Notes under the pieces: model-generated | Told to the model about the DNA's origin: nothing | The model's database searches: none | Seen by the model: the letters and a program-made list of their open reading frames with translations, nothing else | In this document: positions 1 through 64,000 of the stretch, one piece after another | Numbering within the stretch: position 1 is the stretch's first letter | How the letters are laid out: every line of letters begins with the position of its first letter | Origin: a virus | Lineage: Duplodnaviria; Heunggongvirae; Uroviricota; Caudoviricetes | IMG/VR virus record: IMGVR_UViG_3300044678_002996 | Location: 17,301 to 81,300 of that record | Length of the DNA stretch: 64,000 nt | Reading direction: 5' to 3' (one strand) | Position numbers and translations under genes: made by a program

Positions 1-237
1 CGTTTTTATCTATCACTACGTATTTTTGTCGAGGATCTTTAGCATTTTCATTGAATGATTTCCAAGGAAGCCAAATTTCAGAGTGGAAAGACCCTACTTC
101 GAAAGCTAAGTCCGCCCCTTCGGCATGCCCAGAGCGTAGTGTGTAACCTATCTTGTCTAGGTGTTCGGCTATGCTTATCATTTGTCTTAAAATATTGAAA
201 GGCGTCTCGCGTGAACCGATGCCAGCATAATATTTCA

Positions 238-702
238 TTATACCATTCTCCAGTTAAAGGGGTCAGACTGCCCGCCACTAGTCCGCATAGTTAATGCCTC
301 TTCGCAATTTCCACAGTATACTGCTGATCCATAGAATGGAACAGCCCGCATTGGCCACGCCGGTTCTGAGCAATATAGACACACAAACTTATTGGCGGGG
401 TGCTTGTAGTAAGTCCATTTATACGAGTCTTTTAGCTCATTAAATTCTTCTGGGGAGAATCGTTTTGTAGCGTAGGCGTCTTCTTTTTCTATAACGTCTT
501 CCAAGTCTTTTACTAACTTCTTGGCTTCGCTAAGAGCCGTGGCCGCACAATTGATCATAGCCTCTCTTTTTGAATTGCCGCAGCCGACTGTCCATAGACC
601 ATCAACTATATGGCACTTATAGACTTGGCTGATAGATCCGTGAGTTTCTTCTACAGATAGATAGTATTTTCCGACTTGCATAATCTTTCCTACATAAAAC
701 AA
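238..702 (-). CDS. dsRNA-binding-domain-like protein with C-terminal Cys-rich (Zn-ribbon-like) region
   Basis: N-terminal segment VGCGNSKREAMINCAATALSEA matches the dsRBD alpha-helix signature GxGxSKKxAKxxAAxxAL. C-terminus carries CxxC...CxxC (CLYCSEP...CGNCEE). Confidence 0.45.
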   Translation of the reverse strand: MFYVGKIMQVGKYYLSVEETHGSISQVYKCHIVDGLWTVGCGNSKREAMINCAATALSEAKKLVKDLEDVIEKEDAYATKRFSPEEFNELKDSYKWTYYKHPANKFVCLYCSEPAWPMRAVPFYGSAVYCGNCEEALTMRTSGGQSDPFNWRMV

Positions 703-820
703 AGGATTACATTAGCAACAGTATAACAAAAATACAGGGCAGCTTTTGGAAACTCTCCATAGTAACTCTCGTAGATACAAGCTAAGAATTGTATTACTGC
801 TAATGCTACCATGAATGGGT

Positions 821-1117
821 TCATTTTGATTTTGTGATTATTATCTTTGGATTTAGGACATCTTCTACGCATATTGAAAGTGAAAATTTTTCTACATTAG
901 GATGTTTGGCTTTAGCGGCCTCTATTTCTTTACCTACCTTACGGTCAACGTAAGACCATAAGTCATACTTGTGCTGTAGCCCGAAACTAGGAAGTGAACA
1001 ATATAGTGTAGCGTCGCCATACAGTTTCAAAAACTCTTTTACGTGTTCTTTTGGAATAGTCACTTCTTCTCTTATTGGCGGTGGGGCCACTTCTTTTTTC
1101 TTGAAAAATCCAAACAT
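821..1117 (-). CDS. hypothetical protein (start trimmed to internal Met MFGFFKK so it does not overlap tRNA-Gly)
   Basis: ORF-track ORF 821..1171 overlaps the tRNA at 1142..1214. The internal Met at about 1117 gives a plausible start. Confidence 0.35.
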   Translation of the reverse strand: MFGFFKKKEVAPPPIREEVTIPKEHVKEFLKLYGDATLYCSLPSFGLQHKYDLWSYVDRKVGKEIEAAKAKHPNVEKFSLSICVEDVLNPKIIITKSK

Positions 1118-1141
1118 CCTAAATCCTCCAGTTAAAGTTAG

Positions 1142-1214
1142 TGCGGTTAGACGGATTTGAACCGACAACATCCGAGGTGGAAGCCCGGCGCTCTGCCAGT
1201 TGAGCTATAACCGC
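1142..1214 (-). tRNA. tRNA-Gly (anticodon UCC)
   Basis: Reverse complement gives the cloverleaf. Acceptor is GCGGTTA/TAACCGC. Anticodon stem is CCGGG/CTCGG with loop CTTCCAC (anticodon TCC). T-loop is TTCAAAT. Length 73 nt. Confidence 0.8.
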
Positions 1215-1385
1215 GTCGTTATAGTCTATAACAAAGAATGTCTTATTCTGTGACAATTTGCACTACCACGTTGTTTTTGTTTGTAAAATTTTTCAGTCGA
1301 TTTGACAATATTGCATTGTTTACATGTTTTTTCTTTTGCGTTTATAGCCGACATATCATACTCTATAAGTAAGTTTATTATAACA

Positions 1386-1459
1386 AGCGATCTAACGGGA
1401 TCGAACCGTCGTGACACGGGATTGAAAGCCCGCCGCTATACCATACAGCTCTAGATCGC
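1386..1459 (-). tRNA. tRNA with atypical predicted 8-nt anticodon loop (CUUUCAAU); identity uncertain (UUC-Glu-like or UCA)
   Basis: Perfect 7-bp acceptor GCGATCT/AGATCGC. D-loop contains GG. T-arm is GACGG-TTCGATC-CCGTT. Only the stem GCGGG/CCCGU pairs consistently, leaving an 8-nt loop. Confidence 0.65.
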
Positions 1460-1690
1460 AAAGGGATGATATAGTGCGTTGCAAAATATACAACTTGTCT
1501 CGATGTAGTTAATCACGTTAATCAACTAGTCGTCTATCACTATATTCCCATCACCCCTCAGGTCGCTCAGTAACTAGATGTTAGTTAAAATATCCCGGAA
1601 TCCTCGGGGCAAGGTGCGCCTTGTATAGGCGTGCTAGGGAATGCCTAATATTTTGGAAACATTTTAATCACTGCCCTCAATGAGAGTGAA

Positions 1691-1793
1691 CCGGCGTGGT
1701 AGGGGTTGAACCTACATATTACTTTGGGTTAAGTACTTTCCCATTTCATCTCGACTTTGGTGGTCGATGCGTTTACTATTTCGCCACACGCCA
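1691..1793 (-). tRNA. atypical tRNA-like gene (about 103 nt) with a roughly 35-nt extra arm; anticodon loop CACCAAA (CCA, Trp-like, A33)
   Basis: Acceptor TGGCGTG/CACGCCG (7 bp, U1-G72). D-arm GCGA...ACGC. Anticodon stem TCGAC/GTCGA. Canonical T-arm GTAGG-TTCAACC-CCTAC. Insertion lies between the anticodon and T arms. Confidence 0.4.
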
Positions 1794-1817
1794 AATTGCC
1801 CTTTCGGGCGGAAACCT

Positions 1818-2144
1818 CTAAGTTTTTAGCCAGTCTTGTACGTCCTGTAGACTAACAATATTTGTGGAGCCCCATATGAATGTTGAAATCTTACTATGTA
1901 ATCTCTTAACATCAAGTGGCTTTTCAGTCACCTCAGCGCTAGATTTAGGGCGGCCCTTTAGGAACGCCATAGCCAAATTAGCTAATCTAGCTTCAGGGCG
2001 AACCTTAAGCATACGGTGATAATGTAGGTTGTTTTTCGCCCCAACATCATTTGTCCGCCTAATTTCTTTCCTGATTATACCAGCTTCCGCCGCCAAAGAT
2101 TTGATGTTAACTCTTGCTCTTTTTATTGCCATTTTGTACTTCAT
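1818..2144 (-). CDS. hypothetical basic protein
   Basis: 108-aa ORF that follows the tRNA cluster. Confidence 0.4.
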   Translation of the reverse strand: MKYKMAIKRARVNIKSLAAEAGIIRKEIRRTNDVGAKNNLHYHRMLKVRPEARLANLAMAFLKGRPKSSAEVTEKPLDVKRLHSKISTFIWGSTNIVSLQDVQDWLKT

Positions 2145-2249
2145 TGTATTTACCCTTTTGAAAAATTGAAGAAAGAAAGAACTTAAACTATCTTCAATTA
2201 GGGCGGCGATTTATTGCATTCACATGAACTGCTTCATATTAATATCCTT

Positions 2250-2441
2250 TCATTTGTAAAGTTCTATTGGGACTTTGTATGTATGCTTGATATCTACGAC
2301 AATCAGTTTTGTAATGTTTGGCATTTCTTCGAGAAATTTACGCACGGCGTCTTCTAGGGTTGATTCATCCGCGTCTACAAAACTAAATCCCTCGGGGTTA
2401 GATGGGTAGTTTGCTTCGTACATGAAAATATACTTATTCAT
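2250..2441 (-). CDS. hypothetical protein
   Basis: 63-aa ORF, co-directional with neighbours. Confidence 0.3.
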   Translation of the reverse strand: MNKYIFMYEANYPSNPEGFSFVDADESTLEDAVRKFLEEMPNITKLIVVDIKHTYKVPIELYK

Positions 2442-2647
2442 ACGTTACAGCACCATGAGCCATCGCAATCCTCTTCGGTATTACTCCAACCCAGCTCCTC
2501 TAAAATACTCACATCTTCTTCCGATACATCTACATCTGTCTCGAACATATAGATGATATCGTGTTCCGCCGAGCAGACGTACTGGTTATCACTGTTATAA
2601 TACTTCTGCAGAATTTGCATACCTTTGATGATATTTGATGTTTTCAT
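2438..2647 (-). CDS. hypothetical acidic protein
   Basis: 69-aa ORF with a 4-nt overlap onto the downstream gene (translational coupling). Confidence 0.3.
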   Translation of the reverse strand: MKTSNIIKGMQILQKYYNSDNQYVCSAEHDIIYMFETDVDVSEEDVSILEELGWSNTEEDCDGSWCCNV

Positions 2648-2778
2648 TTTACTCTTTCTTTTCTGGCCCCGGTGGCTTTATATCATAAATCTTTTCGTAT
2701 TCGCGTTGTTCTTTTTTAGCTAGGTAATAATACCTGCAATTTAGACATACTATCTTGGGGCTGAGAAATGCCCAATCT

Positions 2779-3219
2779 TCAGTTGTTTTGCAGTATGGGC
2801 AAACTTTTACCATCTAAAACCTGTCTTCCATGGGTCATTTTAACAGTGTCGCCGTCTGGTGTGACCTCATACCAAATATCTTCCCACGGGCCCCTAAAGG
2901 TAAGGGCCCAAGTGTCACTATGAGATACAACCCTATGCACATTAGTGCGGGGTGTAAACTTAGGCCAGAAAGACGGCCCAAAATTTTTCTTTTCGCCCTG
3001 ATATTTCTCTTCAGTAACAGTGCCCCTCAGGAACCACGTCAGGGCATTAAACGCGTGGGAGTGATAGTTCTCGCGTGACCCCTTCTTGAAGTGTAGTAGC
3101 CCTATGGAGAATAACGCCTTCCACTCTATCAGGAAGTATCCCGTCACGCCAGATTCTTTTCCGCCGTCGAATTTCTTGTAGAAAAATTTCGGAATCCACC
3201 TGTGTTTAAAGAGACTCAT
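2779..3219 (-). CDS. hypothetical protein
   Basis: 146-aa ORF. Confidence 0.45.
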   Translation of the reverse strand: MSLFKHRWIPKFFYKKFDGGKESGVTGYFLIEWKALFSIGLLHFKKGSRENYHSHAFNALTWFLRGTVTEEKYQGEKKNFGPSFWPKFTPRTNVHRVVSHSDTWALTFRGPWEDIWYEVTPDGDTVKMTHGRQVLDGKSLPILQNN

Positions 3220-3397
3220 TCTTCAGCCCCATAACAACTTTCAAGACATTCCCAAGCGTTTGGTAAAGCGTCCCAAACTCCCAGAGGAGCCCCTTGGGGC
3301 ACCTCAAGAAGCAGGTAGAGACAATCCTCCCCATTTACGATACGTTCTGGCAAATTTATTCCGGCCCGCATTGTTTGATATGAAAATCTAAGTAATA

Positions 3398-3685
3398 TCA
3401 TTTTATTTCCCAGTCAAAAATACAATCACTATCAAAGTCAAGTACATCTTCAGGTGTTAGTCCAAATTTTTTCATGGCAAGAACAAATTCCTCTTTTATA
3501 AGCTTATGTCCGCCCAGATCATCTCCGTCAACATATGTACTTTCCCAAACCTCTTTCCACGTGCCAGCGTCGTCGTCAAACTTATAAATCTGCAAATAAG
3601 AATATCCGGGGTCGTAGTAATCATCCCCATAATCAGAACTGCATCCACCAGTCTGTAACTTATACTTATTCATTTTTCTCTCCAA
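3398..3685 (-). CDS. hypothetical acidic protein
   Basis: 95-aa ORF rich in D/Y/G. Confidence 0.4.
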   Translation of the reverse strand: MERKMNKYKLQTGGCSSDYGDDYYDPGYSYLQIYKFDDDAGTWKEVWESTYVDGDDLGGHKLIKEEFVLAMKKFGLTPEDVLDFDSDCIFDWEIK

Positions 3686-3694
3686 TTAAGTTAG

Positions 3695-3809
3695 TGGGCA
3701 AAGTTGGGTTCGAACCAACGAAATTTGTGGCCTCATGAGCTTATAGCCTACCACACAACAGACACTATCCGAAACCTGTTGTTTGCGTAATTCCTCTCGC
3801 CTTTTGCCC
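3695..3809 (-). tRNA. atypical tRNA-like gene (about 115 nt) with a roughly 40-nt insertion
   Basis: Perfect 7-bp acceptor GGGCAAA/TTTGCCC. D-arm GCGAGAGGAATTACGC with GG. Canonical T-arm GTTGG-TTCGAAC-CCAAC. Internal stem CAACAG/CTGTTG carries a 14-nt loop. Confidence 0.4.
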
Positions 3810-3991
3810 GTATGCGGTGTGTGAGACGCATCCCTCTTAGATCACTCGTGAGTCACCAACTGTTAGTGGCACCACAAAGCATCACCCGCACTTTCGTTAA
3901 ACATAATTAGGCCCTCTTATACCACATCATACTTCTGATGAAATTAAGAATGGCGTGAAAAGCTATACACACCCCTAGAAAATACATTGCA

Positions 3992-4468
3992 TTACTCATA
4001 TTTCTTGTAAACCCCGTCTGAGCATAACAGAAACATACCCTCGAAAGAAGAAAAATATCCTAGCCAATCTGCGTGGAACCTATCGCTACCAACAAGTTTT
4101 ACCAATTCTTTATAGTCTTGATCAAACTTATTTGTTACATCTCTTTTACAGTATTTGGGCTCAAACTGTAGTCTAAGGACCAACGATGCCACTTGGTCAG
4201 CTTTTTCTTTGCAAAACGGCCCTATATATTGGACATATCCATCCGTCCGCCCAAAGGTTCCCCCATCGCCATAGATAACCGCAAGCACGTAGGACTTATC
4301 CCCAACGGAACCAAACGTTCCATCGGGGTAATCCATCTTCTTCTCAGAGATATCAAACCAGTGATCGTAATGCTCTTCGTGGCTGAAGCCGCTGTACTCT
4401 GTGCCATCGCCTTCATCATGGTCACTACCTTGGCGAGTTTTGTAGTTACACTTTACATAGAATGTCAT
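3992..4468 (-). CDS. hypothetical protein
   Basis: 158-aa ORF. Confidence 0.45.
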   Translation of the reverse strand: MTFYVKCNYKTRQGSDHDEGDGTEYSGFSHEEHYDHWFDISEKKMDYPDGTFGSVGDKSYVLAVIYGDGGTFGRTDGYVQYIGPFCKEKADQVASLVLRLQFEPKYCKRDVTNKFDQDYKELVKLVGSDRFHADWLGYFSSFEGMFLLCSDGVYKKYE

Positions 4469-4472
4469 ATTA

Positions 4473-4967
4473 CTATCCTGAATAAGGGTTATTATAACCT
4501 ACGTCACAACCACAATCTCCCGTGCCAAATGAAAAGCCTCTTGGCGTTCCGCAGCACGGGCATTTTGGCGAATTCTCTTTGTATACTTTCCAGTATTTTT
4601 CTCTAGAGAGACCCCAAAGTCTATACTCTGTTTCATAAAATTCATTAGTCCCTGTACCACATTTATTGTCTGGGTGTTTGTGATATTTAGAACCTAATAG
4701 TTTGATGTCAATCTTATTACTTTGTCGTGGCCTAGCCGCAGAAAACTTGCTACAAACATGAAGTGTTTGATGATTATGCGTAAATATTTCATCATATAGA
4801 CGCCACTTGCCCTTATGATCTTTGTGCCAGTATAATCCACCTTTGCCGCAGAATTTACAGCTTTTTGATGATGGCCCAATGTTTTCTCTATGATCATATC
4901 CTACATCGTAGTTATCATCATATTCTTCGCCAAAGAAACCATCACCATTTAAGCCACCGTAAAACAT
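4473..4967 (-). CDS. hypothetical Cys/His-rich protein (possible metal-binding)
   Basis: CKFCGKGG...HVC and CPCCG...CGCD clusters. Confidence 0.45.
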   Translation of the reverse strand: MFYGGLNGDGFFGEEYDDNYDVGYDHRENIGPSSKSCKFCGKGGLYWHKDHKGKWRLYDEIFTHNHQTLHVCSKFSAARPRQSNKIDIKLLGSKYHKHPDNKCGTGTNEFYETEYRLWGLSREKYWKVYKENSPKCPCCGTPRGFSFGTGDCGCDVGYNNPYSG

Positions 4968-4972
4968 TTTGT

Positions 4973-6619
4973 TTATCCTTCACAACTCTTACACTCGTTA
5001 ATAGATCTACTCAAAGCTAAGGCTGGGTTGACGCCCTTCTGATAGTAAAATCCCTTAACTCCATTTTCCCACCCGAAGATAAGTAATTGACTTACATCCT
5101 TAGGGGGCGTTTTAGGGTGAATCATCAAGTTAAGGCTTTGGCCCTGATCAATATATTTTTGTCGTTGGGCCGCCAATATAACAACTTCCTTCTGGGAAAT
5201 TTCCCCGAATGTCTTGAACACATTTTTATCATGTTCATCCAAGAAGTCTAGATGTTGTACAGACCCACCGTTAGTTAGGATAGACCGCCAAGTTTCCTCA
5301 TTGTCCTTACTTTTTTCAGCAAGTAATTTCTTAAGGTAAGGGTTTTTGTAGGTGAAGCTGCCCTTTGCCAATTTTTTAACAAAGAAGTTCGAGTCAATGG
5401 GTTCAATGGTTTCACTGACTTGGCCCAAAATAAATGCACTTGATTTAGTTGGGGCAACTGCCATTCTTGTAGCCATTCTTTCGCCTGTTCCCACCATTAA
5501 CTCAGGTTCGCCGTACAACTCAGCCAACTCTTTGGACGCTTCCAGCGTCTGTTGATTAAGTGTCTTGAAAATTTCACCATTAAGATGTTTAGCTTCCATA
5601 CTCTCAAAAGCAATATTCTTACTTTGAAGTAGAGAGTGCCAGCCCAAAACCCCCAAACCTACTGCCCGCTGTCTCTTGGCAAAGTTGTGGGCCGCTGCCA
5701 TATACTTCAGGCCTACAGTCTTATTAATGTACTCGGTAGTCACCGTATCCAAGAAATAAGTCAGAACCTTAACAGCGTCTGTGTCTTTCCACTCATCATA
5801 ATGCAGTAGATTCATCGAGGACAGAACGCAGACAAATGATTCGTCGTCTGTGGCGGACAGATGTATTTCATTACAGAGGTTGCTGGCATGAATACGCTTG
5901 CCCTTGTTCTTATAAACCAGTGGGGCGTTGTTGTTAGAAGTGTCGCTGAAGAATAAGTAGGGATACCCACTCTCAAATCGCTTCTTGATGATCGCCCCCC
6001 AAACTCTGATTTTTTCTTTATCCTTATTCAGTAGTCCTCGCATCCATTCGTCGGAGATACAAACCCCAATAGAGAGATCCTGAATTGGGTTGCCCTCACT
6101 TCGGATTTTAAGGAACTCAAGAATATCTGGATGTTCTACGGGCAGATAGACAGCCATAGATCCCCGCCTAATATTAGACTGAGAAATTACAGAAGTCATC
6201 TTATCAAATAATTCCATGAAGTGTACTGGCCCACTGGACTCTCCACCACTTGAAATCTTCGCCCCACGGGCACGTAAGTCCCCAAAGTAGGCTGACGTTC
6301 CAGCCCCGTACTTCGTCATAAAACCTGTCTCAGCCACCTTGCTGAGAATAGAATCCATTGTGTCATTGATGTAACTTCCGTTACAAGAACACGGTAAACC
6401 TCTATCCAGCCCATAGTTCGCCCATACTGGTGAGCTTAAGGAAAACCATCCTCTACTCATGTATTCTTCGAACTTCGTCGCGTAACCCTCTATATTGAGA
6501 TATTTCTCTGCTGTTTTTGCAATTTCCAGAATTCTTTCTTCAGCAGTTTGGTCTTCGCGGACGTAGCCCCGAGAAAGGAATTCGCGTGATTTTTGATTTA
6601 GCCAGTAGTACTTATTCAT
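4973..6619 (-). CDS. nrdA: ribonucleotide reductase class I large (alpha) subunit, class Ib (NrdE)-like, N-terminally short
   Basis: Active-site NLCNEI motif. SGYPYLFFSDT and AVYLPVEHPDILEFL align to NrdE/NrdA core blocks. C-terminal CxxC tail (CKSCEG). No ATP-cone region present. Confidence 0.9.
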   Translation of the reverse strand: MNKYYWLNQKSREFLSRGYVREDQTAEERILEIAKTAEKYLNIEGYATKFEEYMSRGWFSLSSPVWANYGLDRGLPCSCNGSYINDTMDSILSKVAETGFMTKYGAGTSAYFGDLRARGAKISSGGESSGPVHFMELFDKMTSVISQSNIRRGSMAVYLPVEHPDILEFLKIRSEGNPIQDLSIGVCISDEWMRGLLNKDKEKIRVWGAIIKKRFESGYPYLFFSDTSNNNAPLVYKNKGKRIHASNLCNEIHLSATDDESFVCVLSSMNLLHYDEWKDTDAVKVLTYFLDTVTTEYINKTVGLKYMAAAHNFAKRQRAVGLGVLGWHSLLQSKNIAFESMEAKHLNGEIFKTLNQQTLEASKELAELYGEPELMVGTGERMATRMAVAPTKSSAFILGQVSETIEPIDSNFFVKKLAKGSFTYKNPYLKKLLAEKSKDNEETWRSILTNGGSVQHLDFLDEHDKNVFKTFGEISQKEVVILAAQRQKYIDQGQSLNLMIHPKTPPKDVSQLLIFGWENGVKGFYYQKGVNPALALSRSINECKSCEG

Positions 6620-7107
6620 TAAATTGAGTATTCCAGTGATGTTAGTTTGAATTTGATAAATTTGTTGTAGTCAACAATATCATAATTTTCAGTGTTATTA
6701 AATTTACAGTTGTTTTCAAACCAATTAATAATATCAGGCTTATTTAGAAAGCCCAAGCAACCGAAATTAAACCCAATCGACTCGAAGTTAAAAATGTAAT
6801 TTTGTTTTGAACGAATCGATAATTTACATATCGACGGAAAACTTGGAAATATAGTAGTCACACCAGTTTGTTGATCATAATTCTTTTTACGCATGGTGGC
6901 GTCTTCGAACTTTATTTCTATTTGGTAATCATGATCATATTCTATCTCAAAATTACCTTGTACAAAATCAGTATATTCCTCCTCAGAGAAATTTAGAAAT
7001 TTAGATAAAGGTATTTCAATTGAAAGATTATTATGCCATTTTTCAGTCAACTCATTAATTTTTGTGTATCTCTCAAGAGAAAGTTTTAGCATTAGATTAT
7101 ATCCCAC
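6619..7107 (-). CDS. hypothetical AT-rich ORFan inserted between nrdB and nrdA
   Basis: 162-aa ORF rich in N/K/F/I. No RNR similarity. Confidence 0.4.
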   Translation of the reverse strand: MGYNLMLKLSLERYTKINELTEKWHNNLSIEIPLSKFLNFSEEEYTDFVQGNFEIEYDHDYQIEIKFEDATMRKKNYDQQTGVTTIFPSFPSICKLSIRSKQNYIFNFESIGFNFGCLGFLNKPDIINWFENNCKFNNTENYDIVDYNKFIKFKLTSLEYSI

Positions 7108-7270
7108 TTAATTGGATTAACAATATTACAATTTTTACATGTTATTGATAAAATCATGACACCTGACGTCATCCATACATTTTCGTGTCCACAAGAACAC
7201 GTAGTTATAAATGTCGGGACGTGTCCCTTTAATTTCTCGACATAAGTATTTTTTACTTGTTTGGTACTCA

Positions 7271-8242
7271 TTAAATGAGATCCCCTTCGTCAATTGTAAT
7301 ATTCTTTGCGTAATCTGTCGGGCGTTGGAAAAAGAAATCAGTTGAGTTATTACCGAGTGTGTCTTCATCCATCCACTCGAAATCGCGTCTAGCATTCACA
7401 TCAATCTCAAAGATTTGCCTAAATCCAATTTGATAAAGTGAATCATTAATACGGGACTTTACATACTCTTTCAGAATGTGAGCTGAGATACGTTTATCAG
7501 ACCAATCGCCCACAATCCAATCAATGATCTTAGATTCTGCTAAGAATGCCTGCTCCGCCTCATGCAGGATCTTATCCTCAAGCTCTGAATCAAACAACTC
7601 TGGAATCTCCGCCCGAATTGTATTGATCAGTTTAATTCCCACCTTAGCGTGGATGTCTTCTTCTCTCTTTGTATAATTAACCTGTTGGGCGGTGTCTTTA
7701 AGGACGTTGCGATATCGCTCAAACCATAGTACGACATAGAACTGGGAAAACAATGACACATTCTCTACAAAAAGTGTAAATAGTGCCAAAGCGTACACAT
7801 ACTGCTTCTTAGAGTCCTTGTAGTACTTGTGATTATGTTTTTTTAGATAAGCGATGCGGCCCTTTACAACATCCTCCTTGAGATTGTTCTCAAAGATGTG
7901 GCTAAGGTCCAGCTCCTCAAGAAGTCTCTCATAAGCGTTATTATGAATTACTTCTATGTTAGCCATCGTAATACCAAGATCGTAGAGAGACGGGTGGGGT
8001 AGGTTTTCCCCAAGTCTCGCCCAAAACTTCTTTACATCAATTTCAATCTGCCCAATAGCAGACAGAGTTCGCATGATAATCCCACGCTCTTCTTCTGTCA
8101 TTGAAACACGGAAGTCTTGCTTGTCGCCCGAAAATGTAAACTCTGAATCACTCCATTGGCCGTCGTGCATCGCTTTGATGAATTCCTTGGTCCAAGGGTA
8201 TTGATTAGGCTTGCGGGCAATTTGTTCGTCAAATATTGTCAT
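7271..8242 (-). CDS. nrdB: ribonucleotide reductase class I small (beta) subunit
   Basis: Ferritin-like di-iron motifs EVIHNNAYE and EEDIHAKVG. Length 323 aa. Confidence 0.9.
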   Translation of the reverse strand: MTIFDEQIARKPNQYPWTKEFIKAMHDGQWSDSEFTFSGDKQDFRVSMTEEERGIIMRTLSAIGQIEIDVKKFWARLGENLPHPSLYDLGITMANIEVIHNNAYERLLEELDLSHIFENNLKEDVVKGRIAYLKKHNHKYYKDSKKQYVYALALFTLFVENVSLFSQFYVVLWFERYRNVLKDTAQQVNYTKREEDIHAKVGIKLINTIRAEIPELFDSELEDKILHEAEQAFLAESKIIDWIVGDWSDKRISAHILKEYVKSRINDSLYQIGFRQIFEIDVNARRDFEWMDEDTLGNNSTDFFFQRPTDYAKNITIDEGDLI

Positions 8243-8322
8243 TTAGGTTCTTTTCATTTATAAATCTTTCTTTAGTGGAAACCGTTAAATATAGGGCGAA
8301 AACAAAATACAGGTGCCATTAA

Positions 8323-8526
8323 CTATCGTGATTCTAATTCGTCGCGTATCTCAAAAATTTCTGTTGACTGTAATCTTACAGCTTTATAAATAGTATAATC
8401 TTTAATCATGCGGCCCCAAAGATAAATACCTACATCTTTCGCAGAGTCAGTTGAAAGGATAGGCTTTTCTTTGTCTTTTGGGACTATTAAGTAACAGTCT
8501 GACGCTCTAGTGTTTTCACTGACCAT
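8323..8526 (-). CDS. hypothetical protein
   Basis: 67-aa ORF. Confidence 0.3.
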   Translation of the reverse strand: MVSENTRASDCYLIVPKDKEKPILSTDSAKDVGIYLWGRMIKDYTIYKAVRLQSTEIFEIRDELESR

Positions 8527-8710
8527 CTTCTTTATCCTTCATTTCTAAGATCAATGTTATTACATTATCAAGCTCTACATATTCTCCATCAGGATCTGGA
8601 CCGCCGCACCTGACGTCATAACTGCGGGGCCACCCCTCTCGTCCAAGCTCATATCTTTGAAGGGATTTGAGTCTATCTATCAATTCTTCGTAGCAATCTT
8701 TAAGCTTCAT
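8516..8710 (-). CDS. hypothetical protein
   Basis: 64-aa ORF overlapping its neighbours by a few nt. Confidence 0.3.
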   Translation of the reverse strand: MKLKDCYEELIDRLKSLQRYELGREGWPRSYDVRCGGPDPDGEYVELDNVITLILEMKDKEDGQ

Positions 8711-9266
8711 CTTTTTCCATTTCTAGCATAATCCTGCTTACACAGAATCTATCTGCTAAAATAGTTTTGTGTGATATCCCCATATCCCTAAGCATCTCTT
8801 TCATCTCGATATCACAAGACATAGCTTGCTCTTCATTTTGATATCGCCCAGATCCACTGTAAGGCTTAGCCCGACGTAGGTAGAAGTGATCGATCTTATA
8901 GCCATTTTCTTGGCAAATACCATGATGATTTTTCAACATGCTTAAAGAAGTATTGAACTTCTGCTCAAACTTATCATATTTCATGCCATAGAAATGTGTG
9001 AGTATTAGCGGTGAATCTGTGATAATGAAATCAAGATTATTGGCCATATAAATTCTCTCTTTGCGGGCCATTTTAGCAAAGATATAAGACTGATCTCCGT
9101 CTGCCGGATGGATATTATTCCACGCCCAGTCTTTGATATATTCTCTATTCATTTCGCATTCATATCCGTCCAATTTGAGTTGGTAGAATAAGCCAGCGCA
9201 CGCAGTACTTTTACCACAACCGGGTCCGCCGTACAAACAAATTATTCGCTTAGTCTTTAGTTTCAT
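8700..9266 (-). CDS. P-loop NTPase, putative nucleotide/nucleoside kinase
   Basis: Walker A ICLYGGPGCGKST near the N-terminus. Length 188 aa. Confidence 0.55.
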   Translation of the reverse strand: MKLKTKRIICLYGGPGCGKSTACAGLFYQLKLDGYECEMNREYIKDWAWNNIHPADGDQSYIFAKMARKERIYMANNLDFIITDSPLILTHFYGMKYDKFEQKFNTSLSMLKNHHGICQENGYKIDHFYLRRAKPYSGSGRYQNEEQAMSCDIEMKEMLRDMGISHKTILADRFCVSRIMLEMEKDEA

Positions 9267-10498
9267 TATCGCCCCAATATCTTTGCTTGTAATTCAGCCT
9301 GTGAAACAGGGAATGTAAGTTCGTCTAATAGATCCAATTTGGATGGGTCGATGTACTCGATCATCTTTTGGGCCATACATTTGTCAGCGAAGCCCATGTG
9401 TATTCGGACGTCAAATCTTCCGGGCCGAGTTAACGCCTCGTCAAGTATATCAACATTATTAGTAGTGGCGAAGATGATAGAATTATCCGGAAGATCAATT
9501 CCGTCTATCATTCTTAGGATGGTCGCCAGTTGAGAACTTTTAGAAGTGTCCTCGTCTCTTTTGTGAGTACATTCATAGCAATCTATATCTTCCATTACAA
9601 TAAACGTATTCTTTGGAAGACCAGACACCGCACTTAGAATACTGCTAAACGAACCCTCCTTAGGGGAGAAGTCAACGTAATAGATATCTTTCTTGTATTT
9701 AGAGGCTAAAGCCTGTATGAGACTACTCTTCCCAGTTCCGGGTGGGCCCTCTAGAAGAATGCCAATAGTTTTGTTACGCCCAAGTTTATCAAATCTTTCG
9801 TCCGACTCAAATGATTGTGCGACTGCGTTATCTACTCTAGCTAAATCCTTTTCGCCCATAAAAATTGATTCAAGCGGGCGTTCTTTCATCCCCTTGATTT
9901 TGTAGGCATTGCCCCATTCGTTAAATTTGAAGTAGCCGGGATCAACAGTTTCCTTGGTGTGCCACCTGCAAAATTCTTCGTAGAACTTATTTCTCATAGA
10001 ACGAGGTCGAAGGCCACTAAAGTAGACAGATATGGTCTCAGTCTTAGACTCTGTATGATTGTCTTGGTCAAGTGAAATAACTACCCTCACAAATGTAAAC
10101 CAGTTATACCAAAACCAATGGGCCCCGTAACCTGCTTCGTGTTTTGTTTTAACGGCGTGTGGAGGGTTTAAGCCAAATTCACGCTTTCCATTTGATGACG
10201 TTAAGGTGTATGTGTGCTTACTGCTTATCTTAATATTCTTAGGGTGCTTGATGAATTGGGACACATACTTATTAAATGAATCATAAAATTCTCTATTAGT
10301 AGCGGAGAGAAGAGTTATCTCTCTAATAAAGAAGTTTTTGATTACAAAGAATACGAATAGAATCCAACTTTTTAGGTAGTTGAGGATAGCAAAGCTTACA
10401 CTTCCCCCAATTGCCCCAGACATAAATTGGTTTGTTTTCATTTGTTCGATAAACCAGTCGATCATTTTAGAATTCCCTTCACCTGACTTAATGAACAA
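9266..10498 (-). CDS. AAA+ ATPase with N-terminal membrane anchor (BCS1-like architecture)
   Basis: Walker A GPPGTGKSS. Walker B FIVMEDID. Second region of homology TTNNVDILDEALTRPGRFD. Hydrophobic N-terminal segment ILFVFFVIKNFF. Confidence 0.75.
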   Translation of the reverse strand: MFIKSGEGNSKMIDWFIEQMKTNQFMSGAIGGSVSFAILNYLKSWILFVFFVIKNFFIREITLLSATNREFYDSFNKYVSQFIKHPKNIKISSKHTYTLTSSNGKREFGLNPPHAVKTKHEAGYGAHWFWYNWFTFVRVVISLDQDNHTESKTETISVYFSGLRPRSMRNKFYEEFCRWHTKETVDPGYFKFNEWGNAYKIKGMKERPLESIFMGEKDLARVDNAVAQSFESDERFDKLGRNKTIGILLEGPPGTGKSSLIQALASKYKKDIYYVDFSPKEGSFSSILSAVSGLPKNTFIVMEDIDCYECTHKRDEDTSKSSQLATILRMIDGIDLPDNSIIFATTNNVDILDEALTRPGRFDVRIHMGFADKCMAQKMIEYIDPSKLDLLDELTFPVSQAELQAKILGR

Positions 10499-10703
10499 CT
10501 CACATTTTCATGCAAAAATTTTCTTACTTCCTTTTTATCCAATTCTCTAATTTGATACGCAGAAGGAGAACCATCTTGATTTGCTCTGTGGATTACACCG
10601 TGAAATGTAGTAAAACAGTCGGGGCAGTACCAATAACCAAGGGCGCCCTCATTACACTTTACCCATTTAATGTAATATTTATGATGAATCCCCATAAAAC
10701 ATG

Positions 10704-11366
10704 TCATTTTAGAAACTCCAGTATTTGGTCTGATGGGCAGTATAGTACAGATTGTGTCGCAGCGGCCCCAGAGGATTGGACCCCCACTAACTTATCGTTG
10801 TAGAGTACAGCTCCGCCGCTTAGTCCGTCAATAACTTTGCCCTTTAATTTAAGGCACGGAAATCCATTTTCCTTGGTAATGACTTCTTTGTAATTTGGGT
10901 TAGTCATCTCATTCTTAATCATATCTTCAGACAGGGCATACCCATATGAGATATAACCCCGCTCTGCCAGAACAGCAAATTGGGCTAACTCCAAGAATCT
11001 AATATTCTCTTGAGGTTTTTCTGGAAAGTCAAGAATCATTATGTCTCGCTCTGAGTCAAATTTGGTGACTTGCAGCTTATATCTTGCGGACAAGTGTTTG
11101 TCAATGCTGTAGATTGAGCAATTAACTTCTTCTACTTTCTCGGAACCTAAGAGGGCATGCCAACAGGTTATTACTCTAAGTTTTTCAGAATGCTTAATAA
11201 CTGTGCCCGAGAACATTTCTATTCCTGCGGATTTCTCCACAGACAGCTTTACGTGGGGCCAGAAATCTTGAGCAAAAGATTGGGAGGCTAAAAGTAAAAC
11301 AAGCAGTAATGTCCTAATAATCATATCTTGCTTCCTAGTGGTTCTGGGATTGGGCAGTGCCCCCAT
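10704..11366 (-). CDS. secreted trypsin-like (S1) serine protease
   Basis: Signal peptide IIRTLLLVLLLASQSFA. His-motif TCWHAL. Ser-motif GLSGGAV (GDSGGP-like). Confidence 0.6.
   Translation of the reverse strand: MGALPNPRTTRKQDMIIRTLLLVLLLASQSFAQDFWPHVKLSVEKSAGIEMFSGTVIKHSEKLRVITCWHALLGSEKVEEVNCSIYSIDKHLSARYKLQVTKFDSERDIMILDFPEKPQENIRFLELAQFAVLAERGYISYGYALSEDMIKNEMTNPNYKEVITKENGFPCLKLKGKVIDGLSGGAVLYNDKLVGVQSSGAAATQSVLYCPSDQILEFLK
11086..11100 (-). repeat. co-oriented motif copy (TTGCGGACAAGTGT variant)
   Basis: Member of the T-run + GCGGACAATTGT family. Lies inside the protease gene and reads HLSAR in frame. Confidence 0.4.
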
Positions 11367-11541
11367 AGCATATCGTCGAAGACAGGGTGATCAATCGATA
11401 AGTAGCCCTCGTTAGTGTCTATGGTAAGCTCTGTTTCGTGGTCATGTGTACCTACATGATAAATTATAGGGGCCTTTTCAAGACTTTCCGTAGCCCAATA
11501 GTGTCCAGATCTAGTCGGCTTGTTTTTGGTGTATACTTGTA

Positions 11542-12132
11542 TCATTCTAATTCCCCTCTGTTTTTCCTATACCATTCTACATCATCATGGCCTTTACGCG
11601 CCATCATGTAATCATAAACTTCGTCTTCACTCCAGATTCCGAACCGCCCGCGTATTCTTAAATACGACTCGGGGGCTACGTCTAACATTCTTCGGTCGGC
11701 CCAAATGGAATCCCAATACTGGGATCGTTGGTCGTGCAAATGTCCGTGCAAGTGAAATGACCCGTAGTGAGAACTGGGCCATGCCATATGTGGATAGTGG
11801 CTCATCCAGCATTGTTGGTCTTTTACTTTTCCTGCGTATGTGTGGCGGAACTTATCACCGAATACGGTCTTACACGCTGCATCTGATGGACAATGATTCC
11901 CTTTAATTAGCCAAACATTTTTAGCTTTTATCATTTGTCTGTACCTTGATAAGTCAGATATATCTCCTAGGCAAAAATCTCCTAAAATATAAAGCTCGTC
12001 ACTGCGTTTTGTCGATGTGTTAATTATATCAATCAATGTGATTTCCCATTCTTTTAGAGAAAATCCTTTTCTCTCTGGGAAATTTACAGACTTTTCATGA
12101 TTAAAGTGTAGGTCTGCTGTAAAGTATTTCAT
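11542..12132 (-). CDS. calcineurin-like metallophosphoesterase (phage Ser/Thr phosphatase-like)
   Basis: Motifs DLHFNHE, ILGDFCLGD and GNHC. Confidence 0.7.
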   Translation of the reverse strand: MKYFTADLHFNHEKSVNFPERKGFSLKEWEITLIDIINTSTKRSDELYILGDFCLGDISDLSRYRQMIKAKNVWLIKGNHCPSDAACKTVFGDKFRHTYAGKVKDQQCWMSHYPHMAWPSSHYGSFHLHGHLHDQRSQYWDSIWADRRMLDVAPESYLRIRGRFGIWSEDEVYDYMMARKGHDDVEWYRKNRGELE

Positions 12133-12166
12133 ACAATATTTTCTTAAATAGTTAATAAATTTTAGA

Positions 12167-12183
12167 TTTTGGTGTAATATAGC
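12167..12183 (+). promoter_or_regulatory. conserved TTTTGGTGTAATATA motif upstream of the LAGLIDADG homing endonuclease gene
   Basis: One of three near-identical copies: 12167 (TTTTGGTGTAATATA), 13813 and 27597 (TTTAGTGTAATATA). Each lies 12-48 nt upstream of a plus-strand start codon. Confidence 0.35.
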
Positions 12184-12194
12184 TTGGAGGGATC

Positions 12195-12902
12195 ATGCGT
12201 TCCATAAAACACAGAAAGATTAAAATGCGAAGAGAATTAGTGTACTTACTTGGATATTTTTATGCAGATGGTTATTTGTCGGGTAAAAAATATAAATATC
12301 CTATTTTAGAAATGATCAGATCAGATTCTGAAAATATCATATACTGTTTAGAAAAAATTAATTCCAGATTTACAGTAAGCTATAGATTTAGAAAAAATAG
12401 TAAAAACGAACAAGCGTGCATAAGGCTATCGTCATCTGATGAAAATATTGATCTTTTCAAGAATGTATTGATGGATAAAGTAAATATGTCAAGAATCTTA
12501 AATTTTATCAACAGTGATAATTTTTGTTATTTTTTACGCGGGTTTTTTGACGGTGATGGATGTATTAATATTAGTAAAAACAAAAGTAAAGGGCGAATGT
12601 ATTTTTATGGTTCGTTTGAACAAAGGTGGGAATTGGTTTTTGATATTTTAAAAAAGCTAGAAATCAAATATACTTTTCAACAAATTGTCAGAAAAAATGG
12701 ATCGCACAAAAGCACGCATATTTGTATATCTAACAAGCATGGTATAAATCTTTTGTACGAATACATTTATCCAAATAGAGTTTATGATTTTGGCCTTTTA
12801 AGAAAGTATGAAAAACTGAATTCTATCAAAGGTAATATTAAACATAAGCATATTGTCACACATACAGATTCGCAGATTGCCAGTAAAATAAAAACTTATT
12901 AA
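12195..12902 (+). CDS. LAGLIDADG homing endonuclease (two-motif, free-standing)
   Basis: Two LAGLIDADG motifs, LLGYFYADGYL and LRGFFDGDGCI. AT-rich. Opposite strand to the flanking genes. Confidence 0.8.
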   Translation: MRSIKHRKIKMRRELVYLLGYFYADGYLSGKKYKYPILEMIRSDSENIIYCLEKINSRFTVSYRFRKNSKNEQACIRLSSSDENIDLFKNVLMDKVNMSRILNFINSDNFCYFLRGFFDGDGCINISKNKSKGRMYFYGSFEQRWELVFDILKKLEIKYTFQQIVRKNGSHKSTHICISNKHGINLLYEYIYPNRVYDFGLLRKYEKLNSIKGNIKHKHIVTHTDSQIASKIKTY

Positions 12903-12903
12903 G

Positions 12904-13239
12904 TCAGCCGTATACCATCTCATCTTCTTCTCCATCTATTGTCGAATATGAAGTAGACCCGTCATCCTCAAGGGTCGCTTCCACGACTCCCTTTTCGCAC
13001 AATCTACGTAGAGTGAAATCTACTATTAATCGAGATATTCTATCTCGCAATTCCTCATCTGACACATCAGACTTACAGGATTTTAGGGCGTAATAAGTTA
13101 TGAACTCGCCCACATACCCCTCGAATAACTCCGGCTCATGATCATAAGCAATTAAACACACTTCTAGCATCTGTTCTTCGTTAAGCATAACCCACCAAAT
13201 TCTAGTAAAAGTACGTAAACACACCATTCTCTTAACCAT
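12904..13239 (-). CDS. hypothetical acidic protein
   Basis: 111-aa ORF. Confidence 0.4.
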   Translation of the reverse strand: MVKRMVCLRTFTRIWWVMLNEEQMLEVCLIAYDHEPELFEGYVGEFITYYALKSCKSDVSDEELRDRISRLIVDFTLRRLCEKGVVEATLEDDGSTSYSTIDGEEDEMVYG

Positions 13240-13259
13240 GATAGCTAGTTTGGTGTTTT

Positions 13260-13700
13260 GCAGGGATTAGCCTGAAAGTACCAAAAATTGCAAATGGTTA
13301 AAAGTCCACATATCAAACTGAGCCCGATTTCTAATAGCTATCATAGTGGTTGTGCCGCCAATGTGAGCGGAGGACGCTGGAATTTCACAGACGCCTATTC
13401 ATTACTGAATTCACGAGCTATTACCGAGTCTACGGGATTTCTCCCTACAGGACGTGTTATTTCCTGTTCTCTAAAGCCAGTCTATTGGGCAAATGTCCGC
13501 ACACTCTGTGGGGCTCTGAGAGCCTTGTGGAGTTGACCACCCGATAACCCCTAACGGTTTATCAGCCTGTGGGTGAATTGCGTCAGACGCTTTCCTGTGG
13601 GCCCACAGATGATATTCTCGGCACAATGCCGAAGGTTTGATTTTTTGGACAAATGACCGCATTGATATGCGACACGCAGATTACTCAACGTGGTTGACAG
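13260..13700. ncRNA. candidate structured non-coding RNA (GC-elevated, no credible ORF)
   Basis: About 440 nt containing only short mutually overlapping ORFs. GC is visibly higher than the flanks. Several GC-rich inverted repeats, for example CCTGTGGGCCCACAG. Confidence 0.3.
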
Positions 13701-13812
13701 AGACAGAGTCTCCATAGTATAATACACCAGAGGCGGTCGATTTTTGGCATTTTTTCAGAAAAATTTTGAAAATTCCCAAAAAACATAGGTCTTTGGCAAA
13801 TGTTTTGTTTTT

Positions 13813-13829
13813 TTTAGTGTAATATATAG
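13813..13829 (+). promoter_or_regulatory. TTTTAGTGTAATATATA motif (second copy)
   Basis: Same motif as 12167 and 27597. About 45 nt upstream of the ATG at 13875, followed by an AAGAAGAAA RBS-like tract. Confidence 0.35.
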
Positions 13830-13874
13830 TGGGAAGACATCCCACACTCAAACTTAAAAACGAAAGAAGAAATA

Positions 13875-14201
13875 ATGGCAAGTTACGAATACAGCTCAAG
13901 CAACAACAATAGAGTAGTTACACAGGCTGGGCAAATCATAACGGGAGCTAATACCCCAGACACACGCCAGCACACAAATAAGTACGGGCGAGTTAATGGC
14001 GTTACTGCTATCGATATCCTAACAGGGGCAGTCACTTACAATGCTCTCCAAGGATCTGGTTATGGATTTTCTATTCCATTTACTGGAGTTCCAGCGGATA
14101 AAGAAGTAGATGCCCAAAACGATCCATATAGAGTTCCAGCAAGACTTACTGTTTTGGGTGGAATTAATCCAGTTTCCTATAATCATTCAACAGCTCACTA
14201 A
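13875..14201 (+). CDS. hypothetical protein
   Basis: 108-aa ORF, first gene of the rightward island. Confidence 0.5.
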   Translation: MASYEYSSSNNNRVVTQAGQIITGANTPDTRQHTNKYGRVNGVTAIDILTGAVTYNALQGSGYGFSIPFTGVPADKEVDAQNDPYRVPARLTVLGGINPVSYNHSTAH

Positions 14202-14212
14202 AAGGTAAAAAT

Positions 14213-14464
14213 ATGGACTTTCTTAAAAAACTAAAAGATGTTTTTGCTAAAAGTGTCCCAGACACTTCGCCAAGTGGTAAAGTTGACAGCACTGACTTGG
14301 CAAAAGTTAGCAAGACTGGTGTGCTTGTCGGGGTTGCAGCTACTTTATCATATTTGATAACGACAATTAATCCAGTAGCTCTTGGGCCGTATCAACCTTA
14401 CGTTATGTTGGGTTTGACTATTGGTCTCGATTTTGTAAATAAGCTTATTAAATCTAATTCATAG
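14213..14464 (+). CDS. small membrane protein (holin-like candidate)
   Basis: 83 aa with two hydrophobic helices: VLVGVAATLSYLITTI and VMLGLTIGLDFV. Confidence 0.4.
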   Translation: MDFLKKLKDVFAKSVPDTSPSGKVDSTDLAKVSKTGVLVGVAATLSYLITTINPVALGPYQPYVMLGLTIGLDFVNKLIKSNS

Positions 14465-14473
14465 GAGAAACAA

Positions 14474-14800
14474 ATGCCAGATTATAATGAAATCATAAAA
14501 AGTATCGTGGATAACTGGCAGCTAGCTTTAGGGGCGACCGGCATTGTCGGCGCCCTATTTTTTGATAAAATTAAGGCTAATCTAGCTAAGATTAATTTCT
14601 CAGCAGTAAAGTCTATTTTGCCCAAAAGGAAAGTTACTGCTAAAGATTCTAAAGCGGTCGAAGCTCGTGATATTGAAGCAATTGCCCATCTTAGAGACAG
14701 AGCTGTGGCTTCTGGGGACGAAACATTACTGCAAGAGATTAAGAGTGTAGCTTCTAAGTTTTTTGATATGCACAGCAAAAAAGGAAATACTAATGAGTAA
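14474..14800 (+). CDS. hypothetical protein
   Basis: 108-aa ORF with an N-terminal hydrophobic stretch. Confidence 0.45.
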   Translation: MPDYNEIIKSIVDNWQLALGATGIVGALFFDKIKANLAKINFSAVKSILPKRKVTAKDSKAVEARDIEAIAHLRDRAVASGDETLLQEIKSVASKFFDMHSKKGNTNE

Positions 14801-15221
14801 TTTTCTAAAAGTATTCATCTTAATGGTTTTGGTTTCTGGGTGTGCGAAGCAAGATGTTCCCGCTCCGGCATATAAGATAGAGGTTGTACAGTTAAGCGAG
14901 ATAGCCACTAAGGTTAGAGACGCCGCTAACGAAGATCAAATAAGCAATAAAGACCTTGGGATTTGGTATTCTATCTACAAAGGTACGTATCTTTATGGCA
15001 AAGAGTTTGATTTCGAAGGGCAGAAAGACTTTGGGGTTATCTTTGATAAACAAGTAGCTGTGCGTGATAAACTGATGCCTAATAAAACTGTTAAGTTTAA
15101 AGAGGTGGTGAATTCTGTGTTCGAAAAGTATAAAGAATTGGAATATAACGACACAAATCAAAGCAAATTTCTTGAAGAAGTTTCCTCTATTGCGGATGGA
15201 ATTAAAGCGGGGATTGACTAA
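14793..15221 (+). CDS. lipoprotein (signal peptide + lipobox)
   Basis: Internal Met MSNFLKVFILMVLVSGC gives an LVSGC lipobox. Start chosen at that Met rather than the ORF-track start 14763. Confidence 0.5.
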   Translation: MSNFLKVFILMVLVSGCAKQDVPAPAYKIEVVQLSEIATKVRDAANEDQISNKDLGIWYSIYKGTYLYGKEFDFEGQKDFGVIFDKQVAVRDKLMPNKTVKFKEVVNSVFEKYKELEYNDTNQSKFLEEVSSIADGIKAGID

Positions 15222-16105
15222 TGCCTCATAACAATACAGGCTGGATATCAGATCCAGACACAGTTGATTCAGTTTGTGAATCTTTAACGAATGGCATTTT
15301 TGGGGCAGCAGCCCCTCATTTGCTAAATGAAGGCAAGGGAAAGACCGTACTGCTTTACGAGAGTTACAAAGCAATTGGTATGGAATTTCCTGTATTGAAT
15401 CAGGGGCAGGTTGGAACTTGCACCTCATTCGGTATAGCGGGAAGTGTTGACACCCTTAAAGCAACTGAAATTAAAAAGGGCGAACGTTCAGAATTTAAGA
15501 ACATAACTGCGACTGAGCCTATTTATTATGGGGCTAGAAAGCTAAACGGCTGGCGTATTAACGGAGATGGGGCTTCTGTGGCTCTAGGCGTTAAGTACGT
15601 TGGTACATTCGGCACGGTGGCTCGTGGTAAGTATAATTCAGTTGACCTTAGTAATTATAGCGAGACTAGAAGTCGTCAGTGGGGCAATAACTCCGGATTT
15701 CCTAAAGAAATTGAAGAAATCTCAAAAGATTATATCATTGAGCAATACGCTCGTGTTACTTCTTATGATATGTGTAGAGATTCAATAGCCTCTGGATATC
15801 CAGTAGTAATTGGAAGCAATCAGGGCTTTTCAAATGTGTGTAATAATGATGGAGTAGCTAAGGCCAGTGGAAGCTGGGGTCACTGCATGTTTGCGTGTGG
15901 AATACGGGGCGACAAAGATTTGGTTCTTATCGTAAATAGCTGGGGGCCAAACTGGAATAGAATGCCCGTACGCAAGTTTAATGAGCCGAAGGGTTCATTT
16001 TGGGTAGAGGCCAGTGTTATAGATAGAATGTGCAAGCAGGACGCGTGGAATCTTGCAGCCCACAAGGGATATCCTAAAATAATCAATACGGAAGTAGCTT
16101 GGTAG
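15221..16105 (+). CDS. papain-like (C1 family) cysteine peptidase
   Basis: Catalytic elements in papain order: Q...GTCTSF (Gln/Cys), WGHCMFACG (His), VNSWGPNW (the Asn NSWG motif). Confidence 0.6.
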   Translation: MPHNNTGWISDPDTVDSVCESLTNGIFGAAAPHLLNEGKGKTVLLYESYKAIGMEFPVLNQGQVGTCTSFGIAGSVDTLKATEIKKGERSEFKNITATEPIYYGARKLNGWRINGDGASVALGVKYVGTFGTVARGKYNSVDLSNYSETRSRQWGNNSGFPKEIEEISKDYIIEQYARVTSYDMCRDSIASGYPVVIGSNQGFSNVCNNDGVAKASGSWGHCMFACGIRGDKDLVLIVNSWGPNWNRMPVRKFNEPKGSFWVEASVIDRMCKQDAWNLAAHKGYPKIINTEVAW

Positions 16106-16111
16106 GTAAAA

Positions 16112-17014
16112 ATGAAAAAACTGTTGTTTATAATCGGAATGCTGTTGCTTATAAACAGTGGCATGGAAAAGAGTGACCCAAAGCCCAACATAAACACTAG
16201 CTCATATATTTTTGAGCCAGACTCGTTGGCTATTGCATCTTTGATGAATTTTATGGGCAGTGTAAAAGCCGATGAAGTAGTTTCTTCAGAGTGTAAGTGT
16301 GACAAGTCGACAGGCTTGATATCTTATGATGGCGGTACTTCTAAAACCAAATGCGAGTGTTCTGTGGGCGGAAAGCCTTGTGGATGCGTAAATTGCACCT
16401 CTGGGGCGACTGCCGAAGAAGTTCAGACAGAAACAGTTTCTAGTGGCATAGATGATTCTGTGAAGGCCCTAAAGCGTCTTTACAAGACTTACTACGTTAA
16501 GAAGATGACTGCTTCGTGGTGTGGCCCGTGTGCGACTTGGCAAAAATCAATTTACCCTTCATTTGAATTTTTAGGGATTGAAGTGAAAGAAGTTGATATC
16601 GAGTCTGGTGAAGCTAAGGCTGATGTCAAGCTAATAGAACCAGATGTCGTGCCGTACTTTTTGATTTGCACAAAGACAGATGATTTTTATCATTATAAGT
16701 CTGACAAAGATTTTTTTGGCTATAGGGGTTCAGACTTTTCTGCAGAAAAGGCCACAGAGCTTATGTTCGAGCTTGACTCAGGTCTGCACCCCAATTTGAA
16801 AGAGGGTATTTGGTACGAAAAGGCCCAAAAAGAGCAATCTTCTCTTAACGGCAAAAAGTGGGCAGAAGTTAAGGACTATGTTTCTTACCTAAGAACGTCT
16901 AAAGACAAAGACAAATTCGAAAAATGGCCGCTAGAAAAGCTTTCATTCTACGAACTTAAGGGTATCTTTGACGATCTGCAGGCTGAAAAACTAGGGGTGA
17001 TGCATGGAATTTAG
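16112..17014 (+). CDS. secreted thioredoxin-fold protein (WCGPC) with N-terminal Cys-rich region
   Basis: Signal peptide MKKLLFIIGMLLLINSG. Cys cluster CKCDKS...CECSVGGKPCGCVNC. Thioredoxin active site WCGPCATW. Confidence 0.6.
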   Translation: MKKLLFIIGMLLLINSGMEKSDPKPNINTSSYIFEPDSLAIASLMNFMGSVKADEVVSSECKCDKSTGLISYDGGTSKTKCECSVGGKPCGCVNCTSGATAEEVQTETVSSGIDDSVKALKRLYKTYYVKKMTASWCGPCATWQKSIYPSFEFLGIEVKEVDIESGEAKADVKLIEPDVVPYFLICTKTDDFYHYKSDKDFFGYRGSDFSAEKATELMFELDSGLHPNLKEGIWYEKAQKEQSSLNGKKWAEVKDYVSYLRTSKDKDKFEKWPLEKLSFYELKGIFDDLQAEKLGVMHGI

Positions 17015-17297
17015 CCTAAGCACTCTTCAATCTTTATTGGTTGACAAGAAAGTTCAAGTAGACGAAGGGGTTTATCTTTGTTCTGATGCCAGCACAATTA
17101 AAACTGTGATGACAGTTAATGATGAGAAAGAGATCGTCATAGAATTTGACGCTCCCTTTACTTATCTACACGTAGAAAAGATCGGCCCGAAGAGGTTGCT
17201 TAATCTTGTAAAGCCTCGCGTTGAAGTTATCACTATTTCAGACACATCCATAAAAGTTAAGCTAAGCTCACTTGGCGAGTGGGAGTTTGAAAGATGA
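17004..17297 (+). CDS. hypothetical protein
   Basis: 97 aa, overlaps the upstream gene by 11 nt. Confidence 0.45.
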   Translation: MEFSLSTLQSLLVDKKVQVDEGVYLCSDASTIKTVMTVNDEKEIVIEFDAPFTYLHVEKIGPKRLLNLVKPRVEVITISDTSIKVKLSSLGEWEFER

Positions 17298-17587
17298 TAA
17301 CATACGAACAGTATCTGGCAGAGTGTACTAGCAATGATACACTGCTATTTACCGGCAAGAGAAATAAAAAGAATAAGCCAATCAAAGAGAAGAGATTCAA
17401 CCAGACTCGTGATTTTATCGGCAAAGAAATTGCTAATAGTAATTACTCTACCAGAGAAGAAGCAGAGTCTGATCTCGAAATTAAAATACAGAAGATGGAT
17501 CCAGTAACTTTTTTCCTTTTTAGAGTCCTGATAGGATGGTTAATAGGAAAATTGTTAGATGGATATTTCGGCCTAAGAGACCAATAA
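17294..17587 (+). CDS. hypothetical protein with C-terminal hydrophobic helix
   Basis: 97 aa, 4-nt overlap coupling. Confidence 0.45.
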   Translation: MITYEQYLAECTSNDTLLFTGKRNKKNKPIKEKRFNQTRDFIGKEIANSNYSTREEAESDLEIKIQKMDPVTFFLFRVLIGWLIGKLLDGYFGLRDQ

Positions 17588-18064
17588 GTCAAGGCTATTT
17601 ATAATTCGGTCGACGTCCACTCTTTCGAAGGACGGGCTTTTTTGAAGCTCGTCCTTATTTTTTTTGCCCAATACGAAATCAGTAAGTTCATTAAGAATGT
17701 CATCGGAAAAATGACCAAGGTACGATAAAAGCTCTTGTTCGGCTTCATTTTTTGGTTCATAGCTAAGCCCGTATGCGTGCTCTAAAGGCACCTCTGTCTC
17801 TGAATAGTATCGCTGATCTTCTATCATTCTTTTTAGGGCGTTAGATAAAGACTTCTTGACAAAGAAGAAAATATTTCCACGCTTAGGGTCAAACTTTTCT
17901 ACACATCGCCCAATCGTGATGTATAATTCGGACTTAATTTCGTCATAAGATAGATGCTTGTAGAACGCTCGCGGGACGAGTCTCATCTGCCCACTAATAA
18001 ATCCATAATTTTTAGCGAGCGACTCAAATGTTGGGGTTTCATTTCTGTTCATACAATTCTCCAT
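17573..18064 (-). CDS. small sigma factor (sigma-70 region 2-like; phage late sigma, gp55-like candidate)
   Basis: ITIGRCVEKFDPKRGNIFFFVKK resembles the sigma-70 region 2.1-2.2 signature GxxGLxxAvEKFDPxRGxxFstYA. Confidence 0.5.
   Translation of the reverse strand: MENCMNRNETPTFESLAKNYGFISGQMRLVPRAFYKHLSYDEIKSELYITIGRCVEKFDPKRGNIFFFVKKSLSNALKRMIEDQRYYSETEVPLEHAYGLSYEPKNEAEQELLSYLGHFSDDILNELTDFVLGKKNKDELQKSPSFERVDVDRIINSLDLLVS
17619..17660 (+). terminator. putative intrinsic terminator at the convergent junction
   Basis: Stem CGTCC...GGACG followed by GGCTTTTTTG, immediately after the last plus-strand gene. Confidence 0.4.
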
Positions 18065-18965
18065 TTTTGAAAACGATTAAATCCTTCAATTGGGCAGAAA
18101 GCTTATCTACTTCGTTAAGCTCTTTTTCAGTAGGATTTTCTATTATTTCTACTTCAACATTAGGCTCAGGAAATACTAGCACAATGTTTTGTATACCGTC
18201 ATCTACAAACTTTGAATGCGAAACAGCTTGGGCCTGTGCCGCGTAAGACTCTAGGTCTGGGGGTTCGTTCTTGATCTCAATATTAAGGGCTTTGTATATC
18301 GCCCGCTCAATATTCGCCTTGACTTCTACCACAGAATATAACTTGGCTGGGGCCATGACAATGAAGTATGGATCAAGCTTGGCGAAAAGTGCTACTCCGT
18401 CAACTTCTGACATAATTTTTTCGAAGTTCGGTATAGACGTTATCTTAAAACCTTTGAGGTGACCAACCTTAAGTTCATACAAATTAACTGGAGACAAAGG
18501 ATTTTCGGCTAAAAATCTGCCCCACGGGGTGTGATGTATCTGTCGTGCCTGATTCATCTGCCCAAACATCATATCAAGACCACGCATATTTTCATCGTCA
18601 TCTTCAAAGACTATATCTTCGTCGTCATCATCTTCTTCTTTTTCGTCATTAGTACGTTCGATATAGTTTAGCTTAAAATCTTCCCAAATTATCTGCGGCA
18701 TATCTTCTATCTCCGATCGTTTTTGTGTGCCCGGAACTTGTATGATTTCTCCATTATGGGCGATTAGCAGATTTTTAAGCATATCGTTACCAGCCATTGT
18801 AGTTATGACATCAATCATTTTCTTCGAAGAGTATTTAACACTAAGAAGTAATGATTTAGGCGACATACTAATAGTAAGGTACTGAAAACGCTTTTCTAAT
18901 CGCGACGCCATCTTGTGCAGAAAAGCTGCTGTTGATGTTAGCAAGCTTATAATTAGGTTTTTCAT
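18039..18965 (-). CDS. hypothetical protein with a poly-acidic tract
   Basis: 308 aa with EEDDDDEDIVFEDDDE. Confidence 0.45.
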   Translation of the reverse strand: MKNLIISLLTSTAAFLHKMASRLEKRFQYLTISMSPKSLLLSVKYSSKKMIDVITTMAGNDMLKNLLIAHNGEIIQVPGTQKRSEIEDMPQIIWEDFKLNYIERTNDEKEEDDDDEDIVFEDDDENMRGLDMMFGQMNQARQIHHTPWGRFLAENPLSPVNLYELKVGHLKGFKITSIPNFEKIMSEVDGVALFAKLDPYFIVMAPAKLYSVVEVKANIERAIYKALNIEIKNEPPDLESYAAQAQAVSHSKFVDDGIQNIVLVFPEPNVEVEIIENPTEKELNEVDKLSAQLKDLIVFKNGELYEQK

Positions 18966-19218
18966 CTAAAAATTCCTTTGGATGTAGTAATGTATAATAC
19001 ACTGAGATTTCGGGCCATATCGAGAAATCTACAAGTTTTATTGGGAAATAAGTAAGAGATCCGCCAGCGTGTTTCAGCATATCTTTTAATATTTCGTCAA
19101 CATCGCCTTGATTCTCTGGCTCAGATATTGTGAACTTGGGCAATTGACCATCTTTTAATAGGATTGAGATGGCCCCAGAGTTGTCTATAGCTTTAACTAT
19201 CATCTTCACATTCATCAT
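18868..19218 (-). CDS. hypothetical protein
   Basis: 116-aa ORF overlapping its neighbour. Confidence 0.35.
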   Translation of the reverse strand: MMNVKMIVKAIDNSGAISILLKDGQLPKFTISEPENQGDVDEILKDMLKHAGGSLTYFPIKLVDFSIWPEISVYYTLLHPKEFLDEKPNYKLANINSSFSAQDGVAIRKAFSVPYY

Positions 19219-20284
19219 CTTGATCCTCCTCTAGTATACTTATCATAGTACTAGCAGCGTGTCCCCAAGTAAATTTCTTAGCCATATTTTCTGCTGGTGC
19301 CGATAATATTTTTCCACTCTTGTAGTCTTCTAGCACAGTCCACATAGCAGAAATCAAGTCATCCTCTGAGTAGCTACACCATTCGCCACAGTTTGTGGGC
19401 GAGTCTTCTCTAAACCACATATTATCTACGGCGGGCACTAAGCCAGTCGGCTCTAGTAGATGGGTGGTTTCTTTATTTGTGAACTCGGTATGCCCGCTGT
19501 AATTCGTGGCTATTGAGAACTTTCCACAGCCCATAGCTTCGAGTAGTGGAAGATTCCAGCCTTCGGCGAGTGAAGGGGCGACGAAGCAGTATGACTGTTG
19601 TACAATTCTAGCTAAATCAAATGGGGATTCCACTCGCCCGATTATTTTAAGGCGATCGCCCAAGAGATCTTTGTACGCTTTCTTTTTCTGGTCAACAAAG
19701 TCTTTTATAAATTTGTTGTCGCAACTTAACCACAGTTCCACATTATCTTGTTCAGCAAACGCTTTGTGAAACGCCAGTACTATTTGGTCTTGTTGTTTTC
19801 TTACTTCCCACTTGCCAATAGATAGGAACACGCATTTGGGTGGCATGTATTTGTGCGGCGTGAACACATCATTATTGTATCCTGCGTTACAAATGCGTAT
19901 TGGTGTGTTTACTCCATTTTGCCTATATACTTCCGCCTGCCATTCGGTCGGCACGATTACCATTTCAAGTGAATTAAGGTGATTCTTTTCTATGGGGGTC
20001 AGTCGATTGAGTTCAGAGAATGTGTAACCGTATCTCTTGCCTAACCCAATACCTATAGCCATATCAAATTGGTGGGCAATTCTTAATGATGGGGCACAGA
20101 TATCAAACATTGGGGCGATGTCGAGCTTTTTGCGGACTAATGCATTGAACTCTCCGCAATCTCCCTGAGGTGATGAGTGGAGGTTAATGGCGGAGCAATA
20201 TCTGTCCATCTGTTTAAGAAGGTTCAGAGTTACTAACCCGTAGCTAGTTTGATTAGTGATATATCCAGTTAGGTTTATTTCCAT
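19193..20284 (-). CDS. glycosyltransferase, GT4 (GT-B, group 1) family
   Basis: C-terminal SLAEGWNLPLLEAMGCGKFSIATN matches the GT4 E-x7-E region. Confidence 0.7.
   Translation of the reverse strand: MEINLTGYITNQTSYGLVTLNLLKQMDRYCSAINLHSSPQGDCGEFNALVRKKLDIAPMFDICAPSLRIAHQFDMAIGIGLGKRYGYTFSELNRLTPIEKNHLNSLEMVIVPTEWQAEVYRQNGVNTPIRICNAGYNNDVFTPHKYMPPKCVFLSIGKWEVRKQQDQIVLAFHKAFAEQDNVELWLSCDNKFIKDFVDQKKKAYKDLLGDRLKIIGRVESPFDLARIVQQSYCFVAPSLAEGWNLPLLEAMGCGKFSIATNYSGHTEFTNKETTHLLEPTGLVPAVDNMWFREDSPTNCGEWCSYSEDDLISAMWTVLEDYKSGKILSAPAENMAKKFTWGHAASTMISILEEDQDDECEDDS
20135..20152 (-). repeat. co-oriented motif copy (TTTTTGCGGACTAATG variant)
   Basis: Inside the GT4 gene. Confidence 0.35.
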
Positions 20285-20300
20285 TTTTCCTCCAATAAAA

Positions 20301-20335
20301 AACTCCGGCTATTTCTAGCCGGAGTTCGTTCGTTA
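20301..20335 (-). terminator. intrinsic terminator (minus strand)
   Basis: 11-bp stem AACTCCGGCTA/TAGCCGGAGTT with loop TTTC, followed on the minus strand by TTTTTTATT. Confidence 0.6.
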
Positions 20336-20338
20336 AAA

Positions 20339-20740
20339 TTAGTCCATCAAATCGGCGATGTGATCCATATCACCAATACCTGCGGCGGTTTTTGTCAAAG
20401 CTGGGAATTGGCTAAGAATTTGACGTCTCAGCTCAATTTGCTCCTTAGAACGCTTTTTACCAGTACGCCCAAAGATCTCGTTAGGATCTGCAACTTGAAA
20501 TCTAACCTTTGCGACATGGTCGCGAATAGGGTTAAATACAGTTGTTCTGAAATTTTGGGCCAGATTGATAGCCTTCTTTTCATCTTCTGAAGTGTGGCCT
20601 GTAATAGCCATGCATTCTTGCATAGTTACATCAGGCTTTTCTTTTTTAGCTGCGATAATAAAACGCTGCATAGCTCGCGTCTTATTGCCGCCAACTTCTG
20701 TCAAACATCGTTCAAACATTTTCTGCAGATCAACTTCCAT
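20339..20740 (-). CDS. hypothetical protein
   Basis: 133-aa ORF followed by the terminator. Confidence 0.45.
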   Translation of the reverse strand: MEVDLQKMFERCLTEVGGNKTRAMQRFIIAAKKEKPDVTMQECMAITGHTSEDEKKAINLAQNFRTTVFNPIRDHVAKVRFQVADPNEIFGRTGKKRSKEQIELRRQILSQFPALTKTAAGIGDMDHIADLMD

Positions 20741-20930
20741 AAAACACCATCAACTTTCTAATAAACCAACGGTTATTAACAACCCAAACAAAGGGGATAG
20801 CACAATACTTCCCCAACTGTGTATCGAATGATACAACTCTGTATGAACAGTCATCAAACTGTCCACCCATACTCCAAATTTGTACAGCAAGAAAATAAAT
20901 GCTGTGCTAAGTATCCAAGTGAAACAAAAA

Positions 20931-21719
20931 CTAAGAATAGACTTCATTCTTAAATGGCCCTTCCTTAAAGTATTGTTTGAAATTTTGTATTAAGTCTGCG
21001 GGATTTTTACGCAATGGCTTAGGGGTAAGTGAGATGTTATTTCCATGCCACACATAGTTACAGACTGTCTCATTTACAAATATAAATTCTCCGCCCATTT
21101 CTGGTATTTGCTTATACAGCTCCCAGTCACATGCGTTAATCGCTAAACACGGCTTTATTTCGCCGTAAATTTCTGCTGAATAAATGAATTGCCCATTGTC
21201 TAGGCCGACCCTACGTGGATCTTGAGCCCGTGAATTTACCACCTTCAGTTCCCTGAAAACATTTTCCCCCTCAGCTTTTGCAAGTTCTCTTCTGTTGCCG
21301 AAAGCGAGCAGCGTCCATTCTCTTCTGGGCTGAATAATCGCAGAGTATAGAAGATTTAGCTTATCAGGTTCGGCGAAGCAGTCATCGTCCATTGGGGAAA
21401 CATACAGGCCTGATATATGCGAGATGCCAATATTTCTTGGGATTGAGACCGTCCCAGAATTTTCAGCTAACTCAATCAGCTTTATATTCATACCCATAAG
21501 ATCAACATAGGTTTCGACTATATCTTTGATCAGGTTTGGCTTTGGCGAGCCATCGTCCACTACTATGACTTCAAATTTAGGTGGGTCTTTTTGTTCAGCT
21601 AAAGAGTGTAAAGCCCGCTCCAAATATACTGGCCTTTTATAGGTTGGCAATACCACGCTTACCATATCTGGGTCAAGAGAGTCTATCCACCTGTACATTT
21701 CCCAATTGTTCTGAGTCAT
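20931..21719 (-). CDS. glycosyltransferase family 2 (GT-A)
   Basis: VSVVLPTYKRPVYLERALHSLAEQ...EVIVVDDGSP, typical GT2 N-terminus with a DxD-type motif. Confidence 0.7.
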   Translation of the reverse strand: MTQNNWEMYRWIDSLDPDMVSVVLPTYKRPVYLERALHSLAEQKDPPKFEVIVVDDGSPKPNLIKDIVETYVDLMGMNIKLIELAENSGTVSIPRNIGISHISGLYVSPMDDDCFAEPDKLNLLYSAIIQPRREWTLLAFGNRRELAKAEGENVFRELKVVNSRAQDPRRVGLDNGQFIYSAEIYGEIKPCLAINACDWELYKQIPEMGGEFIFVNETVCNYVWHGNNISLTPKPLRKNPADLIQNFKQYFKEGPFKNEVYS

Positions 21720-21936
21720 TTTTTATCCATTCATCCAAAGCTTTGTTTTGCTGAAAATCCTTTTGTTTTTCCAAAAGTGATTCCAGCGTAATATACGCAC
21801 TTCTTAATAACGCCAAGTAGATACCACAGTATTTCCCATTAGGGCTCATCTTGCATTTTGTCGGATGGCAGCAACCTGACTCTCCGCAGGCACACATGCT
21901 TCGCAATAAGGGTTTTTTTCTATCATACCTCGTCAA
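21673..21936 (-). CDS. hypothetical Cys-rich small protein
   Basis: 87 aa with CACGESGCCHPTKCKMSPNGKYC. Confidence 0.3.
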   Translation of the reverse strand: MTRYDRKKPLLRSMCACGESGCCHPTKCKMSPNGKYCGIYLALLRSAYITLESLLEKQKDFQQNKALDEWIKNDSEQLGNVQVDRLS

Positions 21937-22576
21937 TCCTCATACACTCAAAATTTCTAACCAAGTAGTCAATCTTGTCAAGATGGTCAGCTATTCCGTT
22001 GCCACAATTAAGATGACGGTATTTTGATGTATGTCCGTGGGCCACTATCATGCTGTTTTCATACAGGTTTTCCATGTGGGGCCACTTGTCCGCGAAGTTG
22101 AAATTATAGATGACTGTTTTAATCTTATCTCTGTAAGGCTCAGTCAGACAGAAGTAATTTATGTGGGAATATAGATGTGTGTACCCCAAGTCTATAAGGG
22201 CGTCGATTGTGGGGCCATTAAGACCCCAATGGGGGCCTCTAAATACTTTTGCATATGGAAGCCCAGCCGCGTTAAAGATCGCCTCAGCGGCCCGTATAGA
22301 GCTTACAGCCTCTTGGTAGGTTTTATGTTTCATTTCTTCGGGGGAGTGCAGAAGTCCGTGGACCCCTAGGCATACTCTATCATCTTCCACCATACGCTGT
22401 AATCTCTTACACCACTTCTTATCGTCAAATAGTGGCATTCCTCCGTATTGGGCTGGCACGAAGAAGTTTATCAATATTTCCTCGTATTGCTCATACAGTT
22501 CTTCCATTACGTCTAAGCAGTCTACGTCTGGATTAGGATGGAGGTCATCAAATTCTATACAGCATTTGGTGGGCAT
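21923..22576 (-). CDS. hypothetical protein
   Basis: 217-aa ORF. Confidence 0.45.
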   Translation of the reverse strand: MPTKCCIEFDDLHPNPDVDCLDVMEELYEQYEEILINFFVPAQYGGMPLFDDKKWCKRLQRMVEDDRVCLGVHGLLHSPEEMKHKTYQEAVSSIRAAEAIFNAAGLPYAKVFRGPHWGLNGPTIDALIDLGYTHLYSHINYFCLTEPYRDKIKTVIYNFNFADKWPHMENLYENSMIVAHGHTSKYRHLNCGNGIADHLDKIDYLVRNFECMRIDEV

Positions 22577-22911
22577 ACTAATATTTCTTTCCGTAAGACA
22601 CTTAAATATTGATGGTCATATTTTCCATCGTCCCATTGTATTTTTATGATGTAGTCAAGTCCAAATTGATTAACGTAAGTAACTACACCATATGTTTGCC
22701 TGTTGTTGAAGTCAACTCTAATCGCCCGATAGCCAACTTCTACTGGGGCTTTCTTTTTTTCTTCTACTACTGGCATAGGTGTTTCCATTGACATTGGTGT
22801 AAATTTGCCTTCCATATCAAGGAAAACCGGGTCGAGTTTAAGATCTTTCTTTTTGATCGTTAAGTATTGATCATACATCCCATTATGTTTAAATGTGTAT
22901 TCTGCCATCAC
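22555..22911 (-). CDS. hypothetical protein
   Basis: 118-aa ORF. Confidence 0.4.
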   Translation of the reverse strand: MMAEYTFKHNGMYDQYLTIKKKDLKLDPVFLDMEGKFTPMSMETPMPVVEEKKKAPVEVGYRAIRVDFNNRQTYGVVTYVNQFGLDYIIKIQWDDGKYDHQYLSVLRKEILVCPPNAV

Positions 22912-23450
22912 AGCTTCCTTAAAAGAGCGGATACATTAGCATCAGTATCCATTATGTTCATGATGTGAAAATTGGAGACGAATAATGTTTGCATTCCGTC
23001 CTTAGAAATTCTCCAGTAATCTCCGAATGAGGGCGGCTCGCCGTGGTAGTCTGGACCTTTTGGGCCCCATGGGCTATCCACGATTACGAATCCGTCTCTT
23101 CTCATTATTTGCTTGATGCCGTATGGGACATCCCACACGTTAGGAATATGCTCAATAACTTGGGTAATGATCACAAGATCATAGGGAGTGCCGTCCCACC
23201 AATCTTCTGGGGCTGTAATATCGCCCACTATGTCTGGGTTCCAAGCTTTGTCGAAGTCAAGTGTAGTTACTTCAAACTCTGGGAATAATTCTGGATTATC
23301 CAAACCCGGCTTTCCATTATGCGTTAGAGGGTTTCCCGCCACGCCAACATACAGCATTTGTGGTTTCTTGAGGTGGGCGACTCCTGCCCGTATAATTGGG
23401 GCGTAAGTTGCTACAGCCCGTTCGCAATCCTGTCGTGTCTTGCTCTTCAT
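22908..23450 (-). CDS. SAM-dependent methyltransferase (class I)
   Basis: DLVIITQVIEHIPNVWD...IMRRDGFVIV resembles Methyltransf_11 motifs II-III. Confidence 0.5.
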   Translation of the reverse strand: MKSKTRQDCERAVATYAPIIRAGVAHLKKPQMLYVGVAGNPLTHNGKPGLDNPELFPEFEVTTLDFDKAWNPDIVGDITAPEDWWDGTPYDLVIITQVIEHIPNVWDVPYGIKQIMRRDGFVIVDSPWGPKGPDYHGEPPSFGDYWRISKDGMQTLFVSNFHIMNIMDTDANVSALLRKL

Positions 23451-23983
23451 TGAAATAGTAGATCCTTTTTAAAGTAATTCAGGTCTTTTTTTTGACCATA
23501 TACCACTGTCTCGAAATTACCCCATGTTATTTTAAAGACCTCAAAGTATAATGTTTTCATTATACCATTGTTTAAATAATCTGCGTGCCCTAATGTGCTA
23601 TGTACTATTGCCATTGTGCCGCGTATATCCAGCTCTAAATAACATAGTATTTTATCTTTGGACTTTAACACGAACATTCTATTGTTTGGTGTATATCTGC
23701 TTATTGGCCATTTTTCTTTAGTTATCAAAACTGTTTTGCCAGACAGTAGTTCGTAGTTGAGATTTATCGAGCGGTTTTGCCGGATATTTGTCGAGGTCCA
23801 AATATCGTATAACTGAGCGCTTATAACCTCATTTATTTCCGTCAGTTCTTCAATCACATAAGTTAGTCTTTTAGCTTTATTAATAGACGTTCTAACATCT
23901 ACATCACAAGCTTTTAGATACTCTTCGGGCGTCTTAAATTCAGTCAGATTTAAACATGCGAATTTGTGGCCAGCTTTTGTCAT
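23447..23983 (-). CDS. hypothetical protein
   Basis: 178-aa ORF. Confidence 0.4.
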   Translation of the reverse strand: MTKAGHKFACLNLTEFKTPEEYLKACDVDVRTSINKAKRLTYVIEELTEINEVISAQLYDIWTSTNIRQNRSINLNYELLSGKTVLITKEKWPISRYTPNNRMFVLKSKDKILCYLELDIRGTMAIVHSTLGHADYLNNGIMKTLYFEVFKITWGNFETVVYGQKKDLNYFKKDLLFQ

Positions 23984-24627
23984 TTCATTAATACCGTCAA
24001 ATTGCCCATTGTATTATATTCTTTTGGGGTTATATCTCTATAATGAGGAGATATGTTTTTAATCCCACTAGATTGGTCGCCCTTATAGTCTACGATTATT
24101 AGCAGGCCCTTCCAAGCTAAAAGTCGCCATATTGTATCGTTCACCAGAATCTCTCGTTCTTCTTGAGATATAAAATGGAGCGAACAATGCAGTATGATGT
24201 AGTCGAAATATTGTTCTTCGAAATAGTCCCCAATCTCTCTCATGTCGATAGGACAGATGTCTTCAAGTCCGTAGACTTCTCGCCCGTACTTAGCCTCACC
24301 CAAGTGTATTGTCGTGCCATATACTTCAAAGTCATCCTTCAATTTGGATAACAATTCTCCAGCCCCGCACCCTAGGTCAAGTATTCTTTCGTTATCTACT
24401 TTACACCCCTTTATAAAATTTACTAGCCAATCAAATACCTGTGGCCCGTGAGTTTCTGAGGTTACATAGGGTTTAATAAACCTATTCGTAAGAGGCGACA
24501 TAACTTGAGAGTAGTCTTCTATTCTATCGCCGTATTCATTGGCGAGATGTCCGCGACTCACTTTGCTTATTTCTTTCACACATGCAGAAAGTGGCGTAGC
24601 CTTAAGTTTCTTGTATTTATCTTTCAA
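23980..24627 (-). CDS. SAM-dependent methyltransferase (class I)
   Basis: Motif I ILDLGCGAGELLSKL. Confidence 0.65.
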   Translation of the reverse strand: MKDKYKKLKATPLSACVKEISKVSRGHLANEYGDRIEDYSQVMSPLTNRFIKPYVTSETHGPQVFDWLVNFIKGCKVDNERILDLGCGAGELLSKLKDDFEVYGTTIHLGEAKYGREVYGLEDICPIDMREIGDYFEEQYFDYIILHCSLHFISQEEREILVNDTIWRLLAWKGLLIIVDYKGDQSSGIKNISPHYRDITPKEYNTMGNLTVLMK

Positions 24628-25207
24628 AACAAATATCCTCTCTTGATTCCCAAGCTATATGATACCCATTGTTTTTCAATAGCTTGGTAGTTCTTTCTAG
24701 CCGATATTCTTCAAGATGGGCTTTTTCAAATTCAATCTTCTTAATATCAAATCGCTCAAAATCTATTGAGTTAACAATGATATCATCGTGTCCTTCGGTG
24801 TCTATCTGAAGGTAATCTACTTGATGAGGAATATAATCATTGAGTGTTATGCACGGCACGGTAATTTTAACCAAAGCCTCATAAGCGTGGCCCATTTTGT
24901 ACATATGACTTAGATACATAGACGCATGTTGCGAGCCTTCATTTCCCGGTATATCGTTGTCGATATATAGTTCTACAGTGCGGTCGCAGTCTGACACTGC
25001 CGCCTCCATAATAGTCACATCTTTAAAGCCGTATGCCTTGTAGTTCCTAAGACAAATATGGGCAGCCTTTGGATTTGGTTCAAATAGGAGCAGTGTCCAG
25101 TCTAATGATTCAGGCAAATTTTCTTGACATAAGGCCCACACTGGGTCATTATCAGTTGCCCCTTTGTTAGCGCCAACTTGTACAATAATCACTTGTGCAT
25201 TCTCCAA
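24617..25207 (-). CDS. FkbM-family methyltransferase
   Basis: N-terminal IIVQVGANKGATDND (GANxG) and overall FkbM-like length. Confidence 0.55.
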   Translation of the reverse strand: MENAQVIIVQVGANKGATDNDPVWALCQENLPESLDWTLLLFEPNPKAAHICLRNYKAYGFKDVTIMEAAVSDCDRTVELYIDNDIPGNEGSQHASMYLSHMYKMGHAYEALVKITVPCITLNDYIPHQVDYLQIDTEGHDDIIVNSIDFERFDIKKIEFEKAHLEEYRLERTTKLLKNNGYHIAWESREDICFER

Positions 25208-25295
25208 GTGGTTACTATTGAGTTTATGCCTATCAAAATCATAAAGGTCATCAAGAATGTGAATAGTGGGTTTTTGTCTACAAAATCAAAAAATG

Positions 25296-25661
25296 TCATG
25301 ATTTGCTCTTTCTTATTTCGTCGGTTAATTCTATTAAAGAGTGAAGTCTACCAGATAAATATTGATAGGTTGGATCGGATTGTTTTGACTTGCACTTCTT
25401 AAGGTCTTGGCGAGCTGCCATCACAGCGTCACTTATTATATCTTGTACGCTCTTAGGGTATTCCTCTTCCACTAATTCTTCGGGAAGGTATTCATCCCAA
25501 AGCTCTACAACCGGGTAACAATTTGAACTTGTCTCGCAGTAAGTAATCTTAACGGGAAATCTGCAGGGAGTAAATTCAAAGTCTTGTGCCCATTTTTTGC
25601 GGGCGTGGACAAACAGGAATAGCTCTCGGTCATTGTTAATTGTGGCATGTTCAATGGCCAT
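25296..25661 (-). CDS. hypothetical protein
   Basis: 121-aa ORF. Confidence 0.35.
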   Translation of the reverse strand: MAIEHATINNDRELFLFVHARKKWAQDFEFTPCRFPVKITYCETSSNCYPVVELWDEYLPEELVEEEYPKSVQDIISDAVMAARQDLKKCKSKQSDPTYQYLSGRLHSLIELTDEIRKSKS

Positions 25662-25819
25662 TTAGTAACCCCTTATTGGCACAGAAACTATTTCTAAGAT
25701 AGTGGCGAGAGCCATATCCCGCTCCTCTTTTGTAGCGTTCTCATCTGCTAGTATTTCAAGCATCTGGGTTCCCACGGGCACCAGTGGTTTTTCTAGCGGT
25801 TTGTCTGTTGTGTATTTCT

Positions 25820-26074
25820 TCATGGGATTGGTGGTATCTTTATGTTTAGCCACATTGTTGGATTTGCTAAGATAGGATAAGAATATTGAATGTTTACATA
25901 TTCGTATTTAAGTTCGCCGTTCGCGTAACACTCATACCAAGAGATATCAGATCCCGGAAAGAAGTCAGAAGGAATTGCTGTCCATTTTACATGCCCGCAA
26001 TCTGAGATTACCACAGTCCCATCTTTTGGGGCGGACTCTATTGGGATCCATTCTAAATTCATTTCTTTGTGCAT
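25820..26074 (-). CDS. hypothetical protein
   Basis: 84-aa ORF. Confidence 0.3.
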   Translation of the reverse strand: MHKEMNLEWIPIESAPKDGTVVISDCGHVKWTAIPSDFFPGSDISWYECYANGELKYEYVNIQYSYPILANPTMWLNIKIPPIP

Positions 26075-26258
26075 TTGATATTCATTCTCATACCTATTAA
26101 GATAGCTAATCTATTATTTAGGCAAGCCAAGAAGTGATTTACTTCCATGTTATTATTCAGTTTTTCTACAATTTCATCTGTCATAGATTCTAAAACTAAA
26201 TTTTGGCACTTCATAGCTAGTTCGTTGCAAACTTTAGACCTTGCCTGTGAATCATCCA

Positions 26259-26537
26259 TTATTGTCCAGCCCCGAAACTTAAAGGTTTAGCTAATCGGTA
26301 TTCCAGACCCATACTACATTCGATCTCGATTCTATCTTCTCCGATATAGCCGTTCTCGTATTCATCTTCGCCGTTAATGATCTCTTCCTGAAGTTCATCG
26401 GTCATTTCATCTGCCCGAGGATGGCCGGCTATCATCTCCTCATAATTATTATAGATATACATTGTATATCCGCCATCTTGATTATCTTGGAGGCGTATGA
26501 CTACTGGTATGCTGATAATTTTAACTTTTTCGCTCAT
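26259..26537 (-). CDS. hypothetical acidic protein
   Basis: 92-aa ORF. Confidence 0.3.
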   Translation of the reverse strand: MSEKVKIISIPVVIRLQDNQDGGYTMYIYNNYEEMIAGHPRADEMTDELQEEIINGEDEYENGYIGEDRIEIECSMGLEYRLAKPLSFGAGQ

Positions 26538-26551
26538 GATCTGTTTGCCTT

Positions 26552-26800
26552 CTATTCTATTACCTTCAAAACAGTGAATTCATGTACAGAAGAATTGTAC
26601 GGGGGATGAAACCAATGTGGGGAAATCTCTTCCAGCCTAAAGTCCTGATGCTTATAGACTACTCTGTATCGGCCCGCAGCCTTCTCCATCAATTCTTTGT
26701 CGCCCTCAAGTTTCCATATTGCGGCAGTGTAAATAGCCACAATATCCCCCTCAAAAATTTCTTTCCCATCAATGTCTAGTACGTTTGTATTTCGCATCAC
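26552..26800 (-). CDS. hypothetical protein
   Basis: 82-aa ORF. Confidence 0.3.
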   Translation of the reverse strand: MMRNTNVLDIDGKEIFEGDIVAIYTAAIWKLEGDKELMEKAAGRYRVVYKHQDFRLEEISPHWFHPPYNSSVHEFTVLKVIE

Positions 26801-27459
26801 AAACTCAATTCGTGTTCTACGAATTTATCTTCGTTTTTTGAGACAAATACAAACTTCGCCCAAGCGATGTAATCATTCATAGGCTCACCCCTTTTCTGTC
26901 TGTGGGCCTCTACCATGATAACTATAGCCTTTTTACGTAATTCACTAACTTGGCAGTGTAACTGCACAATATCGCCCATCTGGGCCGCCGCCATAAATTC
27001 GCCCTCAAACTTGTGGGTAACGGCGTGTGTAGCGGTTTTACTGGATACCAGCAATTTTGCCGCGAGCATAGCAGCCGCAATATCCATCTGGGCCATAAAT
27101 TCACCCCCAAAAATCATAGGGATGTGATGATTACAATGTTTGGGCAAAACTGTAAAGTAAGTTGTAAGCTCTTGTTCTTGCATTTCAATACTTTCTACTG
27201 GCCACCAACATACGCCCCTATTGCCGCCAGTCGTGTCTAGCATTTCATTTGGGCGGGTTTTAATTACCTTTATATCTCGCTCTACCTCATAACATTTAGT
27301 TAGAGGGCCTCTTATCTGCCCATATCGTCCAAGTAGCTCTATCTTGTCAAGATCCCCAATTTCATCTATTATTAGACTGAAATCATAGGACATATAAAGT
27401 TTGCCCTTGTATAATACTGAGAAGTCGTCGTCAGTTTGAATTTTAAGATGGCCCAGCAT
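26797..27459 (-). CDS. protein with C-terminal hotdog-fold (acyl-CoA thioesterase-like) domain
   Basis: The C-terminal half (GGEFMAQMDIAAAMLAAKL...THAVTHKFEGEF...GDIVQLHCQVSEL) matches YciA-type thioesterase pattern. Confidence 0.4.
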   Translation of the reverse strand: MLGHLKIQTDDDFSVLYKGKLYMSYDFSLIIDEIGDLDKIELLGRYGQIRGPLTKCYEVERDIKVIKTRPNEMLDTTGGNRGVCWWPVESIEMQEQELTTYFTVLPKHCNHHIPMIFGGEFMAQMDIAAAMLAAKLLVSSKTATHAVTHKFEGEFMAAAQMGDIVQLHCQVSELRKKAIVIMVEAHRQKRGEPMNDYIAWAKFVFVSKNEDKFVEHELSL

Positions 27460-27496
27460 TAACTATGTCCTTTCAGAATGTCCGTGGTTTTGTGCT

Positions 27497-27516
27497 TGTT
27501 TCGCGGACAATTGTAA
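27497..27516 (-). repeat. co-oriented motif copy TTTCGCGGACAATTGT (intergenic, about 44 nt upstream of the start at 27459)
   Basis: Exact GCGGACAATTGT core. Confidence 0.45.
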
Positions 27517-27596
27517 CAATCATCGCACAACCTCAATATTCAAGATTATTGTCATAAGTTATCCAAAAATTTATCGAAAAAGTTAAAACATTTTGT

Positions 27597-27613
27597 CATT
27601 TAGTGTAATATAC
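27597..27613 (+). promoter_or_regulatory. TTTAGTGTAATATACAT motif (third copy) upstream of the HNH homing endonuclease gene
   Basis: Same motif as 12167 and 13813, about 42 nt upstream of the ATG at 27655. Confidence 0.35.
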
Positions 27614-27654
27614 ATTAGAGGGAATTCGCCCAGATTATTTATTAGAGACTAATT

Positions 27655-28458
27655 ATGAAAAAATGTACAGAGTGTTTGGTTGAATTAGAGCTTTCAAGTT
27701 TCTCAAAATCAAAAAACGGAAAAATGGGATTGAGAGAGAAATGCAAGCGATGTTGTTCTTATCTAAGTAAGATATACAGAGAGAAAAACAAAGGCAAATT
27801 ATTGCAAAAAACTAAAGAGAAAAATGCGGCTCGTGCAAAAAATGGGTACTACACAAGTTATAGACAGAGCAATAGCAAAAAGCTAAAAGAATATAGGGGA
27901 AAATATTATCTAGAGAATAAGCAAAAAATTAACAAAATGACCGCTGCTTATTACGAAAATAATAGATTAAATATTCTTAAGCAAATGAAAGAATACAGAG
28001 ATTCAAATAAAGACTTAATTAAAAAGAGAAAGCGTAAGTACGCATTAGAAAATAGAGAAAAAATTAATGCGCGTGTACGGTCTAGAGAAAAACGTGGATT
28101 ATCCGCAAATACGAAATTACGCGGAGTATTGCGGGCACGAATACGCGTAGCATTAAAATCTTACAAAAAGTCAGAATCAACCAAGCGATTAATTGGATGT
28201 GACTTAGACTTTTATAGGAATTATCTCGAATCAAGATTTACTAAAGGTATGACTTGGGAAAAACATGGTAAAAATGGTTGGCATATTGATCATATAATTC
28301 CATGTTCAAAATTTGATTTATCTGATTTAGAACAAAGAAAACTGTGTTTTCATTATACCAATACAATTCCTAGATGGGCAACGACAGCTATAGCAATTGC
28401 TCATGGTGAGACACTGGAGTATATTGGCAATCTAGAAAAGAGTGATAAAATTATTTAA
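27655..28458 (+). CDS. HNH homing endonuclease (free-standing) with repeated basic KxYR modules
   Basis: HNH core GWHIDHIIPCSKF. N-terminal CxxC...CxRCC. Internal K/R-rich repeats. Opposite strand to its neighbours. Confidence 0.75.
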   Translation: MKKCTECLVELELSSFSKSKNGKMGLREKCKRCCSYLSKIYREKNKGKLLQKTKEKNAARAKNGYYTSYRQSNSKKLKEYRGKYYLENKQKINKMTAAYYENNRLNILKQMKEYRDSNKDLIKKRKRKYALENREKINARVRSREKRGLSANTKLRGVLRARIRVALKSYKKSESTKRLIGCDLDFYRNYLESRFTKGMTWEKHGKNGWHIDHIIPCSKFDLSDLEQRKLCFHYTNTIPRWATTAIAIAHGETLEYIGNLEKSDKII

Positions 28459-29194
28459 CCCATTTTTCATATGTTTGTAAGTCGCCAGATCTTTCTCTGA
28501 AATATTCTGGATATCTTGCAATTTGTCCGAGACCCTCTTGATGCTCGACAGCCATACCAGTTTCTACATAAAACATTGGAATATTATTAGCAGCGGCATA
28601 CTGACTCAATTGCCCATCTTCAGTGCCACTAATACCTTTAATAAGGTCTGGCTGAAATGAGAAGCTTTCAAAAATAGATTTTGGGCACAGCCTAGCAAAT
28701 CCACCGACATGGTGGACGTTTCTAAGCATATAATATTTATCGTTTGTTTGATCATAATAAACAGATCTGCTGTGTCCGGGCGGGCCTGCCATATTATTTA
28801 CTAAACCTAATGGTTGTGGGCTAAAAATTGCTGTAGGGTACGCCTTGTGTATTGACATTGCTCTCGTGAAAAAATCTCTAGTAACAATTTCACAATCATC
28901 ATCCATTTTGAATATGAGGCTGCCCTTACATTCTGGGAGGATTTTATTTAAGCCCGCCCCAATCCCTATGTTCTCAGGCCATTCATGAATATGTATAGTG
29001 TAATTTTTAACAATCCGTGCATATGACCTAATGTGTTCTAATGTCTCTGGGTATTTGCAACCTTGAAACACTATATGATGTTCAATATTCACTGGCGATG
29101 CGTGATGATACGAATTTTTAACAGCAGAAATTATACATTGGGCCAAGTATTCCTCTCGCCCGCCCAACGTGAATGTGACAATAGAGATATCCAT
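28451..29194 (-). CDS. putative glycosyltransferase-like protein (GT-A-like, low confidence)
   Basis: An MDDDC acidic motif. Sits in the sugar/methylation gene cluster. Confidence 0.35.
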   Translation of the reverse strand: MDISIVTFTLGGREEYLAQCIISAVKNSYHHASPVNIEHHIVFQGCKYPETLEHIRSYARIVKNYTIHIHEWPENIGIGAGLNKILPECKGSLIFKMDDDCEIVTRDFFTRAMSIHKAYPTAIFSPQPLGLVNNMAGPPGHSRSVYYDQTNDKYYMLRNVHHVGGFARLCPKSIFESFSFQPDLIKGISGTEDGQLSQYAAANNIPMFYVETGMAVEHQEGLGQIARYPEYFRERSGDLQTYEKWVK

Positions 29195-29379
29195 TAAGCT
29201 AAACTCACCTCTATAAAGGCAGATATCTGGTCAGCCTGTACCATTGTGCCGTTCGACTGTAATGTTATATCTCCTACAGCAATTTCATATTCTGTGTGGC
29301 TATTAATCCATTCGGTAATAGCCTCGGTGATTTCCTTTTGACTTAGTTCTAATTTCATAACTTACCTTTCTTTGAAAAA

Positions 29380-29461
29380 CTCGGGCTAGGGGGATTCGAA
29401 CCCCACATGGTATATATACCAGCATTTTATTGCCGCGTCTAACTTTCGCCATAGCCGAGGA
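29380..29461 (-). tRNA. degenerate tRNA-like element (canonical T-arm, imperfect acceptor, no clean anticodon arm)
   Basis: T-arm GGGGG-TTCGAAT-CCCCC. Acceptor halves pair with one mismatch. The central part does not fold into a standard anticodon arm. Confidence 0.4.
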
Positions 29462-29499
29462 GTACACTCCGCAAGAGCCAGAGTGACGTCGTGTTATTG

Positions 29500-29781
29500 T
29501 TATGCGAGTATTATCCCGCTCTCAGTGCGTTTTTCTTGAGGCTCTTCCTCTATAGGAGGAGGGCTAAATCCTTCGACCAGATCTGATAAATCAAGTGGGG
29601 CGTCTGGCCAGTCCATGATCTCTGTTTCTTCGTCGTCTCCGTAAAGCATCTGTTGAAGATCTCCATGAAGGTGAACAAGGCAGGAGTAGCATAATGAATG
29701 CTTCATATTGCCCACGATAATTTGGCTGTCTACAAGGTGATCACATTTTTTGGTGTCGCAGTAGCGTCTTTTGGCGGCCAT
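29500..29781 (-). CDS. hypothetical protein (Cys/His-containing)
   Basis: 93-aa ORF. Confidence 0.35.
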   Translation of the reverse strand: MAAKRRYCDTKKCDHLVDSQIIVGNMKHSLCYSCLVHLHGDLQQMLYGDDEETEIMDWPDAPLDLSDLVEGFSPPPIEEEPQEKRTESGIILA

Positions 29782-29784
29782 AAC

Positions 29785-30165
29785 TTAATCCCAATTCCAA
29801 CGATTTTCTTCGTGTAAAGGTTTATTGAGCGGTATAGAGTCAATATCTTGGTGCTTAATCGCTTGCTTTGTTTTGCGGCGATCTCTTTTAGCCTGATACT
29901 CTTTGAGTGGTTTCTTGAATACTGTTCTACCGGGAGAGTCAGAGGTGTAGGTTTTCGCCCACTTTATTAGCTCTCGGGGCGAGTATCTATCTAGATTGTA
30001 AAGTTCCGTCCGCCCCTTTTTCCCAGACCAGATAGTCTCATGTATTTCACTGTCTTTTGGGGAAGTAACCTTAAAGCTTTTCCATGTGTTAGACGGAACG
30101 ACAGTGAATCCCTGTTCTCTCAAAATTTGCACAGCTTCTTCAGTGTTCATTAGTCCACCATACAA
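29785..30165 (-). CDS. hypothetical basic protein
   Basis: 126-aa ORF. Confidence 0.4.
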   Translation of the reverse strand: MYGGLMNTEEAVQILREQGFTVVPSNTWKSFKVTSPKDSEIHETIWSGKKGRTELYNLDRYSPRELIKWAKTYTSDSPGRTVFKKPLKEYQAKRDRRKTKQAIKHQDIDSIPLNKPLHEENRWNWD

Positions 30166-30291
30166 GTTACTTTATCGCAATCAGAACAGTACTCTAAGAA
30201 CCCACCATTTTGTATTAGCATTTGCACTAATGCGTGTTCAGGGTGTTCGCACTTGCCCAACCTAATTATTTGCTTAAGTTGGGCACATTTC

Positions 30292-30579
30292 CTAGCTACC
30301 GATATCTGTTCTTCTTTGTGATTCATTTAATTTCTCCACTATTAGACATGTTATTATGTCCGCCAGTGAGCCAATTATTCCAATTGAGGCGGTTATTTCC
30401 GCCCCGCGTCTATCTGTAAAATAGAAGAATAATACAAAAGATGCAATTGCTAGGGCAAACATTATGCCTCTATAAACCCACGCTGCTACTGCGTTTACAT
30501 CATATTTGTAAATGTAGTAAGAGTGCGGCATATCTGAAGGCGGGGCCTGATACGGATTCTCTGTCATAGATCGCTCCAA
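30292..30579 (-). CDS. small membrane protein
   Basis: Two hydrophobic helices in 95 aa. Confidence 0.35.
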   Translation of the reverse strand: MERSMTENPYQAPPSDMPHSYYIYKYDVNAVAAWVYRGIMFALAIASFVLFFYFTDRRGAEITASIGIIGSLADIITCLIVEKLNESQRRTDIGS

Positions 30580-31250
30580 TTAACAAAAGGGCTCATAAAT
30601 GGCATATGACAATGAGTGGATGAAGCCACCATAGGTGTATAGAGTTTAATATTACGAAGAGCTAGGGCCCTAAACAGACCCCTATCATACAATCCATATT
30701 CATAAGCAACGTCGAACACTCGCTCATACAATTTAGATGTAATCGCCCACGTACATGTGGTGCTTTCTGCACTACGCCAGTATTTTTTCTTGCCCAGAAC
30801 GATTTTGGTCTTCTCATAGTCTACATCGTCATTCCTAGTATATCTATCAGGATGATCATAAAGACTTATGATTGAATCTTTAGTAAGGGAGAACCCCTCA
30901 AGTAAAGTTTCTAGGGCGTCATCTGTGTGGAGATAGTCGTCTTCTACAAAGTAGATGATGTCACTTTCTGGGGCACCTGCCGCGAAGAATAGACAGTACT
31001 CTAAAGATTGTAGGTTATTCTTGAAATCTATCTTTTCGATAGGTATATCAAGGAACTCCAAAGTCTGGTGCAAAAGTCCGCAAGGCCCATCGTGCACGGC
31101 GTTTATCTGTACTTCCACATCCTTAATAGGATTGTATCTAAATACATCAAGGAAGTTCCTAAGGCATCGCTCTTTGGAGAACTTGGGTGGGCGTACTGAT
31201 TTCTTGTGGTCTTCTTCGCAACATCTATAGACTACTTGGATTTTTGTCAT
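30564..31250 (-). CDS. hypothetical protein with DxD-like motif (possible GT-A glycosyltransferase)
   Basis: Motif YFVEDDYLHTDDAL. Confidence 0.35.
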   Translation of the reverse strand: MTKIQVVYRCCEEDHKKSVRPPKFSKERCLRNFLDVFRYNPIKDVEVQINAVHDGPCGLLHQTLEFLDIPIEKIDFKNNLQSLEYCLFFAAGAPESDIIYFVEDDYLHTDDALETLLEGFSLTKDSIISLYDHPDRYTRNDDVDYEKTKIVLGKKKYWRSAESTTCTWAITSKLYERVFDVAYEYGLYDRGLFRALALRNIKLYTPMVASSTHCHMPFMSPFVNWSDL

Positions 31251-31408
31251 CGAATGGATTCTCCGTCAGTTTTTTAGCTAAAGCCCACCTTTTACAACAT
31301 TCACAGTCTTCATTGAAGTCTTTACATTTTGGCCCGAACCATCTCTCTACAAAATATTTCACGTCTTTGGCCTGTTTCTTAAAGAGTTTGCTGAGTCTTT
31401 TATCTGTA

Positions 31409-31798
31409 CTAGGCTTCATTACCAAACTCTTTTAATAGTCTCTCAAGTACTGCAGCGACTTCAGCTAAGCACGCCTTATCATCTAAAAGGACGTTATAGA
31501 AAGGCTTGCTGGATGTGGGCGGGTGGTCTGGGTTTTTATTGACGCCCCACAGCCCTATTCCTTGGTCATTGCAGTAGTCAATAGCTTCACTTAGTACAAG
31601 GCCTTCGCGGCAAGTAAAAAGGATTACCTTTGCATTAAGATGTTTCTGGCATCTACGCACTAGGTCTCTGATGTATTCTAAATCATAACCTGAGTTTTTC
31701 CAATCGAAAATTGTGTCATCAAAGTCAAGGGCAATGATCAAGTTTTGGTGTTGCTCATACACACCGTACAATTTATTGAACAAATCTGGGAGCTTCAT
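31409..31798 (-). CDS. HAD-superfamily hydrolase (small)
   Basis: Motif I IIALDFDDTIF (DxDxT). Confidence 0.5.
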   Translation of the reverse strand: MKLPDLFNKLYGVYEQHQNLIIALDFDDTIFDWKNSGYDLEYIRDLVRRCQKHLNAKVILFTCREGLVLSEAIDYCNDQGIGLWGVNKNPDHPPTSSKPFYNVLLDDKACLAEVAAVLERLLKEFGNEA

Positions 31799-32121
31799 TT
31801 TACAACCTCAAATAATACGATGTAATTAAATATAAGGTGGACAGTGTTGTCTCTAACGATTCCTAATATCCACTTTTGGTAATCTTCACAACCCTTCAGT
31901 TGATAGTCTGATAGTTCTTTGACTATACCGCTATGGTCCACCAGAAGGTGCCCAAAGAATATTGCAAACAATTTCAGAGGATCTTGTGTCAATAGGGCGA
32001 ATGGAAGAGTGTAAGCAAGGCAGTGGCAGATGGCGGGTAATAAACTTTTGGTCTTATTTATGGCCATCCAGTTATTTTGGAGTAGGTAGTCGCCAATTAG
32101 GTGGCAGATTATTTGTTCCAT
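31795..32121 (-). CDS. hypothetical protein
   Basis: 108-aa ORF with 4-nt overlap coupling. Confidence 0.35.
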   Translation of the reverse strand: MEQIICHLIGDYLLQNNWMAINKTKSLLPAICHCLAYTLPFALLTQDPLKLFAIFFGHLLVDHSGIVKELSDYQLKGCEDYQKWILGIVRDNTVHLIFNYIVLFEVVK

Positions 32122-32378
32122 TTTGATGCATCCAAAATGTTAGAAACACCGTAGAAAACCAAAAGTACGGTATTTAGTACTGGGGGTAATGACAACACCA
32201 TGCAGGCAAATAATGATTCGCCCGTAGTCTTTTTGTTGACGATATCATTCATTATCATTACGTAGAATGATGCCACTAATGATATTAGATATACTAATAC
32301 CAATGTCTGGTGTACATTAAAGTTCATTGCGATAATCATACATTTTCCCATACTTTGATTTTGTTTTTGGGCGACCAC
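32109..32378 (-). CDS. small membrane protein
   Basis: 89 aa, two TM-like helices. Confidence 0.35.
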   Translation of the reverse strand: MVAQKQNQSMGKCMIIAMNFNVHQTLVLVYLISLVASFYVMIMNDIVNKKTTGESLFACMVLSLPPVLNTVLLVFYGVSNILDASKWNK

Positions 32379-32905
32379 ACGTTTGGATCTTCGTAGTCCG
32401 CGATAGGTGGCTTTCCCTCAAAATTTAAACTCATACAGCATTCCATCGTCACAAGATGGCGTACTGGGGCCTTGATATAAGGGAGTGTCTCGTTTACCTT
32501 GACGTGCGAATGTACCATTAATATGATACATGGTTTATCAAATTCCAAGAATGTGTCTTGAATTTTGAATCTTTTGGTAGTGAGGCGATCTATGTCCCAG
32601 TTTTTGTCCCGTAGTACTGGGTCTACTGAGTAACAATCCCATTTGGTACAGAAGGCACAAAGAGCGGCAGTTCTTGGCGAGAATCCATCGCCCACACACA
32701 CTACCGCTATATCATCTTTGTATTCCACAGGTAAGTTACTAATGGCATATAGTGCCCCAAAGCTTTCTGTGATTTCCTTCGCGTTTGGGAAAAGGCCCCG
32801 AATAAGCATGTCAGGGGCGGCTTTCATCCCCATAAACCTGTTGATATAACGTCCTTTGTATCGTGCGTTATTGCCATTTAGTTTACTCGTTTTGAAGTCC
32901 AGCAT
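32336..32905 (-). CDS. hypothetical protein
   Basis: 189-aa ORF. Confidence 0.4.
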   Translation of the reverse strand: MLDFKTSKLNGNNARYKGRYINRFMGMKAAPDMLIRGLFPNAKEITESFGALYAISNLPVEYKDDIAVVCVGDGFSPRTAALCAFCTKWDCYSVDPVLRDKNWDIDRLTTKRFKIQDTFLEFDKPCIILMVHSHVKVNETLPYIKAPVRHLVTMECCMSLNFEGKPPIADYEDPNVWSPKNKIKVWENV

Positions 32906-33545
32906 TTAAGAACCTTTTCCCTGCGGTATTGTAGAAGCTATGGAAGGCGAAACTTTTGTAAGTGGACAAATCGTCGTAATCGTGTGGGCACTCTGGTATG
33001 GAGTGTTCCACACAGAATTCTCGGGCTAACATGACTGGAGCGAACTTTATACCCACTTCAGACATCCAATGGTAACAATATACACAAGCGTAAAAATCTT
33101 CAGCGTCAAGATCTTTGATGCCAGTTTTGCTGTAAGGCAACATCGCTGTGGCCTCTAAAAATTTACGACTACGCAAAGAGACCCCACCGTTACCCACTCT
33201 GTTAACCCATTGGTTGGGCCAAGGAGCCCCAGCGTAATCGTATTTAAGCAAATCGCTATTCCACATCGCCCCGTTGATTATACAAGAATCATACTGAATT
33301 GTCATTACGTAGTCATGTTCAACATACTTACGTAATTCTTGTAGCATAAACTTAGAATAATCTTGGTAGTCGAATTCAGCAACTACTGTGGTGAACTCAT
33401 GCTGGACATCGTCGGCTACTTTTTGCGGACAAATGATCTTAACATCAGAGAGACCCCACATACTGCGGATCGATTTCCTAATCGCAAGTAATGTCCCTTC
33501 CATAAATTCCGTGTCGGCTACGACAGCTACTAATTCAATCTTCAT
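32883..33545 (-). CDS. hypothetical protein
   Basis: 220-aa ORF. Confidence 0.4.
   Translation of the reverse strand: MKIELVAVVADTEFMEGTLLAIRKSIRSMWGLSDVKIICPQKVADDVQHEFTTVVAEFDYQDYSKFMLQELRKYVEHDYVMTIQYDSCIINGAMWNSDLLKYDYAGAPWPNQWVNRVGNGGVSLRSRKFLEATAMLPYSKTGIKDLDAEDFYACVYCYHWMSEVGIKFAPVMLAREFCVEHSIPECPHDYDDLSTYKSFAFHSFYNTAGKRFLNAGLQNE
33419..33436 (-). repeat. co-oriented motif copy TTTTTGCGGACAAATG
   Basis: Inside the gene 32883..33545. Confidence 0.4.
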
Positions 33546-34470
33546 TTTCTTTTAGAGCCTCTTCTGTTAATCTGAGGGAATTCTCAAGAAGGTGCTTGAT
33601 AGCGTCATATTCGTTGTGCTGCGGCCCACTAAATACTGGAGCGTAGTATCTATTTACCTGATACATATAGGAGTCAAGTAGTTCGATATCAACATTCGCC
33701 CCGTGCATTTTTTCTGGAAGAGGAGTTTCTGGGGGGAATTCTATCCCGCCCAATCCGAGCATCGCCATTGACGCCGTCAACTCATACTTTTTCTTAAGAA
33801 TTAAATCATAACTTGTTCCAACTTCAGTAGACATAACGGTCTCTGTTATTTCCGGAACGTCGATCCACTCTAAAAGGTCTTTGGTTTTGTAGAATCCATG
33901 ACCTTCATTTTTACTGTGCAGCCATTCCCCATCAGAAGCTATAAGCTTATCACTGCCCACAATAGAGTAGATGAGATTATATCTCTCCTTGTTTTTGTTG
34001 AGTGTTTGCTCAAGCTTAAAGAATTGAGGGAACTTATCTAACACCCAATGCTGGCACATGTAGTTGTAGGCGGAATTTTGTTTCCGCGAAAACTCTATTG
34101 CAGGCTTAACAATATCTGCCAGAAAGAAAGTGATATAGATTCCATCTGATGGCTCGTCCATCCAGTCGGTTCCAACCCACTCGTGAAACGCTTCTTCCGT
34201 AGGCTCTATTTTGAGGACCTCTTTGCAAGTCCAAATGAACCCCTCGTCTATAGTGATATCTTCTATGTTTCCATAGGTGTCACAGCTTCCGTAGATGATA
34301 GGCGATGCGGGCTTGAAAAGTACCCTTTCCCCCTCATTTGATCCCATGAAGTTTTTCTCAAATGGGAATCTCTTTTTAACGTATTCATCTGGCTTTAAAA
34401 GCATAATGCCTACCTTTTGTGAGTAGATAGGCATATTACTTAAACAACAGCTAATAGAGAAACATCCCAT
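33535..34470 (-). CDS. hypothetical protein
   Basis: 311-aa ORF. Confidence 0.45.
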   Translation of the reverse strand: MGCFSISCCLSNMPIYSQKVGIMLLKPDEYVKKRFPFEKNFMGSNEGERVLFKPASPIIYGSCDTYGNIEDITIDEGFIWTCKEVLKIEPTEEAFHEWVGTDWMDEPSDGIYITFFLADIVKPAIEFSRKQNSAYNYMCQHWVLDKFPQFFKLEQTLNKNKERYNLIYSIVGSDKLIASDGEWLHSKNEGHGFYKTKDLLEWIDVPEITETVMSTEVGTSYDLILKKKYELTASMAMLGLGGIEFPPETPLPEKMHGANVDIELLDSYMYQVNRYYAPVFSGPQHNEYDAIKHLLENSLRLTEEALKENED

Positions 34471-35399
34471 TAGTCGACACCTTCTTCTGAGTAGCTTTGG
34501 ACAGCGGTGTTCTCAATCGCCCACCAGTACCCGCTAAGGTACAAATCATCATGTTGATTATGATTAACAGCGCCATCAACAAACAGAGGGATTGGTTTAC
34601 CCCCGTTGATATTTAGACTATCTGCAATTTCATACATCACATTACAAGCTACAACATGAGTATTTGATGACTCATTATCGTTTCTACCTCGCAGGTAATG
34701 GATGACAATGTCATCTTGATACAAGTTATTCACGGTCAATTTCTTGACACCCGCATAATCTTCAATTTTACCGTCCAATTTGACGAAGAACCACTCACCT
34801 TGTCGGCGAATATTTTCTTTTGGAGTCTTGCGAATATGGGCGGGCATCAATGAGGTATAAGCGTTTTCGATTGTGAAAACCGGCTCACTCAATTGGCACC
34901 CAAAGTATTGATCTTCATCAACACCCATGATGATGTATTTACGTACGTCACCAATAGTTAAGGTGAGTAACACATTTGGTGACCGATGCCATGTATTACG
35001 CCCAATAAACACAAAACCCGGCCCCGGCTTTTTAGTTTTTGGGCCAGATATTCTTTCTTCTGGATGGAACTCAGCCACGCGACAACCCTTTAGGGCAGTC
35101 ACAATATCATCTTTGGTAGGCTCTCGTTCAGCCCCGAGAAATCTCGCTAGACATCTGAAGCTTATTGTGAGAAGGCTAAATCCATCTGATCCATATTCAT
35201 CACTAGGGATTACAGCCCCGCCATCGTCGCCGTTCACCAAAACCAGATCGTCGCCAGCCAAATATGCTATTGGGACCATCTTAGCAACGTCGACAACACC
35301 CTTTTCGTGGTGATGATACAAAATATTTTCAAACAATTTCCTTGAACCATATCGTGGTGAGATTACTTCTTCGTTGAAAAAACCTACTGGTCCGTACAT
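34470..35399 (-). CDS. hypothetical protein
   Basis: 309-aa ORF. Confidence 0.45.
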   Translation of the reverse strand: MYGPVGFFNEEVISPRYGSRKLFENILYHHHEKGVVDVAKMVPIAYLAGDDLVLVNGDDGGAVIPSDEYGSDGFSLLTISFRCLARFLGAEREPTKDDIVTALKGCRVAEFHPEERISGPKTKKPGPGFVFIGRNTWHRSPNVLLTLTIGDVRKYIIMGVDEDQYFGCQLSEPVFTIENAYTSLMPAHIRKTPKENIRRQGEWFFVKLDGKIEDYAGVKKLTVNNLYQDDIVIHYLRGRNDNESSNTHVVACNVMYEIADSLNINGGKPIPLFVDGAVNHNQHDDLYLSGYWWAIENTAVQSYSEEGVD

Positions 35400-35408
35400 A
35401 TTAGTTCC

Positions 35409-36713
35409 TTAAGATAAATCTTCGGGGTCAACAAATCCAACCTGCTCTTGGGCCAGACCGGCCAAAAGCTTATAGTCATACGACTTATTCTTGAATACAG
35501 TCCAGTGGGCGCCGTTTGCCCGGACACATACGCCTTCACGAATATGGCGGAAGCACACAGTAGAAGGGCCATCAGATAAGAATCTTACACGGGTGACCAA
35601 TTTCTCTAGGTCACCATCATATTTGAATCGCTCAATTACTGGGCAATACTTAATACCGTGGGCCGCACACCACGCTGTGATGTCATCCCAAGGGAGGTCT
35701 ACTTCGGAACCGTCATCCAGCACGTAGGAAATGCGATATACATAAACATCGAATTCCCCAGATGGTATGCCGTAGGTGTAGACCATTGATTCACCGTATT
35801 GCTTACGGAGATCCTTATCAGTAACCTTTTGGCGAGGAGCGATTGTCTTCTGGTCCTCATATCCCACAACCTCGAAGTAAACCTGCATTTGAGGCTTGAG
35901 GTATGGGGTTATGCGATCAGCCACTTTCTTTCTCCAAGATTCGGAGAAATATCCGCCCGACGATTTATCAGTCAGGATAGTGCGTCGCGTACCGTTATAT
36001 TTTCGGAGAACACGATTATCAATCTTAAAGAAGCGAGACAGAAGTTTCTCGATAATAGTTAGTGGGCGGAGTTCGTAGCCCCACGCTACTCGTTGTGAGG
36101 TTCCTTCCATCTTCTCTGTTATGACAATGTCGTCTCCGACTTTGAACTTATGGGCATTCTTTAAGAAGTGATTAGTATCCTTATGCTCTGGAAAGATATG
36201 GACAGGTTTGTCTTTCCCAAAGAATCGGATCTTCAGCTTTTCTAAAAAGCCTTTTGGCTTCTTTCGTGACTCTCGTTGTTTAGCCCGAAGTTGTTCGGGC
36301 GATTCGTACTTACAACAGATTGGTATATCCTGTATTGTATCTACGTAATCGCCCTCTGACAACTTGGATATGTCCACCCCAGCTTTTTCCAGATAAGAAA
36401 GAGGTGCCCAAAAACCATAGCTCTTAATGCCCTGAAATGTTTGGGCCCGCACCTTGCGATTCGCATCAAACATCCCGCCCAGATTCTTGCCAGTTTCCGG
36501 GCATTTGCGACGGATTAAGTCGTTTGCCAGACATAACTCTGGCGAAAGCTGTAAGTCGCAAGAGAAGTAAATGCCCAATGTATTATCTAGGCACGACTTG
36601 CTCACAATTACTGTCTCCCCACATACTTCCCCAACAGCCAGAGAATGTACCTCTGGGTTAGGGTGTGGTGTTACTTTTACTCGGGCAATTATTCCGCTAT
36701 GGTTTTCAGACAT
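35409..36713 (-). CDS. ATP-dependent RNA/DNA ligase-family nucleotidyltransferase (Rnl2-like core with N-terminal extension)
   Basis: Motif I ITEKMEGTS (compare Rnl2 KIHGTN). Motif IV-like EGVCVRA. Motif V-like FKNKSYDYK. Confidence 0.45.
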   Translation of the reverse strand: MSENHSGIIARVKVTPHPNPEVHSLAVGEVCGETVIVSKSCLDNTLGIYFSCDLQLSPELCLANDLIRRKCPETGKNLGGMFDANRKVRAQTFQGIKSYGFWAPLSYLEKAGVDISKLSEGDYVDTIQDIPICCKYESPEQLRAKQRESRKKPKGFLEKLKIRFFGKDKPVHIFPEHKDTNHFLKNAHKFKVGDDIVITEKMEGTSQRVAWGYELRPLTIIEKLLSRFFKIDNRVLRKYNGTRRTILTDKSSGGYFSESWRKKVADRITPYLKPQMQVYFEVVGYEDQKTIAPRQKVTDKDLRKQYGESMVYTYGIPSGEFDVYVYRISYVLDDGSEVDLPWDDITAWCAAHGIKYCPVIERFKYDGDLEKLVTRVRFLSDGPSTVCFRHIREGVCVRANGAHWTVFKNKSYDYKLLAGLAQEQVGFVDPEDLS

Positions 36714-36721
36714 TTTAATCC

Positions 36722-37108
36722 TTACTCAGATAAAGCTGCAAGTTCTTTCATCAAATCATCAACACTCTTGCCCTGAAGTTCTTCGTCTTTCTTGCGATCG
36801 ATGAGTTCAAGGATCTTATTACGCTTCTGACGCTTTTCGGCTGCCTCTGTGGCCAAACGAGCTTCTTCTTGTTTAACATTGATAATGTGTACAAGAACTT
36901 CCAACGTAAGAGTTAGGGTCTTATCAGGCCCGCTCTTAGGTTTTAGGAAACTGTTGGCGGCAGTCTTAGTGACCTGCTCTTGTACGCCTACGGCGATTTC
37001 GTCCAGATCCTTCAGTTTCAGATCCCACAGATCTTCTGCTGTGACTAGGCCATTCTTCGCCCGAAAACGTAACTTCTGTCGACTTGCTTGTTCAAAAATT
37101 GACATCAT
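36722..37108 (-). CDS. hypothetical coiled-coil protein
   Basis: 128 aa, K/E-rich. Confidence 0.4.
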   Translation of the reverse strand: MMSIFEQASRQKLRFRAKNGLVTAEDLWDLKLKDLDEIAVGVQEQVTKTAANSFLKPKSGPDKTLTLTLEVLVHIINVKQEEARLATEAAEKRQKRNKILELIDRKKDEELQGKSVDDLMKELAALSE

Positions 37109-37114
37109 AATTCC

Positions 37115-45353: not shown

Positions 45354-46951
45354 TCTAATCTCCCCCTTATTTCGCCCAAAGTAGTTTTGTTAAACTGCAC
45401 GCCATTTTCAAACATAACTTTCAACTCACCACCAAGTTCTTCCTCAGGTGTGCAATCATTCTTAAGGGTTAGTTTTCCACCCTTATCTTTGACTACAGCA
45501 AGCAAGCCCTTCGCAGATTTTTTATGGCCACCTGTTTTAGGATCTTTGAAGATAGGCTTAGCCTTCCCATCAATTTCCACATAGGTAGCCTTACAGGCGA
45601 TACTGAAAGTATCACGAGTATTGTACTGGTATGTGTAAGATCCCACGCCGAATACTACGTTTGTGGATGCGAAACCCTTGTGTTTCAACCGATCACAAAT
45701 TTGTTCACATCGAGTGAAAGTAATACTGTCACCATAAATTAGCCCAATATGTGGATCTAATTCAAGATACCCCTTTGAGTTTTTGGTCGCCCCAAAGGTT
45801 TCAGCAAGGATCTGAATAGAGCCCTTCACTTCATCCTCAGTAAGTTCTTGACAGGTTATATCAAAATACTTATTATCTGATGTTTTAACAGCGTCGAAGG
45901 TCTCGGTGCCGTCGTTATTCCACAACTTAATATGGAACGGAGTTCTTCTTACCAACTGAAGATAATCGTCAGAGGTTTGTTTTACATTCTTAACAATGTA
46001 CCCAGTCACAATCTTAACTGGGTCACCGCTGTCGGGCCGAATTACGACCTTACCATTACGGGCCATAATCTTAGATTTAAGGGCCGGTAAGATTTTCTTA
46101 AGGACGTTCCAGTAATCCCATGTATCACTTACGATGGACACAATACCCGCAGGATACACATCCTCAATAATTCTGCGGAATGTTTCTTCTTCTGATTCAT
46201 CCCCACCCGCACACATTACACTGTGTTCAGTAGCTGGTACACTACATCCCACCAATTCTTCGTCGATATTCGCCCCGTAGAATTCCTCAAGGAACTCAAT
46301 AGCTGAGACTGTATCCGTCCCGACGAAACTTAGTAGGTGGGCTGCCCCACTAACGTATCCAGTTTCAACGCTACTCATTCCCCGCATGGAGAAGTCGTGG
46401 CACTGGAAATTAACAAACGGGCAGTTGTCGGAAGTCTCAGCGGCGTACTTGGATACCAACTTCTTAAACTGATGGGCGATAGTGGCTGACACGATAGCTT
46501 GCCACATTACCGTCTGAGTCAAGGTTTCGAGGAAGTTCGTGACCCAATAGAATTCATGCTTTGTGTTCACGATTGTCATGAACGGCACTTGAATTGGGCA
46601 CAATGTTCCTTCGGGCAAAGCCTTCAGGCGAATTGGCAAGTAGCCCAAATCGTGCAGACTTTCCATAGTCTTTGTGCTTACTGAGTCTTTGCCAGTAACA
46701 GCGTCCATCATTCGCTTGAATTTTGCAACAACCTTCTCTTTCGGCTGAGAGAAGAACCGCTCATTCCAGTTACGAATGAAGTATTCCTCAACCAGATATT
46801 GCGTGCCGAACACTACGATTGAATCCACGCCTTCCATTCGCGACGAGCGAGCGGTAGTATTGGAATACACCACTTGCGTCTTTGCAGGGTATTGTGGCGG
46901 GTGAGAGAACTTGTATACGTCGGCGAGTAGTTGTGGACTTGGTTTGAACAT
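45350..46951 (-). CDS. nadV: nicotinamide phosphoribosyltransferase (NAMPT/NadV)
   Basis: N-terminal ADVYKFSHPPQYP matches the NAMPT DSYKxTHxxQYP block. 533 aa, typical NadV length. Confidence 0.75.
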   Translation of the reverse strand: MFKPSPQLLADVYKFSHPPQYPAKTQVVYSNTTARSSRMEGVDSIVVFGTQYLVEEYFIRNWNERFFSQPKEKVVAKFKRMMDAVTGKDSVSTKTMESLHDLGYLPIRLKALPEGTLCPIQVPFMTIVNTKHEFYWVTNFLETLTQTVMWQAIVSATIAHQFKKLVSKYAAETSDNCPFVNFQCHDFSMRGMSSVETGYVSGAAHLLSFVGTDTVSAIEFLEEFYGANIDEELVGCSVPATEHSVMCAGGDESEEETFRRIIEDVYPAGIVSIVSDTWDYWNVLKKILPALKSKIMARNGKVVIRPDSGDPVKIVTGYIVKNVKQTSDDYLQLVRRTPFHIKLWNNDGTETFDAVKTSDNKYFDITCQELTEDEVKGSIQILAETFGATKNSKGYLELDPHIGLIYGDSITFTRCEQICDRLKHKGFASTNVVFGVGSYTYQYNTRDTFSIACKATYVEIDGKAKPIFKDPKTGGHKKSAKGLLAVVKDKGGKLTLKNDCTPEEELGGELKVMFENGVQFNKTTLGEIRGRLE

Positions 46952-46960
46952 TTCAAATTC

Positions 46961-47440
46961 CTATGGATGAACGAGATGAACTTTGGTTACGAATGGTAGA
47001 AGGTTGGCTAACGCCCGTGGGCCGTTTTTAGCCTTTTCTTTGATTACTTCGGCCCCAACAGATTGAGGGCGACCTTTATCTCTTTCGATACAGAGATATT
47101 CATCCGCTGTGAATACTACTAACTCAATATCATAAAGAGGGTCAAAATTAACAGCAACTTGCGTGAAGATTTCGAGTGAGTATTTGTTGTTAATGCTACC
47201 TGTGTCGAACACTATGAGCTTACGCCCATCTTTTAGGGCCGCGAAGACCCGCTCCTTTGCCTCTTGCACAGCCCGCTTGTAGAATTCCCCATGTTTTTCA
47301 TGAGTATATCCCGGATAAGACTCCTTGATTTTATCGGCTGAGATGATGTATTCTTCATCATAATGCTCCTGAAGCCACGTACTTTTACCAGCCGCTGGTA
47401 AACCAAAGGTACAAACAAATTTAGCCATCGCACTTTCCAA
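46961..47440 (-). CDS. P-loop kinase (polynucleotide-kinase/AAA_33-like kinase domain)
   Basis: FGLPAAGKSTWLQEHYDEEYIISADKIK resembles the T4 Pnk kinase-domain N-terminus (GCPGSGKSTWA...NRDD). Confidence 0.45.
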   Translation of the reverse strand: MESAMAKFVCTFGLPAAGKSTWLQEHYDEEYIISADKIKESYPGYTHEKHGEFYKRAVQEAKERVFAALKDGRKLIVFDTGSINNKYSLEIFTQVAVNFDPLYDIELVVFTADEYLCIERDKGRPQSVGAEVIKEKAKNGPRALANLLPFVTKVHLVHP

Positions 47441-47690
47441 CTTCTATGAATTGTACTGTTGTGTAAGTTCTTGTGGGAATTACGATTTCTTTGCCGTCAA
47501 GTAGGAAGATCTCAGTGCCTTTGTCGCCCCAACCCATATACTCGGCCCCAAAGTATGAGAACGAGCGGTCTTGACAACAAGCCATGATATGCTTTACAAC
47601 GTGATCAGAAGTGTGGCAGATACATTTACATGGATAATTAGGATCCACATAGATTATATCATATCTGTGTTTTGTCTTTAGGTGTTCCAC
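47421..47690 (-). CDS. hypothetical Cys/His-rich small protein
   Basis: 89-aa ORF. Confidence 0.3.
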   Translation of the reverse strand: MEHLKTKHRYDIIYVDPNYPCKCICHTSDHVVKHIMACCQDRSFSYFGAEYMGWGDKGTEIFLLDGKEIVIPTRTYTTVQFIEVGKCDG

Positions 47691-48448
47691 ACCCGTCCCT
47701 TTCGAGTGTAAATCTGTTGGTAATGACCCAAAAGGGCCCCTAACCCTTGTGAGAATATTCCATGACTTACATAAAGGATCAGCTTATTGGGACCGCAGTG
47801 GGCGACTGCTTTCGCCACCTCGATGAATGTACGTCCTCCGTCGCACAGGTCGTCGCATACGAGAATGTTTTTCCCAAAAGGTATGTTGGGTACGATAGTC
47901 TCAAGAATATGTCCAGTAGCCTCGTCGCGTATTTTCTCTGCGACGATGAATTCTTTGGCGGACAATTGTGAGTATCTCGCCGCCGCCCCTTTGTCGGGCA
48001 ATAGCAGAAGGTCAATTCCCTCGCGTTCGACAATGTCCGCAATATTCTGTTGTGGCAGTGTGTTCACCAACTTAATATTGCGGTATTGGTCGAAGAACGC
48101 AGGATTGTGGACGTCGAACGTATGAAGTTCACATTTGCCCATCATCTCAGCAAAGAAATGTAGAGCCCAGCAAGATGTGTTTACAATACCTTTATCCTGC
48201 CTCGCGTAAGGAAGATATGGGACGTCCCAGATAACTAGCTGGTTGGCGGGTTCCTTTATCTTCATCCTTTCTACGAAGTAGAGCAGTTGGAAGATGTGCA
48301 GCAACTCATACTCGTCCTCAAATTCCCAGTGAATTCGCAGTACGTCTTCCTTAAAGGCATTTAGTAGCCCTTCGGGCTGTTTCCAGACTTGAGATGTCTT
48401 ATCTGGAAATCTTGTAACGTTCAGAGTAAATCCGTTTATATGTATCAT
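47678..48448 (-). CDS. type I phosphoribosyltransferase-fold protein, PRPP-synthetase-like (Prs/Adps-like)
   Basis: PRPP-binding loop ILVCDDLCDGGRTF. Length 256 aa. Adjacent to nadV. Confidence 0.55.
   Translation of the reverse strand: MIHINGFTLNVTRFPDKTSQVWKQPEGLLNAFKEDVLRIHWEFEDEYELLHIFQLLYFVERMKIKEPANQLVIWDVPYLPYARQDKGIVNTSCWALHFFAEMMGKCELHTFDVHNPAFFDQYRNIKLVNTLPQQNIADIVEREGIDLLLLPDKGAAARYSQLSAKEFIVAEKIRDEATGHILETIVPNIPFGKNILVCDDLCDGGRTFIEVAKAVAHCGPNKLILYVSHGIFSQGLGALLGHYQQIYTRKGRVWNT
47951..47969 (-). repeat. co-oriented motif copy TTTGGCGGACAATTGT
   Basis: Inside the Prs-like gene. Encodes QLSAKEF. Confidence 0.45.
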
Positions 48449-48523
48449 AGCCCTATCACTTTATGAATTGAAATACCAACAAAAACACAAACTTCAAGGG
48501 CTAGTAATACTGCCCAGATTTCA

Positions 48524-49234
48524 TCAGCCGAAATAATTCGGCGGGTCTTTGACAAATTCAAAGCCTTTACATTCTGGCGGGGCATCTTTGATCCTTAGCT
48601 TAGCGGAGTCGAATTGGCGACCAACCCTATCCATAAGTCTTAGTGATTTGTCTGGGTTGACTTTAAGAATCTTGAAAACAATTGTTCCATCTTCAGAGAG
48701 GGCCCATTGTTTTTTTAGTTTGACCTCAAGAAGATCCGGTGAGCAATCGATAATAGAATACCTGTAATACCAGAAAAGTTGTTGCTTACCAGCGTATTCT
48801 GTTTCGATTTTGTAAATGTAGTTCGGGTCGCCACCCGGACGACGAGATATGTCAATGATTTTACCATAACTGCCGATGAGGTCAGTCATAGCATCATCCC
48901 AGCTCAGATCGCCGTGTTTTTTTGTATGTCGACGAATAATTCTTACTGAGGAGCCCTTGGCGAATTTACCGTCATCCTTTACGAGAGAGTTCCCGTAGAA
49001 GACGTATTCAAACCAATTACCGTTATGTTTGAATTTGACGTTAAACATATCATAATCTGAGTTGTCTTCACATCTATCATAAACGGATGTGATTTCTCCA
49101 TGCAGATTGATATACGCGTAAAATTCATCGGACCATAGGTCATTTTCATCTTCGTCAGGGCTTTTAAAGATTATTACTCTGTCGCCCTTTTGATATTCGA
49201 AAAGATCACTCATAATGACTCCATAAAGCCCCAT
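48524..49234 (-). CDS. hypothetical protein
   Basis: 236-aa ORF. Confidence 0.45.
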   Translation of the reverse strand: MGLYGVIMSDLFEYQKGDRVIIFKSPDEDENDLWSDEFYAYINLHGEITSVYDRCEDNSDYDMFNVKFKHNGNWFEYVFYGNSLVKDDGKFAKGSSVRIIRRHTKKHGDLSWDDAMTDLIGSYGKIIDISRRPGGDPNYIYKIETEYAGKQQLFWYYRYSIIDCSPDLLEVKLKKQWALSEDGTIVFKILKVNPDKSLRLMDRVGRQFDSAKLRIKDAPPECKGFEFVKDPPNYFG

Positions 49235-49264
49235 ATTTCAGGGGCTTGTTCGAGGAATTAAAAA

Positions 49265-50569
49265 CTATTTAGCGGCAGTAGCCTGTTTTGGCGGCTCGGG
49301 GATAGGCATCAGCATATTGATACCTTGCCCACTACCCATCATGTAGACTGGATACTTTCCGTCCCATTTTTCAAGTCCTTTGGCCCGCACTTCGATTTCC
49401 TTCAACTTGAGGTAGAATTCCTCAGATTGTTGGGCTTTTTCGATTTCGTAGGCCTTCGCGTCGGCCACTGCCTGAATACCTTGGGCTTCTGCCTCTTTCT
49501 CTGCGAGAATCGCTTCAGCCTTAGACTTTGCGGCGAGTAGGATTTGCTTATTCATTTCCTCTTGGGCGACAGTCTTAGCGATAGCAATAGATTTCTCTTG
49601 CTCTGCTGTAAAGACTTCGACCATCTTGGCGATAATCTTAGCATCTTTGTAAACAAAGCCGCCAGTAATACCAAGGTTTGTGATGGTGATGCCACGCTCA
49701 AGAAAGAATGCTTTCACATCTGTTACGGTTTTTGTAAGGATTGGCGTTGCCCCTTTTCTTAGGGCATCCATCGGCATATCCGTTACATTTAATCCGAATT
49801 CGGTAGCAAGTTTCGCCCGAATTTCTTGGTCCATCACTTGCTCAAGACTACCGTTCTTGTAGTTAGCTAAGAACTTAGCAGCATCAGCCCGTGTATCGAT
49901 TTTTGCCGTACAGCTCCATCCGGTAGAGAATTCTACTTGGTCACTTGTCATAACCCAGATCGCTTCGTTTTTAGCGCTCGTCCCACTATTTGGGTCAGCG
50001 GTCCATTCTCTTGTCACCGACGATCTGTCGACCTTAATAAAACGGGCAGCGTCACGCCACTCGCCATTATATCCCATAGTCTCATAACCAAGCTGAATCC
50101 ACATTTGGGGGATTTTAACTTGTTGTGAGTTTACCATGTTTGAAGTGAAATCTTCGGGCGAAGTAGTGGATTGATCTTTCACGTTCTCATTCGAGATGAG
50201 GAAGCCTACCTCATGGGGCTCAATGACCTCAAGCTTAATAGGCTCGAATGGTTTTCGACACCCCGCCGTGAAGAGCAAAAGTAAGAGCGGTGAGACCTTT
50301 AGCAACTTGCGGGCGTGATGTTTTGCCTCACTCGCCCACATGATCACGTTCATAAACAATACACCCATCCACACCCCCATCACGAGATTGTTACGATCAG
50401 CATGATTTTGCATCAATTCGTGACGATTCGGCTCATTCAGTTGCTGCACCGACGCCGAGATGTCCTTCGATGACTCCTCCGCCGTAAAACGTTGGGTGAA
50501 TACAACACAGCAAATAATAGACACCATTGTAACCAAAAACTTTGTAAACAATTTAGCTCTCCAGTTCAA
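49265..50569 (-). CDS. SPFH/band-7 (HflK/flotillin-like) membrane protein
   Basis: N-terminal TM helices. Central SPFH-like block. C-terminal AEAILAEKEAEAQGIQAVADAKAYEIEKAQ coiled coil typical of HflK/flotillin. Confidence 0.65.
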   Translation of the reverse strand: MNWRAKLFTKFLVTMVSIICCVVFTQRFTAEESSKDISASVQQLNEPNRHELMQNHADRNNLVMGVWMGVLFMNVIMWASEAKHHARKLLKVSPLLLLLFTAGCRKPFEPIKLEVIEPHEVGFLISNENVKDQSTTSPEDFTSNMVNSQQVKIPQMWIQLGYETMGYNGEWRDAARFIKVDRSSVTREWTADPNSGTSAKNEAIWVMTSDQVEFSTGWSCTAKIDTRADAAKFLANYKNGSLEQVMDQEIRAKLATEFGLNVTDMPMDALRKGATPILTKTVTDVKAFFLERGITITNLGITGGFVYKDAKIIAKMVEVFTAEQEKSIAIAKTVAQEEMNKQILLAAKSKAEAILAEKEAEAQGIQAVADAKAYEIEKAQQSEEFYLKLKEIEVRAKGLEKWDGKYPVYMMGSGQGINMLMPIPEPPKQATAAK

Positions 50570-50837
50570 TTTCGGTTAAGTACTTATCCACAATTTTGAT
50601 CATCATCTTACGATATTCCAAAGCCTCGTCAGTCCATCCGTCTTGAGAAGAAACTTCTTGACCTTTTCGCATACCCTCAAGGTAACCTTCGTGGTATGTT
50701 CCAATATTTCTCGTGCGAGTTAGTTCTGTCCGGACGCATTCAAGCTCCGCCTCAGACGCACGCTTTCTCCCGTATACAAAAAACAGAAGCAGAGAAAGAA
50801 TTATTATGATTCCAATTTGAATCTCAAGATGCATCAT
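50553..50837 (-). CDS. small membrane protein
   Basis: N-terminal TM IGIIIILSLLLFFVYG. Confidence 0.35.
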   Translation of the reverse strand: MMHLEIQIGIIIILSLLLFFVYGRKRASEAELECVRTELTRTRNIGTYHEGYLEGMRKGQEVSSQDGWTDEALEYRKMMIKIVDKYLTEIELES

Positions 50838-51181
50838 TCCTCCTCGTTATTCACAACATTTACAAAAGGATTTCCGTGACTCATAGCCGCGTGATATCCG
50901 AGCGTGTAGGATGAGTTGGTAGAGTTAGTCATACCGTCACGTACGCCATCCTCGTATGTTTTTCTGGCGGACAATTGTACGAGATCACTCTGGAAGTCAG
51001 CAACCTGTTCTTCCAGAATTTGGGCGTTGAGCTTCATAGCCTCAATTTGGGCCGCTGTCGCCACCCTTTGACTTTCGGCATTAGATGAAGCCACAATTGC
51101 CCAATGGGCCGGTGCCACTGTGACAATGTGAACAGGGACAGTAATGAAACAGAAACACAATGCAAGTTTAACAAACTTCAT
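50834..51181 (-). CDS. secreted/membrane hypothetical protein
   Basis: Signal-like N-terminus MKFVKLALCFCFITVPVHIVTVAPA. Confidence 0.4.
   Translation of the reverse strand: MKFVKLALCFCFITVPVHIVTVAPAHWAIVASSNAESQRVATAAQIEAMKLNAQILEEQVADFQSDLVQLSARKTYEDGVRDGMTNSTNSSYTLGYHAAMSHGNPFVNVVNNEEE
50961..50979 (-). repeat. co-oriented motif copy TTTTCTGGCGGACAATTGT
   Basis: Inside the gene 50834..51181. Encodes QLSARKT. Confidence 0.45.
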
Positions 51182-51193
51182 CTTAAATCGCCC

Positions 51194-51637
51194 TTAAGTA
51201 ATTGTATATCCGAGAACACCACCAATGAAACGAAAGATCTTATCTGCTTGTTTGAGGTCGATAGTCTTGCACCCACATTCAAAAACCTTTGACTCCTTAT
51301 CGTAAGTAAGAAAATCGCCCTCAATATCAATTGGCTCGTTAACTGGCACGCCGTCGATGATCTTTACAACCTTGTGGAAAAGTGTGACTTCATCATAGTC
51401 AATTGTAAATTCTTCTCCGTCTGTGTATCCGCCGTCTTCAGTCTTGTGTAAGACAACATTCTTGCCAAGAGAGTCCGCACTGAACGAAAAATATGTGCTT
51501 CCGTCAGTAGATTCAACTTTAACATAGATGTTCTCTGGGGAGCTAGCTCCGTCAACTCCGTCGAACTCATCCATTTTGATGATTTGTTCGAACGTTGGGA
51601 ACTTAACTGTAACCGTGTCTTTCTTAGCTGTCGCCAT
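51194..51637 (-). CDS. hypothetical protein
   Basis: 147-aa ORF. Confidence 0.4.
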   Translation of the reverse strand: MATAKKDTVTVKFPTFEQIIKMDEFDGVDGASSPENIYVKVESTDGSTYFSFSADSLGKNVVLHKTEDGGYTDGEEFTIDYDEVTLFHKVVKIIDGVPVNEPIDIEGDFLTYDKESKVFECGCKTIDLKQADKIFRFIGGVLGYTIT

Positions 51638-51689
51638 CTCTAAATCCTTTGGTTGGGTGTAAAAATAACCGAAGGGCTTACGCCCTGTT

Positions 51690-52070
51690 TCATCTTAGGT
51701 GATCTGTTGCAAAATCATAAAGCTCTTCGAAGGGTGGGTAACCACTTATACCTTTCCCTTCCGCCAATAATTCGTTTAAGTAAACTTGAAAACCACGTTC
51801 TGGAATCCATGGGCCAGCAGGGAAAAGCCATGTCGACCCAATGGTTATAGAAGAGTCTTGGTCTATTATAGACTCCTCTGTGGCGTCAGATTTATTAAGC
51901 CTTATTACAGCTTTTGTCGAGCCTATTCCGTGCTTCCGCCCAGCTTTCAATATCAGTGGTATGTTGAACTTCTTACAGAAGTCCGCCACCGACATTGGCT
52001 CGTCTATCTCAAATTCGCGACGGCTTGTTCGAATTTGATAGGGGTGAGATAGAAGTAAGATTTTTATCAC
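51690..52070 (-). CDS. hypothetical protein
   Basis: 126-aa ORF. Confidence 0.35.
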   Translation of the reverse strand: MIKILLLSHPYQIRTSRREFEIDEPMSVADFCKKFNIPLILKAGRKHGIGSTKAVIRLNKSDATEESIIDQDSSITIGSTWLFPAGPWIPERGFQVYLNELLAEGKGISGYPPFEELYDFATDHLR

Positions 52071-52397
52071 GGAAGCAAATCCTTAATAGTTGTCTTATCC
52101 AACTTCCCGTCTTTTGGCATGATGGCAACGCAAAAATTTGCGGCACTTGCAGAATACAAAAGGGCTTGCGTGTTTCGGTTGTCCACCATAATTGCACAGC
52201 ACAAAAGAAGCGAACCCATGTAGGCATTCAAATATCTCATCGTCTGTCCCTTATTGATAATCCAGTTGAACAATCCTGATGCAACTTTCTTCTGCCCGCG
52301 TCTCTTGGATACTTAATCCAAGATTCGATAAACCCCAGCCATAAGTGGATGGACATACCGAGTGTGTTGTATTTCTTGAGTAATTCTTTACGTGTCA

Positions 52398-52748
52398 TCA
52401 CTGCATCCAGATGTAGGCAAACCCGCCAATGAGCATGAGAAGGAAGATGATTGGAATGAGGATAATCGCCGCTTCGCCCGTAACCTTTGGTTTCTGCTGA
52501 GGGATATTCAAAAGTTCACAAGTTCTAACAGTGAACTCAAAAACATCTCTGAGTTCATTTTCATCCAAATTATCAAGTTCATTTCTGACGTCACCCGTTT
52601 CCCAAATTACAGTCGGTCCGCCCATAATCTTATCACGACCCCATGCGGCAATCCGCACCACCTTTTGCCCAGATTTTTCTGTGCGAGGGAAATTCGGGTA
52701 CGTATAAAAATAAGCGTCGTAGATCTCTCTTTGTCCCTGAATCTTCAC
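52398..52748 (-). CDS. hypothetical protein with C-terminal TM helix
   Basis: 116-aa ORF. Confidence 0.35.
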   Translation of the reverse strand: MKIQGQREIYDAYFYTYPNFPRTEKSGQKVVRIAAWGRDKIMGGPTVIWETGDVRNELDNLDENELRDVFEFTVRTCELLNIPQQKPKVTGEAAIILIPIIFLLMLIGGFAYIWMQ

Positions 52749-53197
52749 GGCAAACCTTTCAAGTAACTCATAATAAAATCAACATTCTCTTCTGTTAGGC
52801 CAAACTGATGTTGAGTCCTAAAGAAGAACACATTGGGCAATTCTGGGTCGACATATTTGCTTTCCATGTCGTCCAGTATAATACAAGAGGTGTACTCATT
52901 CTTAGAGAGCCACTCAGCTATCTCTTGGTTGCGATTCATTGGATTACTATGACACGGAGTAGTGTCAAATATGGTAAGTCCGATGCCCAATAGATTAGCC
53001 CGTACTTCAGCCAAATTTTGGGGCGTGCGTCGCCGGTCAGAAGAAAGTACAATCTTGGGGCCACCCAAAAGGTCACAAAGTAACCTTAGGTTACTCATAT
53101 TGTAGGCATTAAACGAATCATCTGAGATGTCGTTATTACACACGCCATCTATATCTAGAAAGATATAGCTGATCAAGTTAGTCTTTCGAGTCAGCAA
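52745..53197 (-). CDS. HAD-like phosphatase (Pnk-phosphatase-like candidate)
   Basis: N-terminal YIFLDIDGVCNND (DxDG motif I). Confidence 0.4.
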   Translation of the reverse strand: MLTRKTNLISYIFLDIDGVCNNDISDDSFNAYNMSNLRLLCDLLGGPKIVLSSDRRRTPQNLAEVRANLLGIGLTIFDTTPCHSNPMNRNQEIAEWLSKNEYTSCIILDDMESKYVDPELPNVFFFRTQHQFGLTEENVDFIMSYLKGLP

Positions 53198-53435
53198 TGC
53201 ATATTAGCATTACAATGCCACCACTAATTGCAACGTATGTGGAAGCCATAATACCGCACAAGAATCCATTCATTTTCTCTTCTGCGATCCACTGGTCTTT
53301 CGCTTTGTCGTAGTGCTGAACAGTTTCTGGCGGAAACATTGGGCAATAATGTTCAGCCATCGCTGCAAACATAGGCACGAGGGGCAGAGAGATAAGGAGC
53401 AAAGCTCCAAAAATAACACAGAGGGCGCGTTTCAT
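53178..53435 (-). CDS. small membrane protein
   Basis: 85 aa, two TM helices. Confidence 0.35.
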   Translation of the reverse strand: MKRALCVIFGALLLISLPLVPMFAAMAEHYCPMFPPETVQHYDKAKDQWIAEEKMNGFLCGIMASTYVAISGGIVMLICIADSKD

Positions 53436-53866
53436 TGGACTCTAAGCCTTTCGAACGTTAGGTGAAGTTCTAGCATCTCTTCTATGGCGTTTACCAACTG
53501 ATCCAAAGAATGGAACTTGACATCCTTATCATTGATCAGTTCCAATAATCTTTCTGGGGATGTGCCGGTCTTTGTGAAAAAATCAAAGATTGAGGCGACG
53601 TGTTCAGGCTTCACCAATTGGTCGTTCAGCATATTCCGGCGGGGAATGTCTGCGTGTGTTCGGGCGTCTGTTTTAAGCCCGCCCGCGATGTCTTTACGCC
53701 ACAAACGTCGAGTACGAGCAGTGTACTTATACTCTGGGAGCTTACCTGCTAGCTCTTCCACTCTTTTTTGTAGGTGTATTAGACTTGTCCTGTCACCCAG
53801 TTCTCCCAACGCAACGAAGATGGCCTGTTTAAGTTTCATCAAGCACTCCCTCTTTCTACAGTACAA
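53432..53866 (-). CDS. hypothetical protein
   Basis: 144-aa ORF. Confidence 0.4.
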   Translation of the reverse strand: MYCRKRECLMKLKQAIFVALGELGDRTSLIHLQKRVEELAGKLPEYKYTARTRRLWRKDIAGGLKTDARTHADIPRRNMLNDQLVKPEHVASIFDFFTKTGTSPERLLELINDKDVKFHSLDQLVNAIEEMLELHLTFERLRVQ

Positions 53867-54141
53867 AGCTTACAAACGACTGTTCTCTTGTGTGCCTGAA
53901 ACATATTCTGGCAAATACAACACTGATTCCAATAATTGCCATTCTCATGGGAGAAGTCTTCAGGCCAATTTCTTGAGAGCACTTCCCCATTGATAATCAG
54001 AATGGACATCGCTGGGAATTCCTCAATAGGTGGGACTTCATTGAGGATCGTTAGATGGCTGTATTCGGCGATCACTTCTTTTGCGGACAAACGCCTGATG
54101 TAAGGGGCATCATTATGTCGAATAATACAGATCACGGGCAC
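53839..54141 (-). CDS. hypothetical protein with C-terminal CxxC pairs
   Basis: 100 aa with CCICQN...CKLC. Confidence 0.35.
   Translation of the reverse strand: MPVICIIRHNDAPYIRRLSAKEVIAEYSHLTILNEVPPIEEFPAMSILIINGEVLSRNWPEDFSHENGNYWNQCCICQNMFQAHKRTVVCKLCTVERGSA
54078..54092 (-). repeat. co-oriented motif copy TTTTGCGGACAAACG
   Basis: Inside the gene 53839..54141. Encodes RLSAKEV. Confidence 0.4.
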
Positions 54142-55082
54142 GCTCCACAGGGAGTATGGAGAATTGGCAATCCCGCCCCAACTGAAGGGCGAACTAATTC
54201 TGGATTATCTTTCATCCATTGTTGTACGAACCATAATTGCCCACAACCACCGCCCACATCATCTTGCCCAGCGGGGTCGAAGACTCTTACATTATATCCA
54301 GCGTCCAACATCTTGGAGCTGAAATTTGTGGCTAATTCCCGCTGATGGTCATTCTTAGCGGGTAAGCCTTCATTACGCTCACAGATCACACTAATAGTGC
54401 ATTCCCAAATATTTGGGTCAAATTGAGCTTGTAGCCGTGCAACATCTTCATCAGATGTATTGTCGTCCGCCGCACAATAGTTGAAGAAAGGTTTACGCCC
54501 TGTAGCCATTCGCCACATAAATCCCTCATAACCAATGTTATTAAGAGATAGTTTGGCTTTAAACGGGATGAGCTTATTCCGCTCTTCATCAGTAGATTTG
54601 TGGACAGAAAACTGCAGGCCTACAGTTGGGACATCAATTGACAACCTGCGAAGTGGGTCGTAATCAATATCTGGTCCGATTGTACTAATCAACAAAGCTG
54701 CATTGGGGTACTTACTGTATAGTACCCGTATGGCGATTTCAAGATTCTTGAAGTTGAGTAGAGGCTCGCCCATACTCATAAACATAATCTGCAATCGCCC
54801 CATTGACAGTGGGTCTACTCCAGTTTGCCCAATTGAGTAGTCCACTTGTTCAACAATTTCGTCCGCTGTAAGGGATCTTACAAAAGCATCCCCTGCCCCG
54901 CAAAATCTGCATCCCACAGGGCATCCAGATTGCGTTGAACAACAGATAACAGTCCGCGTGGCGTAATCGGGGTACTTGTAGAGTACACTTTCTGCCACAG
55001 CATTATCCTTGGTATACACAAATTTGCACACCGAGGATTCTGAACTGTCAATACGCTTGATATCATTCCAATAAGTAAGCAT
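54132..55082 (-). CDS. rlmN: radical SAM enzyme, RlmN/Cfr-like RNA methyltransferase
   Basis: CCSTQSGCPVGCRFCGAG gives the CxxxCxxC cluster in an RlmN-like context (RlmN SSQVGCxxxCxFC). MSMGEPL matches RlmN MGMGEPL. Confidence 0.65.
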   Translation of the reverse strand: MLTYWNDIKRIDSSESSVCKFVYTKDNAVAESVLYKYPDYATRTVICCSTQSGCPVGCRFCGAGDAFVRSLTADEIVEQVDYSIGQTGVDPLSMGRLQIMFMSMGEPLLNFKNLEIAIRVLYSKYPNAALLISTIGPDIDYDPLRRLSIDVPTVGLQFSVHKSTDEERNKLIPFKAKLSLNNIGYEGFMWRMATGRKPFFNYCAADDNTSDEDVARLQAQFDPNIWECTISVICERNEGLPAKNDHQRELATNFSSKMLDAGYNVRVFDPAGQDDVGGGCGQLWFVQQWMKDNPELVRPSVGAGLPILHTPCGACP

Positions 55083-55095
55083 TATGTTTGTCCTG

Positions 55096-55470
55096 TTATT
55101 CTAAATACAGAATTCTAAGCTTAAGAATAGAACAGAGGGCGTTTAATTCACTGACTGTTTTGGGCGTCATTGATTGGGGTAACACGCCAATAGGCGTTAT
55201 TCTCACCTCAGACCAATCATTGATTATTATGCATCCCTCATCGCTAACGGCGTAAACCAAACACTTTGAGGGGATAGCTTCCATCACACCCCGTGAAGTA
55301 TTTTGCCATTCAGCATTTGGGAAAAGCTTAAGGTAGTCGGGGAAAACTTCGCATTGGCAATCTTCTTTTTTGATTTTCCCTGTGCCTTTGCACAATGTGC
55401 ATTTATGGCGAACCCACATTCTTATTACCCCACTCAGCGGGAACCGCTGGAATATCATTGATTGGGACAA
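55096..55470 (-). CDS. hypothetical Cys-rich protein
   Basis: 124 aa with CTLCKGTG...CQC. Confidence 0.35.
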   Translation of the reverse strand: MSQSMIFQRFPLSGVIRMWVRHKCTLCKGTGKIKKEDCQCEVFPDYLKLFPNAEWQNTSRGVMEAIPSKCLVYAVSDEGCIIINDWSEVRITPIGVLPQSMTPKTVSELNALCSILKLRILYLE

Positions 55471-57055
55471 ACTTTAGCGGCTCGCTCCCAAATTTTACGT
55501 GAATCTTAGGTAAACAAGACTTCACAAAATTGAGGCTTTCAACTGGATTGAAGCTTACGTATCCAATACCAGCTAACAAACTTGAAGCCACAACATATCG
55601 GGCGGATTTTTTAGCAGCGTCGAGCATGTTCTCGATAGGCTCGGCAATCCAATATGATAACATCGATTTCTTGGGAATCGCGGAAGTAGTGAAAGCATCA
55701 CTTGCCAGCACATAGTCTTCGGTGATTTTGGGCGGGGCTGGTGTCTGGGCCGTAGGCCTTTTGATTTGCGCCAATGCTACTTCCTCAGGGATTTCTTTGT
55801 ACAATGCGTCGTGATATTTACACCAACTGGCGTCTGACAACACTTCCGTGCCATCGTATTTTGTTAGGACATGGGCGAACTCACTTGTTCGTTTGACAAA
55901 TGCCCAATCCTTACCGTTTAGTGGAGCGTAGTATTTCGGATACACTTCCTTTTTAGGAGCAGGCACTTGGGCCACCGGCTTATTAATCCGCCCCAAGGCA
56001 ACTTCTTCAGTTAATTCGATATCGCCAATAGATTTATCCCGTGAAATCCAATGAAACTCATGGCTTTCCTTTCCATTATGGCTAACCAGACGATGTTTGG
56101 TTTCGCTGACCCTTTTACGGAATGCGTAATCATTTTTATTTGGACCAGACATTTCGTAGTATTTTGGATACTTCTCTTCTTTTGAAGCTTCGCTGATCTT
56201 AGAGATGATGTAATAAGCGGAACTCTGATAATCAGATTCAGCTTGACGGGCATGACCATCAATTCCAATAAACCATTCGCCCGTTTTAGGCATTCTGTAT
56301 TCTGGTGTAACAGAGGCGAACTTGAAACCTGCTGGCAATGATGGCATCTTACTTTCTTCCTTTTCAATGATTATACGAATAAGAGTTTTGGATTCATCCT
56401 TGTCTACTTGTATGGCATCGCCACTAAAACAAGACATATACCAATCACCCTTTTTGGGTGGACGGGCTTGTGGGAATCCTCCTGCGTAACGGAATCCCTT
56501 TGGGGCAGGTTTAAGTTTGAAAAACTCTTCTACAATTCTTAATTTTTCGTCCCATTCAGTCCCAATCCTCAACGTGCCATCTGGTAAGTACATCCAACCA
56601 TAATGCAGGAAATTACCTTGTCTATTATGATTTTTGGGCGACGACAACACTTGTTGTATTGTTTGTCTGCTGTCATTAAACCCCGGAGAGCATTCAATTG
56701 TGGCGAAATATTCCTTGCAATGGTGATTTGCCGCAGTAATGTGAACGACGTAACCACCAGCGGTAAGGTAGGTCTTTCCTACTTCTAATTTGATCATTTT
56801 GACCGATGATGGGGCATGAAACCGCTCGACAAGATACTGCTGATTCGCGCCAATGTCGTTTGTAATTTCAACCCACGCCTTGCTATCCGAAAGAACTATA
56901 TAACTCTTGCCGATTGTTATACTGAGATTACCATTTTCGTTTTCCTTACAAACAGCCACATCACCTTTGTTGAACATCTGAATCTCCGTGTTTTGGGGAC
57001 AATTGTATGGGCTACCCACGTAGTTTAATCTCTCTGCTCGCCTCCATAGCCGCAA
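55403..57055 (-). CDS. large hypothetical protein with internal tandem repeats of about 65 aa
   Basis: Repeats YPKYY...AF(R/V)KR(V/T)SE..H.L...G.E...W...ALG(R/Q)I(N/K)(K/R)P.AQ.PAP. Confidence 0.5.
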   Translation of the reverse strand: MRLWRRAERLNYVGSPYNCPQNTEIQMFNKGDVAVCKENENGNLSITIGKSYIVLSDSKAWVEITNDIGANQQYLVERFHAPSSVKMIKLEVGKTYLTAGGYVVHITAANHHCKEYFATIECSPGFNDSRQTIQQVLSSPKNHNRQGNFLHYGWMYLPDGTLRIGTEWDEKLRIVEEFFKLKPAPKGFRYAGGFPQARPPKKGDWYMSCFSGDAIQVDKDESKTLIRIIIEKEESKMPSLPAGFKFASVTPEYRMPKTGEWFIGIDGHARQAESDYQSSAYYIISKISEASKEEKYPKYYEMSGPNKNDYAFRKRVSETKHRLVSHNGKESHEFHWISRDKSIGDIELTEEVALGRINKPVAQVPAPKKEVYPKYYAPLNGKDWAFVKRTSEFAHVLTKYDGTEVLSDASWCKYHDALYKEIPEEVALAQIKRPTAQTPAPPKITEDYVLASDAFTTSAIPKKSMLSYWIAEPIENMLDAAKKSARYVVASSLLAGIGYVSFNPVESLNFVKSCLPKIHVKFGSEPLKFVPINDIPAVPAEWGNKNVGSP

Positions 57056-57266
57056 CAGCCATGATAAGGGTTTTATTGTCAGGGCTTAAAATGCTCCATA
57101 TCAAATCTGGGTCAGATGCCCCAGAGCCTGCCGTCGCCCTTATGTCTACTAGGACATCCATAGGTTGAACAGCTAGCGGCCTATCTCTCAACATAAGAGA
57201 GGCCGACGCAAACCCCAACTCTTCCGCTCGTTCTTGAAATTCTGGGTGATCCATTTGATTCCTCAT
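57012..57266 (-). CDS. hypothetical protein
   Basis: 84-aa ORF. Confidence 0.3.
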   Translation of the reverse strand: MRNQMDHPEFQERAEELGFASASLMLRDRPLAVQPMDVLVDIRATAGSGASDPDLIWSILSPDNKTLIMAVAAMEASREIKLRG

Positions 57267-57273
57267 AAGAAAA

Positions 57274-57358
57274 TGGGCGTGATAGGATTCGAACCTATTA
57301 ACCCCGAAGGGAGAGGATTTACAGTCCCCTGCAGCTCGCCAGCCTCTGCCGCACGCCC
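57274..57358 (-). tRNA. tRNA-Tyr (anticodon GUA), type II with long variable arm
   Basis: Acceptor GGGCGTG/CACGCCC. Anticodon stem GGGGA/TCCTC with loop CTGTAAA. T-arm ATAGG-TTCGAAT-CCTAT. Length 85 nt. Confidence 0.8.
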
Positions 57359-57376
57359 AGCCTAAGCCTTTAGGCT

Positions 57377-57955
57377 TTAGCTCTTCATGATCTCAGGGCT
57401 CTCAATCGTAATCTTCGGCAAGCATGACTTAAACAAGTCCATTGCCTTTTCTGGGTTGTTGTAAGTGTACACGCCACCCACAATCGCCCCTGTCAGTGTG
57501 ACGTAGCGTACCGCCCGCATAATTTTTGTGGCGACCTCAGTCATTGGTTCAAATGCCCAGTAGTTGACTGTACGCCAACCCCACTTACCAGCGAACTTAG
57601 CTACGCCAGTTGCCACTTTAATCGCAGTTGCCTTTTCCATAGTAACCTCTTCTTTCTTGATGAACATAGAAAAGTCCGCCTTACGATCGGCAGACTCAGT
57701 AACAATATCCGCCCTTTTTGGGGCGAACGCCCCTAATAATTTGTGGGCGGCTTCTTCAGTAATCTCGATCCAATCCCCACTCTCAACAAAATGGTCTTTA
57801 TTTCTTGACCATTCTGTTATACACCCGATCTCTCCGTTTTTCTTTACCGCATTAGAAAAACAACCTTTGCGGATTATGTAGGCTGTATCATCGAGCCAGC
57901 CTCTCTTATTCGCGTAATATTTCACCATGTTTTGCCTCTTTTGAAAATTGTTCAA
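57377..57955 (-). CDS. hypothetical protein
   Basis: 192-aa ORF. Confidence 0.45.
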   Translation of the reverse strand: MNNFQKRQNMVKYYANKRGWLDDTAYIIRKGCFSNAVKKNGEIGCITEWSRNKDHFVESGDWIEITEEAAHKLLGAFAPKRADIVTESADRKADFSMFIKKEEVTMEKATAIKVATGVAKFAGKWGWRTVNYWAFEPMTEVATKIMRAVRYVTLTGAIVGGVYTYNNPEKAMDLFKSCLPKITIESPEIMKS

Positions 57956-58106
57956 TCAATTTGGTTTCTTCTTCTTCTCTCTTCTTCAATTCTTCTTCAT
58001 TCATAGACTTTGCTAAAAGTGGAATAAACAAAGAAAGCAAAACGCCTATTATGATTAAAAGACAGAAGATTATGATTGAATTGAAGAGTGTTTGAAGAAA
58101 TCCCAT
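57906..58106 (-). CDS. small membrane protein
   Basis: 66 aa with TM helix IIIFCLLIIIGVLLSLFIPLLA. Confidence 0.35.
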   Translation of the reverse strand: MGFLQTLFNSIIIFCLLIIIGVLLSLFIPLLAKSMNEEELKKREEEETKLIEQFSKEAKHGEILRE

Positions 58107-58108
58107 AA

Positions 58109-58136
58109 GTGGACCCGGCGGGAATTGAACCCGCGT
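58109..58136 (-). other. tRNA 3'-half fragment (T-arm + 3' acceptor strand) lacking a 5' partner
   Basis: GCGGG-TTCAATT-CCCGC followed by CGGGTCCA. No matching 5' acceptor strand within tRNA distance. Confidence 0.3.
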
Positions 58137-58341
58137 CTTGCATAAAAAAGAGCAATAGATTCGTTCACAAGTTTAGGGGCGAACGCCCCGGTTCAAGTGG
58201 ATATTACAGAACGTCCTCAATTTGGATAACAGGGCAATGAGGGGCCCCGAGACTATGCAGCCTGAGCAAAAGTTTTTGCTTTTATTTTTTAATCGACTTT
58301 TAAAGTGGCCGGTCGATCAACCACTACCTGCATCTATTACA

Positions 58342-58746
58342 CTATTTACCAATCAATACCTGTCGGGCCCGTGGTGGCACTTTGTCTGCCTTTTCAAGAT
58401 TACATAATTCACATAACACTTGTCTATTATCTGAAGAGTCTTTCCCTTCTCTTGCTATAGGAATTATATGGTCAACTGTCATAGCGACCAAATCTGCGGA
58501 GACTATCATAATACTCGGAAGAGACTTGTTAGTTCGTGGTTTGCCCACAAATATATAGTCGCCTCTACGAGGGCAATAAGAACATTTAGCCCCCATATTG
58601 ACCACCTGTTTGATTCTCCTTAATTTCCTTCCAAGTGATAGTTCACGAAATACTGCGATATCAAACGGGATTATTCTGTAATCAGAATATTTGATTAACA
58701 GATCAATTTCGGAAGAAAATAGGTTGTCGATACAAGTATTGTCCAT
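58342..58746 (-). CDS. HNH endonuclease
   Basis: CSYCPRRG...VDHIIPIAREGKDSSDNRQVLCELCN (HNH with Zn-ligand cysteines). Confidence 0.7.
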   Translation of the reverse strand: MDNTCIDNLFSSEIDLLIKYSDYRIIPFDIAVFRELSLGRKLRRIKQVVNMGAKCSYCPRRGDYIFVGKPRTNKSLPSIMIVSADLVAMTVDHIIPIAREGKDSSDNRQVLCELCNLEKADKVPPRARQVLIGK

Positions 58747-58748
58747 CT

Positions 58749-59204
58749 CTATTTCCTGAAGTGATTACGCCTTAAGGACATCAAACATTCACCCAACAAG
58801 TTTGTGCCCCACTTTGCTTTGTTCGCGAGGGCATCTTTGGCGGCGAACCCAATACCCAAAATTTTATCTGTGGGCGACGCTTCTACTAGGACTTCATCTT
58901 TCTTGAACGACTCTTCGAGGGCAACCCGGAACTCTTCACACGCACTGAACTTAATCTCAAGGGCAAACATCATTGAGGGGATCTTGAGGTCATCCCATTT
59001 CTCTTCTGAGAAGTTTCTGACCGATCGCCCTGCGTTCTTCGCGTCACGCGGAGTTGGGGCAACTCTTATGTTTTGGAGTGCCACTATGTCGTGGAATGCA
59101 GCCCCTTTGAGGGCCATAAAGATTTTCTCAGAAGTGAAAGCCTCGTTACCATTGATAGGGTGAAAGTTTGAGAAAACTCCGCCCCAGAAGAATTTGTAGT
59201 TCAT
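58749..59204 (-). CDS. NADAR/YbiA-like (DUF1768) domain protein
   Basis: FFWGGVFSNFHP...FTSEKIFMALKG matches the NADAR N-terminal signature. Confidence 0.6.
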   Translation of the reverse strand: MNYKFFWGGVFSNFHPINGNEAFTSEKIFMALKGAAFHDIVALQNIRVAPTPRDAKNAGRSVRNFSEEKWDDLKIPSMMFALEIKFSACEEFRVALEESFKKDEVLVEASPTDKILGIGFAAKDALANKAKWGTNLLGECLMSLRRNHFRK

Positions 59205-59548
59205 TTTTCCGCCGATATTAGGTAGTCTGTAAATGAGTCTGCATACTTAATTCTGTAAGACTCATTTGTGTTTATGGTGTTCCACACTTCCTCACTACAC
59301 GATAAGGTAAGTGTTTTGCCGCCTTTGCATTCAAAAACGGCCATAAACTCAGTCCGCTGGTTGGCCCCGATTTTGGTATATACCTTTGTGCATACGCCCT
59401 CACTTTGTGTTTGATTTCCAAGCCCCAGTGGCCCTAACGCGGGTACTAATAGGGCTATTAGAATACAAGTTATGCCGATTACTACGAGCACCTCAACGAG
59501 AGTAAAGCCGCGTCTAGTCATTCTCAATTGCTCCGGCGAAGGCATCAC
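59201..59548 (-). CDS. type IV prepilin/pseudopilin-like protein
   Basis: Class III signal RRG|FTLVEVLVVIGITCILIALLVPA (G-FTLxE plus a hydrophobic helix). Confidence 0.55.
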   Translation of the reverse strand: MMPSPEQLRMTRRGFTLVEVLVVIGITCILIALLVPALGPLGLGNQTQSEGVCTKVYTKIGANQRTEFMAVFECKGGKTLTLSCSEEVWNTINTNESYRIKYADSFTDYLISAEK

Positions 59549-59747
59549 TTACTCCGTCCTTGTAGAAATTACATAATTCCTTGAATTCCTTCTTGATATC
59601 ATAATCATTTTCGGATAGCACCCAGTCTACAATGATTGTTGGTGTTCCAATAAAAATGACTATCAGTGTGAGTAGTATAATCTCACCGATTGCTCGACAT
59701 GATTTACCCGGAATGTTAAACAAGAACCTCATTGCTTTTTTCATCAT
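59514..59747 (-). CDS. small membrane protein
   Basis: 77 aa with TM IGEIILLTLIVIFIG. Confidence 0.35.
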   Translation of the reverse strand: MMKKAMRFLFNIPGKSCRAIGEIILLTLIVIFIGTPTIIVDWVLSENDYDIKKEFKELCNFYKDGVSDAFAGAIEND

Positions 59748-59753
59748 AATGCA

Positions 59754-60029
59754 TTATTCCTCGTTTTGTTTTTGCGGACAATTGTCAACATCCTCAATGG
59801 ACGTAACGACTGAAGTGGCGAGCAGGCGATAGTCGGCCCATTCGTTGATTTTATCCGTTAGGATCTCGATACGCTGGCCCACCTTAATTACAACTGGGTG
59901 TGTATTTTGGATACTACCCTTGTTTGTGCGGATTTTGCCGGACTCAGTAGAGGTTTCTACTCGTTCCCAAGTTTTAGCAACGAGGTCTATGAGATAGACA
60001 GACCCACTTTCGGTAGTTACTCGTTTCAT
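59754..60029 (-). CDS. hypothetical protein
   Basis: 91-aa ORF. Confidence 0.35.
   Translation of the reverse strand: MKRVTTESGSVYLIDLVAKTWERVETSTESGKIRTNKGSIQNTHPVVIKVGQRIEILTDKINEWADYRLLATSVVTSIEDVDNCPQKQNEE
59768..59786 (-). repeat. co-oriented motif copy TTTTTGCGGACAATTGT (intergenic, about 20 nt upstream of the start at 59747)
   Basis: Exact core, followed on the mRNA strand by GAGGA and ATGATG. Confidence 0.45.
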
Positions 60030-60040
60030 TGATCAAACTT

Positions 60041-60556
60041 CTAGCTGTATAGCTCAAAGATATCAAGGGCCAGATTTCTCAGCTCTTGTTCAAGCTCCAC
60101 GTCAACTCCAGTAAGACACTCGTCTAACAGAAGAATAGATTCCTTGGCGTAGACAATAGCGAATCCGTCGCTTTCGGGCATTTCGTAGAGGTTATCAATT
60201 CGGTCGATTAGCTTAACAAGCTTTGATTCCGTCCGAATACCCTTGATTTTTTCCCGATTAGCTTTCTTTCGTTCAGCCCGATTGCCTTTGACATCTTTGT
60301 CGTTAGTGAGGTCTTCTACATATCCCTCTACTATGTGCCCAAAACAGAGGGCGATTTCAGACAGTTTTACACCGCAGTCTTCTACAACATCATGCAGAAA
60401 GGCCGCTGCTACCAATTGATTTGTAGCCATCCCATGAGTAGCTACGCGGCCCGCGACGCGAATCGGGTGTGTAATGTAGGGCCTGTTACTGTATTTACGC
60501 TTTTGCCCTTTGTGTTTTTCGGCGGCAAATTGGGCTGCATCAATGATTAATTCCAT
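60041..60556 (-). CDS. HD-domain small alarmone hydrolase ((p)ppGpp hydrolase, SpoT/Mesh1-like)
   Basis: AEKHKGQKRKYSNRPYITHPIRVA...AAAFLHDVVED matches the RelA/SpoT HD hydrolase N-terminus (HxGQxR...PYIxHP...HDxxED). Confidence 0.65.
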   Translation of the reverse strand: MELIIDAAQFAAEKHKGQKRKYSNRPYITHPIRVAGRVATHGMATNQLVAAAFLHDVVEDCGVKLSEIALCFGHIVEGYVEDLTNDKDVKGNRAERKKANREKIKGIRTESKLVKLIDRIDNLYEMPESDGFAIVYAKESILLLDECLTGVDVELEQELRNLALDIFELYS

Positions 60557-60557
60557 T

Positions 60558-60746
60558 TCAACCCCACACTAAAGCACAAATGGCAAACACTATGAACGCC
60601 ATTGATATGACGAATTTGATAAGGCCAGAGAGGCCAGAGATTCCTACGTCTCCGTTATCATCAGCTACGCCGACAATAAACAATAGAATTCCAAGACAGG
60701 CGTTCATTATCCAGAAAATCAGCGAGAGTATTACGAAAGCTTTCAT
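60558..60746 (-). CDS. small membrane protein
   Basis: 62 aa, two TM helices. Confidence 0.35.
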   Translation of the reverse strand: MKAFVILSLIFWIMNACLGILLFIVGVADDNGDVGISGLSGLIKFVISMAFIVFAICALVWG

Positions 60747-60778
60747 ACCAACTCCTTAAATCATTGGACGAAGTCCCA

Positions 60779-60849
60779 AAGGGCGGGAAGGATTCGAACC
60801 TTCGCTACTGGAATCAAAATCCAGTGTGCTACCGTTACACCACCGCCCT
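60779..60849 (-). tRNA. tRNA-Gln (anticodon UUG)
   Basis: Acceptor AGGGCGG/CCGCCCT. Anticodon stem CTGGA/TCCAG with loop TTTTGAT. T-arm GAAGG-TTCGAAT-CCTTC. Confidence 0.8.
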
Positions 60850-60860
60850 ACGTAGCTAAG

Positions 60861-61328
60861 CTACTTTATGAATTCCTGAATTTGGGGTCGATCTGCTCGC
60901 CCCCAGATTGCCATACAAAACGGAATAGACGGATACGATCTCCACCATACGATCAGGGCTGGATCAATTGGGGCCTTAGGGGCAGTCTGAATTGCCCACT
61001 CACTCTCTTTGTAAAGAATAGCCATACCCACCGCTTTGGCTTTATTGGTCTGATCGTTAACCATTTCCCGTACCCTTTGGGGCAGAATTGGAAATGATTT
61101 TGGAGTTGCCCGCTCTATTTTGTTTGGGAGTGACCGCCCAACCCGTATTTCTATGTTGTCAGAGCTATAACTGTGTATAGAAGGAACAACATAGGTGCCG
61201 CTCTGACGAATATATGACCGCTCCAAACGATCGTGCGGCGAAGCTAAGGCCAGATTGGCATCCCGTCTTTGTCTCGGGCAGATAGCAGTAGCCCCAAATC
61301 GATTTGTTGGCTTCTCGCAAGAATCCAA
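60861..61328 (-). CDS. hypothetical protein
   Basis: 155-aa ORF. Confidence 0.4.
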   Translation of the reverse strand: MDSCEKPTNRFGATAICPRQRRDANLALASPHDRLERSYIRQSGTYVVPSIHSYSSDNIEIRVGRSLPNKIERATPKSFPILPQRVREMVNDQTNKAKAVGMAILYKESEWAIQTAPKAPIDPALIVWWRSYPSIPFCMAIWGRADRPQIQEFIK

Positions 61329-61525
61329 CTCAGATCTTCTTGTGATTCGCGTGATTTATCCAAGACATTAGCGTAATCACATTCTGCTGATGTTCCCTGT
61401 CTTAGGGTTTTGATATATTCCTTATCCACTGGCTCGCTGGATTTTATTTGGCATTCCATCAGGGCATTGCCGATTGGATCGTTGTTAACAGCTACTGGAG
61501 CAGGCTTTTTCCATAGTCCGAACAT
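61244..61525 (-). CDS. hypothetical protein
   Basis: 93-aa ORF overlapping its neighbour. Confidence 0.3.
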   Translation of the reverse strand: MFGLWKKPAPVAVNNDPIGNALMECQIKSSEPVDKEYIKTLRQGTSAECDYANVLDKSRESQEDLSWILARSQQIDLGLLLSARDKDGMPIWP

Positions 61526-61686
61526 TAGAAGTCCTCACAAATTTACTTGCAAAAGTTATCACGTGGGATTTCAATCATGGTGTCACAGTTATATCATCAT
61601 AATGTTTGTGAGACTCGATTTTAAGAGTTCGCCCGTCTTTTAGGCGGATGACTAAAGTTCTGTACTCACTCACTGGAACAAATAAA

Positions 61687-61759
61687 TGGTGCCGCTGAGA
61701 CTTGAACTCAGGTCTTCGGATTTAAAAGATCCGTGTAATAGCCACTATACTACGACACC
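61687..61759 (-). tRNA. tRNA-Lys (anticodon UUU)
   Basis: Acceptor GGTGTCG/CGGCACC. Anticodon stem CGGAT/ATCCG with loop CTTTTAA. T-arm CTGAG-TTCAAGT-CTCAG. Confidence 0.8.
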
Positions 61760-61867
61760 GAAGCAGGCTTTCGCCTGCCAGATTTATCGCCAATAACGGA
61801 TGTAAAGCATAGCTTAACTCCTTTTACTTAGAGGCTTTGTGGCATTGTTATTTCGTTCGCAAACTGA

Positions 61868-62134
61868 TTATTTAGCTTGCTCTTTATTTTCTCCGCCACT
61901 ATACCAAGGAATCCAATTCATACGTTCCTTAGTGCGTTGCGTAGCTTCAGCCTCTGTGATCTTGGTACGCTCAATTTCTGTTTGAGCATTGATTTGGGCT
62001 TGTGTTTCCGCTTGCTTAACAGAAACTTCTGCCGTCACTTCGGCATTTTTGATGGCAATATCCTTGTTGATGTAGGCCACGCCCACAGCAGCGGCGGACA
62101 CGATCAGAACCACTAACACAGTTTTTGCGGACAA
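61868..62134 (-). CDS. small membrane protein (TTG start inside the GCGGACAATTGT motif)
   Basis: 88 aa with N-terminal TM MSAKTVLVVLIVSAAAVGVAY. Confidence 0.4.
   Translation of the reverse strand: MSAKTVLVVLIVSAAAVGVAYINKDIAIKNAEVTAEVSVKQAETQAQINAQTEIERTKITEAEATQRTKERMNWIPWYSGGENKEQAK
62112..62128 (-). repeat. co-oriented motif copy TTTTTGCGGACAATTGT overlapping a gene start
   Basis: Exact core. The TTG of the core is the predicted start of 61868..62134 (MSAKT...). Confidence 0.45.
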
Positions 62135-62376
62135 TTGTTAGGCAGATCGCGTTGGGCCCGCTGAAGTTTCTTCTTCAAGACTTCAACTTCCCTTTTGAGA
62201 ACTTCCACTTCGAATTCGGCGGCTGTTACTTTGATCTCCGCCATGTAGAAGGGCTTAGCTTTTGAGAAGTTATGCACCATCATTTTAGGGATGGTCGCAA
62301 TATACTCCTCTAGCCGCTTACGCAGCAGGTCTATTAGGATGTCCCTGTTCGCTTGCCCAACGTTAACCACAATCAC
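62113..62376 (-). CDS. hypothetical coiled-coil protein
   Basis: 87-aa ORF. Confidence 0.35.
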   Translation of the reverse strand: MIVVNVGQANRDILIDLLRKRLEEYIATIPKMMVHNFSKAKPFYMAEIKVTAAEFEVEVLKREVEVLKKKLQRAQRDLPNNCPQKLC

Positions 62377-62535
62377 CTCACTTTAAATCGCAGTTTCTTC
62401 TACGTTGACCATTAGCGTAACCAACTTTGTAGTCGGCTGATGCTGATGTTTTAAGGGGGCGATCTTTGAATCCCGCCCGAAACCCAGCATCGCGATCAGC
62501 TTTTGCCCTGAAATTTAGCTTCAGTTGCTTCATAG

Positions 62536-62886
62536 CTACGCCTTATGAATAGACGACAGGTCATCCAGCACCGCGTCAGCGATTTCGCACACGCAATCTT
62601 TGAGTTGATAGAGGGCAGCCTTGTTCACCATTTTGATGACGTCTTCGATATCAGGCCCGTTGACTTTGCCCCAGAATATTTCAGTTCTTACAGCGTCTTT
62701 ATTTTCGCCATACGAGTTCGAAGAAAGTGTGGCAAACGCTGTGTAGTACACACTATTGGGTTCAAGGTGGCCCACATTGGTAGTTGTGTCGTTTTTTACC
62801 AGTGGGAAACAACCCTCTGCAAATTCTTGCCCAACAGTTGTTTTGAATCCTGCGTGAAGTTTAATTTTGGGTGTTACATTCATCAT
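62536..62886 (-). CDS. hypothetical protein
   Basis: 116 aa. Preferred over the antisense 228-aa plus-strand ORF on composition grounds. Confidence 0.4.
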   Translation of the reverse strand: MMNVTPKIKLHAGFKTTVGQEFAEGCFPLVKNDTTTNVGHLEPNSVYYTAFATLSSNSYGENKDAVRTEIFWGKVNGPDIEDVIKMVNKAALYQLKDCVCEIADAVLDDLSSIHKA

Positions 62887-63033
62887 CAGAAATCATCTCC
62901 AAGTCGCAGGCGACTGAAATTCCAGCTAACGCACGGAGGGATTAAACGCATGGCGTCAATACTGTCGAGGGCAGTTATGATAATAAGCTCAAAGGGCGAA
63001 TTCTCCCAACGCTTAATCCACACACGAAAAGTT

Positions 63034-63426
63034 TTACCTTTCGGCGATTCTGAAACAATCGAGCGTTTCGCTCGATTCGAAGAATTCGAAATGTTTGGGG
63101 TCCATGTCGACATCAAAGTATTCTCCCCAGCAAGGATGGAAGGTCACAGATTTGTAAAGCGGGTAACTTCCAAAGTGGACTACGTCACCGACTTTGATAA
63201 CGGTTACATCACTCGGTTTGTGTACATCTGATTGATGGACGCACTCAAGCTCTTTGATACACCGCCCATAAACTTTTGGACCCGCCTTTATTTCATCATA
63301 AATGCGGCTTTCGTTCTTTGAGCGCATACCCTCCACTGAGCGCAAGACCATTTCGATGTCTTGACGCTGGTCCAGCAGGGCTTTGAGCATTGGACTGATT
63401 TTAGGCATCATACTGGCACCACCCAA
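63034..63426 (-). CDS. hypothetical protein
   Basis: 130-aa ORF. Confidence 0.4.
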   Translation of the reverse strand: MGGASMMPKISPMLKALLDQRQDIEMVLRSVEGMRSKNESRIYDEIKAGPKVYGRCIKELECVHQSDVHKPSDVTVIKVGDVVHFGSYPLYKSVTFHPCWGEYFDVDMDPKHFEFFESSETLDCFRIAER

Positions 63427-63980
63427 ACACTTGCGTAAATTTCTGAGCTGTTAGGGAATTGCAACAAAACCTTGTAATACCCGAGTTCAGTGATTGGTTT
63501 TGGCAAGTAAACGTGTGAAGGTTCTACTTGTGAGAAACCGTTTTTATTCAGGCATTTAGCAATGTCGTATTTATCCAAACGTTTTAGCAGGATGGGAGGG
63601 GCACCCTCCCCAAGAGTTTTACTTTCAATCGTGAAAGATCGGACCTCAATTTCTCTGGACATTTTAGCCCAGTCGGTGCCGACACGATTCTTATGGGCCG
63701 CGATAGCCTCTTCAGCGTCTGATGTTGTGCGGAAGTATCCACCAGTCCCGTCAAGATTATTGCGGGAACAACTTGTACGCTCTTCGCCACCTTTGCTTAA
63801 GTACCGAGTAATACCGTCTGGTTTCCTGTAGACTACGAAATGTCCTACACTATTTGCCTTTGTTTCATACCCACCTGAAACAGTTTTAGGCGGCGTGATC
63901 GCTCCAGCCTGAGAAAACTTTTCGACAATCTGTTGAAGCGATGGACACCCCCGCTCCCCAGATGAGTAATAAGCCCCCAT
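63408..63980 (-). CDS. hypothetical protein
   Basis: 190-aa ORF. Confidence 0.4.
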   Translation of the reverse strand: MGAYYSSGERGCPSLQQIVEKFSQAGAITPPKTVSGGYETKANSVGHFVVYRKPDGITRYLSKGGEERTSCSRNNLDGTGGYFRTTSDAEEAIAAHKNRVGTDWAKMSREIEVRSFTIESKTLGEGAPPILLKRLDKYDIAKCLNKNGFSQVEPSHVYLPKPITELGYYKVLLQFPNSSEIYASVWVVPV

Positions 63981-64000
63981 TAAGATTCGGGCAGCTTTTT

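Follow-up and report, generated by a model that had tools for sequence, protein, structure and literature searches.

The window, the 64,000-nucleotide stretch of phage DNA analyzed here, encodes a real and strongly conserved phage tRNA with an 8-nt anticodon loop. The tRNA and a small helical protein encoded beside it define a widespread and apparently undescribed family, characterized by the loop N-Y-U-U-C-A-A-N and by the linkage of the two genes. With a probability of about 55%, we read the window tRNA as a suppressor-type tRNA of this protein-linked family that would decode UGA. Its UGA decoding, its aminoacylation and any effect on the reading frame are what we infer; the gene, its loop, its covariation and its genomic neighborhood are described first.

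A conserved tRNA with an 8-nt anticodon loop

ARAGORN called a 74-nt tRNA on the minus strand (Table 1) and labeled it tRNA-???, with a four-base ‘anticodon’ ttca at position 34, which gives an 8-nt loop. The loop, CUUUCAAU, is closed by the stem GCGGG/CCCGU. Gene, stem and loop are thus confirmed at the positions given in the initial annotation. Along the minus strand, the 5’ half reads GCGAUCU, AGA, GCUG, UAUGGUA, UAGC, G and GCGGG, followed by the loop. The 3’ half reads CCCGU, GUCAC, GACGG, UUCGAUC, CCGUU, AGAUCGC and U. CCA is not encoded. All other arms had been described as canonical, which holds for the GG in the D-loop and for the T-loop, but not for the linker between the acceptor and D stems. 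It is 3 nt long (AGA) instead of 2, and U8 is absent. The gene is equally well described as having an 8-bp acceptor stem and a 4-bp T stem, via an A8-U66 pair. C50 facing U66 in L055, L044 and L048-50 favors A8-U66; nothing co-varies to separate the 8/4 from the 7/5 split. AGA is the linker throughout the window clade, whereas L046, L052 and L051 have a single nucleotide there. The window family retains the T-loop UUCRANY and the D-loop GG of tRNAs, and it lacks the 7-nt loop and the 2-nt U8-N9 connector of canonical ones.

Table 1. Features of the tRNA region, in window coordinates
Feature	Position	Strand	Evidence or remark
8-nt-loop tRNA	1386..1459	-	ARAGORN; Rfam RF00005, 32.2 bits; identity in L001/L003; covariation
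Acceptor 5’ strand of the 8-nt-loop tRNA	1453-1459	-	
Anticodon stem of the 8-nt-loop tRNA	1429-1433 with 1416-1420	-	
Anticodon loop CUUUCAAU	1421-1428	-	Proposed anticodon UCA at 1423-1425
T-loop UUCGAUC of the 8-nt-loop tRNA	1399-1405	-	
Ordinary tRNA-Gly (UCC)	1141..1214	-	ARAGORN; Rfam, 67 bits
Second odd tRNA-like gene	1691..1793	-	Rfam RF00005, 39.1 bits (E-value search); no ARAGORN call
Promoter-like site TTAACT-16-TATATT	1485..1512	-	Consensus scan; ~25 nt upstream of the tRNA 5’ end
Partner gene, 108-aa all-helical protein	1818..2144	-	Homologue series; tRNA adjacent in all protein-derived loci

The tRNA-Gly is a downstream member of the same cluster and provides an internal control for a canonical tRNA. 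The other tRNAs of the window phage read A-ending codons (Gly-UCC, Gln-UUG and Lys-UUU by ARAGORN). The phage also encodes a tmRNA and an RNA ligase. The block of sequence that contains the promoter-like site is conserved in L003. It is a weak promoter candidate, and the number of such sites does not exceed the shuffle expectation.

A sequencing indel had been offered as one explanation of the loop, to be recognized by one T fewer in related genomes. The gene is 100% identical in the independent assemblies L001 (JGI) and L003 (ENA), and the intergenic spacers around it in L003 are heavily diverged. Eight loop bases are retained throughout, in the 20 aligned relatives as in each further protein-linked UCA-type relative examined, and one T fewer is seen in none. 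These observations refute the indel.

Covariation supports the 8-nt register. In this register, 97% of the anticodon-stem cells are paired among the 20 distinct relatives, and double changes are found at all five pairs of the stem. When the D, anticodon and T stems are pooled, 94.6% of the cells are paired. The value drops to 44.3% if all 3’ partners are shifted by -1, which yields a 7-nt loop in the anticodon arm. None of 500 shuffles attained the observed pairing. Individually, the three stems are 90-97% paired, and 12 of their 14 pairs are doubly changed. The acceptor columns were misaligned and were omitted from this test. The acceptor stem is fully paired (7/7) in 22 of 24 sequences, where pairing was a selection criterion of the script. 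Compensatory changes among the orthologues include A4-U70 to G-C and G3-C70 to A-U in the acceptor stem, and A51-U65 to U-A in the T stem.

The Rfam tRNA model RF00005 passes the window tRNA marginally (32.2 bits against a gathering score of 29), whereas ordinary tRNAs of the same phage score 65-70 bits. A covariance model, proposed as a check on the loop, does give a 7-nt loop, but the Rfam alignment forces it at the cost of two non-standard pairs, and the 8-nt register is better paired. The low score and the non-standard linker could indicate a degenerate pseudo-tRNA or an assembly error. This is extremely improbable given the identity across independent assemblies with diverged flanks, the compensatory substitutions in three helices over 20 lineages and the conserved synteny with the protein gene.

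Lineages carrying the family range in GC content from ~40% to >60%. Window positions 1-6000 have no megablast match among GenBank phages, and the exact 21-mer spanning the T arm and acceptor has none in IMG/VR. About 20 family members have no D stem. They form a long bulged ‘anticodon’ arm, encode CCA, and are called by neither ARAGORN nor Rfam.

Linkage to a small helical protein

The partner protein contains the motifs RVNIKSLAAEAxIIRxE and, further on, LHxHRxxKVRPEARLANLA. Its AF2 model is helical, with a pLDDT of 95.5. No match was found in Pfam, PHROG, PADLOC, the PDB (by sequence) or annotated BFVD entries, and Foldseek against the PDB and BFVD returned only uncharacterized members of the same family, which has at least 485 members. 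A possible pairing of conserved ‘LKV’ codons with the anticodon loop was dropped, as the motif is missing from the window protein.

We defined the module by two elements, a tRNA with anticodon UCA or CUA and a homologue of the 108-aa protein no more than a few hundred nucleotides from it, an arrangement that the window contains. The protein family adjoins a tRNA with a stop anticodon in 26 of the 27 lineages examined, the exception being phage NCTB. The tRNA is located close downstream of the protein gene in all 12 protein-derived metagenome lineages and in all nine IMG/VR loci found by the protein profile. In the reverse search, with the tRNA pattern alone, at least 20 of 35 IMG/VR loci encode the protein. 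L054, L057 and L058, from the metagenome scan, encode it as well. A pattern scan of IMG/VR for the protein alone returned nothing, the nine loci coming from the profile scan, and the profile has no match in GTDB genomes. Membership in this conserved gene pair was not part of the initial annotation. Our literature search on phage tRNAs with 8-nt loops, or on the protein-tRNA pair, found nothing specific.

The second odd tRNA-like gene has the 8-nt-loop tRNA on one side and the protein gene on the other. It has the anticodon loop CACCAAA (anticodon CCA; A at 33) and an insertion of ~32 nt in the variable region, and it is 100% identical in L001 and L003. Whether it is part of the module is uncertain.

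Profile-profile comparison (hhalign) connected the window protein to a subfamily in cultured phages (probability 99.8%, E=1.8e-27). In the cultured carriers DLP3, DLP5, DSS3_MAL1, OLIVR1 and BUCT-ZZ01, the partner tRNA has the amber anticodon CUA. It is located 7 nt downstream of the protein gene in DLP3 and DLP5, and just upstream of it in the other three. The CUA tRNA of OLIVR1 has an 8-nt loop, GCCCUAAC. The D-arm of the DLP3 CUA tRNA (UAGCUGAGAGGUUCAGCA) is nearly identical to that of the 8-nt UCA tRNA in L054 (UAGCUGAGAGGCUUAGCA). GenBank names the DLP3 CUA tRNA tRNA-Glu and the OLIVR1 tRNA tRNA-Val. Summit also encodes the protein, and one amber suppressor tRNA is reported in this phage (PMC9022506).

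The Sup-CTA tRNAs of the Stenotrophomonas phages DLP3, DLP5 and Summit have been published as suppressor tRNAs ‘of unknown purpose’ (PMC7326821, PMC9022506). Similar to the window tRNA, they are phage tRNAs with a stop anticodon, preceded at 7 nt by the protein homologue in DLP3 and DLP5. In the window, as in Summit, targets are not evident, and the region follows the standard code. The Sup-CTA tRNAs differ from the window tRNA, with its UCA anticodon and 8-nt loop, in their CUA anticodon; the loop of those in the Delepquintavirus phages is also shorter, at 7 nt. Protein linkage goes unmentioned in the papers cited here on phage suppressor tRNAs.

Reading the anticodon

Four readings of the loop had been listed: a frameshift suppressor, a tRNA-Glu (UUC) with a one-base insertion, a UCA reader and the indel refuted above. 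That list is borne out in part. The UCA reader is the best-supported option, tRNA-Glu is disfavored, and a natural +1 frameshift suppressor is conceivable. In the 20 distinct sequences, the columns U-U-C-A-A are invariant and follow a U in 18 cases and a C in the other two. The outer loop bases vary (C..U, U..C, A..A, A..C) and are complementary in none. The usual pattern Y32-U33-NNN-R37-N38 fits the loop only with the anticodon UCA, which supports the UCA reading. So do the invariant U-UCA-A and the CUA tRNAs beside the same protein. Judged from these columns, a normal opal-suppressor loop (Y32-U33-UCA-A37-N38) that carries an extra 5’ base at position 31.5 is the best reading. The loop has the features of an opal suppressor, namely the anticodon UCA, U33, a purine at 37, a pyrimidine at 32 and a variable 38. 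In L067 the loop is A+CUUCAAA, the classical opal-suppressor loop plus one base.

In the mechanism we propose, the tRNA would be transcribed from the tRNA cluster and CCA would be added post-transcriptionally. In the ribosomal A site, the UCA anticodon would pair with UGA in competition with release factor 2, and an amino acid would be inserted in place of termination. Tryptophan is the most plausible amino acid for the predicted UGA reader because C35-A36 are common to tRNA-Trp. Read-through may then go on in either frame, 0 or +1. The adjoining protein is presumed to act with the tRNA by binding, gating or protecting it.

Three other classes of tRNA were considered and rejected. tRNA-Sec has a 13-bp acceptor/T domain, a 6-bp D stem, a long variable arm and the anticodon UCA. 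The anticodon of the window tRNA fits, but the variable region is 3-6 nt, acceptor and T stems together have 12 bp, and the D stem has 4-5 bp. Allo-tRNAs are ruled out because there is no long variable arm. A His-like G-1:C73 reading of the 8-bp acceptor was dropped, since the bases at -1 and 73 are unconserved among the orthologues.

In the glutamate reading, the tRNA would be a tRNA-Glu (UUC) whose loop contains an additional base on its 3’ side. Such a tRNA would read GAA as a normal triplet and supplement the A-ending codons, and its odd loop might evade host anticodon nucleases. The 8-mer CUUUCAAU equals positions 32-39 of ordinary tRNA-Glu in some lineages (CUUUCAA-U, the exact loop plus U39, in cellular genomes and other phages), and GGG/CCC often flanks it in ordinary bacterial and phage tRNA-Glu (UUC). 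The other tRNAs of the phage read A-ending codons, and a canonical tRNA-Glu is missing from the window. Glu-Gly adjacency is found in other phages and in DLP5, where the order protein, suppressor, Glu, Gly would allow the window tRNA to correspond in position to tRNA-Glu and not to the suppressor. The RNA ligase of the window phage also favors this reading, as do phage tRNAs known to evade nucleases through anticodon-loop changes (PMC10264068) and a yeast mitochondrial tRNA that reads triplets with an 8-nt loop (PMC3113583).

Against it, L064 (CCUUCAAU) and L067 (ACUUCAAA) would have C at position 33, and the D-arm of tRNA-Glu is absent. E. coli GluRS uses a Glu-type D-arm, the ‘augmented D helix’, with AGGA as its 3’ strand in sequence. 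AGGA is present in all 29 cellular tRNA-Glu and in the six compared from phages (L005, L030, L034, L038, DLP3 and DLP5, with the same or a similar loop sequence), and in none of the 20 family members. The cellular set comes from a control search of 185,579 cellular genomes with the same 14-mer and T-loop, which returned 29 ordinary tRNA-Glu with a 7-nt loop. It also returned three chance matches inside other sequence (L086, L097 and L101), which are unlike tRNA-Glu. The partner protein is absent at all control matches. In the cultured phages, the tRNA adjoining the homologous protein is CUA, and DLP3 and DLP5 have a separate normal tRNA-Glu. Canonical tRNA-Glu also differs in its 5’ GGGG, G31-U39 pair, 7-nt loop, AGGA D-arm and lack of a partner protein. 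We therefore regard the glutamate reading as quite unlikely. The 8-nt family could nevertheless derive from tRNA-Glu by loss of one stem base.

The loop architecture resembles that of tRNA-SufJ, a laboratory Salmonella tRNA-Thr +1 frameshift suppressor with a C31.5 insertion, which first reads a zero-frame triplet and slips +1 afterwards (PMC4238358). In both, an extra nucleotide at 31.5, between the 5’ stem strand and position 32, gives an 8-nt loop, and the U33-anticodon-R37 core is otherwise normal. In the family, the first loop position, which varies, holds the extra base. The inserted base of SufJ pairs with 38, whereas the outer loop bases here co-vary as non-Watson-Crick combinations (C..U, U..C, A..A, A..C). 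SufJ is also a laboratory mutant of a sense tRNA with anticodon GGU, reading ACC-N. The window tRNA is natural, is conserved in many phage lineages, and has a stop anticodon and a dedicated protein; the likeness lies in the loop architecture.

A true four-base decoder, with anticodon UUCA reading the quadruplet UGAA (or UGAG), would shift +1 each time and would serve to make specific fusion or extension products. The default ARAGORN reading is 2+4+2, engineered quadruplet decoders have CU-NNNN-AA loops, and UUCA is invariant in the 20 sequences. The window also contains a gene pair (60558-60746, then 60041-60556) joined by TGA-A-ATG that quadruplet reading would fuse. However, the base 5’ of the anticodon (‘U33’) would be C in L064 and L067, and structures of SufJ and SufA6 show triplet reading by 8-nt loops in the A site (PMC4238358). 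Genes do not avoid TGAA at their stops, and the long +1 extensions in 5 of 18 TGAA-terminated genes equal the chance expectation for neighboring genes. This makes a four-base decoder decidedly unlikely.

Decoding itself can be questioned. Position 73 varies freely among family members (U, G, A or C), as do the acceptor stems. No known identity set is conserved, that of Trp (G73) included, which counts against a decoder. The D-stem-less members raise doubt that every family member decodes. As an alternative, a tRNA-shaped RNA might form a ribonucleoprotein together with its neighbor protein, or might serve as a decoy; it could, for instance, counter a host tRNA-targeting defense or act at ribosomes paused on stop codons. 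The lack of conserved aminoacylation identity elements is consistent with this, and so are the ~20 members without a D stem, which retain both GGG-CUUUCAAU-CCC and the partner protein. Also in line with it are tmRNA genes, one of which adjoins the module in L064 and in BUCT-ZZ01. In L004 a tmRNA gene immediately precedes the tRNA-like element, in L029 one is ~1 kb distant, and the window phage has one too. On the other hand, variable 32 and 38 around an invariant U33, anticodon and A37 are what decoding predicts, and not obviously what a protein site predicts. The anticodon is UCA in some members and CUA in others, both of them stop anticodons. Also maintained are the T-loop, the GG of the D-loop and the 7-bp acceptor stems. 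A non-decoding role is therefore possible, if unlikely.

Recoding targets and related systems

No TGA recoding is visible in the window, which contains early and auxiliary genes only. TGA is the ordinary stop in 41 of its 107 ORF-called genes. Among TGA contexts, TGAA is the most frequent in a second ORF call (18 of 43). Reading TGA as sense gave no gain in coding density in the window or in any AT-rich locus compared. It flagged two GC-rich loci only, which we read as a composition artifact. Over all loci compared, TGA or TAG as sense gave a single credible signal, TAG in L005, and it bears no relation to the protein. Searches of the window for UGA-A +1 or in-frame read-through fusions gave candidates at chance level only. 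No UGA-N +1 target stood out, and TGA-N junctions show no excess of +1 continuations. A relative reached via P0032 added further early-type genes only. The late genes of DLP5 were checked for TAG recoding, and are intact under the standard code. The authors of the Summit study found no target for its amber suppressor (PMC9022506). Stop-codon-recoded phages carry suppressor tRNAs, many of which may be non-canonical and missed (bioRxiv 10.1101/2021.08.26.457843). The window tRNA shares a stop anticodon with them, but no recoding was detected in the window.

The SufJ-like architecture and the partner protein could be combined in a two-gene recoding device, in which a SufJ-type tRNA would read UGA (UAG in the CUA versions) and shift +1, controlled or enabled by the small protein. 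We consider such a device unlikely. If true, it would allow switchable read-through or frameshifting at phage or host stop codons with the code of the genome unchanged.

Natural 8-nt-loop tRNAs are rare, and the well-studied cases are organellar or laboratory mutants. Yeast mitochondrial tRNA-Thr(UAG) derives from tRNA-His and reads CUN as triplets with the 8-nt loop UUUUAGGU (PMC3113583), so loop size alone does not imply quadruplet reading. It is natural and conserved like the phage tRNA, and a genuine decoder. Unlike the phage tRNA, it belongs to an organelle, decodes sense codons and lacks a partner protein. The tRNA-X of Vischeria mitochondria has an 8-nt loop with ‘UUAA’ and is a putative suppressor (PMC4824035). 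It also combines a natural expanded loop with a stop anticodon. Unlike the large phage family, it stands as one isolated organellar case, for which rps3 is a candidate target.

The phage 8-nt loop is maintained by compensatory substitutions across many unrelated lineages and combines the insertion site of SufJ with a stop anticodon. Its tight linkage to an uncharacterized protein family points to a dedicated function at stop codons that annotation has overlooked. ARAGORN labels the family tRNAs ‘???’, ‘Glu’ or ‘Pyl’, or makes no call. Such tRNAs could account for undetected suppressor tRNAs in many recoded phages, and would be natural parts for genetic-code expansion. The protein linkage provides a concrete handle on the purpose of the suppressor tRNAs of Summit, DLP3 and DLP5. 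Since the carriers DLP3, DLP5, Summit, BUCT-ZZ01, OLIVR1 and DSS3_MAL1 are cultured, the question is directly testable.

The anticodon loop and its assignment

The window tRNA belongs to a large family of phage tRNAs that have a stop anticodon and a conserved extra loop base and are coupled to an uncharacterised protein. ARAGORN called six RNA genes in the window, and the four-base anticodon it assigned to this one is its notation for an 8-nt loop. The minus strand reads GCGAUCU-AGA-GCUG-UAUGGUA-UAGC-G-GCGGG-CUUUCAAU-CCCGU-GUCAC-GACGG-UUCGAUC-CCGUU-AGAUCGC-U, which places the loop at 1421-1428, as in the initial annotation. All other arms had been described there as canonical. This does not hold for the linker from the acceptor stem to the D stem, which is unusual in having 3 nt (AGA); alternatively, A8-U66 pairing gives an 8-bp acceptor stem and a 4-bp T stem. 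The match to the Rfam tRNA model is marginal (32.2 bits, threshold 29), compared to 65-70 bits for the Gly, Gln and Lys tRNAs of the same phage. It forces a 7-nt loop with two non-standard pairs.

An exact-sequence look-up of the 108-aa partner protein retrieved metagenome contigs assembled independently from other samples. Two of them, L001 and L003, carry the window tRNA at 100% identity, and the spacers on both sides of it in L003 are largely unalignable with the window. More distant relatives were reached via graded protein homologues, from 90% down to 40% identity, and the tRNA is located close downstream of the protein gene in every one. Several of these tRNAs were missed by ARAGORN owing to other deviations, such as the T-loop AUCGUUA in relatives L044 and L048-50. 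Compared to UUCGAUN, the bases at 54 and 58 have swapped places (U..A to A..U), which looks like compensation within the reverse-Hoogsteen T54-A58 pair.

Compensatory changes among the orthologues include A4-U70 to G-C (L041), G3-C70 to A-U (L055) and A51-U65 to U-A (both). In an alignment of 20 distinct family tRNAs, the anticodon stem is 97% paired in the 8-nt register, with both-side changes at 5/5 pairs. The D, anticodon and T stems together have 94.6% of cells paired (n=20). Shifting all 3' partners by -1, equivalent to the 7-nt register for the anticodon arm, lowers pairing to 44.3%. The observed values were reached by 0/500 shuffles. The acceptor stem was omitted from this count, its 5' columns being misaligned. 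Sequencing or assembly error is ruled out by the identity in L001 and L003 with diverged spacers and by the compensatory changes. Two observations had been proposed as refuting the 8-nt loop: one T fewer in relatives, and a 7-nt loop from a covariance model. No relative has a shorter loop, and the model's 7-nt alignment is contradicted by the covariation. The identity in independent contigs and the covariation thus leave the 8-nt loop standing.

Loop positions 3-7 are invariant U-U-C-A-A (20/20 sequences). Position 2 is U in 18/20 and C in two, L064 (CCUUCAAU) and L067 (ACUUCAAA). Positions 1 and 8 co-vary in the combinations C..U, U..C, A..A and A..C, none of them complementary. Ordinary tRNAs have a pyrimidine at 32, an almost invariant U33, a purine at 37 and a variable base at 38. 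The loop would fit this pattern only with UCA (U4-C5-A6) as anticodon, Y2 as 32, U3 as 33, A7 as 37 and N8 as 38, which makes the first loop base the extra one, at 31.5. The L067 loop is one A followed by CUUCAAA, a textbook opal-suppressor loop. A Glu (UUC) or quadruplet (UUCA) anticodon would put C in place of 'U33' in two lineages; we consider true quadruplet pairing unlikely.

The insertion site is the same as that of C31.5 in tRNA-SufJ, a Salmonella frameshift suppressor. In crystal structures of tRNA-SufJ, positions 33-37 keep their normal shape and the inserted base forms a pair with position 38; zero-frame reading involves three bases, and the +1 shift comes later (PMC4238358). The way in which the outermost loop bases co-vary in the phage family is compatible with a SufJ-like 31.5-38 contact.

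Linkage to the partner protein

A search of IMG/VR with the hairpin GGGCTTTCAATCCC plus a subsequent T-loop gave 35 loci. Five are ordinary tRNA-Glu genes (GGGG-CUUUCAA-UCCC, with a G31-U39 pair) and six are ARAGORN 'ttca' tRNAs. About 20 are tRNA-like genes of 65-70 nt with an encoded CCA, a 7-bp acceptor stem and a T arm, and without a D stem. In place of the D arm, they have an unpaired stretch resembling UCAGGNGAG, as well as a longer bulged arm with GGG-CUUUCAAU-CCC at its end. Except for two at threshold score, these genes are not called by ARAGORN or Rfam. Inspection of flanking ORFs revealed a homologue of the 108-aa protein right beside the RNA in most of these unrelated contigs, with the common motifs LKVKIKSLAAEARIIRxEE ... 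HRxxxVRxEAR...LAYGxLRG. In the reverse test, a protein-profile scan of IMG/VR, 9/9 loci have a tRNA with an 8-nt N-Y-UUCAA-N loop starting 10-30 nt after the protein gene, which confirms the link. A metagenome scan added the orthologue L055 and a soil clade (L054, L056-58). Apart from the 8-nt loop, which they share, the soil tRNAs are fully canonical in body (U8-A9, encoded CCA), and their stems show compensatory changes (GACGG/CCGUC versus GCCAG/CUGGC). The protein is upstream of the tRNA in L054, L057 and L058.

As a control, the same 14-mer and T-loop pattern was scanned in 185,579 cellular genomes. Ordinary tRNA-Glu accounts for 29 matches; each has the fourth G and a Glu-type D-arm (..AGGAC) and pairs perfectly in the 7-nt register. 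The other three matches are due to chance. The protein motif is near none of the matches, and the protein profile has no match in the same genomes. Among matches to this hairpin sequence, the 8-nt protein-linked class is confined to viral and metagenome contigs. It lacks the D-arm of tRNA-Glu. Of the readings initially offered, the UCA reader agrees with the loop pattern, whereas a UUC (Glu) tRNA with an insertion is disfavored by C at '33' and by the missing D-arm, and is unlikely.

At least 485 proteins belong to the partner family; all are 'hypothetical', and none has a Pfam domain. The partner protein has no match in PHROGs, PADLOC or the PDB. A confident AlphaFold2 model (pLDDT 95.5) predicts a long helical hairpin (residues 4-30 and 34-62) and three short helices. 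Foldseek with this model returned only uncharacterised viral family members.

Several other unusual elements are found in the window and in related loci (table). The second tRNA-like gene, missed by ARAGORN, has the anticodon loop CACCAAA, which contains the Trp anticodon CCA but A as base 33, and its variable region carries an insertion of ~32 nt. L001 and L003 match it at 100% identity despite diverging flanks. The GNRA-type hairpin directly follows the TAG stop of the partner gene, before the tRNA-like gene, and is kept in L001 and L003. Conservation between the window and L003 covers the block upstream of the 8-nt-loop tRNA and not the adjoining spacer. Relatives have a further odd tRNA ~120 nt upstream of the partner gene, with no counterpart in the window. 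The 'aaac' tRNA adds one more non-standard anticodon arm to this phage lineage. In the L064 lineage, a gene with PF04377 ATE_C, the arginyl-tRNA-protein transferase C-terminal domain, is located ~9 kb from the module; this is an aminoacyl-tRNA-using enzyme family.

Features of the window and of related loci (L numbers)
Feature	Location	Strand	Details
8-nt-loop tRNA, 'tRNA-???'	window 1386-1459	-	ARAGORN; 74 nt; four-base anticodon 'ttca'
Conserved block	window 1470-1590	-	block of ~110 nt on the upstream side of 8-nt-loop tRNA; direct repeat GATTAAC-GT-GATTAAC; promoter-like TTAACT-16-TATATT
Second non-canonical tRNA-like gene	window 1691-1793	-	between partner gene and 8-nt-loop tRNA; Rfam tRNA 39 bits
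GNRA-type hairpin	window 1798-1809	-	GCCC-GAAA-GGGC
Partner-protein gene	window 1818-2144	-	108 aa
tmRNA	window 58107-58370	-	tag AKTFAQAA
D-stem-less tRNA-like genes	L006, L008, L009, L013, L020, L025, L032, L033, L037 and others		most adjoin partner-protein family
tRNA with T-loop AUCGUUA	L044:4547-4620, L048:4517-4590, L050:4505-4578		missed by ARAGORN
Short-loop odd tRNA	L003:582-651, L039:3808-3877, L041:3805-3874, L047:3656-3725, L052:114-183		anticodon loop only 4-6 nt (AACUUA, AGCUUA, GGCUUA, ...); ARAGORN 'ct' or 'gcat'
'aaac' tRNA (ARAGORN)	L046:7757-7836, L047:7604-7683		7-bp anticodon stem AGCUAAC/GUUAGCU; ~10-nt loop
ATE_C gene	L075:18744-19313		PF04377
tmRNA	L064:1107-1361		tag AKSFAVAA
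tmRNA	L004:2468-2908		directly upstream of tRNA-like element
tmRNA	L074:2250-2668		
CUA tRNA, phage DLP3	MT110073 49181-49254		labelled tRNA-Glu in GenBank
tRNA with loop GCCCUAAC, phage OLIVR1	MT234338 40274-40347		labelled tRNA-Val in GenBank

Amber versions in cultured phages

A tblastn search of GenBank phages located the protein in Stenotrophomonas phages DLP3, DLP5 and Summit, Ruegeria phage DSS3_MAL1, Agrobacterium phages OLIVR1-3, Synechococcus phage BUCT-ZZ01 and phage NCTB. Its two subfamilies are related with an hhalign probability of 99.8% (E=1.8e-27). Unlike the window tRNA, with UCA in an 8-nt loop, the DLP3 and DLP5 suppressors have CUA in the loop CUCUAAA. They are located 7 nt downstream of the protein gene and are followed by a separate normal tRNA-Glu. 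A CUA tRNA is just upstream of the protein gene in DSS3_MAL1 and BUCT-ZZ01, as is a tRNA with the 8-nt loop GCCCUAAC (ARAGORN 'ccta') in OLIVR1. The single exception is NCTB, where no tRNA was seen near the protein gene. The GenBank labels of the DLP3 and OLIVR1 tRNAs (table) look wrong.

The DLP3 CUA tRNA and the soil 8-nt UCA tRNA have almost the same D-arm. Since both UCA and CUA tRNAs are found beside the protein, the constant feature of its partner is a stop anticodon, often in an enlarged or irregular anticodon arm. Papers on DLP3, DLP5 and Summit list 'Sup-CTA' and do not mention the neighboring protein (PMC7326821, PMC9022506). The Summit paper reports one amber suppressor tRNA, for which its authors found no target and considered the purpose unknown (PMC9022506).

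Proposed decoding and possible roles of the module

The best-supported mechanism, as we infer it, is that the UCA anticodon decodes UGA and the tRNA thereby competes with release factor 2; the probability that the window tRNA decodes UGA is roughly 0.55. The 31.5 insertion would make a SufJ-like +1 slip possible. A non-decoding ribonucleoprotein role is less probable, yet this role, a Glu reading and true quadruplet pairing, in that order, keep appreciable weight. C35-A36 would suit TrpRS; the discriminator base varies across the family, which counts against this suggestion.

The window, which has 42% GC and is ~89% coding under the standard code, comes from a large phage genome. The minus strand holds 92 of its 107 ORF-called genes. 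Ribonucleotide reductase, NadV, RNA ligase, glycosyltransferase and tmRNA genes are recognisable in the window, and structural genes are not. The genes end in TAA (42), TGA (41 of 107) and TAG (24), and TGAA is the commonest TGA context. Continuations after TGA, +1 or in-frame, are at chance level in the window. Reading TGA as sense gives no coding-density gain in the window or in any AT-rich locus examined. The test flagged two GC-rich loci, which we read as a composition artefact. Late genes of DLP5 are intact, and TAG ends only 4 of 69 genes there. Stop-codon-recoded phages concentrate the recoding in their late genes, and their replication genes use the standard code (bioRxiv 10.1101/2021.08.26.457843). 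The window contains no late genes, so TGA recoding could occur elsewhere in the genome; that TGA is so frequent as a stop speaks against this. Separately, locus L005 (IMGVR_UViG_3300000301_000012), unrelated to the protein-linked family, has tRNAs with anticodons CUA and UUA. Its coding density increases from 0.66 to 0.78 with TAG as sense, suggesting that it is probably an amber-recoded phage.

A tmRNA gene directly adjoins the module in L064 and BUCT-ZZ01; another is ~1 kb away in L029 (further cases in the table). This proximity hints at a link between the module and events at stalled or terminating ribosomes, and may be mere clustering of RNA genes.

Phage suppressor tRNAs and frameshift suppressors with 31.5 insertions are already known. 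In the literature searched, we found neither their natural combination, a stop anticodon with a 31.5 insertion, nor the linkage to a protein.

Follow-up and report, generated by a model that had tools for sequence, protein, structure and literature searches.

In canonical tRNAs, the variable region measures 4-5 nt in class I and some 10-24 nt in class II. Class II tRNAs (tRNA-Leu, tRNA-Tyr) combine a 7-bp acceptor stem and a canonical T arm with a 3-bp D stem (UGGCG(A/G)AA...ACGC), and they carry additional sequence between anticodon and T stems. They share all of these properties with the family to which a covariance model assigns e1 and e2, two RNA genes in the 64,000-nt stretch of viral DNA analyzed here (the window). 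The likeness extends to A73 and U48, which are kept in most elements of a wider viral class. Unlike class II tRNAs, the family lacks a canonical anticodon arm, its variable region or insert spans 35-120 nt compared to 10-24 nt, its elements escape ARAGORN, and e1 has G73 and no G18G19.

Several further systems resemble e1 and e2 in part. T4 species 1 and 2 (rnaC, rnaD) are small stable RNAs of unknown function that are encoded in a tRNA cluster and matured with the tRNAs; we liken them to e1 and e2 by description and claim no relation. tmRNA and YrlA, also found in phage tRNA arrays, join a tRNA-like module of acceptor and T arm to a non-tRNA module, as do e1 and e2. YrlA RNA ends in a Ro-binding stem and not in an acceptor stem; the ends of e1 and e2 form acceptor stems, and the YrlA model (RF02553) matched neither of them up to E = 10. 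tmRNA differs from both in that it has a G3.U70 pair, a tag ORF and pseudoknots but lacks a D stem. In engineered tRNA scaffolds, the anticodon arm is swapped for another RNA and the product is still processed and stable. A minimalist tRNA-Leu without anticodon and variable arms, comparable to the frame of e1 and e2, is still leucylated (PMC9976931). In contrast to the natural e1 and e2, these scaffolds and the minimalist tRNA-Leu are laboratory constructs.

Our literature search for a natural phage equivalent of the tRNA scaffold found only the introns of Lak phages. Like e1 and e2, Lak megaphage tRNAs are over-long, and their extra sequence is near-invariant and present or absent between related genomes (PMC6784885). 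However, they are called intron-containing with an assignable anticodon, whereas removal of the inserts of e1 and e2 gives no canonical tRNA; phage lineage and GC content differ as well, and the two groups are set apart by description, not by sequence. Counter-defence phage tRNAs (T5 tRNA-Lys against PARIS, tRNA-Tyr against retron Eco7, anticodon-loop variants) share with e1 and e2 an accessory nature, variability between relatives, a location amid counter-defence genes and altered anticodon loops. They decode, replacing cleaved host tRNAs, which e1 and e2 appear unable to do. Phage tRNAs are known to counter tRNA nucleases (PMC10264068, PMC11464382, PMC11555353).

Fold and detection of e1 and e2

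An initial annotation of the window proposed two over-long loci with 7-bp acceptor stems and textbook T arms, and both were recovered precisely where it had placed them (Table 1). The minimum-free-energy fold of each was a cloverleaf with an extra arm and displayed the additional hairpin (e1) and the 14-nt loop plus extra arm (e2) already described there. The D stem is 3 bp in both, and the extra sequence amounts to about 35-40 nt each, comprising a 35-nt variable region in e1 and 35 nt plus the enlarged loop in e2. The discriminator is G at 1691 in e1, whose acceptor stem contains a U1.G72 pair, and A at 3695 in e2. In their acceptor stem, D arm and T arm (5-bp stem, GTTCRANNC loop), both elements agree with a canonical tRNA, but their total lengths of 103 and 115 nt exceed the canonical 70-95 nt. 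A strict scan for elements of 94-131 nt that have a 7-bp acceptor, a D stem and a 5-bp T stem carrying GTTCRANNC yielded two over-long cloverleaves in the window and none in 300 dinucleotide-preserving shuffles. Both genes lie on the strand of the neighboring tRNA genes and ORFs (minus). This strand, the larger family common to both loci and the class II (Leu/Tyr) type of D arm were absent from the initial annotation.

Table 1. Positions of e1, e2 and associated features in the window
Feature	Position	Strand	Evidence or remark
e1, whole tRNA-like RNA gene, 103 nt	1691..1793	minus	Rfam RF00005, own models R1/R2, orthologues
e1 acceptor stem, UGGCGUG pairing with CACGCCG	1787..1793 with 1692-1698	minus	sequence
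e1 D arm, GCG-AAAUAGUAAA-CGC	1769..1784	minus	class II type, without G18G19
e1 hairpin A in anticodon-arm position, UCGAC-CACCAAA-GUCGA	1751..1767	minus	Rfam alignment, fold
e1 expanded variable region, 35 nt	1716..1750	minus	Rfam alignment, fold, sequence
e1 hairpin B within variable region, UGGG-N11-CCCA	1725-1743	minus	
e1 T arm, GUAGG-UUCAACC-CCUAC	1699..1715	minus	Rfam alignment, fold, sequence
e2, whole tRNA-like RNA gene, 115 nt	3695..3809	minus	cloverleaf fold, identical copies in L113/L117
e2 acceptor stem, GGGCAAA pairing with UUUGCCC	3803..3809 with 3696-3702	minus	sequence, fold
e2 D arm, GCGA-GAGGAAUU-ACGC	3785..3800	minus	fold, sequence
e2 hairpin A, 7-bp stem ACAACAG/CUGUUGU, 14-nt loop GUUUCGGAUAGUGU	3755..3782	minus	fold, sequence
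e2 hairpin B region, 28 nt, GUGGUAGGCUAUAAGCUCAUGAGGCCAC	3727..3754	minus	fold, sequence
e2 linker after hairpin B, AAAUUUC	3720-3726	minus	
e2 T arm, GUUGG-UUCGAAC-CCAAC	3703..3719	minus	fold, sequence
Candidate third member, 78 nt, D arm UGGCGAAAGUUAGACGC	29381..29458	minus	R2, 24.1-24.2 bits; weak evidence
Indel block, e1 + 230 nt downstream	1461..1796		absent from L100; blastn synteny
Indel block, e2 + ~180 nt upstream	3674..4012		absent from L098, L114, L115; blastn synteny

Neither gene was called by ARAGORN with or without intron mode (-i). The Rfam scan at default gathering threshold did not find e1; with permissive filters only, the Rfam tRNA model matched exactly its 103 nt on the minus strand with 39.1 bits (gathering 29), placing a 32-nt insertion in the variable region. 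No Rfam match to e2 was obtained up to E = 10. Ordinary tRNAs of 72-90 nt with shifted boundaries were produced at neither locus by ARAGORN or Rfam.

The loop of e1 hairpin A, CACCAAA, has A33 instead of the canonical U33, followed by CCA at 34-36. Its orthologue in the relative L098 carries the loop CGCCAAA, with G33, on a 6-bp stem, and a third loop of the e1 subfamily reads CCUAAUG; in these loops, position 33 is therefore occupied by A, G or C. Loop size varies from 5 nt in L005 and 14 nt on the 7-bp stem of e2 to at least 21 nt in L107. The canonical anticodon arm (5-bp stem, 7-nt loop, U33, purine at 37) is absent from e1 and e2.

Covariation, conservation and modular occurrence

A covariance model built from e1 only (R1) scored the L113 copy of e2 at 28.5 bits (E 1.7e-5), while ordinary tRNAs reached at most 19.4 bits; R2 is a further family model of our own. 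The modeling places both genes in one family with class II (Leu/Tyr-like) D arms, e2 through its score and e1 as a member by construction. The ordinary tRNAs nearest to the family model were tRNA-Leu and the window's own tRNA-Tyr. The family layout consists of the acceptor stem, U8-G9, a GCG(A/G)A...CGC D arm, hairpins A and B, and a T arm reached through a linker of some 7-10 nt. Across eight family sequences, 99.5% of cells pair and 18 of the 24 pairs are altered on both sides, a level matched by none of 500 shuffles, with slid controls at 36-43% paired. Compensatory base changes were found in four helices; in the acceptor stem, six of the seven pairs are altered on both sides and G3-C70 is invariant. 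A possible third member in the window lies in a 141-nt intergenic gap and was missed by ARAGORN and Rfam.

Orthologues of e1 were located in L114 (10984-11086; 102/103 identical, 99.0%) and L098 (10352-10456; 95/105, 90.5%). The surrounding sequence is less similar, with 89.9% (L114) and 83.9% (L098) identity for ORF108 and 59-61% for intergenic DNA. The 35-nt variable region of e1 differs by one change from L098 and by none from L114, and the L098 acceptor stem shows compensatory changes (GGUGCG/CGCGCC). The D arm of e1 is also present in L107 and L108. Copies of e2 in L113 (864-978) and L117 (873-987) are identical at all 115 positions, beside an ORF158 with 91.2% and 75.6% identity, respectively, and an upstream spacer with 77.6%. 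This comparison shows purifying selection on e1 and e2 as strong as that on true tRNAs. Both are discrete modules that related phages either have or lack (Table 1, indel blocks).

Close relatives of the region were not found among GenBank phages. Over the 40 kb inspected, tRNA-like genes were absent from Variovorax phage V45v66, the only isolate with a DNA match near the region. Scans with exact or degenerate e1 and e2 patterns gave no matches in viral contigs and only chance matches in reference bacterial genomes, and RNR-based synteny over 80 loci was mostly uninformative.

The initial annotation had offered regulatory tRNA mimics, decaying paralogues or small intron-type insertions as interpretations. 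Decay has to be rejected since the elements are far better conserved than the adjacent gene and spacer: e2 is unchanged in two phages next to a gene with 75.6-91.2% identity, and e1, too, is more similar in its relatives than its surroundings are. The mimic is the option that gained support, from acceptor, D and T parts that are conserved and covary and an anticodon region that is non-canonical and variable across the family; the insertions did not (see below).

Proposed non-decoding RNAs and alternative explanations

Our favored explanation, held with moderate confidence, is that both loci encode tRNA-shaped RNAs that are stable and do not decode; within a phage family that descends from class II (tRNA-Leu/Tyr-type) tRNAs, they would be divergent members. 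The family retains the tRNA parts responsible for the L-shape and recognized during maturation, namely the 7-bp acceptor stem, the U8/D stem, the canonical T loop and, lacking an encoded CCA, the free 3' end. A lineage-specific module takes the place of anticodon arm and variable region. The genes would be transcribed together with the neighboring tRNA genes, and the RNAs excised in a tRNA-like manner by RNase P and 3' processing before CCA is added. The extra 35-40 nt would be retained unspliced, which we infer only from the lack of a recognizable splicing signal. The product may then work in trans via its module, with the tRNA frame supplying stability and access to tRNA-binding proteins.

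Among the alternatives, the one that survives best, although we regard it as unlikely, is that e1 and e2 are working decoding tRNAs tolerating expansions, e1 being a tRNA-Trp(CCA) shielded from host anticodon nucleases by its U-free anticodon loop and bulky extra arm, as proposed for other phage tRNAs. CCA and G73, together with A1-U72 in L098, constitute the bacterial tryptophan identity set. This set would fit a real, if odd, tRNA-Trp and counts against the non-decoding reading; A1-U72 is mentioned for E. coli tRNA-Trp (PMC9976931). Decoding is further favored by the 5-bp stem, 7-nt loop and A37 of e1, by 480 deletion variants of e1 that ARAGORN called tRNA-Trp(cca), by an L113 paralogue with a Leu-like combination of UAA and A73, and by the report that anticodon-loop changes let phage tRNAs evade nucleases (PMC10264068). 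However, U33 is lost in three of the four 7-nt loops, the stem in L098 has 6 bp, and e2, L005 and L107, with the loop sizes given above, are incapable of decoding. Moreover, the wider class lacks the canonical anticodon arm in 67 of its 69 elements, and a 35-nt variable region with single-stranded linkers of 7 and 9 nt is unlike any known class II arm.

Less probable still is that the loci specify pre-tRNAs from which short introns of a novel bacterial or phage type would be removed with the help of proteins, giving rise to mature RNAs of ordinary size. Such introns have a precedent in the Lak megaphage tRNAs, whose 'enigmatic introns' are reported to be highly conserved and to occur in some related genomes but not in others (Devoto et al. 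2019, PMC6784885), and an RNA ligase is encoded in the window. Furthermore, the relative L081 contains two tandem over-long tRNA genes with a common insert motif, and removal of 32 nt from one of them (L081a, 104 nt), our positive control, restored a perfect 72-nt tRNA-Phe(GAA). The intron-like inserts of L081 count against the non-decoding reading, since this phage group may possess a splicing activity of its own. In contrast, when ARAGORN was run on every single deletion of 5-65 nt, e1 produced only a Trp-like cloverleaf that still had A33 (the L098 orthologue has G33 and its 6-bp stem), and no credible tRNA emerged from e2. No motif is common to the L081 insert and those of e1 and e2. A scan for the bulge-helix-bulge (BHB) motif of archaeal/eukaryal pre-tRNA introns, defined as 3-nt bulge, 4-bp helix and 3-nt bulge, detected none in e1 and two in e2 compared to 1.6 expected, neither of them bounding the insert. 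No splicing endonuclease domain was found among the approximately 40 window proteins scanned. Group I and II introns, which self-splice and have at least 200 nt with a conserved core, do not fit an insert of about 35 nt and gave no Rfam match at e1 or e2 up to E = 10. With BHB motifs at chance level and no canonical tRNA after insert removal, the small non-group-I insertions suggested in the initial annotation are unsupported at both loci.

It is improbable that conservation concerns the DNA itself, with tRNA-like sequence serving in recombination, as an attachment site or at the ends of small mobile cassettes. tRNA genes are classic integration sites, both elements lie inside presence/absence blocks of about 336-339 bp, and e2 is identical in L113 though its flanks are unrelated. 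However, the compensatory changes in four helices indicate that RNA pairing is under selection, the conserved unit ends at the tRNA-like boundaries and not at repeats or target-site duplications, and no terminal repeats, whether inverted or direct, were observed at the blocks.

It is very improbable that the elements are tRNA pseudogenes in decay or rescue RNAs resembling a miniature tmRNA: standard finders overlook both genes and several members have ORF-like strings after a conserved GUC, but near-perfect conservation and covariation contradict decay, and a tmRNA-like function is countered by the invariant G3-C70 in place of G3.U70, by unrelated 'tags' of 2-7 codons that lack an in-frame stop in e2, by a normal phage tmRNA already present at 58107-58370, and by the absence of Rfam tmRNA matches at e1 and e2. 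The ORF-like string of e1 reads GAG AUG AAA UGG GAA AGU ACU UAA. Given the invariant G3-C70 and the unrelated 'tags', the mini-tmRNA reading was judged to reflect chance.

A wider viral class and possible functions

A pattern of D arm and T loop with over-long spacing, both parts being fixed by the design of this wide scan, matched at least 120 viral stretches, about 90 of which are 95-170 nt long and score 35-54 bits; nearly all of those run through ARAGORN escaped it. From viral contigs, we extracted at least 69 distinct over-long elements. In 39 of 69, a common tRNA-Leu-type frame, AGUCAGG...ACAGGUUCGAAUCCUGU-CCUGACU-A, is 94-98% identical and encloses inserts of 34-120 nt whose mutual likeness (49%) is on a par with that of shuffled sequence (48%). 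Between contigs, conservation within each insert type amounts to 93-100%, and insert folding stability is unremarkable (median z -0.6). A73 occurs in 64 and U48 in 63 of the 69 elements, and a canonical anticodon arm in only two. Both halves of the frame were found together in no cultured phage. The wider class apparently represents widespread, uncatalogued phage tRNA-shaped RNAs; the tie of e1 and e2 to the AGUCAGG frame consists in architecture and covariance-model scores, not in close sequence identity.

E. coli LeuRS requires A73, A15-U48, G18G19 and D/T tertiary contacts but neither the anticodon nor the variable arm, and a tRNA-Leu truncated of both is still charged (review PMC9976931). 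Since the full bacterial leucine identity set is retained in many family members, though not in e1, these could be aminoacylated without codon reading. The leucine identity set of most wider-class elements, here taken as A73, A14/A15-U48, G18G19 and intact D/T contacts, is lacking in e1, which has G73 and no G18G19, and in e2, which has A73 and GG but A8, G14 and C48; the paralogue at the e1 locus in L113 and L115 has A73. The preference of the L/F-transferase (G3:C70, C72, A4:U69, C68; PMC4105747) was also considered, and the common frame does not fit it.

Most likely, e1 and e2 would take part in the contest between phage and host for tRNAs and translation, where they might act as decoys or competitive ligands of a host factor that binds or attacks tRNAs, or as scaffolded aptamers. 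Genes with a likely part in counter-defence or translation abound in the window, namely a RelA/SpoT-type HD_4 hydrolase, NAMPT, ThiF with JAB, RNA ligase and tmRNA. A search for an antisense target of e1 in the window gave a best duplex of -29.8 kcal/mol, which does not surpass shuffles (mean -30.1), and with respect to a spacer-like function the inserts matched only their own orthologues in the approximately 2.2 Mb compared. Tentatively, phages may carry natural tRNA-scaffold RNAs, in which a constant, processed and possibly leucylated tRNA-Leu-type frame holds interchangeable conserved cargo in place of anticodon and variable arms, with several per genome in tRNA arrays; e1 and e2 would then count as divergent examples, and the cargo would set decoy, adaptor or aptamer specificity in the phage-host conflict.

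Standard annotation (ARAGORN, default-threshold Rfam) is blind to e1 and e2, although they are among the most strongly conserved sequences of the region, and their relatives are common in viral metagenome contigs. If e1 and e2 were decoding, the ribosome would prove unexpectedly tolerant of expanded tRNAs without U33, and if spliced, they would point to a new bacterial or phage route of tRNA splicing. If they are non-decoding mimics, the arsenal of phage tRNAs directed at tRNA-targeting defences would gain an RNA layer, and the engineered tRNA scaffold would have a natural counterpart.

Fold and detection of two over-long tRNA-like genes

The two over-long tRNA-like genes reported in the initial annotation, here e1 and e2, hold on the minus strand, with 7-bp acceptor stems, textbook T arms and, as also described there, a similar D arm, whose 3-bp stem has the form GCG(A)...(A)CGC in both. 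The acceptor stem is followed by a two-base spacer, the D stem, a hairpin in anticodon-arm position (hairpin A), a second hairpin in the extra sequence (hairpin B), a single-stranded linker and the T arm; neither gene encodes the CCA end. A strict cloverleaf scan of the window for elements of 94-131 nt found only e1 and e2, and 300 dinucleotide-preserving window shuffles yielded none. ARAGORN, suggested earlier as a check, called neither gene with or without intron mode, and both remained uncalled when the whole window was searched with Rfam at gathering thresholds. Once the filters were relaxed, the Rfam tRNA model recovered e1 at exactly the boundaries first assigned (39.1 bits, exceeding the gathering score of 29) and assigned 32 nt of inserted sequence to the variable region; e2 was unmatched up to E = 10.

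Features of the window and of related or viral contigs compared with it (L numbers); R1 and R2 are the narrow and the broader covariance model
Feature	Location	Strand	Details
e1	window 1691-1793	(-)	103 nt; hairpin A 5 bp, loop CACCAAA
e2	window 3695-3809	(-)	115 nt; hairpin A 7 bp, 14-nt loop
Possible e2 promoter	window 3916-3924	(-)	extended -10-like motif TGGTATAAG, ~105 nt upstream of e2
tRNA with 8-nt anticodon loop	window 1386-1459	(-)	ARAGORN 'ttca'; Rfam tRNA 32 bits
Stretch between e1 and next tRNA	window 1460-1690	(-)	231 nt; fold z = -3.75, 0/200 shuffles
Candidate tRNA-like sequence	window 29381-29458	(-)	78 nt; R2 24 bits; D arm UGGCGAAAGUUAGACGC as in family
HD_4 hydrolase, NAMPT + phosphoribosyltransferase, ThiF-JAB pair, RNA ligase	window 60041-60556, 45350-46951, 47678-48448, 39734-41560, 35409-36713	(-)	set of five intervals
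tmRNA	window 58107-58370		
e1 orthologue	L098		hairpin A 6 bp, loop CGCCAAA
Paralogue at e1 locus	L113/L115		R1 56 bits (L113); hairpin A 5 bp, loop CCUAAUG
Family member, two peat-metagenome contigs	L107/L108		R1 45 bits; hairpin A (L107) 7 bp, loop at least 21 nt
Family member	L085 3314-3423		R1 33 bits; hairpin A 5 bp, loop CUAUUAG
Copy of e2	L113		R1 28.5 bits, E 1.7e-5
Family member	L005 18221-18331		R1 24 bits; hairpin A 6 bp, 5-nt loop
Tandem over-long tRNA genes	L081 4833-4936, 4938-5046		104 nt, 109 nt
Over-long tRNA-like gene	L101 7213-7340		128 nt; unmatched by family model
Over-long tRNA-like gene	L105 6372-6494 (= L106 504-626)		123 nt; exact e1 position; unmatched by family model
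Over-long tRNA-like gene	L091 5775-5966		192 nt; perfect tRNA-Leu D arm, ~110-nt insert
Class I-anticodon tRNAs Asn GUU, Lys CUU, His GUG	L085 275-366, 460-543, 11313-11399		92, 84, 87 nt; class II-like long variable arms
Conserved tRNA-like gene upstream of ORF108 homologue	L098 9808-9877, L101 4258-4327, L102 114-183, L103 3652-3727		70 nt
rRNA-like stretch between two tRNA genes	L098 10711-10761		51 nt; 23S rRNA positions 1095-1146, Rfam bacterial LSU model, 28 bits, E 4e-5
RNase P RNA-like sequence in phage tRNA array	L185 1366-1600		49.7 bits, gathering score 100 not reached
YrlA-like sequence in phage tRNA array	L151 11258-11367		35 bits, below 69
Split ribonucleotide reductase large subunit	L105 1200-3830		LAGLIDADG intein

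Conservation, gain and loss, and family membership

Relatives were fetched by the small ORFs adjoining e1 and e2 (ORF108 and ORF158, respectively). In L098/L099 and L114, e1 occupies the same position, directly after the ORF108 homologue. The L114 copy differs at 1 of 103 positions, a T-stem U-A pair becoming U.G, and the L098 copy is 90.5% identical, with compensatory acceptor changes (GGCGUG/CACGCC to GGUGCG/CGCGCC), extension of hairpin A from 5 to 6 bp through matched insertion of C and G, and one change in the 35-nt 'insertion'. ORF108 identity in these comparisons is 89.9% (L114) and 83.9% (L098), and the spacer downstream is 59-61% identical. e2 is identical at 115/115 positions in L113 and in L117, next to ORF158 homologues of 91.2% and 75.6% identity, respectively; the sequence flanking it in L113 bears no relation to the window's, and in L117 the homologous spacer upstream has 77.6% identity. 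Within this L117 spacer the extended -10-like motif that may be the e2 promoter is conserved. A neighbouring true tRNA gene is 98.6-100% conserved, comparable to e1 and e2. The suggestion that these genes are decaying paralogues is contradicted by e1 (102/103 in L114) and e2 exceeding ORF and spacer identity; every base, extra sequence included, is under strong purifying selection.

e1 and e2 are optional modules. A block of e1 plus 230 nt (window 1461-1796) is absent from L100, and the e1 locus holds a 110-nt paralogue in L113, L115 and L116 and an unrelated 123-nt tRNA-like gene in L105/L106; a block of e2 plus ~180 nt (window 3674-4012) is absent from L098, L114 and L115. The stretch between e1 and the next tRNA folds unusually well; in L098 and L114 it is merely 59-61% conserved, with a ~60-nt indel.

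R1, for which e1 and its L098 orthologue were the only input sequences, scored ordinary tRNAs at no more than 19.4 bits and matched the family members in the table. In an 8-sequence family alignment, which was fitted to the model and is hence biased toward structure, standard pairs occupied 99.5% of cells and both sides had changed in 18/24 pairs (acceptor 6/7, hairpin A 5/5, hairpin B 4/4, T stem 3/5), pairing and covariation that 0/500 shuffles equalled; the effect size and the e1/L098 compensations seen by eye agree. Sliding the partners by 1-3 columns as a control lowered pairing to 36-43%. G3-C70, U8-G9, the D-arm GCG(A/G)AA and the T loop are constant. Since R2 places tRNA-Leu and the tRNA-Tyr of the window nearest among ordinary tRNAs (31-32 bits), the family derives from class II tRNAs. 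The 78-nt candidate, undetected by ARAGORN and Rfam, has two short hairpins and the T arm GGGG-UUCGAAU-CCCC and lies in a 141-nt gap between ORFs, which measures 138 nt at the same place in a relative.

Decoding and intron readings

U at position 33 is near-universal in decoding tRNAs. The family's four 7-nt loops carry A, G, C and U there, variation expected if position 33 is free of decoding constraint, and as a group the members lack a decoding anticodon arm. The main rival reading is that e1, taken alone, may still be chargeable or even capable of decoding, because it carries CCA, A37 and G73, to which L098 adds A1-U72, together the bacterial tryptophan identity set. When all 5-65-nt deletions were passed to ARAGORN, e1 was rescued only to a Trp-like cloverleaf keeping A33, and e2 gave nothing beyond a poor 'Tyr(ata)' model whose stem was mismatched.

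The proposal that both are tRNAs with small non-group-I insertions was not supported, as no deletion of 5-65 nt restores a canonical tRNA and no bulge-helix-bulge delimits the extra sequence (a script found 0 such motifs in e1 and 2 in e2 versus 1.6 expected, neither bounding it). As positive control for the deletion scan, the first of the L081 tandem genes, which have a common 30-nt insert motif AAAACGAGAU...AUCUCUAACAGCAU, became a perfect 72-nt tRNA-Phe(GAA) with U33 and A37 on removal of 32 nt. Short intron-like inserts therefore exist in this phage group; we know of no splicing route for them in a bacterial virus. Counterparts of these inserts have been reported in Lak megaphages (PMC6784885); e1 and e2 differ from them.

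Two further tRNA-associated sequences of relatives are not present in the window. The conserved 70-nt gene varies in 'anticodon' loop length (ARAGORN 'ct' or 'gcat'). The 51-nt stretch of L098, which we take to correspond to the L11-binding/GTPase-associated centre hairpins, may be a phage rRNA-fragment mimic.

The wider viral class and a possible role

A scan of viral contigs for a degenerate family D arm, 50-80 unspecified bases and the T loop returned at least 120 stretches (80 loci among the matches listed), on which R2 gave at least 119 matches at E < 1e-4. About 90 of the R2 matches listed have lengths of 95-170 nt and scores of 35-54 bits, versus 22-32 bits for ordinary tRNAs; ARAGORN overlaps almost none of the elements checked. 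From the matches listed, 69 distinct elements with closed acceptor stems were extracted. The pattern itself dictated D arm and T loop, but not the constancy of acceptor stem, T stem, A73 or U48. A73 is present in 64/69, U before the T stem in 63/69, and a canonical anticodon arm in only 2. One frame, AGUCAGG-UGGCGGAAUGGUAGACGC-[34-120 nt]-ACAGGUUCGAAUCCUGU-CCUGACU-A, is common to 39/69; its halves show mean identities of 97.8% and 93.5%, and its inserts 49% versus 48% when shuffled. Between contigs, inserts of one type are 93-100% conserved, and they match nothing beyond their own type in the sequence compared; a putative long-range helix within the insert of one subfamily is supported by a double change from G-C to A-U. 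Elements are found several to a contig, within large tRNA arrays that also carry tmRNA, RNase P RNA-like and YrlA-like sequences.

E. coli LeuRS requires A73, an A15-U48 pair, G18G19/A20a and D/T-loop contacts (PMC9976931). Because the common viral frame retains exactly these features, it could be leucylated without codon reading. The paralogue that occupies the e1 locus in L113/L115 keeps the full set. e1 has G73 and lacks G18G19, and e2 has A73 and GG but A8, G14 and C48; as neither keeps the full set, both appear to be divergent members, and no claim of charging is made for them.

The phage is uncultured and its genome large; window genes lie almost all on the minus strand. No GenBank phage is close to the window at DNA level, and the closest isolate proteins are ~40-44% identical. 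The window encodes ribonucleotide reductase (both subunits; its large subunit is without the intein of L105), NAMPT, a phosphoribosyltransferase, an RNA ligase, a ThiF/JAB pair and a RelA/SpoT-type HD_4 hydrolase, the last situated among the tRNA genes. The set from HD_4 hydrolase to RNA ligase in the table looks like counter-defence and tRNA-repair functions. Ordinary tRNA genes are Gly, Tyr, Gln and Lys, plus the one with an 8-nt anticodon loop, which may read UGA or a quadruplet; its loop N-UUUCAA-N is kept in L098, L100, L101, L102, L103, L113 and L114, and the flanking N.N never pairs.

e1 and e2 have a conserved tRNA-like fold of class II origin that is gained and lost as a module. We propose that their RNAs would be matured in tRNA manner with the extra sequence retained, and would use that sequence to act in trans; the tRNA-like frame would give stability and access to tRNA-binding proteins. 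A role as decoy or competitive ligand would be our first choice and is the weakest step of the proposal; it is suggested by the accessory distribution, the counter-defence-type neighbours and the many tRNA-attacking host systems known. Insert folds are not unusually stable, and no antisense target of e1 was found in the window. The elements would work similarly to the tRNA mimics tmRNA, YrlA and engineered tRNA scaffolds, yet do not satisfy the tests that define each of these, and they lack two defining features of canonical tRNA. Apart from weak RF00005 matches, Rfam 15 holds no family for them; no description turned up when the literature was searched by text and by sequence string, and phage cases go unmentioned in a review of non-canonical tRNAs. 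The wider class has a fair chance of meriting a description of its own.

Follow-up and report, generated by a model that had tools for sequence, protein, structure and literature searches.

The closest described systems are the site-specific nicks in the genomes of T5/BF23, the phiKMV-like phages (CGACxxxxxCCTA/CTCCGG) and tf (TACT/RTGMC, 14 nicks), in which a ligatable interruption of one strand occurs at a short consensus sequence present in several copies per genome. The nick consensus sequences of tf, T5 and phiKMV are confined to one strand (PMC3517423), and the positions of the sites are kept among relatives, with a higher density in one half of the genome (PMC3517423, PMC3604761). In phiKMV and LUZ19 the sites lie between genes and were initially mistaken for promoters (PMC3517423, PMC3604761); LUZ19 has a single repeated intergenic motif, which is promoter-like but marks the nicks and is unrelated to transcript levels (PMC3604761).

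A motif with several of these properties occurs in a large (at least 108 kb) uncultured freshwater (lake) phage that is unrelated to the T5, phiKMV and tf groups. We tentatively read it, with a probability of roughly 0.4, as a site-specific interruption of the phage DNA backbone as in T5, phiKMV and tf, here possibly affecting both strands. The window, the whole stretch of DNA that was analysed, comprises 64 kb of a 108,868-bp contig, and the term "genome-wide" used in an earlier note on this DNA goes beyond that scope. On the gene (minus) strand the consensus is ACAATTGTCCGC[A/C/G]AAA, 16 bases, and the motif (12–16 nt) is longer than the consensus sequences of tf and T5. A scan of the window placed all 11 copies on the minus strand and found the plus strand free of them, which bears out the strict co-orientation described earlier; because nearly all genes of the window are located on the minus strand, the motif is also co-oriented with transcription. 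The ten copies listed in the earlier note all exist, its coordinates marking the start of the T-run (the copy placed at 62112 has its core at 62127–62138), and an eleventh, the intergenic copy at 56991–57006, had been overlooked. Six of the 11 copies are strong and five are degenerate, as follows:

62123..62138, minus strand, strong copy, ACAATTGTCCGCAAAA, in the last codons of an 87-aa gene and directly before the start of an 83-aa membrane-protein gene
59770..59785, minus strand, strong copy, ACAATTGTCCGCAAAA, at the 3′ end of a 91-aa gene, with 19 nt from GTCCGC to the next ATG
56991..57006, minus strand, strong copy, ACAATTGTCCCCAAAA, intergenic, with 17 nt from GTCCCC to the ATG (56977) of a 524-aa gene
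54079..54094, minus strand, degenerate copy, GCGTTTGTCCGCAAAA, codons 13–18 (I-R-R-L-S-A-K) of a 98-aa gene
50963..50978, minus strand, strong copy, ACAATTGTCCGCCAGA, within a 115-aa gene, frame Q-L-S-A-R
47954..47969, minus strand, strong copy, ACAATTGTCCGCCAAA, within a PRPP-synthetase-like gene, frame Q-L-S-A-K
44447..44462, minus strand, degenerate copy, TCAAATGTCCGCAAAA, intergenic, between the stop codon TAA of a 128-aa gene and the start codon ATG of the gene that follows
33421..33436, minus strand, degenerate copy, TCATTTGTCCGCAAAA, within a DUF5672 gene, frame I-C-P-Q-K
27499..27514, minus strand, strong copy, ACAATTGTCCGCGAAA, intergenic, 43 nt before the ATG at 27459
20128..20143, minus strand, degenerate copy, GCATTAGTCCGCAAAA, within a glycosyltransferase gene, frame A-L-V-R-K
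11082..11097, minus strand, weakest copy, ACACTTGTCCGCAAGA, within a trypsin-like gene, frame H-L-S-A-R

The motif is real and conserved. A search for GCGGACAATTGT with at most one mismatch returned seven matches, all in a single orientation, compared with an expectation of 0.29 in shuffled sequence, and the most over-represented 10–12-mers of the window are pieces of the motif, present 5–6 times on one strand and absent from the other. With a weight matrix derived from the sites themselves, and therefore circular for those sites, the 11 minus-strand sites score at least 23.8, the next best site 16.7 and the best plus-strand site 13.4. The exact 12-mer is present in only five of the 11 copies; those at 54079, 44447, 33421, 20128 and 11082 retain only (T)GTCCGC and the A-run. 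It had been proposed that the core is the palindrome ACAATTGT, but the weak copies and the distantly related phage contig L044 keep (T)TGTCCGC and an A-rich sequence instead, which argues against a symmetric site for a dimeric protein.

The setting of the copies also differs from the first description, in which two copies were intergenic and most of the others were translated in one L-S-A-K/R frame. Three copies are intergenic (56991..57006, 44447..44462 and 27499..27514), and the eight coding copies use three frames in a ratio of 4:3:1 (binomial P ~0.3): the L-S-A-(K/R) frame is found only in the copies at 54079, 50963, 47954 and 11082, and the copies at 62123..62138 and 59770..59785 lie among the final codons of the gene upstream, read as N-C-P-Q-K. 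The premise of a shared frame, and with it that of internal MSAK starts, is unsupported because it arose from over-extended open reading frames and one misread frame. An internal translation start or a conserved peptide was accordingly rejected as the function of the motif, given the 4:3:1 distribution and the three non-coding copies. From the list of functions drawn up in the earlier note, a promoter and a nicking or cleavage site survive, internal starts are unsupported, and a symmetric dimer-binding site is disfavoured.

Copies at matching positions were found in the relatives L039, L040/41 and L042/43 (71–88%, about 80%, nucleotide identity), and one in L044. Variable columns make up 7 of 112 (6%) in the motif and 137 of 662 (21%) in its flanks (Fisher P = 1e-4). 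L044, in which the PRPP-synthetase-like protein is only 49% identical, still carries the copy in that gene as CACAATTGTCCGC. The copy at 54079..54094 is kept in L039, that at 50963..50978 in L039 and L040 (ACAACTG in L042), and that at 44447..44462 in L039, L040 and L042. At the other end of the window, the copy at 20128..20143 is unchanged in the relative L033, its flanks equally so, and the copy at 11082..11097 reads ACACCTGTCCGCGAAA there, with 3 of 16 positions changed, no better than the flanks; this last copy is probably not under selection as a motif.

Unexpected evidence, beyond what the sequence of the window alone shows, came from the ends of assembled contigs. Eight of the 35 true contig termini of the phage clade fall within the motif, which makes up ~0.5% of the sequence. 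In run SRR27430807, whose contigs match the window at 100% identity, two copies are split between contigs: that at 56991..57006 between L052 (end at 56992) and L047 (start at 57004), and that at 47954..47969 between L047 (end at 47955) and the 68-kb contig L010 (start at 47967); both pairs overlap by 13 nt. The geometry is the same at the two copies: the right contig extends from AATTGTCC (AC^AATTG), and the left one runs on for 13 nt past that point. In a k=31 assembly graph, adjacent contigs should share 30 nt, so the 13 nt observed imply that the spanning 31-mers are missing or branched. Further ends are located in the copy at 59770..59785, where L050 (JGI 3300044858) starts at 59785 and L051 (SRR27426701) at 59780, and in relatives: L040 starts at GTCCGC of its copy matching 54079..54094, and L041 starts 11 nt before AATTG of its copy matching 50963..50978. 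The contig starts in these other samples are ragged, at −2, +3, +4 and −11 relative to the start of AATTG.

Other copies are read through. SRR27430807 reads through those at 62123..62138 and 59770..59785 (both perfect matches to the consensus), 50963..50978 and 27499..27514, and the Logan contig L048 likewise reads through 62123..62138; the read-through of perfect copies means that the strength of a site does not follow its similarity to the consensus. A third break in SRR27430807, at 58317/58298 inside the tmRNA gene, lacks the motif, so other causes account for some of the breaks. Identity islands common to the phage and its co-occurring relatives were rejected as the cause of the breaks: with relatives at ~80% identity there are 20–61 exact stretches of at least 31 nt per 15–20 kb, and 0–2 of them contain the motif. 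Strain variation is present near 62946–62966.

The source of the window is a series of DNA shotgun metagenomes prepared from 0.2-µm filters by FastDNA bead-beating and sequenced from TruSeq libraries (PMC11374980). The Logan runs appear to belong to the same DNA time series, judging from 99.99–100% identity and the dating of the accessions, and the assemblies are thus probably DNA metagenomes.

Four observations support an interruption of the DNA at the motif: its restriction to one strand, its conservation at matching positions, the rise in its density toward the contig end, and the independent assemblies that end inside it. If the contig ends reflect real DNA ends, a localized nick would separate C from A in AC^AATTGTCCGC on the gene-sense strand, and a second break might lie ~13 nt away on the opposite strand, inside the T-run. 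DNA nicked once or twice in this way would break there during bead-beating and shearing, and few or no fragments would span the site. The interruption would presumably be made by a phage-encoded nuclease, with a cutting frequency that differs between copies; no nickase gene could be named. The preference for gene junctions would then reflect the low cost of a 16-nt constraint there, but may also have to do with transcription starts.

This reading differs from the T5, phiKMV and tf precedents in two respects: the interruption is deduced here from assembly ends and not from biochemistry, and the ends suggest breaks of both strands ~13 nt apart instead of a ligatable nick in one. A nick in one strand predicts one sharp and one ragged end and hence not the repeated 13-nt overlap, which was seen twice in one run and fits 5′ ends on both strands better. 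The cosN site of lambda is cut by staggered nicks 12 nt apart that leave 5′ overhangs, and after end repair both fragments would carry the same 12–13 nt, as at the present copies. A lambda-type cos site, which is unique per genome and is cut by terminase to yield the virion ends, was nevertheless rejected, as at least two copies 9 kb apart share the end geometry in one run and up to eleven may behave this way; unlike cos, other copies show ends in other samples, and that one sample reads through most of the copies.

The same overlap would be produced if the motif were the target of a mobile element or of site-specific recombination, with insertions in part of the population flanked by a duplication of the 13-bp core. 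The assembly graph would then branch at both edges of the core, and the array of co-oriented copies would delimit the cassettes of a plastic early region. Shared sequence that ends at +12 and starts at 0 is what a 13-bp target-site duplication in a mixed population would give, and homing-type HNH genes lie beside the copy at 27499..27514 (an HNH-like gene on the plus strand, 27655–28458, is located just upstream of it) and upstream of the copy at 56991..57006. The region from 44 to 64 kb is rich in small genes and tRNAs, a tmRNA and HNH insertion is absent from L039, and the strain variation mentioned above would also fit. We consider this explanation unlikely, since the indel boundaries between relatives (the tmRNA and HNH block at 58116–58756 and the L040 deletion across 39142–35988) miss the motif copies, two independent insertions would be needed in one sample, no inserted sequence was seen, and the persistence of an intragenic copy where the protein is only 49% identical is left unexplained. 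Homologous exchange between copies would, as reasoned from their sequences, produce breaks at −2 and +7 instead of 0 and +12. PeSL cassettes of T4-type phages, reportedly described by Arbiol et al. in 2010 as promoter-early and stem-loop repeats that mediate gene shuffling, resemble the present array in that a repeated, co-oriented, regulatory-looking motif stands at gene-cassette boundaries among small accessory genes; here, in contrast, there is no stem-loop, and the indel boundaries of relatives are not at the motif.

The position of the motif relative to start codons is what a promoter would show and counts against the interruption reading. A start codon lies 7–43 nt downstream of five of the 11 copies (binomial P ~1e-3, with ~8% of positions qualifying); the distance is given as 13–50 nt for five copies here together with six of the nine copies in L044, which are intergenic and directly upstream of genes. 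The motif could accordingly be a phage-specific promoter core, comprising a −10-like element (nACAAT) and a G+C-rich discriminator (TGTCCGC), with transcription starting in the A-run and leaders of 13–50 nt; copies within genes would act as internal promoters, like those of T7, and the contig breaks would have an unrelated cause. Its reader would be a polymerase encoded outside the window or the sigma-like factor encoded within it:

17573..18064, minus strand, small sigma-70-family-like protein of 159–163 aa, with an FDPKRG region-2 match to RpoS

The earlier identification of this gene as a sigma factor is supported, in that its product looks like a small sigma factor and its top 50 Foldseek matches are all sigma factors, at weak E-values; it is a candidate reader of the motif under the promoter hypothesis only. 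T7-type promoters are ~20 nt long, co-oriented, spaced every 2–3 kb and partly intragenic. The present motif resembles these and the promoters of phage sigma factors (T4 gp55, SPO1 gp28/gp34, phiEco32 gp36) in being contiguous over ~16 nt, co-oriented and spaced every 2–3 kb, with some copies inside upstream genes, short leaders and a small sigma-like gene present. TACAAT/nACAAT retains A-11 and T-7 of the −10 hexamer, and the A-run merges with Shine-Dalgarno sequences, so that the motif is either transcribed or located at the start site. A promoter is the main rival reading, somewhat less probable than an interruption. There is no bipartite −35/−10 structure: the sequence upstream of the motif, where a −35 element would lie, is not conserved, even though the sigma-like protein seems to comprise two domains, and in the weak copies and L044 conservation is lowest in the −10-like ACAAT and centres on TGTCCGC. 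Within the window (64 kb of the 108,868-bp contig) no RNA polymerase gene was found, and matches to sigma-70-type promoters are not enriched in the region. Six of the 11 copies lie inside genes, and a terminator–promoter pattern was not seen. Promoters also create no DNA ends, and neither contig ends in the motif nor an identical 13-nt geometry at two copies would be predicted.

The leader positions could also be explained by an RNA element bound by a protein, such as a processing site, a stabiliser or a translational operator, with the contig breaks being coincidental. The motif is co-oriented with transcription and often stands in leaders beside ribosome sites; the A-run of the copy at 44447..44462 continues into an AAGGA ribosome site, and in this copy and that at 56991..57006 the conserved part must be transcribed. 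If the data were RNA, the overlapping ends would look like the footprint left where a bound protein stops an exonuclease, but the assemblies are DNA metagenomes as far as can be judged. A conserved secondary structure is not apparent, the motif copies match no Rfam family, and the contig ends are left unexplained, which makes such an element very improbable.

The distribution of the copies along the window is uneven. The contig ends ~1 kb outside the window, and the 18 kb closest to this end contain seven copies at intervals of 2.35–3.5 kb; those farther away are spaced at 6–11 kb. The spacing of these seven, which were chosen post hoc, has a coefficient of variation of 0.118 (P = 8e-5 for random placement), and such near-regular 3-kb spacing would be unexpected from operon structure if the copies were promoters. 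The same density gradient would suit a Chi-like or uptake-type site for interaction with the host, oriented for a host enzyme that enters from the nearby genome end: every copy is oriented for a RecBCD/AddAB-type enzyme coming from the right-hand end, where the density is highest. Chi sequences of Firmicutes contain GCGG, as does the plus-strand form of the motif. Sixteen conserved bases (12–16 nt) far exceed the length of Chi, and we know of no Chi site longer than 5–8 nt. One run contains the DNA flanking the site on either side, unlike what degradation up to Chi would leave. This possibility is hardly credible, for the exact 16-mer gave only scattered single matches in 185,579 species genomes, such that no host is enriched for it.

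Copies of the motif were located by listing every GTCCGC with its context and by a weight-matrix scan of both strands of the window, the matrix being circular for its training sites. The scan yielded 11 minus-strand sites scoring at least 23.8, followed by a next best score of 16.7 and a top plus-strand score of 13.4. The single orientation described in an earlier note is thereby confirmed, and the ten copies listed in that note exist, but the list was incomplete, the site at 56991-57006 having been missed. A search for the plus-strand 12-mer GCGGACAATTGT that allows up to one mismatch finds seven occurrences in the window, always in one orientation (0.29 in dinucleotide-preserving shuffles), and the most over-represented 10-12-mers in the whole window are pieces of the motif, with 5-6 copies on one strand and 0 on the other. 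On the minus strand, which bears nearly all of the genes, the element reads ACAATTGTCCGC[A/C/G]AAA. Six copies are strong, and five are degenerate, keeping only (T)GTCCGC and the A-run. That this repeat is a Chi-like site is scarcely credible.

Copies of the motif, with the short name of each and its coding context
62123-62138, minus: copy 62140, strong; last codons of the upstream gene, frame N-C-P-Q-K
59770-59785, minus: copy 59787, strong; last codons of the upstream gene, frame N-C-P-Q-K
56991-57006, minus: copy 57008, strong; intergenic
54079-54094, minus: copy 54096, degenerate; frame L-S-A-(K/R)
50963-50978, minus: copy 50980, strong; frame L-S-A-(K/R)
47954-47969, minus: copy 47971, strong; frame L-S-A-(K/R)
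44447-44462, minus: copy 44464, degenerate; intergenic
33421-33436, minus: copy 33438, degenerate; frame I-C-P-Q-K
27499-27514, minus: copy 27516, strong; intergenic
20128-20143, minus: copy 20145, degenerate; frame A-L-V-R-K
11082-11097, minus: copy 11099, degenerate; frame L-S-A-(K/R)

The coding frame at each copy was judged by six-frame translation, the gene calls of the source contig and the way substitutions are distributed among relatives. The ORFs drawn over copies 57008 and 44464 are over-extended; at copy 44464, the conserved TAA of the upstream gene lies just before the motif and the conserved ATG of the next gene lies 13 nt past GTCCGC. Only four copies are in frame L-S-A-(K/R), the coding copies are split 4:3:1 among the frames (P ~0.3 by our calculation), and stop codons are absent from all three frames of the motif. 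Given this split and the three intergenic copies, the shared L-S-A-K frame claimed previously does not hold: it is an artefact of how ORFs were called, and the frame check at every copy leaves a translated L-S-A-K signal or internal starts without support.

Syntenic contigs of relatives were reached via homologues of the PRPP-synthetase-like protein (47678-48448), the identity of which is 83% in contig L039, 82% in L040 and L041, and 77% in L042 and L043. These five contigs are 71-88% identical to the window at the nucleotide level, and L044-L046 represent a more distant clade (49% protein identity). Copies 57008, 54096, 50980, 47971 and 44464 recur at corresponding positions in all of the closer relatives whose contigs span them. 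Over seven sites, 7 of 112 motif columns vary, compared with 137 of 662 flanking columns (Fisher P = 1e-4), and the variable motif positions are those that are already degenerate, for example the last base of the Ala codon. At copy 11099, the weakest, conservation is no better than that of its own flanks. The sequence CACAATTGTCCGC within the PRPP-synthetase-like gene persists in L044, where the neighbouring DNA is essentially unalignable, and the (Q/H)-L-S-A residues are limited to this subfamily of PRPP-synthetase-like proteins. L044 contains nine candidate copies on the gene strand (consensus CATTTGTCCGC[A/C]AA), six of which are intergenic, with a gap between GTCCGC and the start codon of 15-135 nt that is ~50 nt or less in five of the six. 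Together with the window copies, these sequences indicate that the conserved heart of the motif is TGTCCGC and the A-rich sequence; therefore, the palindrome ACAATTGT, noted previously as lying in the core, is not what persists. In this novel clade of freshwater phages, the motif is a DNA signal that is conserved and specific to one strand.

A search of IMG/VR with the exact 16-mer gave nine single, chance-level matches, and the motif is absent from the IMG/VR NAMPT relatives (43-54% identity) and from 80 IMG/VR relatives of the PRPP-synthetase-like gene (41% or less). The JGI metagenome collection gave no matches, species genomes gave at least 120 scattered single 16-mer matches, none related to this phage by blastn, and several copies in one record were found neither among other IMG/VR relatives nor in species genomes. 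In the literature, the motif was not found in any relevant context, and a search for the run accessions likewise found no paper listing them.

In five of the 11 copies, a start codon follows 7-43 nt downstream (junction enrichment ~1e-3, binomial estimate); however, where genes are tightly packed and co-oriented, gene junctions are also the place where any signal kept out of coding sequence would fall. That the copies represent an RNA leader element is very improbable. The seven copies at 44.4-62.1 kb are spaced at 2353, 2779, 2912, 3116, 3009 and 3507 nt (coefficient of variation 0.118; P = 8e-5 under random placement, the choice of these seven being post hoc), and the gaps between copies farther from the contig end are 6-11 kb. 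Across 44447-62138, the spacing grows almost monotonically away from the contig end and then leaps to 11 kb.

The window was placed by exact-protein match on a 108,868-bp contig of JGI taxon 3300059473 (GCA_041442895.1), the terminus of which lies ~1.06 kb past the right end of the window. The contig comes from a co-assembly of 471 Lake Mendota shotgun DNA metagenomes, prepared from 0.2-um filters by FastDNA bead-beating and sequenced as TruSeq libraries on NovaSeq (PMC11374980; bioRxiv 10.1101/2022.08.04.502869). Among the contigs of the clade, 8 of 35 true record-end termini lie inside the motif, which makes up ~0.5% of the sequence, a coincidence with assembly breakpoints that is unexpected in DNA data. 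The contigs of Logan run SRR27430807 are 99.99-100% identical to the window.

Contig ends at the motif
L052 (SRR27430807): 58317-56992, ends ...CATACAATTGTCCCCAAA
L047 (SRR27430807): 57004-47955, starts AATTGTCCCCAAA, ends ...CTCACAATTGTCCGCCAA
L010 (SRR27430807; sample of the 68-kb contig): starts at 47967 with AATTGTCCGCCAA
L050 (JGI 3300044858): starts at ACAATTGTCCGC of copy 59787
L051 (SRR27426701): starts at TGTCCGC of copy 59787
L040 (SRR25018318): starts at GTCCGC of the copy matching 54096
L041 (SRR25018358): starts 11 nt ahead of AATTG in the copy matching 50980

At two copies in SRR27430807, the right-hand contig begins at the identical base, AC^AATTG (offset 0), and the left-hand contig stops 13 nt onward; all six motif-linked contig starts are at the upstream end of the motif in gene orientation. 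Adjacent k=31 graph contigs of the Logan pipeline ordinarily overlap by 30 nt. The 13-nt overlap therefore indicates that 17 spanning 31-mers are missing, or that they are cut off by branches flanking the 13-nt core. The same run reads through copies 62140, 59787, 54096 and 50980 and all of those in the 68-kb contig.

Several causes of these breaks were rejected. An explanation by islands of identity with a co-occurring relative requires variants precisely at positions -18 and +30 of each site, and the matching boundaries of the two sites would then be coincidental; only 0-2 of the 20-61 exact matches of at least 31 nt per 80% relative hold the motif, and such a relative would also have broken the 9-kb and 68-kb contigs elsewhere. 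Homologous recombination between copies (predicted ends -2 and +7), fold-back chimeras at the ACAATTGT palindrome (-2 and +5) and a tandem duplication variant (+13) predict ends unlike those observed. A restriction-digested or Hi-C library is incompatible with the 38 CAATTG sites per strand, the remaining ones of which are read through. The distances are wrong for Cas12-type cutting, and RNA 5' ends from a metatranscriptome are unlikely because the source series is DNA; neither the likeness of TTGTCCGCA to the DnaA box TTATCCACA nor T7-primase sites (GTC) fit the observed ends. A mobile-element insertion target with a 13-bp duplication is quite improbable, since the insertions and deletions seen among the relatives are not at motif copies. 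What is left is an excess of fixed-end fragments, or a lack of spanning fragments, on both sides of the 13-bp core.

The simplest biological cause of these contig ends would be a site-specific interruption of the DNA backbone marked by the motif, to which we assign a probability of about 0.4. End repair leaves only 5' ends unchanged. The sharp start of the right-hand contigs would thus point to a sense-strand 5' end at AC^AATTG, and the repeated left-contig end to an opposite-strand 5' end within the T-run; a staggered nick pair would suffice, as would nicks in separate molecules, and nicked DNA would be expected to snap at the nick during bead-beating and shearing. To our knowledge, sequence-directed nicks are known from only a few cultured phage groups, and the function of localized phage nicks has been unknown since the 1960s. 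In T5, BF23, phiKMV-like phages and phage tf, nicks occur at a consensus on one strand only, and their positions are conserved among relatives; how often a given site is nicked varies, and nick density is higher in the half of the genome believed to enter the capsid first (PMC3517423). The one intergenic motif that recurs in LUZ19 marks nicks and has no connection with transcript abundance, and the phiKMV nick motif is likewise intergenic (PMC3604761).

The main rival, a phage-specific promoter, is a rather doubtful explanation. The copies are co-oriented with the genes, leave leaders of 13-50 nt, and contain a -10-like nACAAT, after which come a G+C-rich stretch and an A-run; in addition, a small sigma-like protein is encoded at 17573-18064, which matches region 2 of RpoS at FDPKRG (E = 0.09), has a model pLDDT of 82, and has sigma factors as all 50 of its top 50 Foldseek matches, with weak E-values. 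However, a promoter does not predict DNA ends, a conserved -35 region is absent, the -10-like segment is the less conserved one, the window holds no polymerase gene, and consensus promoter matches are not enriched. If transcription started in the A-run, the sense break would fall at ~-11/-10 and the other at ~+2/+3, the edges of an open-complex bubble; this agreement may be a numerical coincidence. The promoter and interruption readings are compatible, and a promoter alone would be an ordinary feature of a new phage.

A more specific form of the interruption reading, which we regard as unlikely, invokes staggered nick pairs on either side of the 13-bp core (AC^AATTGTCCGCAAA^A) at several co-oriented sites, spaced ~3 kb apart in the part of the genome by one end. 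As multiple cos sites, these could be alternative positions at which the packaging or ejection machinery cuts or pauses; as promoter nicks, a sense-strand nick at ~-11/-10 could leave injected, relaxed DNA pre-melted for transcription. Either option, if true, would give localized phage nicks a testable role. If the motif marks interruptions, the phenomenon would reach a large uncultured freshwater phage lineage and would be detectable in ordinary metagenomes, where contigs would end and read ends would pile up at a strand-specific motif, allowing a survey of public data. Repeated co-oriented intergenic phage motifs are routinely annotated as promoters, and the DNA-level evidence for this motif, which points elsewhere, calls for caution.

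Other breaks and motif-like sequences were also observed. SRR27430807 breaks inside the tmRNA gene and at 63002, probably from causes other than the motif. The break at 58317/58298, in the region of the first tmRNA pseudoknot, has a 20-nt overlap, falls at the same base in two runs and is motif-free. Contig L048 starts at 63002 in a 147-nt intergenic region and carries six clustered differences from the window (62946-62966); the spot is probably strain-variable. Its first bases, AATTCGCC, are loosely similar to AATTGTCC, with which the motif breaks start. L036 and L037, two small contigs of separate runs, end a few bases apart near 17296-17340 (minus-strand reading), after ACACTCCGCAAGATAC, which resembles the weak copy ACACTTGTCCGCAAGATA (11082-11097) without the TG. 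The sequence GATATAATCT, at 47650-47665 and three other places on the minus strand, occurs four times on the gene strand and not on the other, and may be a host-type promoter mark, an extended -10-like TGATATAAT at 47660.

The phage has no close relatives among annotated phage records by megablast or blastn, and its 670-aa DUF8224 protein shares just 41-44% identity with Bacillus, Serratia and Ackermannviridae phage proteins; an IMG/VR search with the 298-aa protein gave no matches, and the phage has no close IMG/VR relative either. Shine-Dalgarno sequences precede 64% of gene starts versus 15% of random positions, which speaks against a Bacteroidota host and hence against the -7 box (TAnnTTTG) suggested by TACATTTG and TACAATTG.

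Other features of the window
58107-58370, minus: phage tmRNA, tag peptide AKTFAQAA, Rfam 71.5 bits
58342-58746: HNH endonuclease gene overlapping the tmRNA 5' end; the block of both (58116-58756) is absent from L039
45350-48448, minus: NAD-salvage module (PRPP-synthetase-like protein, AAA_33 kinase, nicotinamide phosphoribosyltransferase), synteny clade-wide
39734-43202, minus: cluster of ThiF/E1-like (39734-40405), JAB-domain (40415-41557), cysteine-rich 298-aa and 220-aa proteins
19193-33545, minus: long cluster of glycosyltransferases (GT1, GT2), several SAM methyltransferases, DUF2334, 4HBT thioesterase and DUF5672
1386-1459, minus: tRNA predicted by ARAGORN, four-base anticodon (ttca), eight-membered loop, only 32 bits with Rfam tRNA; adjoins tRNA-Gly 1141-1214
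27655-28458, plus: free-standing homing-endonuclease-like gene, HNH-like, with a basic repeat region
12195-12902, plus: free-standing homing-endonuclease-like gene of LAGLIDADG-like appearance

The 39734-43202 cluster resembles a ubiquitin-like conjugation module and is kept in all relatives, including L044. The 19193-33545 cluster could modify DNA or surface polysaccharide; modification of DNA would bear on the behaviour of the phage DNA in sequencing libraries. The tRNA at 1386-1459 could be frameshift-suppressor-like or a degenerate gene. The HNH-like gene at 27655-28458 lies directly upstream of the motif copy at 27499-27514, on the strand opposite to its neighbours.

Follow-up and report, generated by a model that had tools for sequence, protein, structure and literature searches.

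A conserved structured non-coding RNA of about 435 nt, built of 16 helices with a multi-way junction (P0, P1, P3–P5) and a candidate pseudoknot, lies between two divergent transcription units of a large phage. It was found in the window, by which we mean the whole stretch of 64,000 nt analyzed here, and its structure is evident from covariation that exceeds both shuffled and slid controls in a sample of two deep lineages. The initial annotation had proposed a structured RNA that it could assign to no class, and this proposal is borne out by conservation exceeding that of the neighboring genes, by a homologue in a second lineage (L025), by compensatory changes and by the lack of a matching Rfam family. 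Our analysis adds the extent of the element (13214–13650), the possibility of either strand being transcribed, and its position between a putative leftward promoter and the first leftward gene. Given this position, a cis-acting 5ʹ leader is no less likely than an independent RNA gene.

The block and its genomic neighborhood

The window belongs to a 68-kb metagenomic contig (Logan SRR27430807_157878). It encodes a ribonucleotide reductase, a tmRNA gene and tRNA genes, and a conserved 670-aa protein that shares only about 42–44% identity with proteins from SPO1-like Bacillus and ViI-like enterobacterial phages. For one tRNA, ARAGORN reported a four-base anticodon (ttca), the last three bases of which would read UGA. 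Most genes are on the − strand, with a small island of + strand genes from 13875 to about 17500, and the block is contained in a gap of 686 nt that separates the last leftward gene from the island. The leftward operon is more than 13 kb long and includes a 94-aa gene, a phosphoesterase, a protease, AAA ATPases and the ribonucleotide reductase. A LAGLIDADG gene beside the block is missing from close relatives with the block and found in relatives without it; as each comes and goes independently of the other, the two were considered unrelated.

The earlier description of a stretch with no credible ORFs between a leftward and a rightward gene held up on inspection. The block contains only overlapping ORFs of 30–82 aa, and TAA, TAG and TGA are each present in all six frames, so that stop-codon reassignment cannot rescue a gene; a recoded gene, considered on account of the ttca tRNA, was thereby ruled out. 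The blocks of relatives differ by indels, including 1-nt ones, and no ORF is common to both lineages. A decayed gene was also rejected, as translations of the block ORFs gave no significant Pfam match, and the best PHROG match, of one L025 ORF to phrog_32113 (E = 0.004), did not recur in a tblastn search of phages. The block is thus non-coding. A CsrB-like GGA sponge was rejected solely by reading the sequence, with about 8–9 GGA motifs counted and about 6 expected.

The boundaries given previously required revision. The block had been placed at 13260–13700, but homology with L025 (3115–3483) starts at 13214 and stops at about 13650 in blastn, which is also where the conserved U-rich tail stops. 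A leftward gene is present where one had been reported (12904..13239), but its start is most likely the ATG at 13188 (94 aa) and not that at 13239. The former is preceded by GGTGGG, a Shine-Dalgarno sequence, and is the gene callers' choice in most relatives, which makes it the better start; the latter (a 111-aa reading) has no Shine-Dalgarno sequence, is replaced by GTG in L025 and lies inside helices P1/P2. The GC content, described as clearly raised, is indeed higher, but modestly so (0.46–0.47, compared to a window mean of 0.42 with sd 0.039), and 12% of equal-length windows are as GC-rich. The contrast is mainly local, with a GC content of 0.25–0.30 in the homing-endonuclease gene to the left and of 0.33 in the AT-rich promoter region to the right (13700–13900). 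It is larger in L025, at 0.48 versus 0.34.

To assess conservation, related contigs were found via the two flanking proteins, and L031 was added by a motif scan. The block is present in seven distinct variants of the window's subclade, six of them full length and 91–99% identical to the window, while the seventh, L031, is partial (window 13142–13564) and 96% identical. Over 13144–13503 the fraction of invariant columns was 0.88–0.98, compared to 0.6–0.7 in the flanking genes (five variants, 4.3 kb), and for the element as a whole over 90% of columns were invariant, indicating that the non-coding block is under stronger constraint than the adjacent coding DNA. A second, much more distant lineage (L025/L026), with island proteins 36–69% identical to those of the window, carries a collinear homologue upstream of the same island, which matched the block in nhmmer with E = 1e-83 and in blastn in pieces. 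The first leftward ORFs of the window and L025 are not homologous. Block identity between the lineages is 66% over 289 alignable columns and nucleotide identity of neighboring genes is 50–65%, values that fit long co-divergence rather than recent transfer.

No trace of the element was detected in L017–20, L027–30, L034 and L021–24, for each of which 2–10 kb was fetched. These lineages, including L021–24, which are close to L025, have about 150–215 nt at that position. The element is therefore accessory, being absent from several related lineages. A 'distant' blastn search with both blocks against 50,697 phage records gave no DNA-level match of the region in cultured phages, and scans of IMG/VR, GTDB genomes and JGI metagenomes with proteins, conserved 16–22-mers and a gapped motif returned L031 as the only real match. 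The 33 IMG/VR loci matching two 16–18-mers were attributed to chance, as nhmmer found nothing in them.

These data bear on whether the block is functional at all. A decayed gene, or an ordinary spacer kept alike by recent recombination, might be suspected from the small set of related contigs that carry it in two lineages and from the near identity of six of the seven window-group variants. We consider this extremely unlikely, since the L025 copy, only 66% identical, retains the helices via at least 12 double substitutions, and since the stops, indels and protein searches described above argue against it as well. The initial annotation had named a decayed gene with frameshifts as a finding that would overturn an RNA; instead, the region is more conserved than the surrounding coding DNA and its substitutions track helices, not codons.

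Covariation and architecture of the fold

An uncurated MAFFT alignment analyzed with RNAalifold gave 122 pairs, 10 of which were changed on both sides with pairing kept. The two lineages were then aligned by hand, segment by segment, on the invariant anchors UUAC, GGGAUUUCUCCCU, CUCUA..GCCAGUC, UAACGGU and the 3ʹ tail; this curated alignment was made with pairing in mind, and L025 was masked where the alignment was arbitrary. Its 14 helices comprised 100 pairs with 95.6% paired, and 15 pairs were double-changed, compared to 2.8 ± 1.4 in shuffled alignments (0/500) and 1–3 with partners slid by 1–3 columns. When two long-range helices were added, 17 of 108 pairs were double-changed, counting changes between and within lineages, compared to 3.0 ± 1.4 in shuffled alignments (0/500) and 1–3 in slid ones, and 94.8% of the cells were paired. 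The consensus fold energy gave z = −5.3 on the + strand and −4.8 on the − strand relative to column shuffles, whereas single-sequence folding gave z-scores of −0.8 to −2.9 that did not separate the strands.

The clearest cases do not depend on choices made in aligning: P7, with four covarying pairs, is part of 28 nt aligned without gaps and bordered by invariant sequence, P5 retains its tetraloop although four of its five pairs differ, two of four pairs differ in P3, and one pair each differs in P12, P2 and P4. Within the subclade, two further compensatory pairs were observed in P7, at 13452/13462 (L003, L011, L031) and 13447/13467 (L011), and one each in P2.1 (L031, from U-A to C-G at 13250/13284) and P9 (L011). 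Six pairs of P9 vary on one side in the window group, mostly from G·U to Watson-Crick. At the positions of P8 and P9, L025 has different hairpins (3360–69 and 3378–97), which were excluded from the pair counts.

The features and their coordinates on the + strand are listed in the table below. Both inverted repeats pointed out initially belong to the fold, CCTGTGGGCCCACAG at 13594–13608 in P11 and GGCACAATGCCGAAGG at 13620–13635 in P12. In L025 the candidate closing helix P0 has 8 bp with a 1-nt bulge; in the window group, 13218/13430 is A·C, which becomes G·U when read on the − strand. The outermost, seventh pair of P1 forms in L025 only. In P4, position 13374/13394 is A·C on the + strand (G·U on the − strand) in four of the seven window-group sequences, including the window, and U·C in the other three. 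The candidate pseudoknot Px, with 7 bp in the window (8 with 13339/13416, shared with the P2 core) and five contiguous Watson-Crick pairs in L025, would connect the loop of P2 with the segment that separates P5 from P0; a 4-bp extension of P2 (13244–47 with 13335–38) competes with it. From their sequences, the loop of P10 may kiss that of P7 (GUUA with UAAC). P0, Px and this loop contact are tentative. Two further pairings were left out of the model, namely a 5ʹ–3ʹ helix of the U-rich tail with AUCAAAC (13312–18), whose 7-bp analogue in L025 is about 20 nt out of register, and a start-codon-sequestering GUUAAG/CUUAAC (13231–36 with 13180–85), which is missing from L025.

Table. Positions of the element, its helices and the adjacent gene and promoter features in the window
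Feature	Position	Strand	Evidence or remarks
First gene of leftward operon, 94 aa	12904..13188	−	Shine-Dalgarno GGUGGG at 13191–13196, read from sequence
Conserved structured RNA element, ~435 nt	13214..13650	− favored, + main rival	L025 homology limits, conservation, fold energy, covariation
P0, candidate closing helix around P1–P5 (tentative)	13215–13222 with 13426–13433		One compensatory pair, C-G to A-U
P1	13232–13238 with 13347–13353		Invariant in both lineages: five Watson-Crick pairs and one U·G
P2 core	13239–13243 with 13339–13343		U-A to C-G between lineages; inverted repeat I2
P2.1, 15-bp hairpin	13249..13285		Window group only, in insertion missing from L025
Px, candidate pseudoknot (tentative)	13332–13338 with 13417–13423		One A-U to G-C change
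P3 hairpin	13355..13370		CCGC/GCGG in window, UUGC/GCAA in L025; 2/4 pairs compensatory
P4 hairpin, bulged A	13373..13395		One compensatory pair, G-C to A-U
P5 hairpin	13397..13410		Invariant tetraloop UUAC (+) / GUAA, GNRA (−); 4/5 pairs compensatory
P6 hairpin, GGGA-UUUC-UCCC	13434..13445		Invariant in 8/8 sequences including L025
P7 hairpin, 6 bp, 9-nt loop	13447..13467		4/6 pairs double-changed, between lineages and within window group
P8 / P9 hairpins	13487–13498 / 13503–13533		P9: one compensatory pair
P10 hairpin	13543..13563		Conserved loop C(C/U)UAAC
P10.1	13580–13590		Window group only; variation confined to loop
P11, repeat CCTGTGGGCCCACAG	13595–13608		Kept in L025 as UGUG-CUGU-CACA
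P12 hairpin and U-rich tail TTTGATTTTTT	13618–13632 and 13636–13646	+	Terminator scan; C-G to G-C in L025
Perfect sigma-70 consensus, TTGACA-18-TATAAT	13694..13723	+	Sole perfect match in window; 0.1 expected by chance
Leftward promoter-like site GGTGTATTATACTATGGAG	13708..13731	−	Position-weight scan, 16 bits; resembles leftward promoters of block-less relatives
Rightward phage-type promoter motif TTTAGTGTAATATATAGTGGGAAG	13813..13836	+	Before 108-aa gene; conserved in every related lineage

Covariation of hairpins is symmetric between strands, and would also be seen if the element acted at the DNA level, with hairpins forming in single-stranded DNA, for example in replication initiation at an origin, in single-strand initiation or in packaging. 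The position between divergent transcription units beside an AT-rich stretch would suit such an element, and there are three copies of the motif TTGG(G/A)CAAATG, spaced by 160 and 147 nt. However, this motif is not enriched in the window (13 matches versus 7 ± 2.5 expected), and an essential origin is unlikely to come and go, as the element does among the close relatives L021, L017–20, L027–30 and L034 that lack it. Multi-way junctions, conserved tetraloops and pseudoknots are typical of RNA, not of origins. We therefore regard a DNA-level element as very unlikely.

Promoters, strand and possible function

The promoter motif of the clade, TGTAATATAT(A/T)(G/A)T(G/A)GG, precedes the + strand genes at 12195, 13875 and 27655 in the window. 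The rightward promoter reported at 13813 coincides with one of these motifs and is accompanied by the perfect sigma-70 consensus upstream, the −10 hexamer of which overlaps the leftward promoter-like site. In block-less relatives, promoters of the TGTAATATAT type form a divergent pair with a separation of about 90 nt, the leftward member being about 40 nt before the first leftward gene in L017, L018, L021 and L027. A comparable pair of sites is present in the window (13731−/13813+, 82 nt apart) and in L025 (3820−/3947+), and in both the block sits between the leftward site and the leftward genes. By reading, the leftward site of the window matches the leftward promoter of L021 at 15 of 18 positions, and it is one of four window sites with at least 14 bits. 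It is nonetheless weak, with 16 bits in the window and 14 bits in L025 (3820–3797) compared to 20–35 elsewhere, and its score owes part to the near-palindromic TATAAT of the + promoter.

We infer, tentatively, the strand, the promoter and the function, and favor the block as a − strand 5ʹ leader of about 520 nt of the leftward operon. Should the site at 13731–13708 fire, every leftward transcript would carry the block as such a leader. Several observations on the − strand are consistent with this. The only two invariant tetraloops are GUAA (P5) and GAAA (P6, GGGA-GAAA-UCCC) on this strand, both GNRA, and the probability of a random tetraloop being GNRA is 1/32. In the helices common to both lineages, wobble cells number 15 on the − strand versus 9 on the + strand, with contributions from P0 and P4. 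The terminator scan revealed no − strand terminator-like site in the block, and no + strand promoter-like site, either sigma-70 or phage type, was found upstream of the block in the window.

Other observations weigh against the − strand and for a free-standing, rightward RNA gene of the + strand with the same helices, running from about 13205–13235 to about 13640–13646, where P12 and its U-tract would end it. Such a stable RNA could act in trans, for instance as a scaffold, a decoy or a ribozyme, or be the antisense partner of the leftward leader. P12 with TTTGATTTTTT passes the terminator scan on the + strand only, and homology with L025 stops just past the U-rich tail. The shared helices are 94.8% canonical on the + strand versus 89.9% on the − strand, and the SCI is 0.75 versus 0.70. 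P2.1 and the outer part of P9 work better on the + strand: P2.1 is a flawless 15-bp helix there, in which two independent lineage-specific substitutions (L003, L032) give G·U but mismatches on the − strand, and outer P9 G·U pairs turn Watson-Crick in L003, L011 and L031. L025 has three weak sigma-70-like + strand sites upstream of its copy, one of them TTGGCA-17-TACCAT at 3100–3128, 4 nt before P1, and, by reading, a hairpin followed by a U-run downstream on the + strand.

The same strand meets difficulties, and we regard a free-standing + strand RNA as rather unlikely. The window group lacks any + promoter-like site of the two types upstream of the block, and the P12 copy in L025 fails the U-tract criterion of the scan, its tail CTTGATTTGTT having too few T. 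The tail is conserved in sequence beyond what a plain terminator requires. On this strand the invariant tetraloops would read UUAC and UUUC, the complements of the GNRA loops, and P0 and P4 of the window group would have A·C mismatches. To our knowledge, UUAC and UUUC belong to no stable loop class. Single transitions off Watson-Crick pairs are divided 5 to 5 between the strands.

Both strands could also be used, with a convergent rightward RNA targeting the leftward leader and processing of the duplex timing the leftward operon. A − promoter-like site and a + terminator-like site both exist, the wobble evidence is divided between the strands, differing by helix and lineage, and both strands fold far better than shuffled alignments. 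Nevertheless, a sense/antisense pair needs complementarity, not 16 helices kept by compensatory change, and we consider it improbable.

For the favored − strand leader, the following course is conceivable. Transcription would proceed leftward from the 13731–13708 site through the block into the leftward operon, yielding an RNA with a row of hairpins from P12 to P6 and then a compact junction domain. In this domain P0 would close a junction of P1/P2, P3, P4 and P5, with tetraloops GAAA and GUAA and the candidate Px as a brace, and P0 would end about 18 nt upstream of the first gene's Shine-Dalgarno sequence. In this position, a compact junction that carries GNRA loops and a pseudoknot has the look of leaders that bind a ligand, a protein or a polymerase. 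We speculate that the fold might control the operon in cis by binding a protein, a small ligand or RNA polymerase, and that the output might be altered translation initiation, mRNA stability or read-through (antitermination). We put the output this broadly because no conserved alternative pairing that could serve as an expression platform was found in the element by inspection and the first leftward ORFs of the window and L025 are unrelated, the latter also counting against a gene-specific leader.

Comparison with known RNAs and significance

The Rfam cmscan search suggested as a check by the initial annotation was run with Rfam 15 (4227 families) on both strands of the window and the L025 blocks, and gave no family match for either lineage at E ≤ 10 beyond chance-level matches to SNORA46, STnc410, Histone3 and mir-1246, the eukaryotic ones being unrelated. 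At gathering thresholds, the window contains four tRNAs and a tmRNA, all outside the block. The block had been said to contain neither RNase P RNA nor tmRNA, in agreement with our results. RNase P RNA gave no match at E ≤ 10 on either strand of the window or the L025 block; a P4 helix was rejected on a reading of the sequence, and AAAGUCC at 13302–13308 has no complementary CR-V-like partner and is missing from L025. The tmRNA of the phage is at 58107–58370 on the − strand (ARAGORN and Rfam), and neither tool reports one in the block.

Introns were examined likewise. Neither block matched the group I model (RF00028), the block lies between divergent genes, and relatives without it show no joined exons; a P7/P3 core was rejected on nothing but a reading of the letters. 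The group II model (RF00029) gave no match, and no reverse transcriptase was found among ten neighboring proteins (11542–17014, 10704–11366). The aptamer models of known riboswitch classes were unmatched by either block, as were the Rfam 15 covariance models of GOLLD, ROOL, OLE, HEARO and raiA on both strands in both lineages.

In kind, the closest kin of the element are the large ornate RNAs (PMC12286853), and it is a member of that broad kind but of no known family. Like OLE, GOLLD, ROOL, HEARO and raiA, it is several hundred nucleotides long, has many covariation-supported helices as well as conserved loop and junction sequences, and was found by comparative analysis only. GOLLD and ROOL often occur in phage genomes (PMC12286853), as does the element, which however sits between a promoter-like site and an operon rather than next to tRNA genes, and differs from the large RNAs in being known from a small set of related metagenomic contigs.

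The junction domain of about 220 nt on the − strand also resembles riboswitches and protein-binding leaders (lysine, cobalamin and M-box; the operators of T4 gene 32 and gene 43). As in these, the 3ʹ strand of the closing helix P0 ends shortly before (about 18 nt) a Shine-Dalgarno sequence, and the element has GNRA tetraloops and a candidate pseudoknot, lies downstream of a promoter-like site and has no terminator on that strand. In contrast to these leaders, it matches no known riboswitch family and shows no conserved expression platform, the first downstream genes differ between its two lineages, and its junction is preceded by another 210 nt of conserved hairpins. ColE1 RNA II/RNA I offers another likeness, with a structured transcript of about 400–550 nt with several stem-loops, candidate loop-loop contacts and, possibly, transcription converging over one end. 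Unlike that system, the element shows no sign of an origin, RNase H site or counter-transcript, and it is missing from close relatives.

Fremin, Bhatt and Kyrpides (2023, PMC10690425) predicted thousands of candidate structured RNAs in the intergenic regions of viruses. The element resembles them as a covariation-supported, possibly cis-regulatory phage intergenic element upstream of genes, but is far larger. It is unlikely to be in that catalogue, because the phage clade was not found in the IMG/VR scans, in which further motif-scan contigs were not confirmed by nhmmer either.

A bolder proposal, which we put forward as doubtful, is that the element is the founding member of a new class of large, intricately folded RNAs with an active rather than a passive biochemical role, carried by an uncultivated clade of large myovirus-like phages. 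It could be a riboswitch that controls the operon for replication and nucleotide metabolism in response to an unknown ligand, an RNA that modifies RNA polymerase for read-through of the leftward operon (at least 13 kb), or a ribozyme.

Few natural RNAs exceed about 300 nt and combine many covarying helices with junctions and pseudoknots, and each of those explained so far (ribozymes, riboswitches, RNP scaffolds and the cage-forming GOLLD and ROOL) has taught new biochemistry. Whereas phage intergenic structured-RNA candidates are common (PMC10690425), a 435-nt element with 16 helices, a multi-way junction and conserved tetraloops that belongs to no known family is not. The structural model is concrete enough for probing, RACE and reporter fusions, and the presence or absence of the element among close relatives provides natural plus/minus comparisons. 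Situated where two divergent transcription units of a large phage are controlled and, depending on its strand, in front of or opposite replication and nucleotide-metabolism genes, the element may represent a novel means by which a phage times or tunes its early-to-middle programme.

Promoter-like sites and repeats around the structured RNA block

To the right of the structured RNA block, a perfect rightward TTGACA-N18-TATAAT promoter was found, the only one in 64 kb (Table). A leftward promoter-like site, GGTGTATTATACTATGG, lies on the other strand and overlaps its -10 hexamer. The same overlap was observed in L025, a distant lineage with a diverged copy of the block, where TTAAAA-18-TATAAT at 3783-3812 is accompanied by a − site at 3820-3797. 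Judging from this arrangement, the two sites may act as divergent promoters that exclude each other. Three copies of TTGG(G/A)CAAATG(T/A), 160 and 147 nt apart, are spread over the block and the promoter region, and the first of them forms hairpin P8 of the block. When one mismatch was allowed, the window held 13 matches to this repeat versus 7±2.5 expected, which is no significant enrichment.

A conserved promoter-like motif, TGTAATATAT(A/T)(G/A)T(G/A)GG, was located ahead of the window's few + strand genes, and was not seen at this score before the many − strand ones. The motif was also present in eight related loci (L017, L018, L021, L025, L027, L031, L034, and L035), and it was found in both orientations among the relatives. 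In L031, a partial variant carrying the block, locus positions 1-33 (contig ERZ869921 NODE-5049, the end facing window 13564) were Illumina adapter sequence, AGATCGGAAGAGCGTCGTGTAGGGAAAGAGTGT; this is an assembly artefact, and the adapter part was masked in alignments.

Features recorded in and around the block and elsewhere in the window
Feature	Window position	Strand
tRNA-like gene, anticodon ttca	1386-1459	−
TGTAATATAT(A/T)(G/A)T(G/A)GG motif	12168, 13813, 27599	+
LAGLIDADG homing-endonuclease gene	12195-12902	+
TTGG(G/A)CAAATG(T/A) copies	13485-13496, 13645-13656, 13792-13803	
TTGACA-N18-TATAAT, rightward	within 13694-13731	+
First gene of + strand island	13875-14201	+
C39/C1-like peptidase gene	15221-16105	+
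tRNA genes	57273-61759	
tmRNA	58107-58370	−

tmRNA and tRNA genes of the phage

The phage encodes a tmRNA of its own (Rfam, 71.5 bits, E = 8e-26), which is surrounded by tRNA genes and has the tag peptide AKTFAQAA* in the ARAGORN reading. ARAGORN also reported a tRNA-like gene whose anticodon has four bases (ttca), in a loop that was read as 8 nt; it scored just 32 bits in Rfam, and could be a suppressor tRNA, a frameshift tRNA or a tRNA that has degenerated. Recoding of stop codons within the block, an idea prompted by this gene, was rejected.

The + strand island, a possible intein and a homing-endonuclease gene

The + strand island opens with a gene for a conserved protein (homologues P0008-P0034 from related contigs) that could be assigned to no family. 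The protein is 108-112 aa long in most lineages, some having a longer form of 164-170 aa, and it shows the prominent invariant motifs GSGY and DKEVDA..DPYRV. Downstream are genes for a small membrane protein, a lipoprotein-like protein, and a peptidase. The window peptidase is 294 aa long and C39/C1-like; at the same position, relatives carry a gene of 427-664 aa, namely in L017-L019 (5342-7336 / 3033-5027) and L027-L030 (the 427-aa gene). Because this longer gene gave weak or faint Hint/intein matches, together with a faint LAGLIDADG match in the 664-aa form, its sequence suggests that an intein has been inserted in some lineages.

A free-standing LAGLIDADG homing-endonuclease gene, preceded by the motif copy at 12168, is flanked by the phosphoesterase gene and the 94-aa gene of the leftward operon, on the strand opposite to both neighbours. 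It was absent from the closest relatives (L002-L016) and present at the same spot in the more distant L018 and L027-L029; in L034, it adjoins the phosphoesterase gene. This is a presence/absence polymorphism among relatives, typical of homing.
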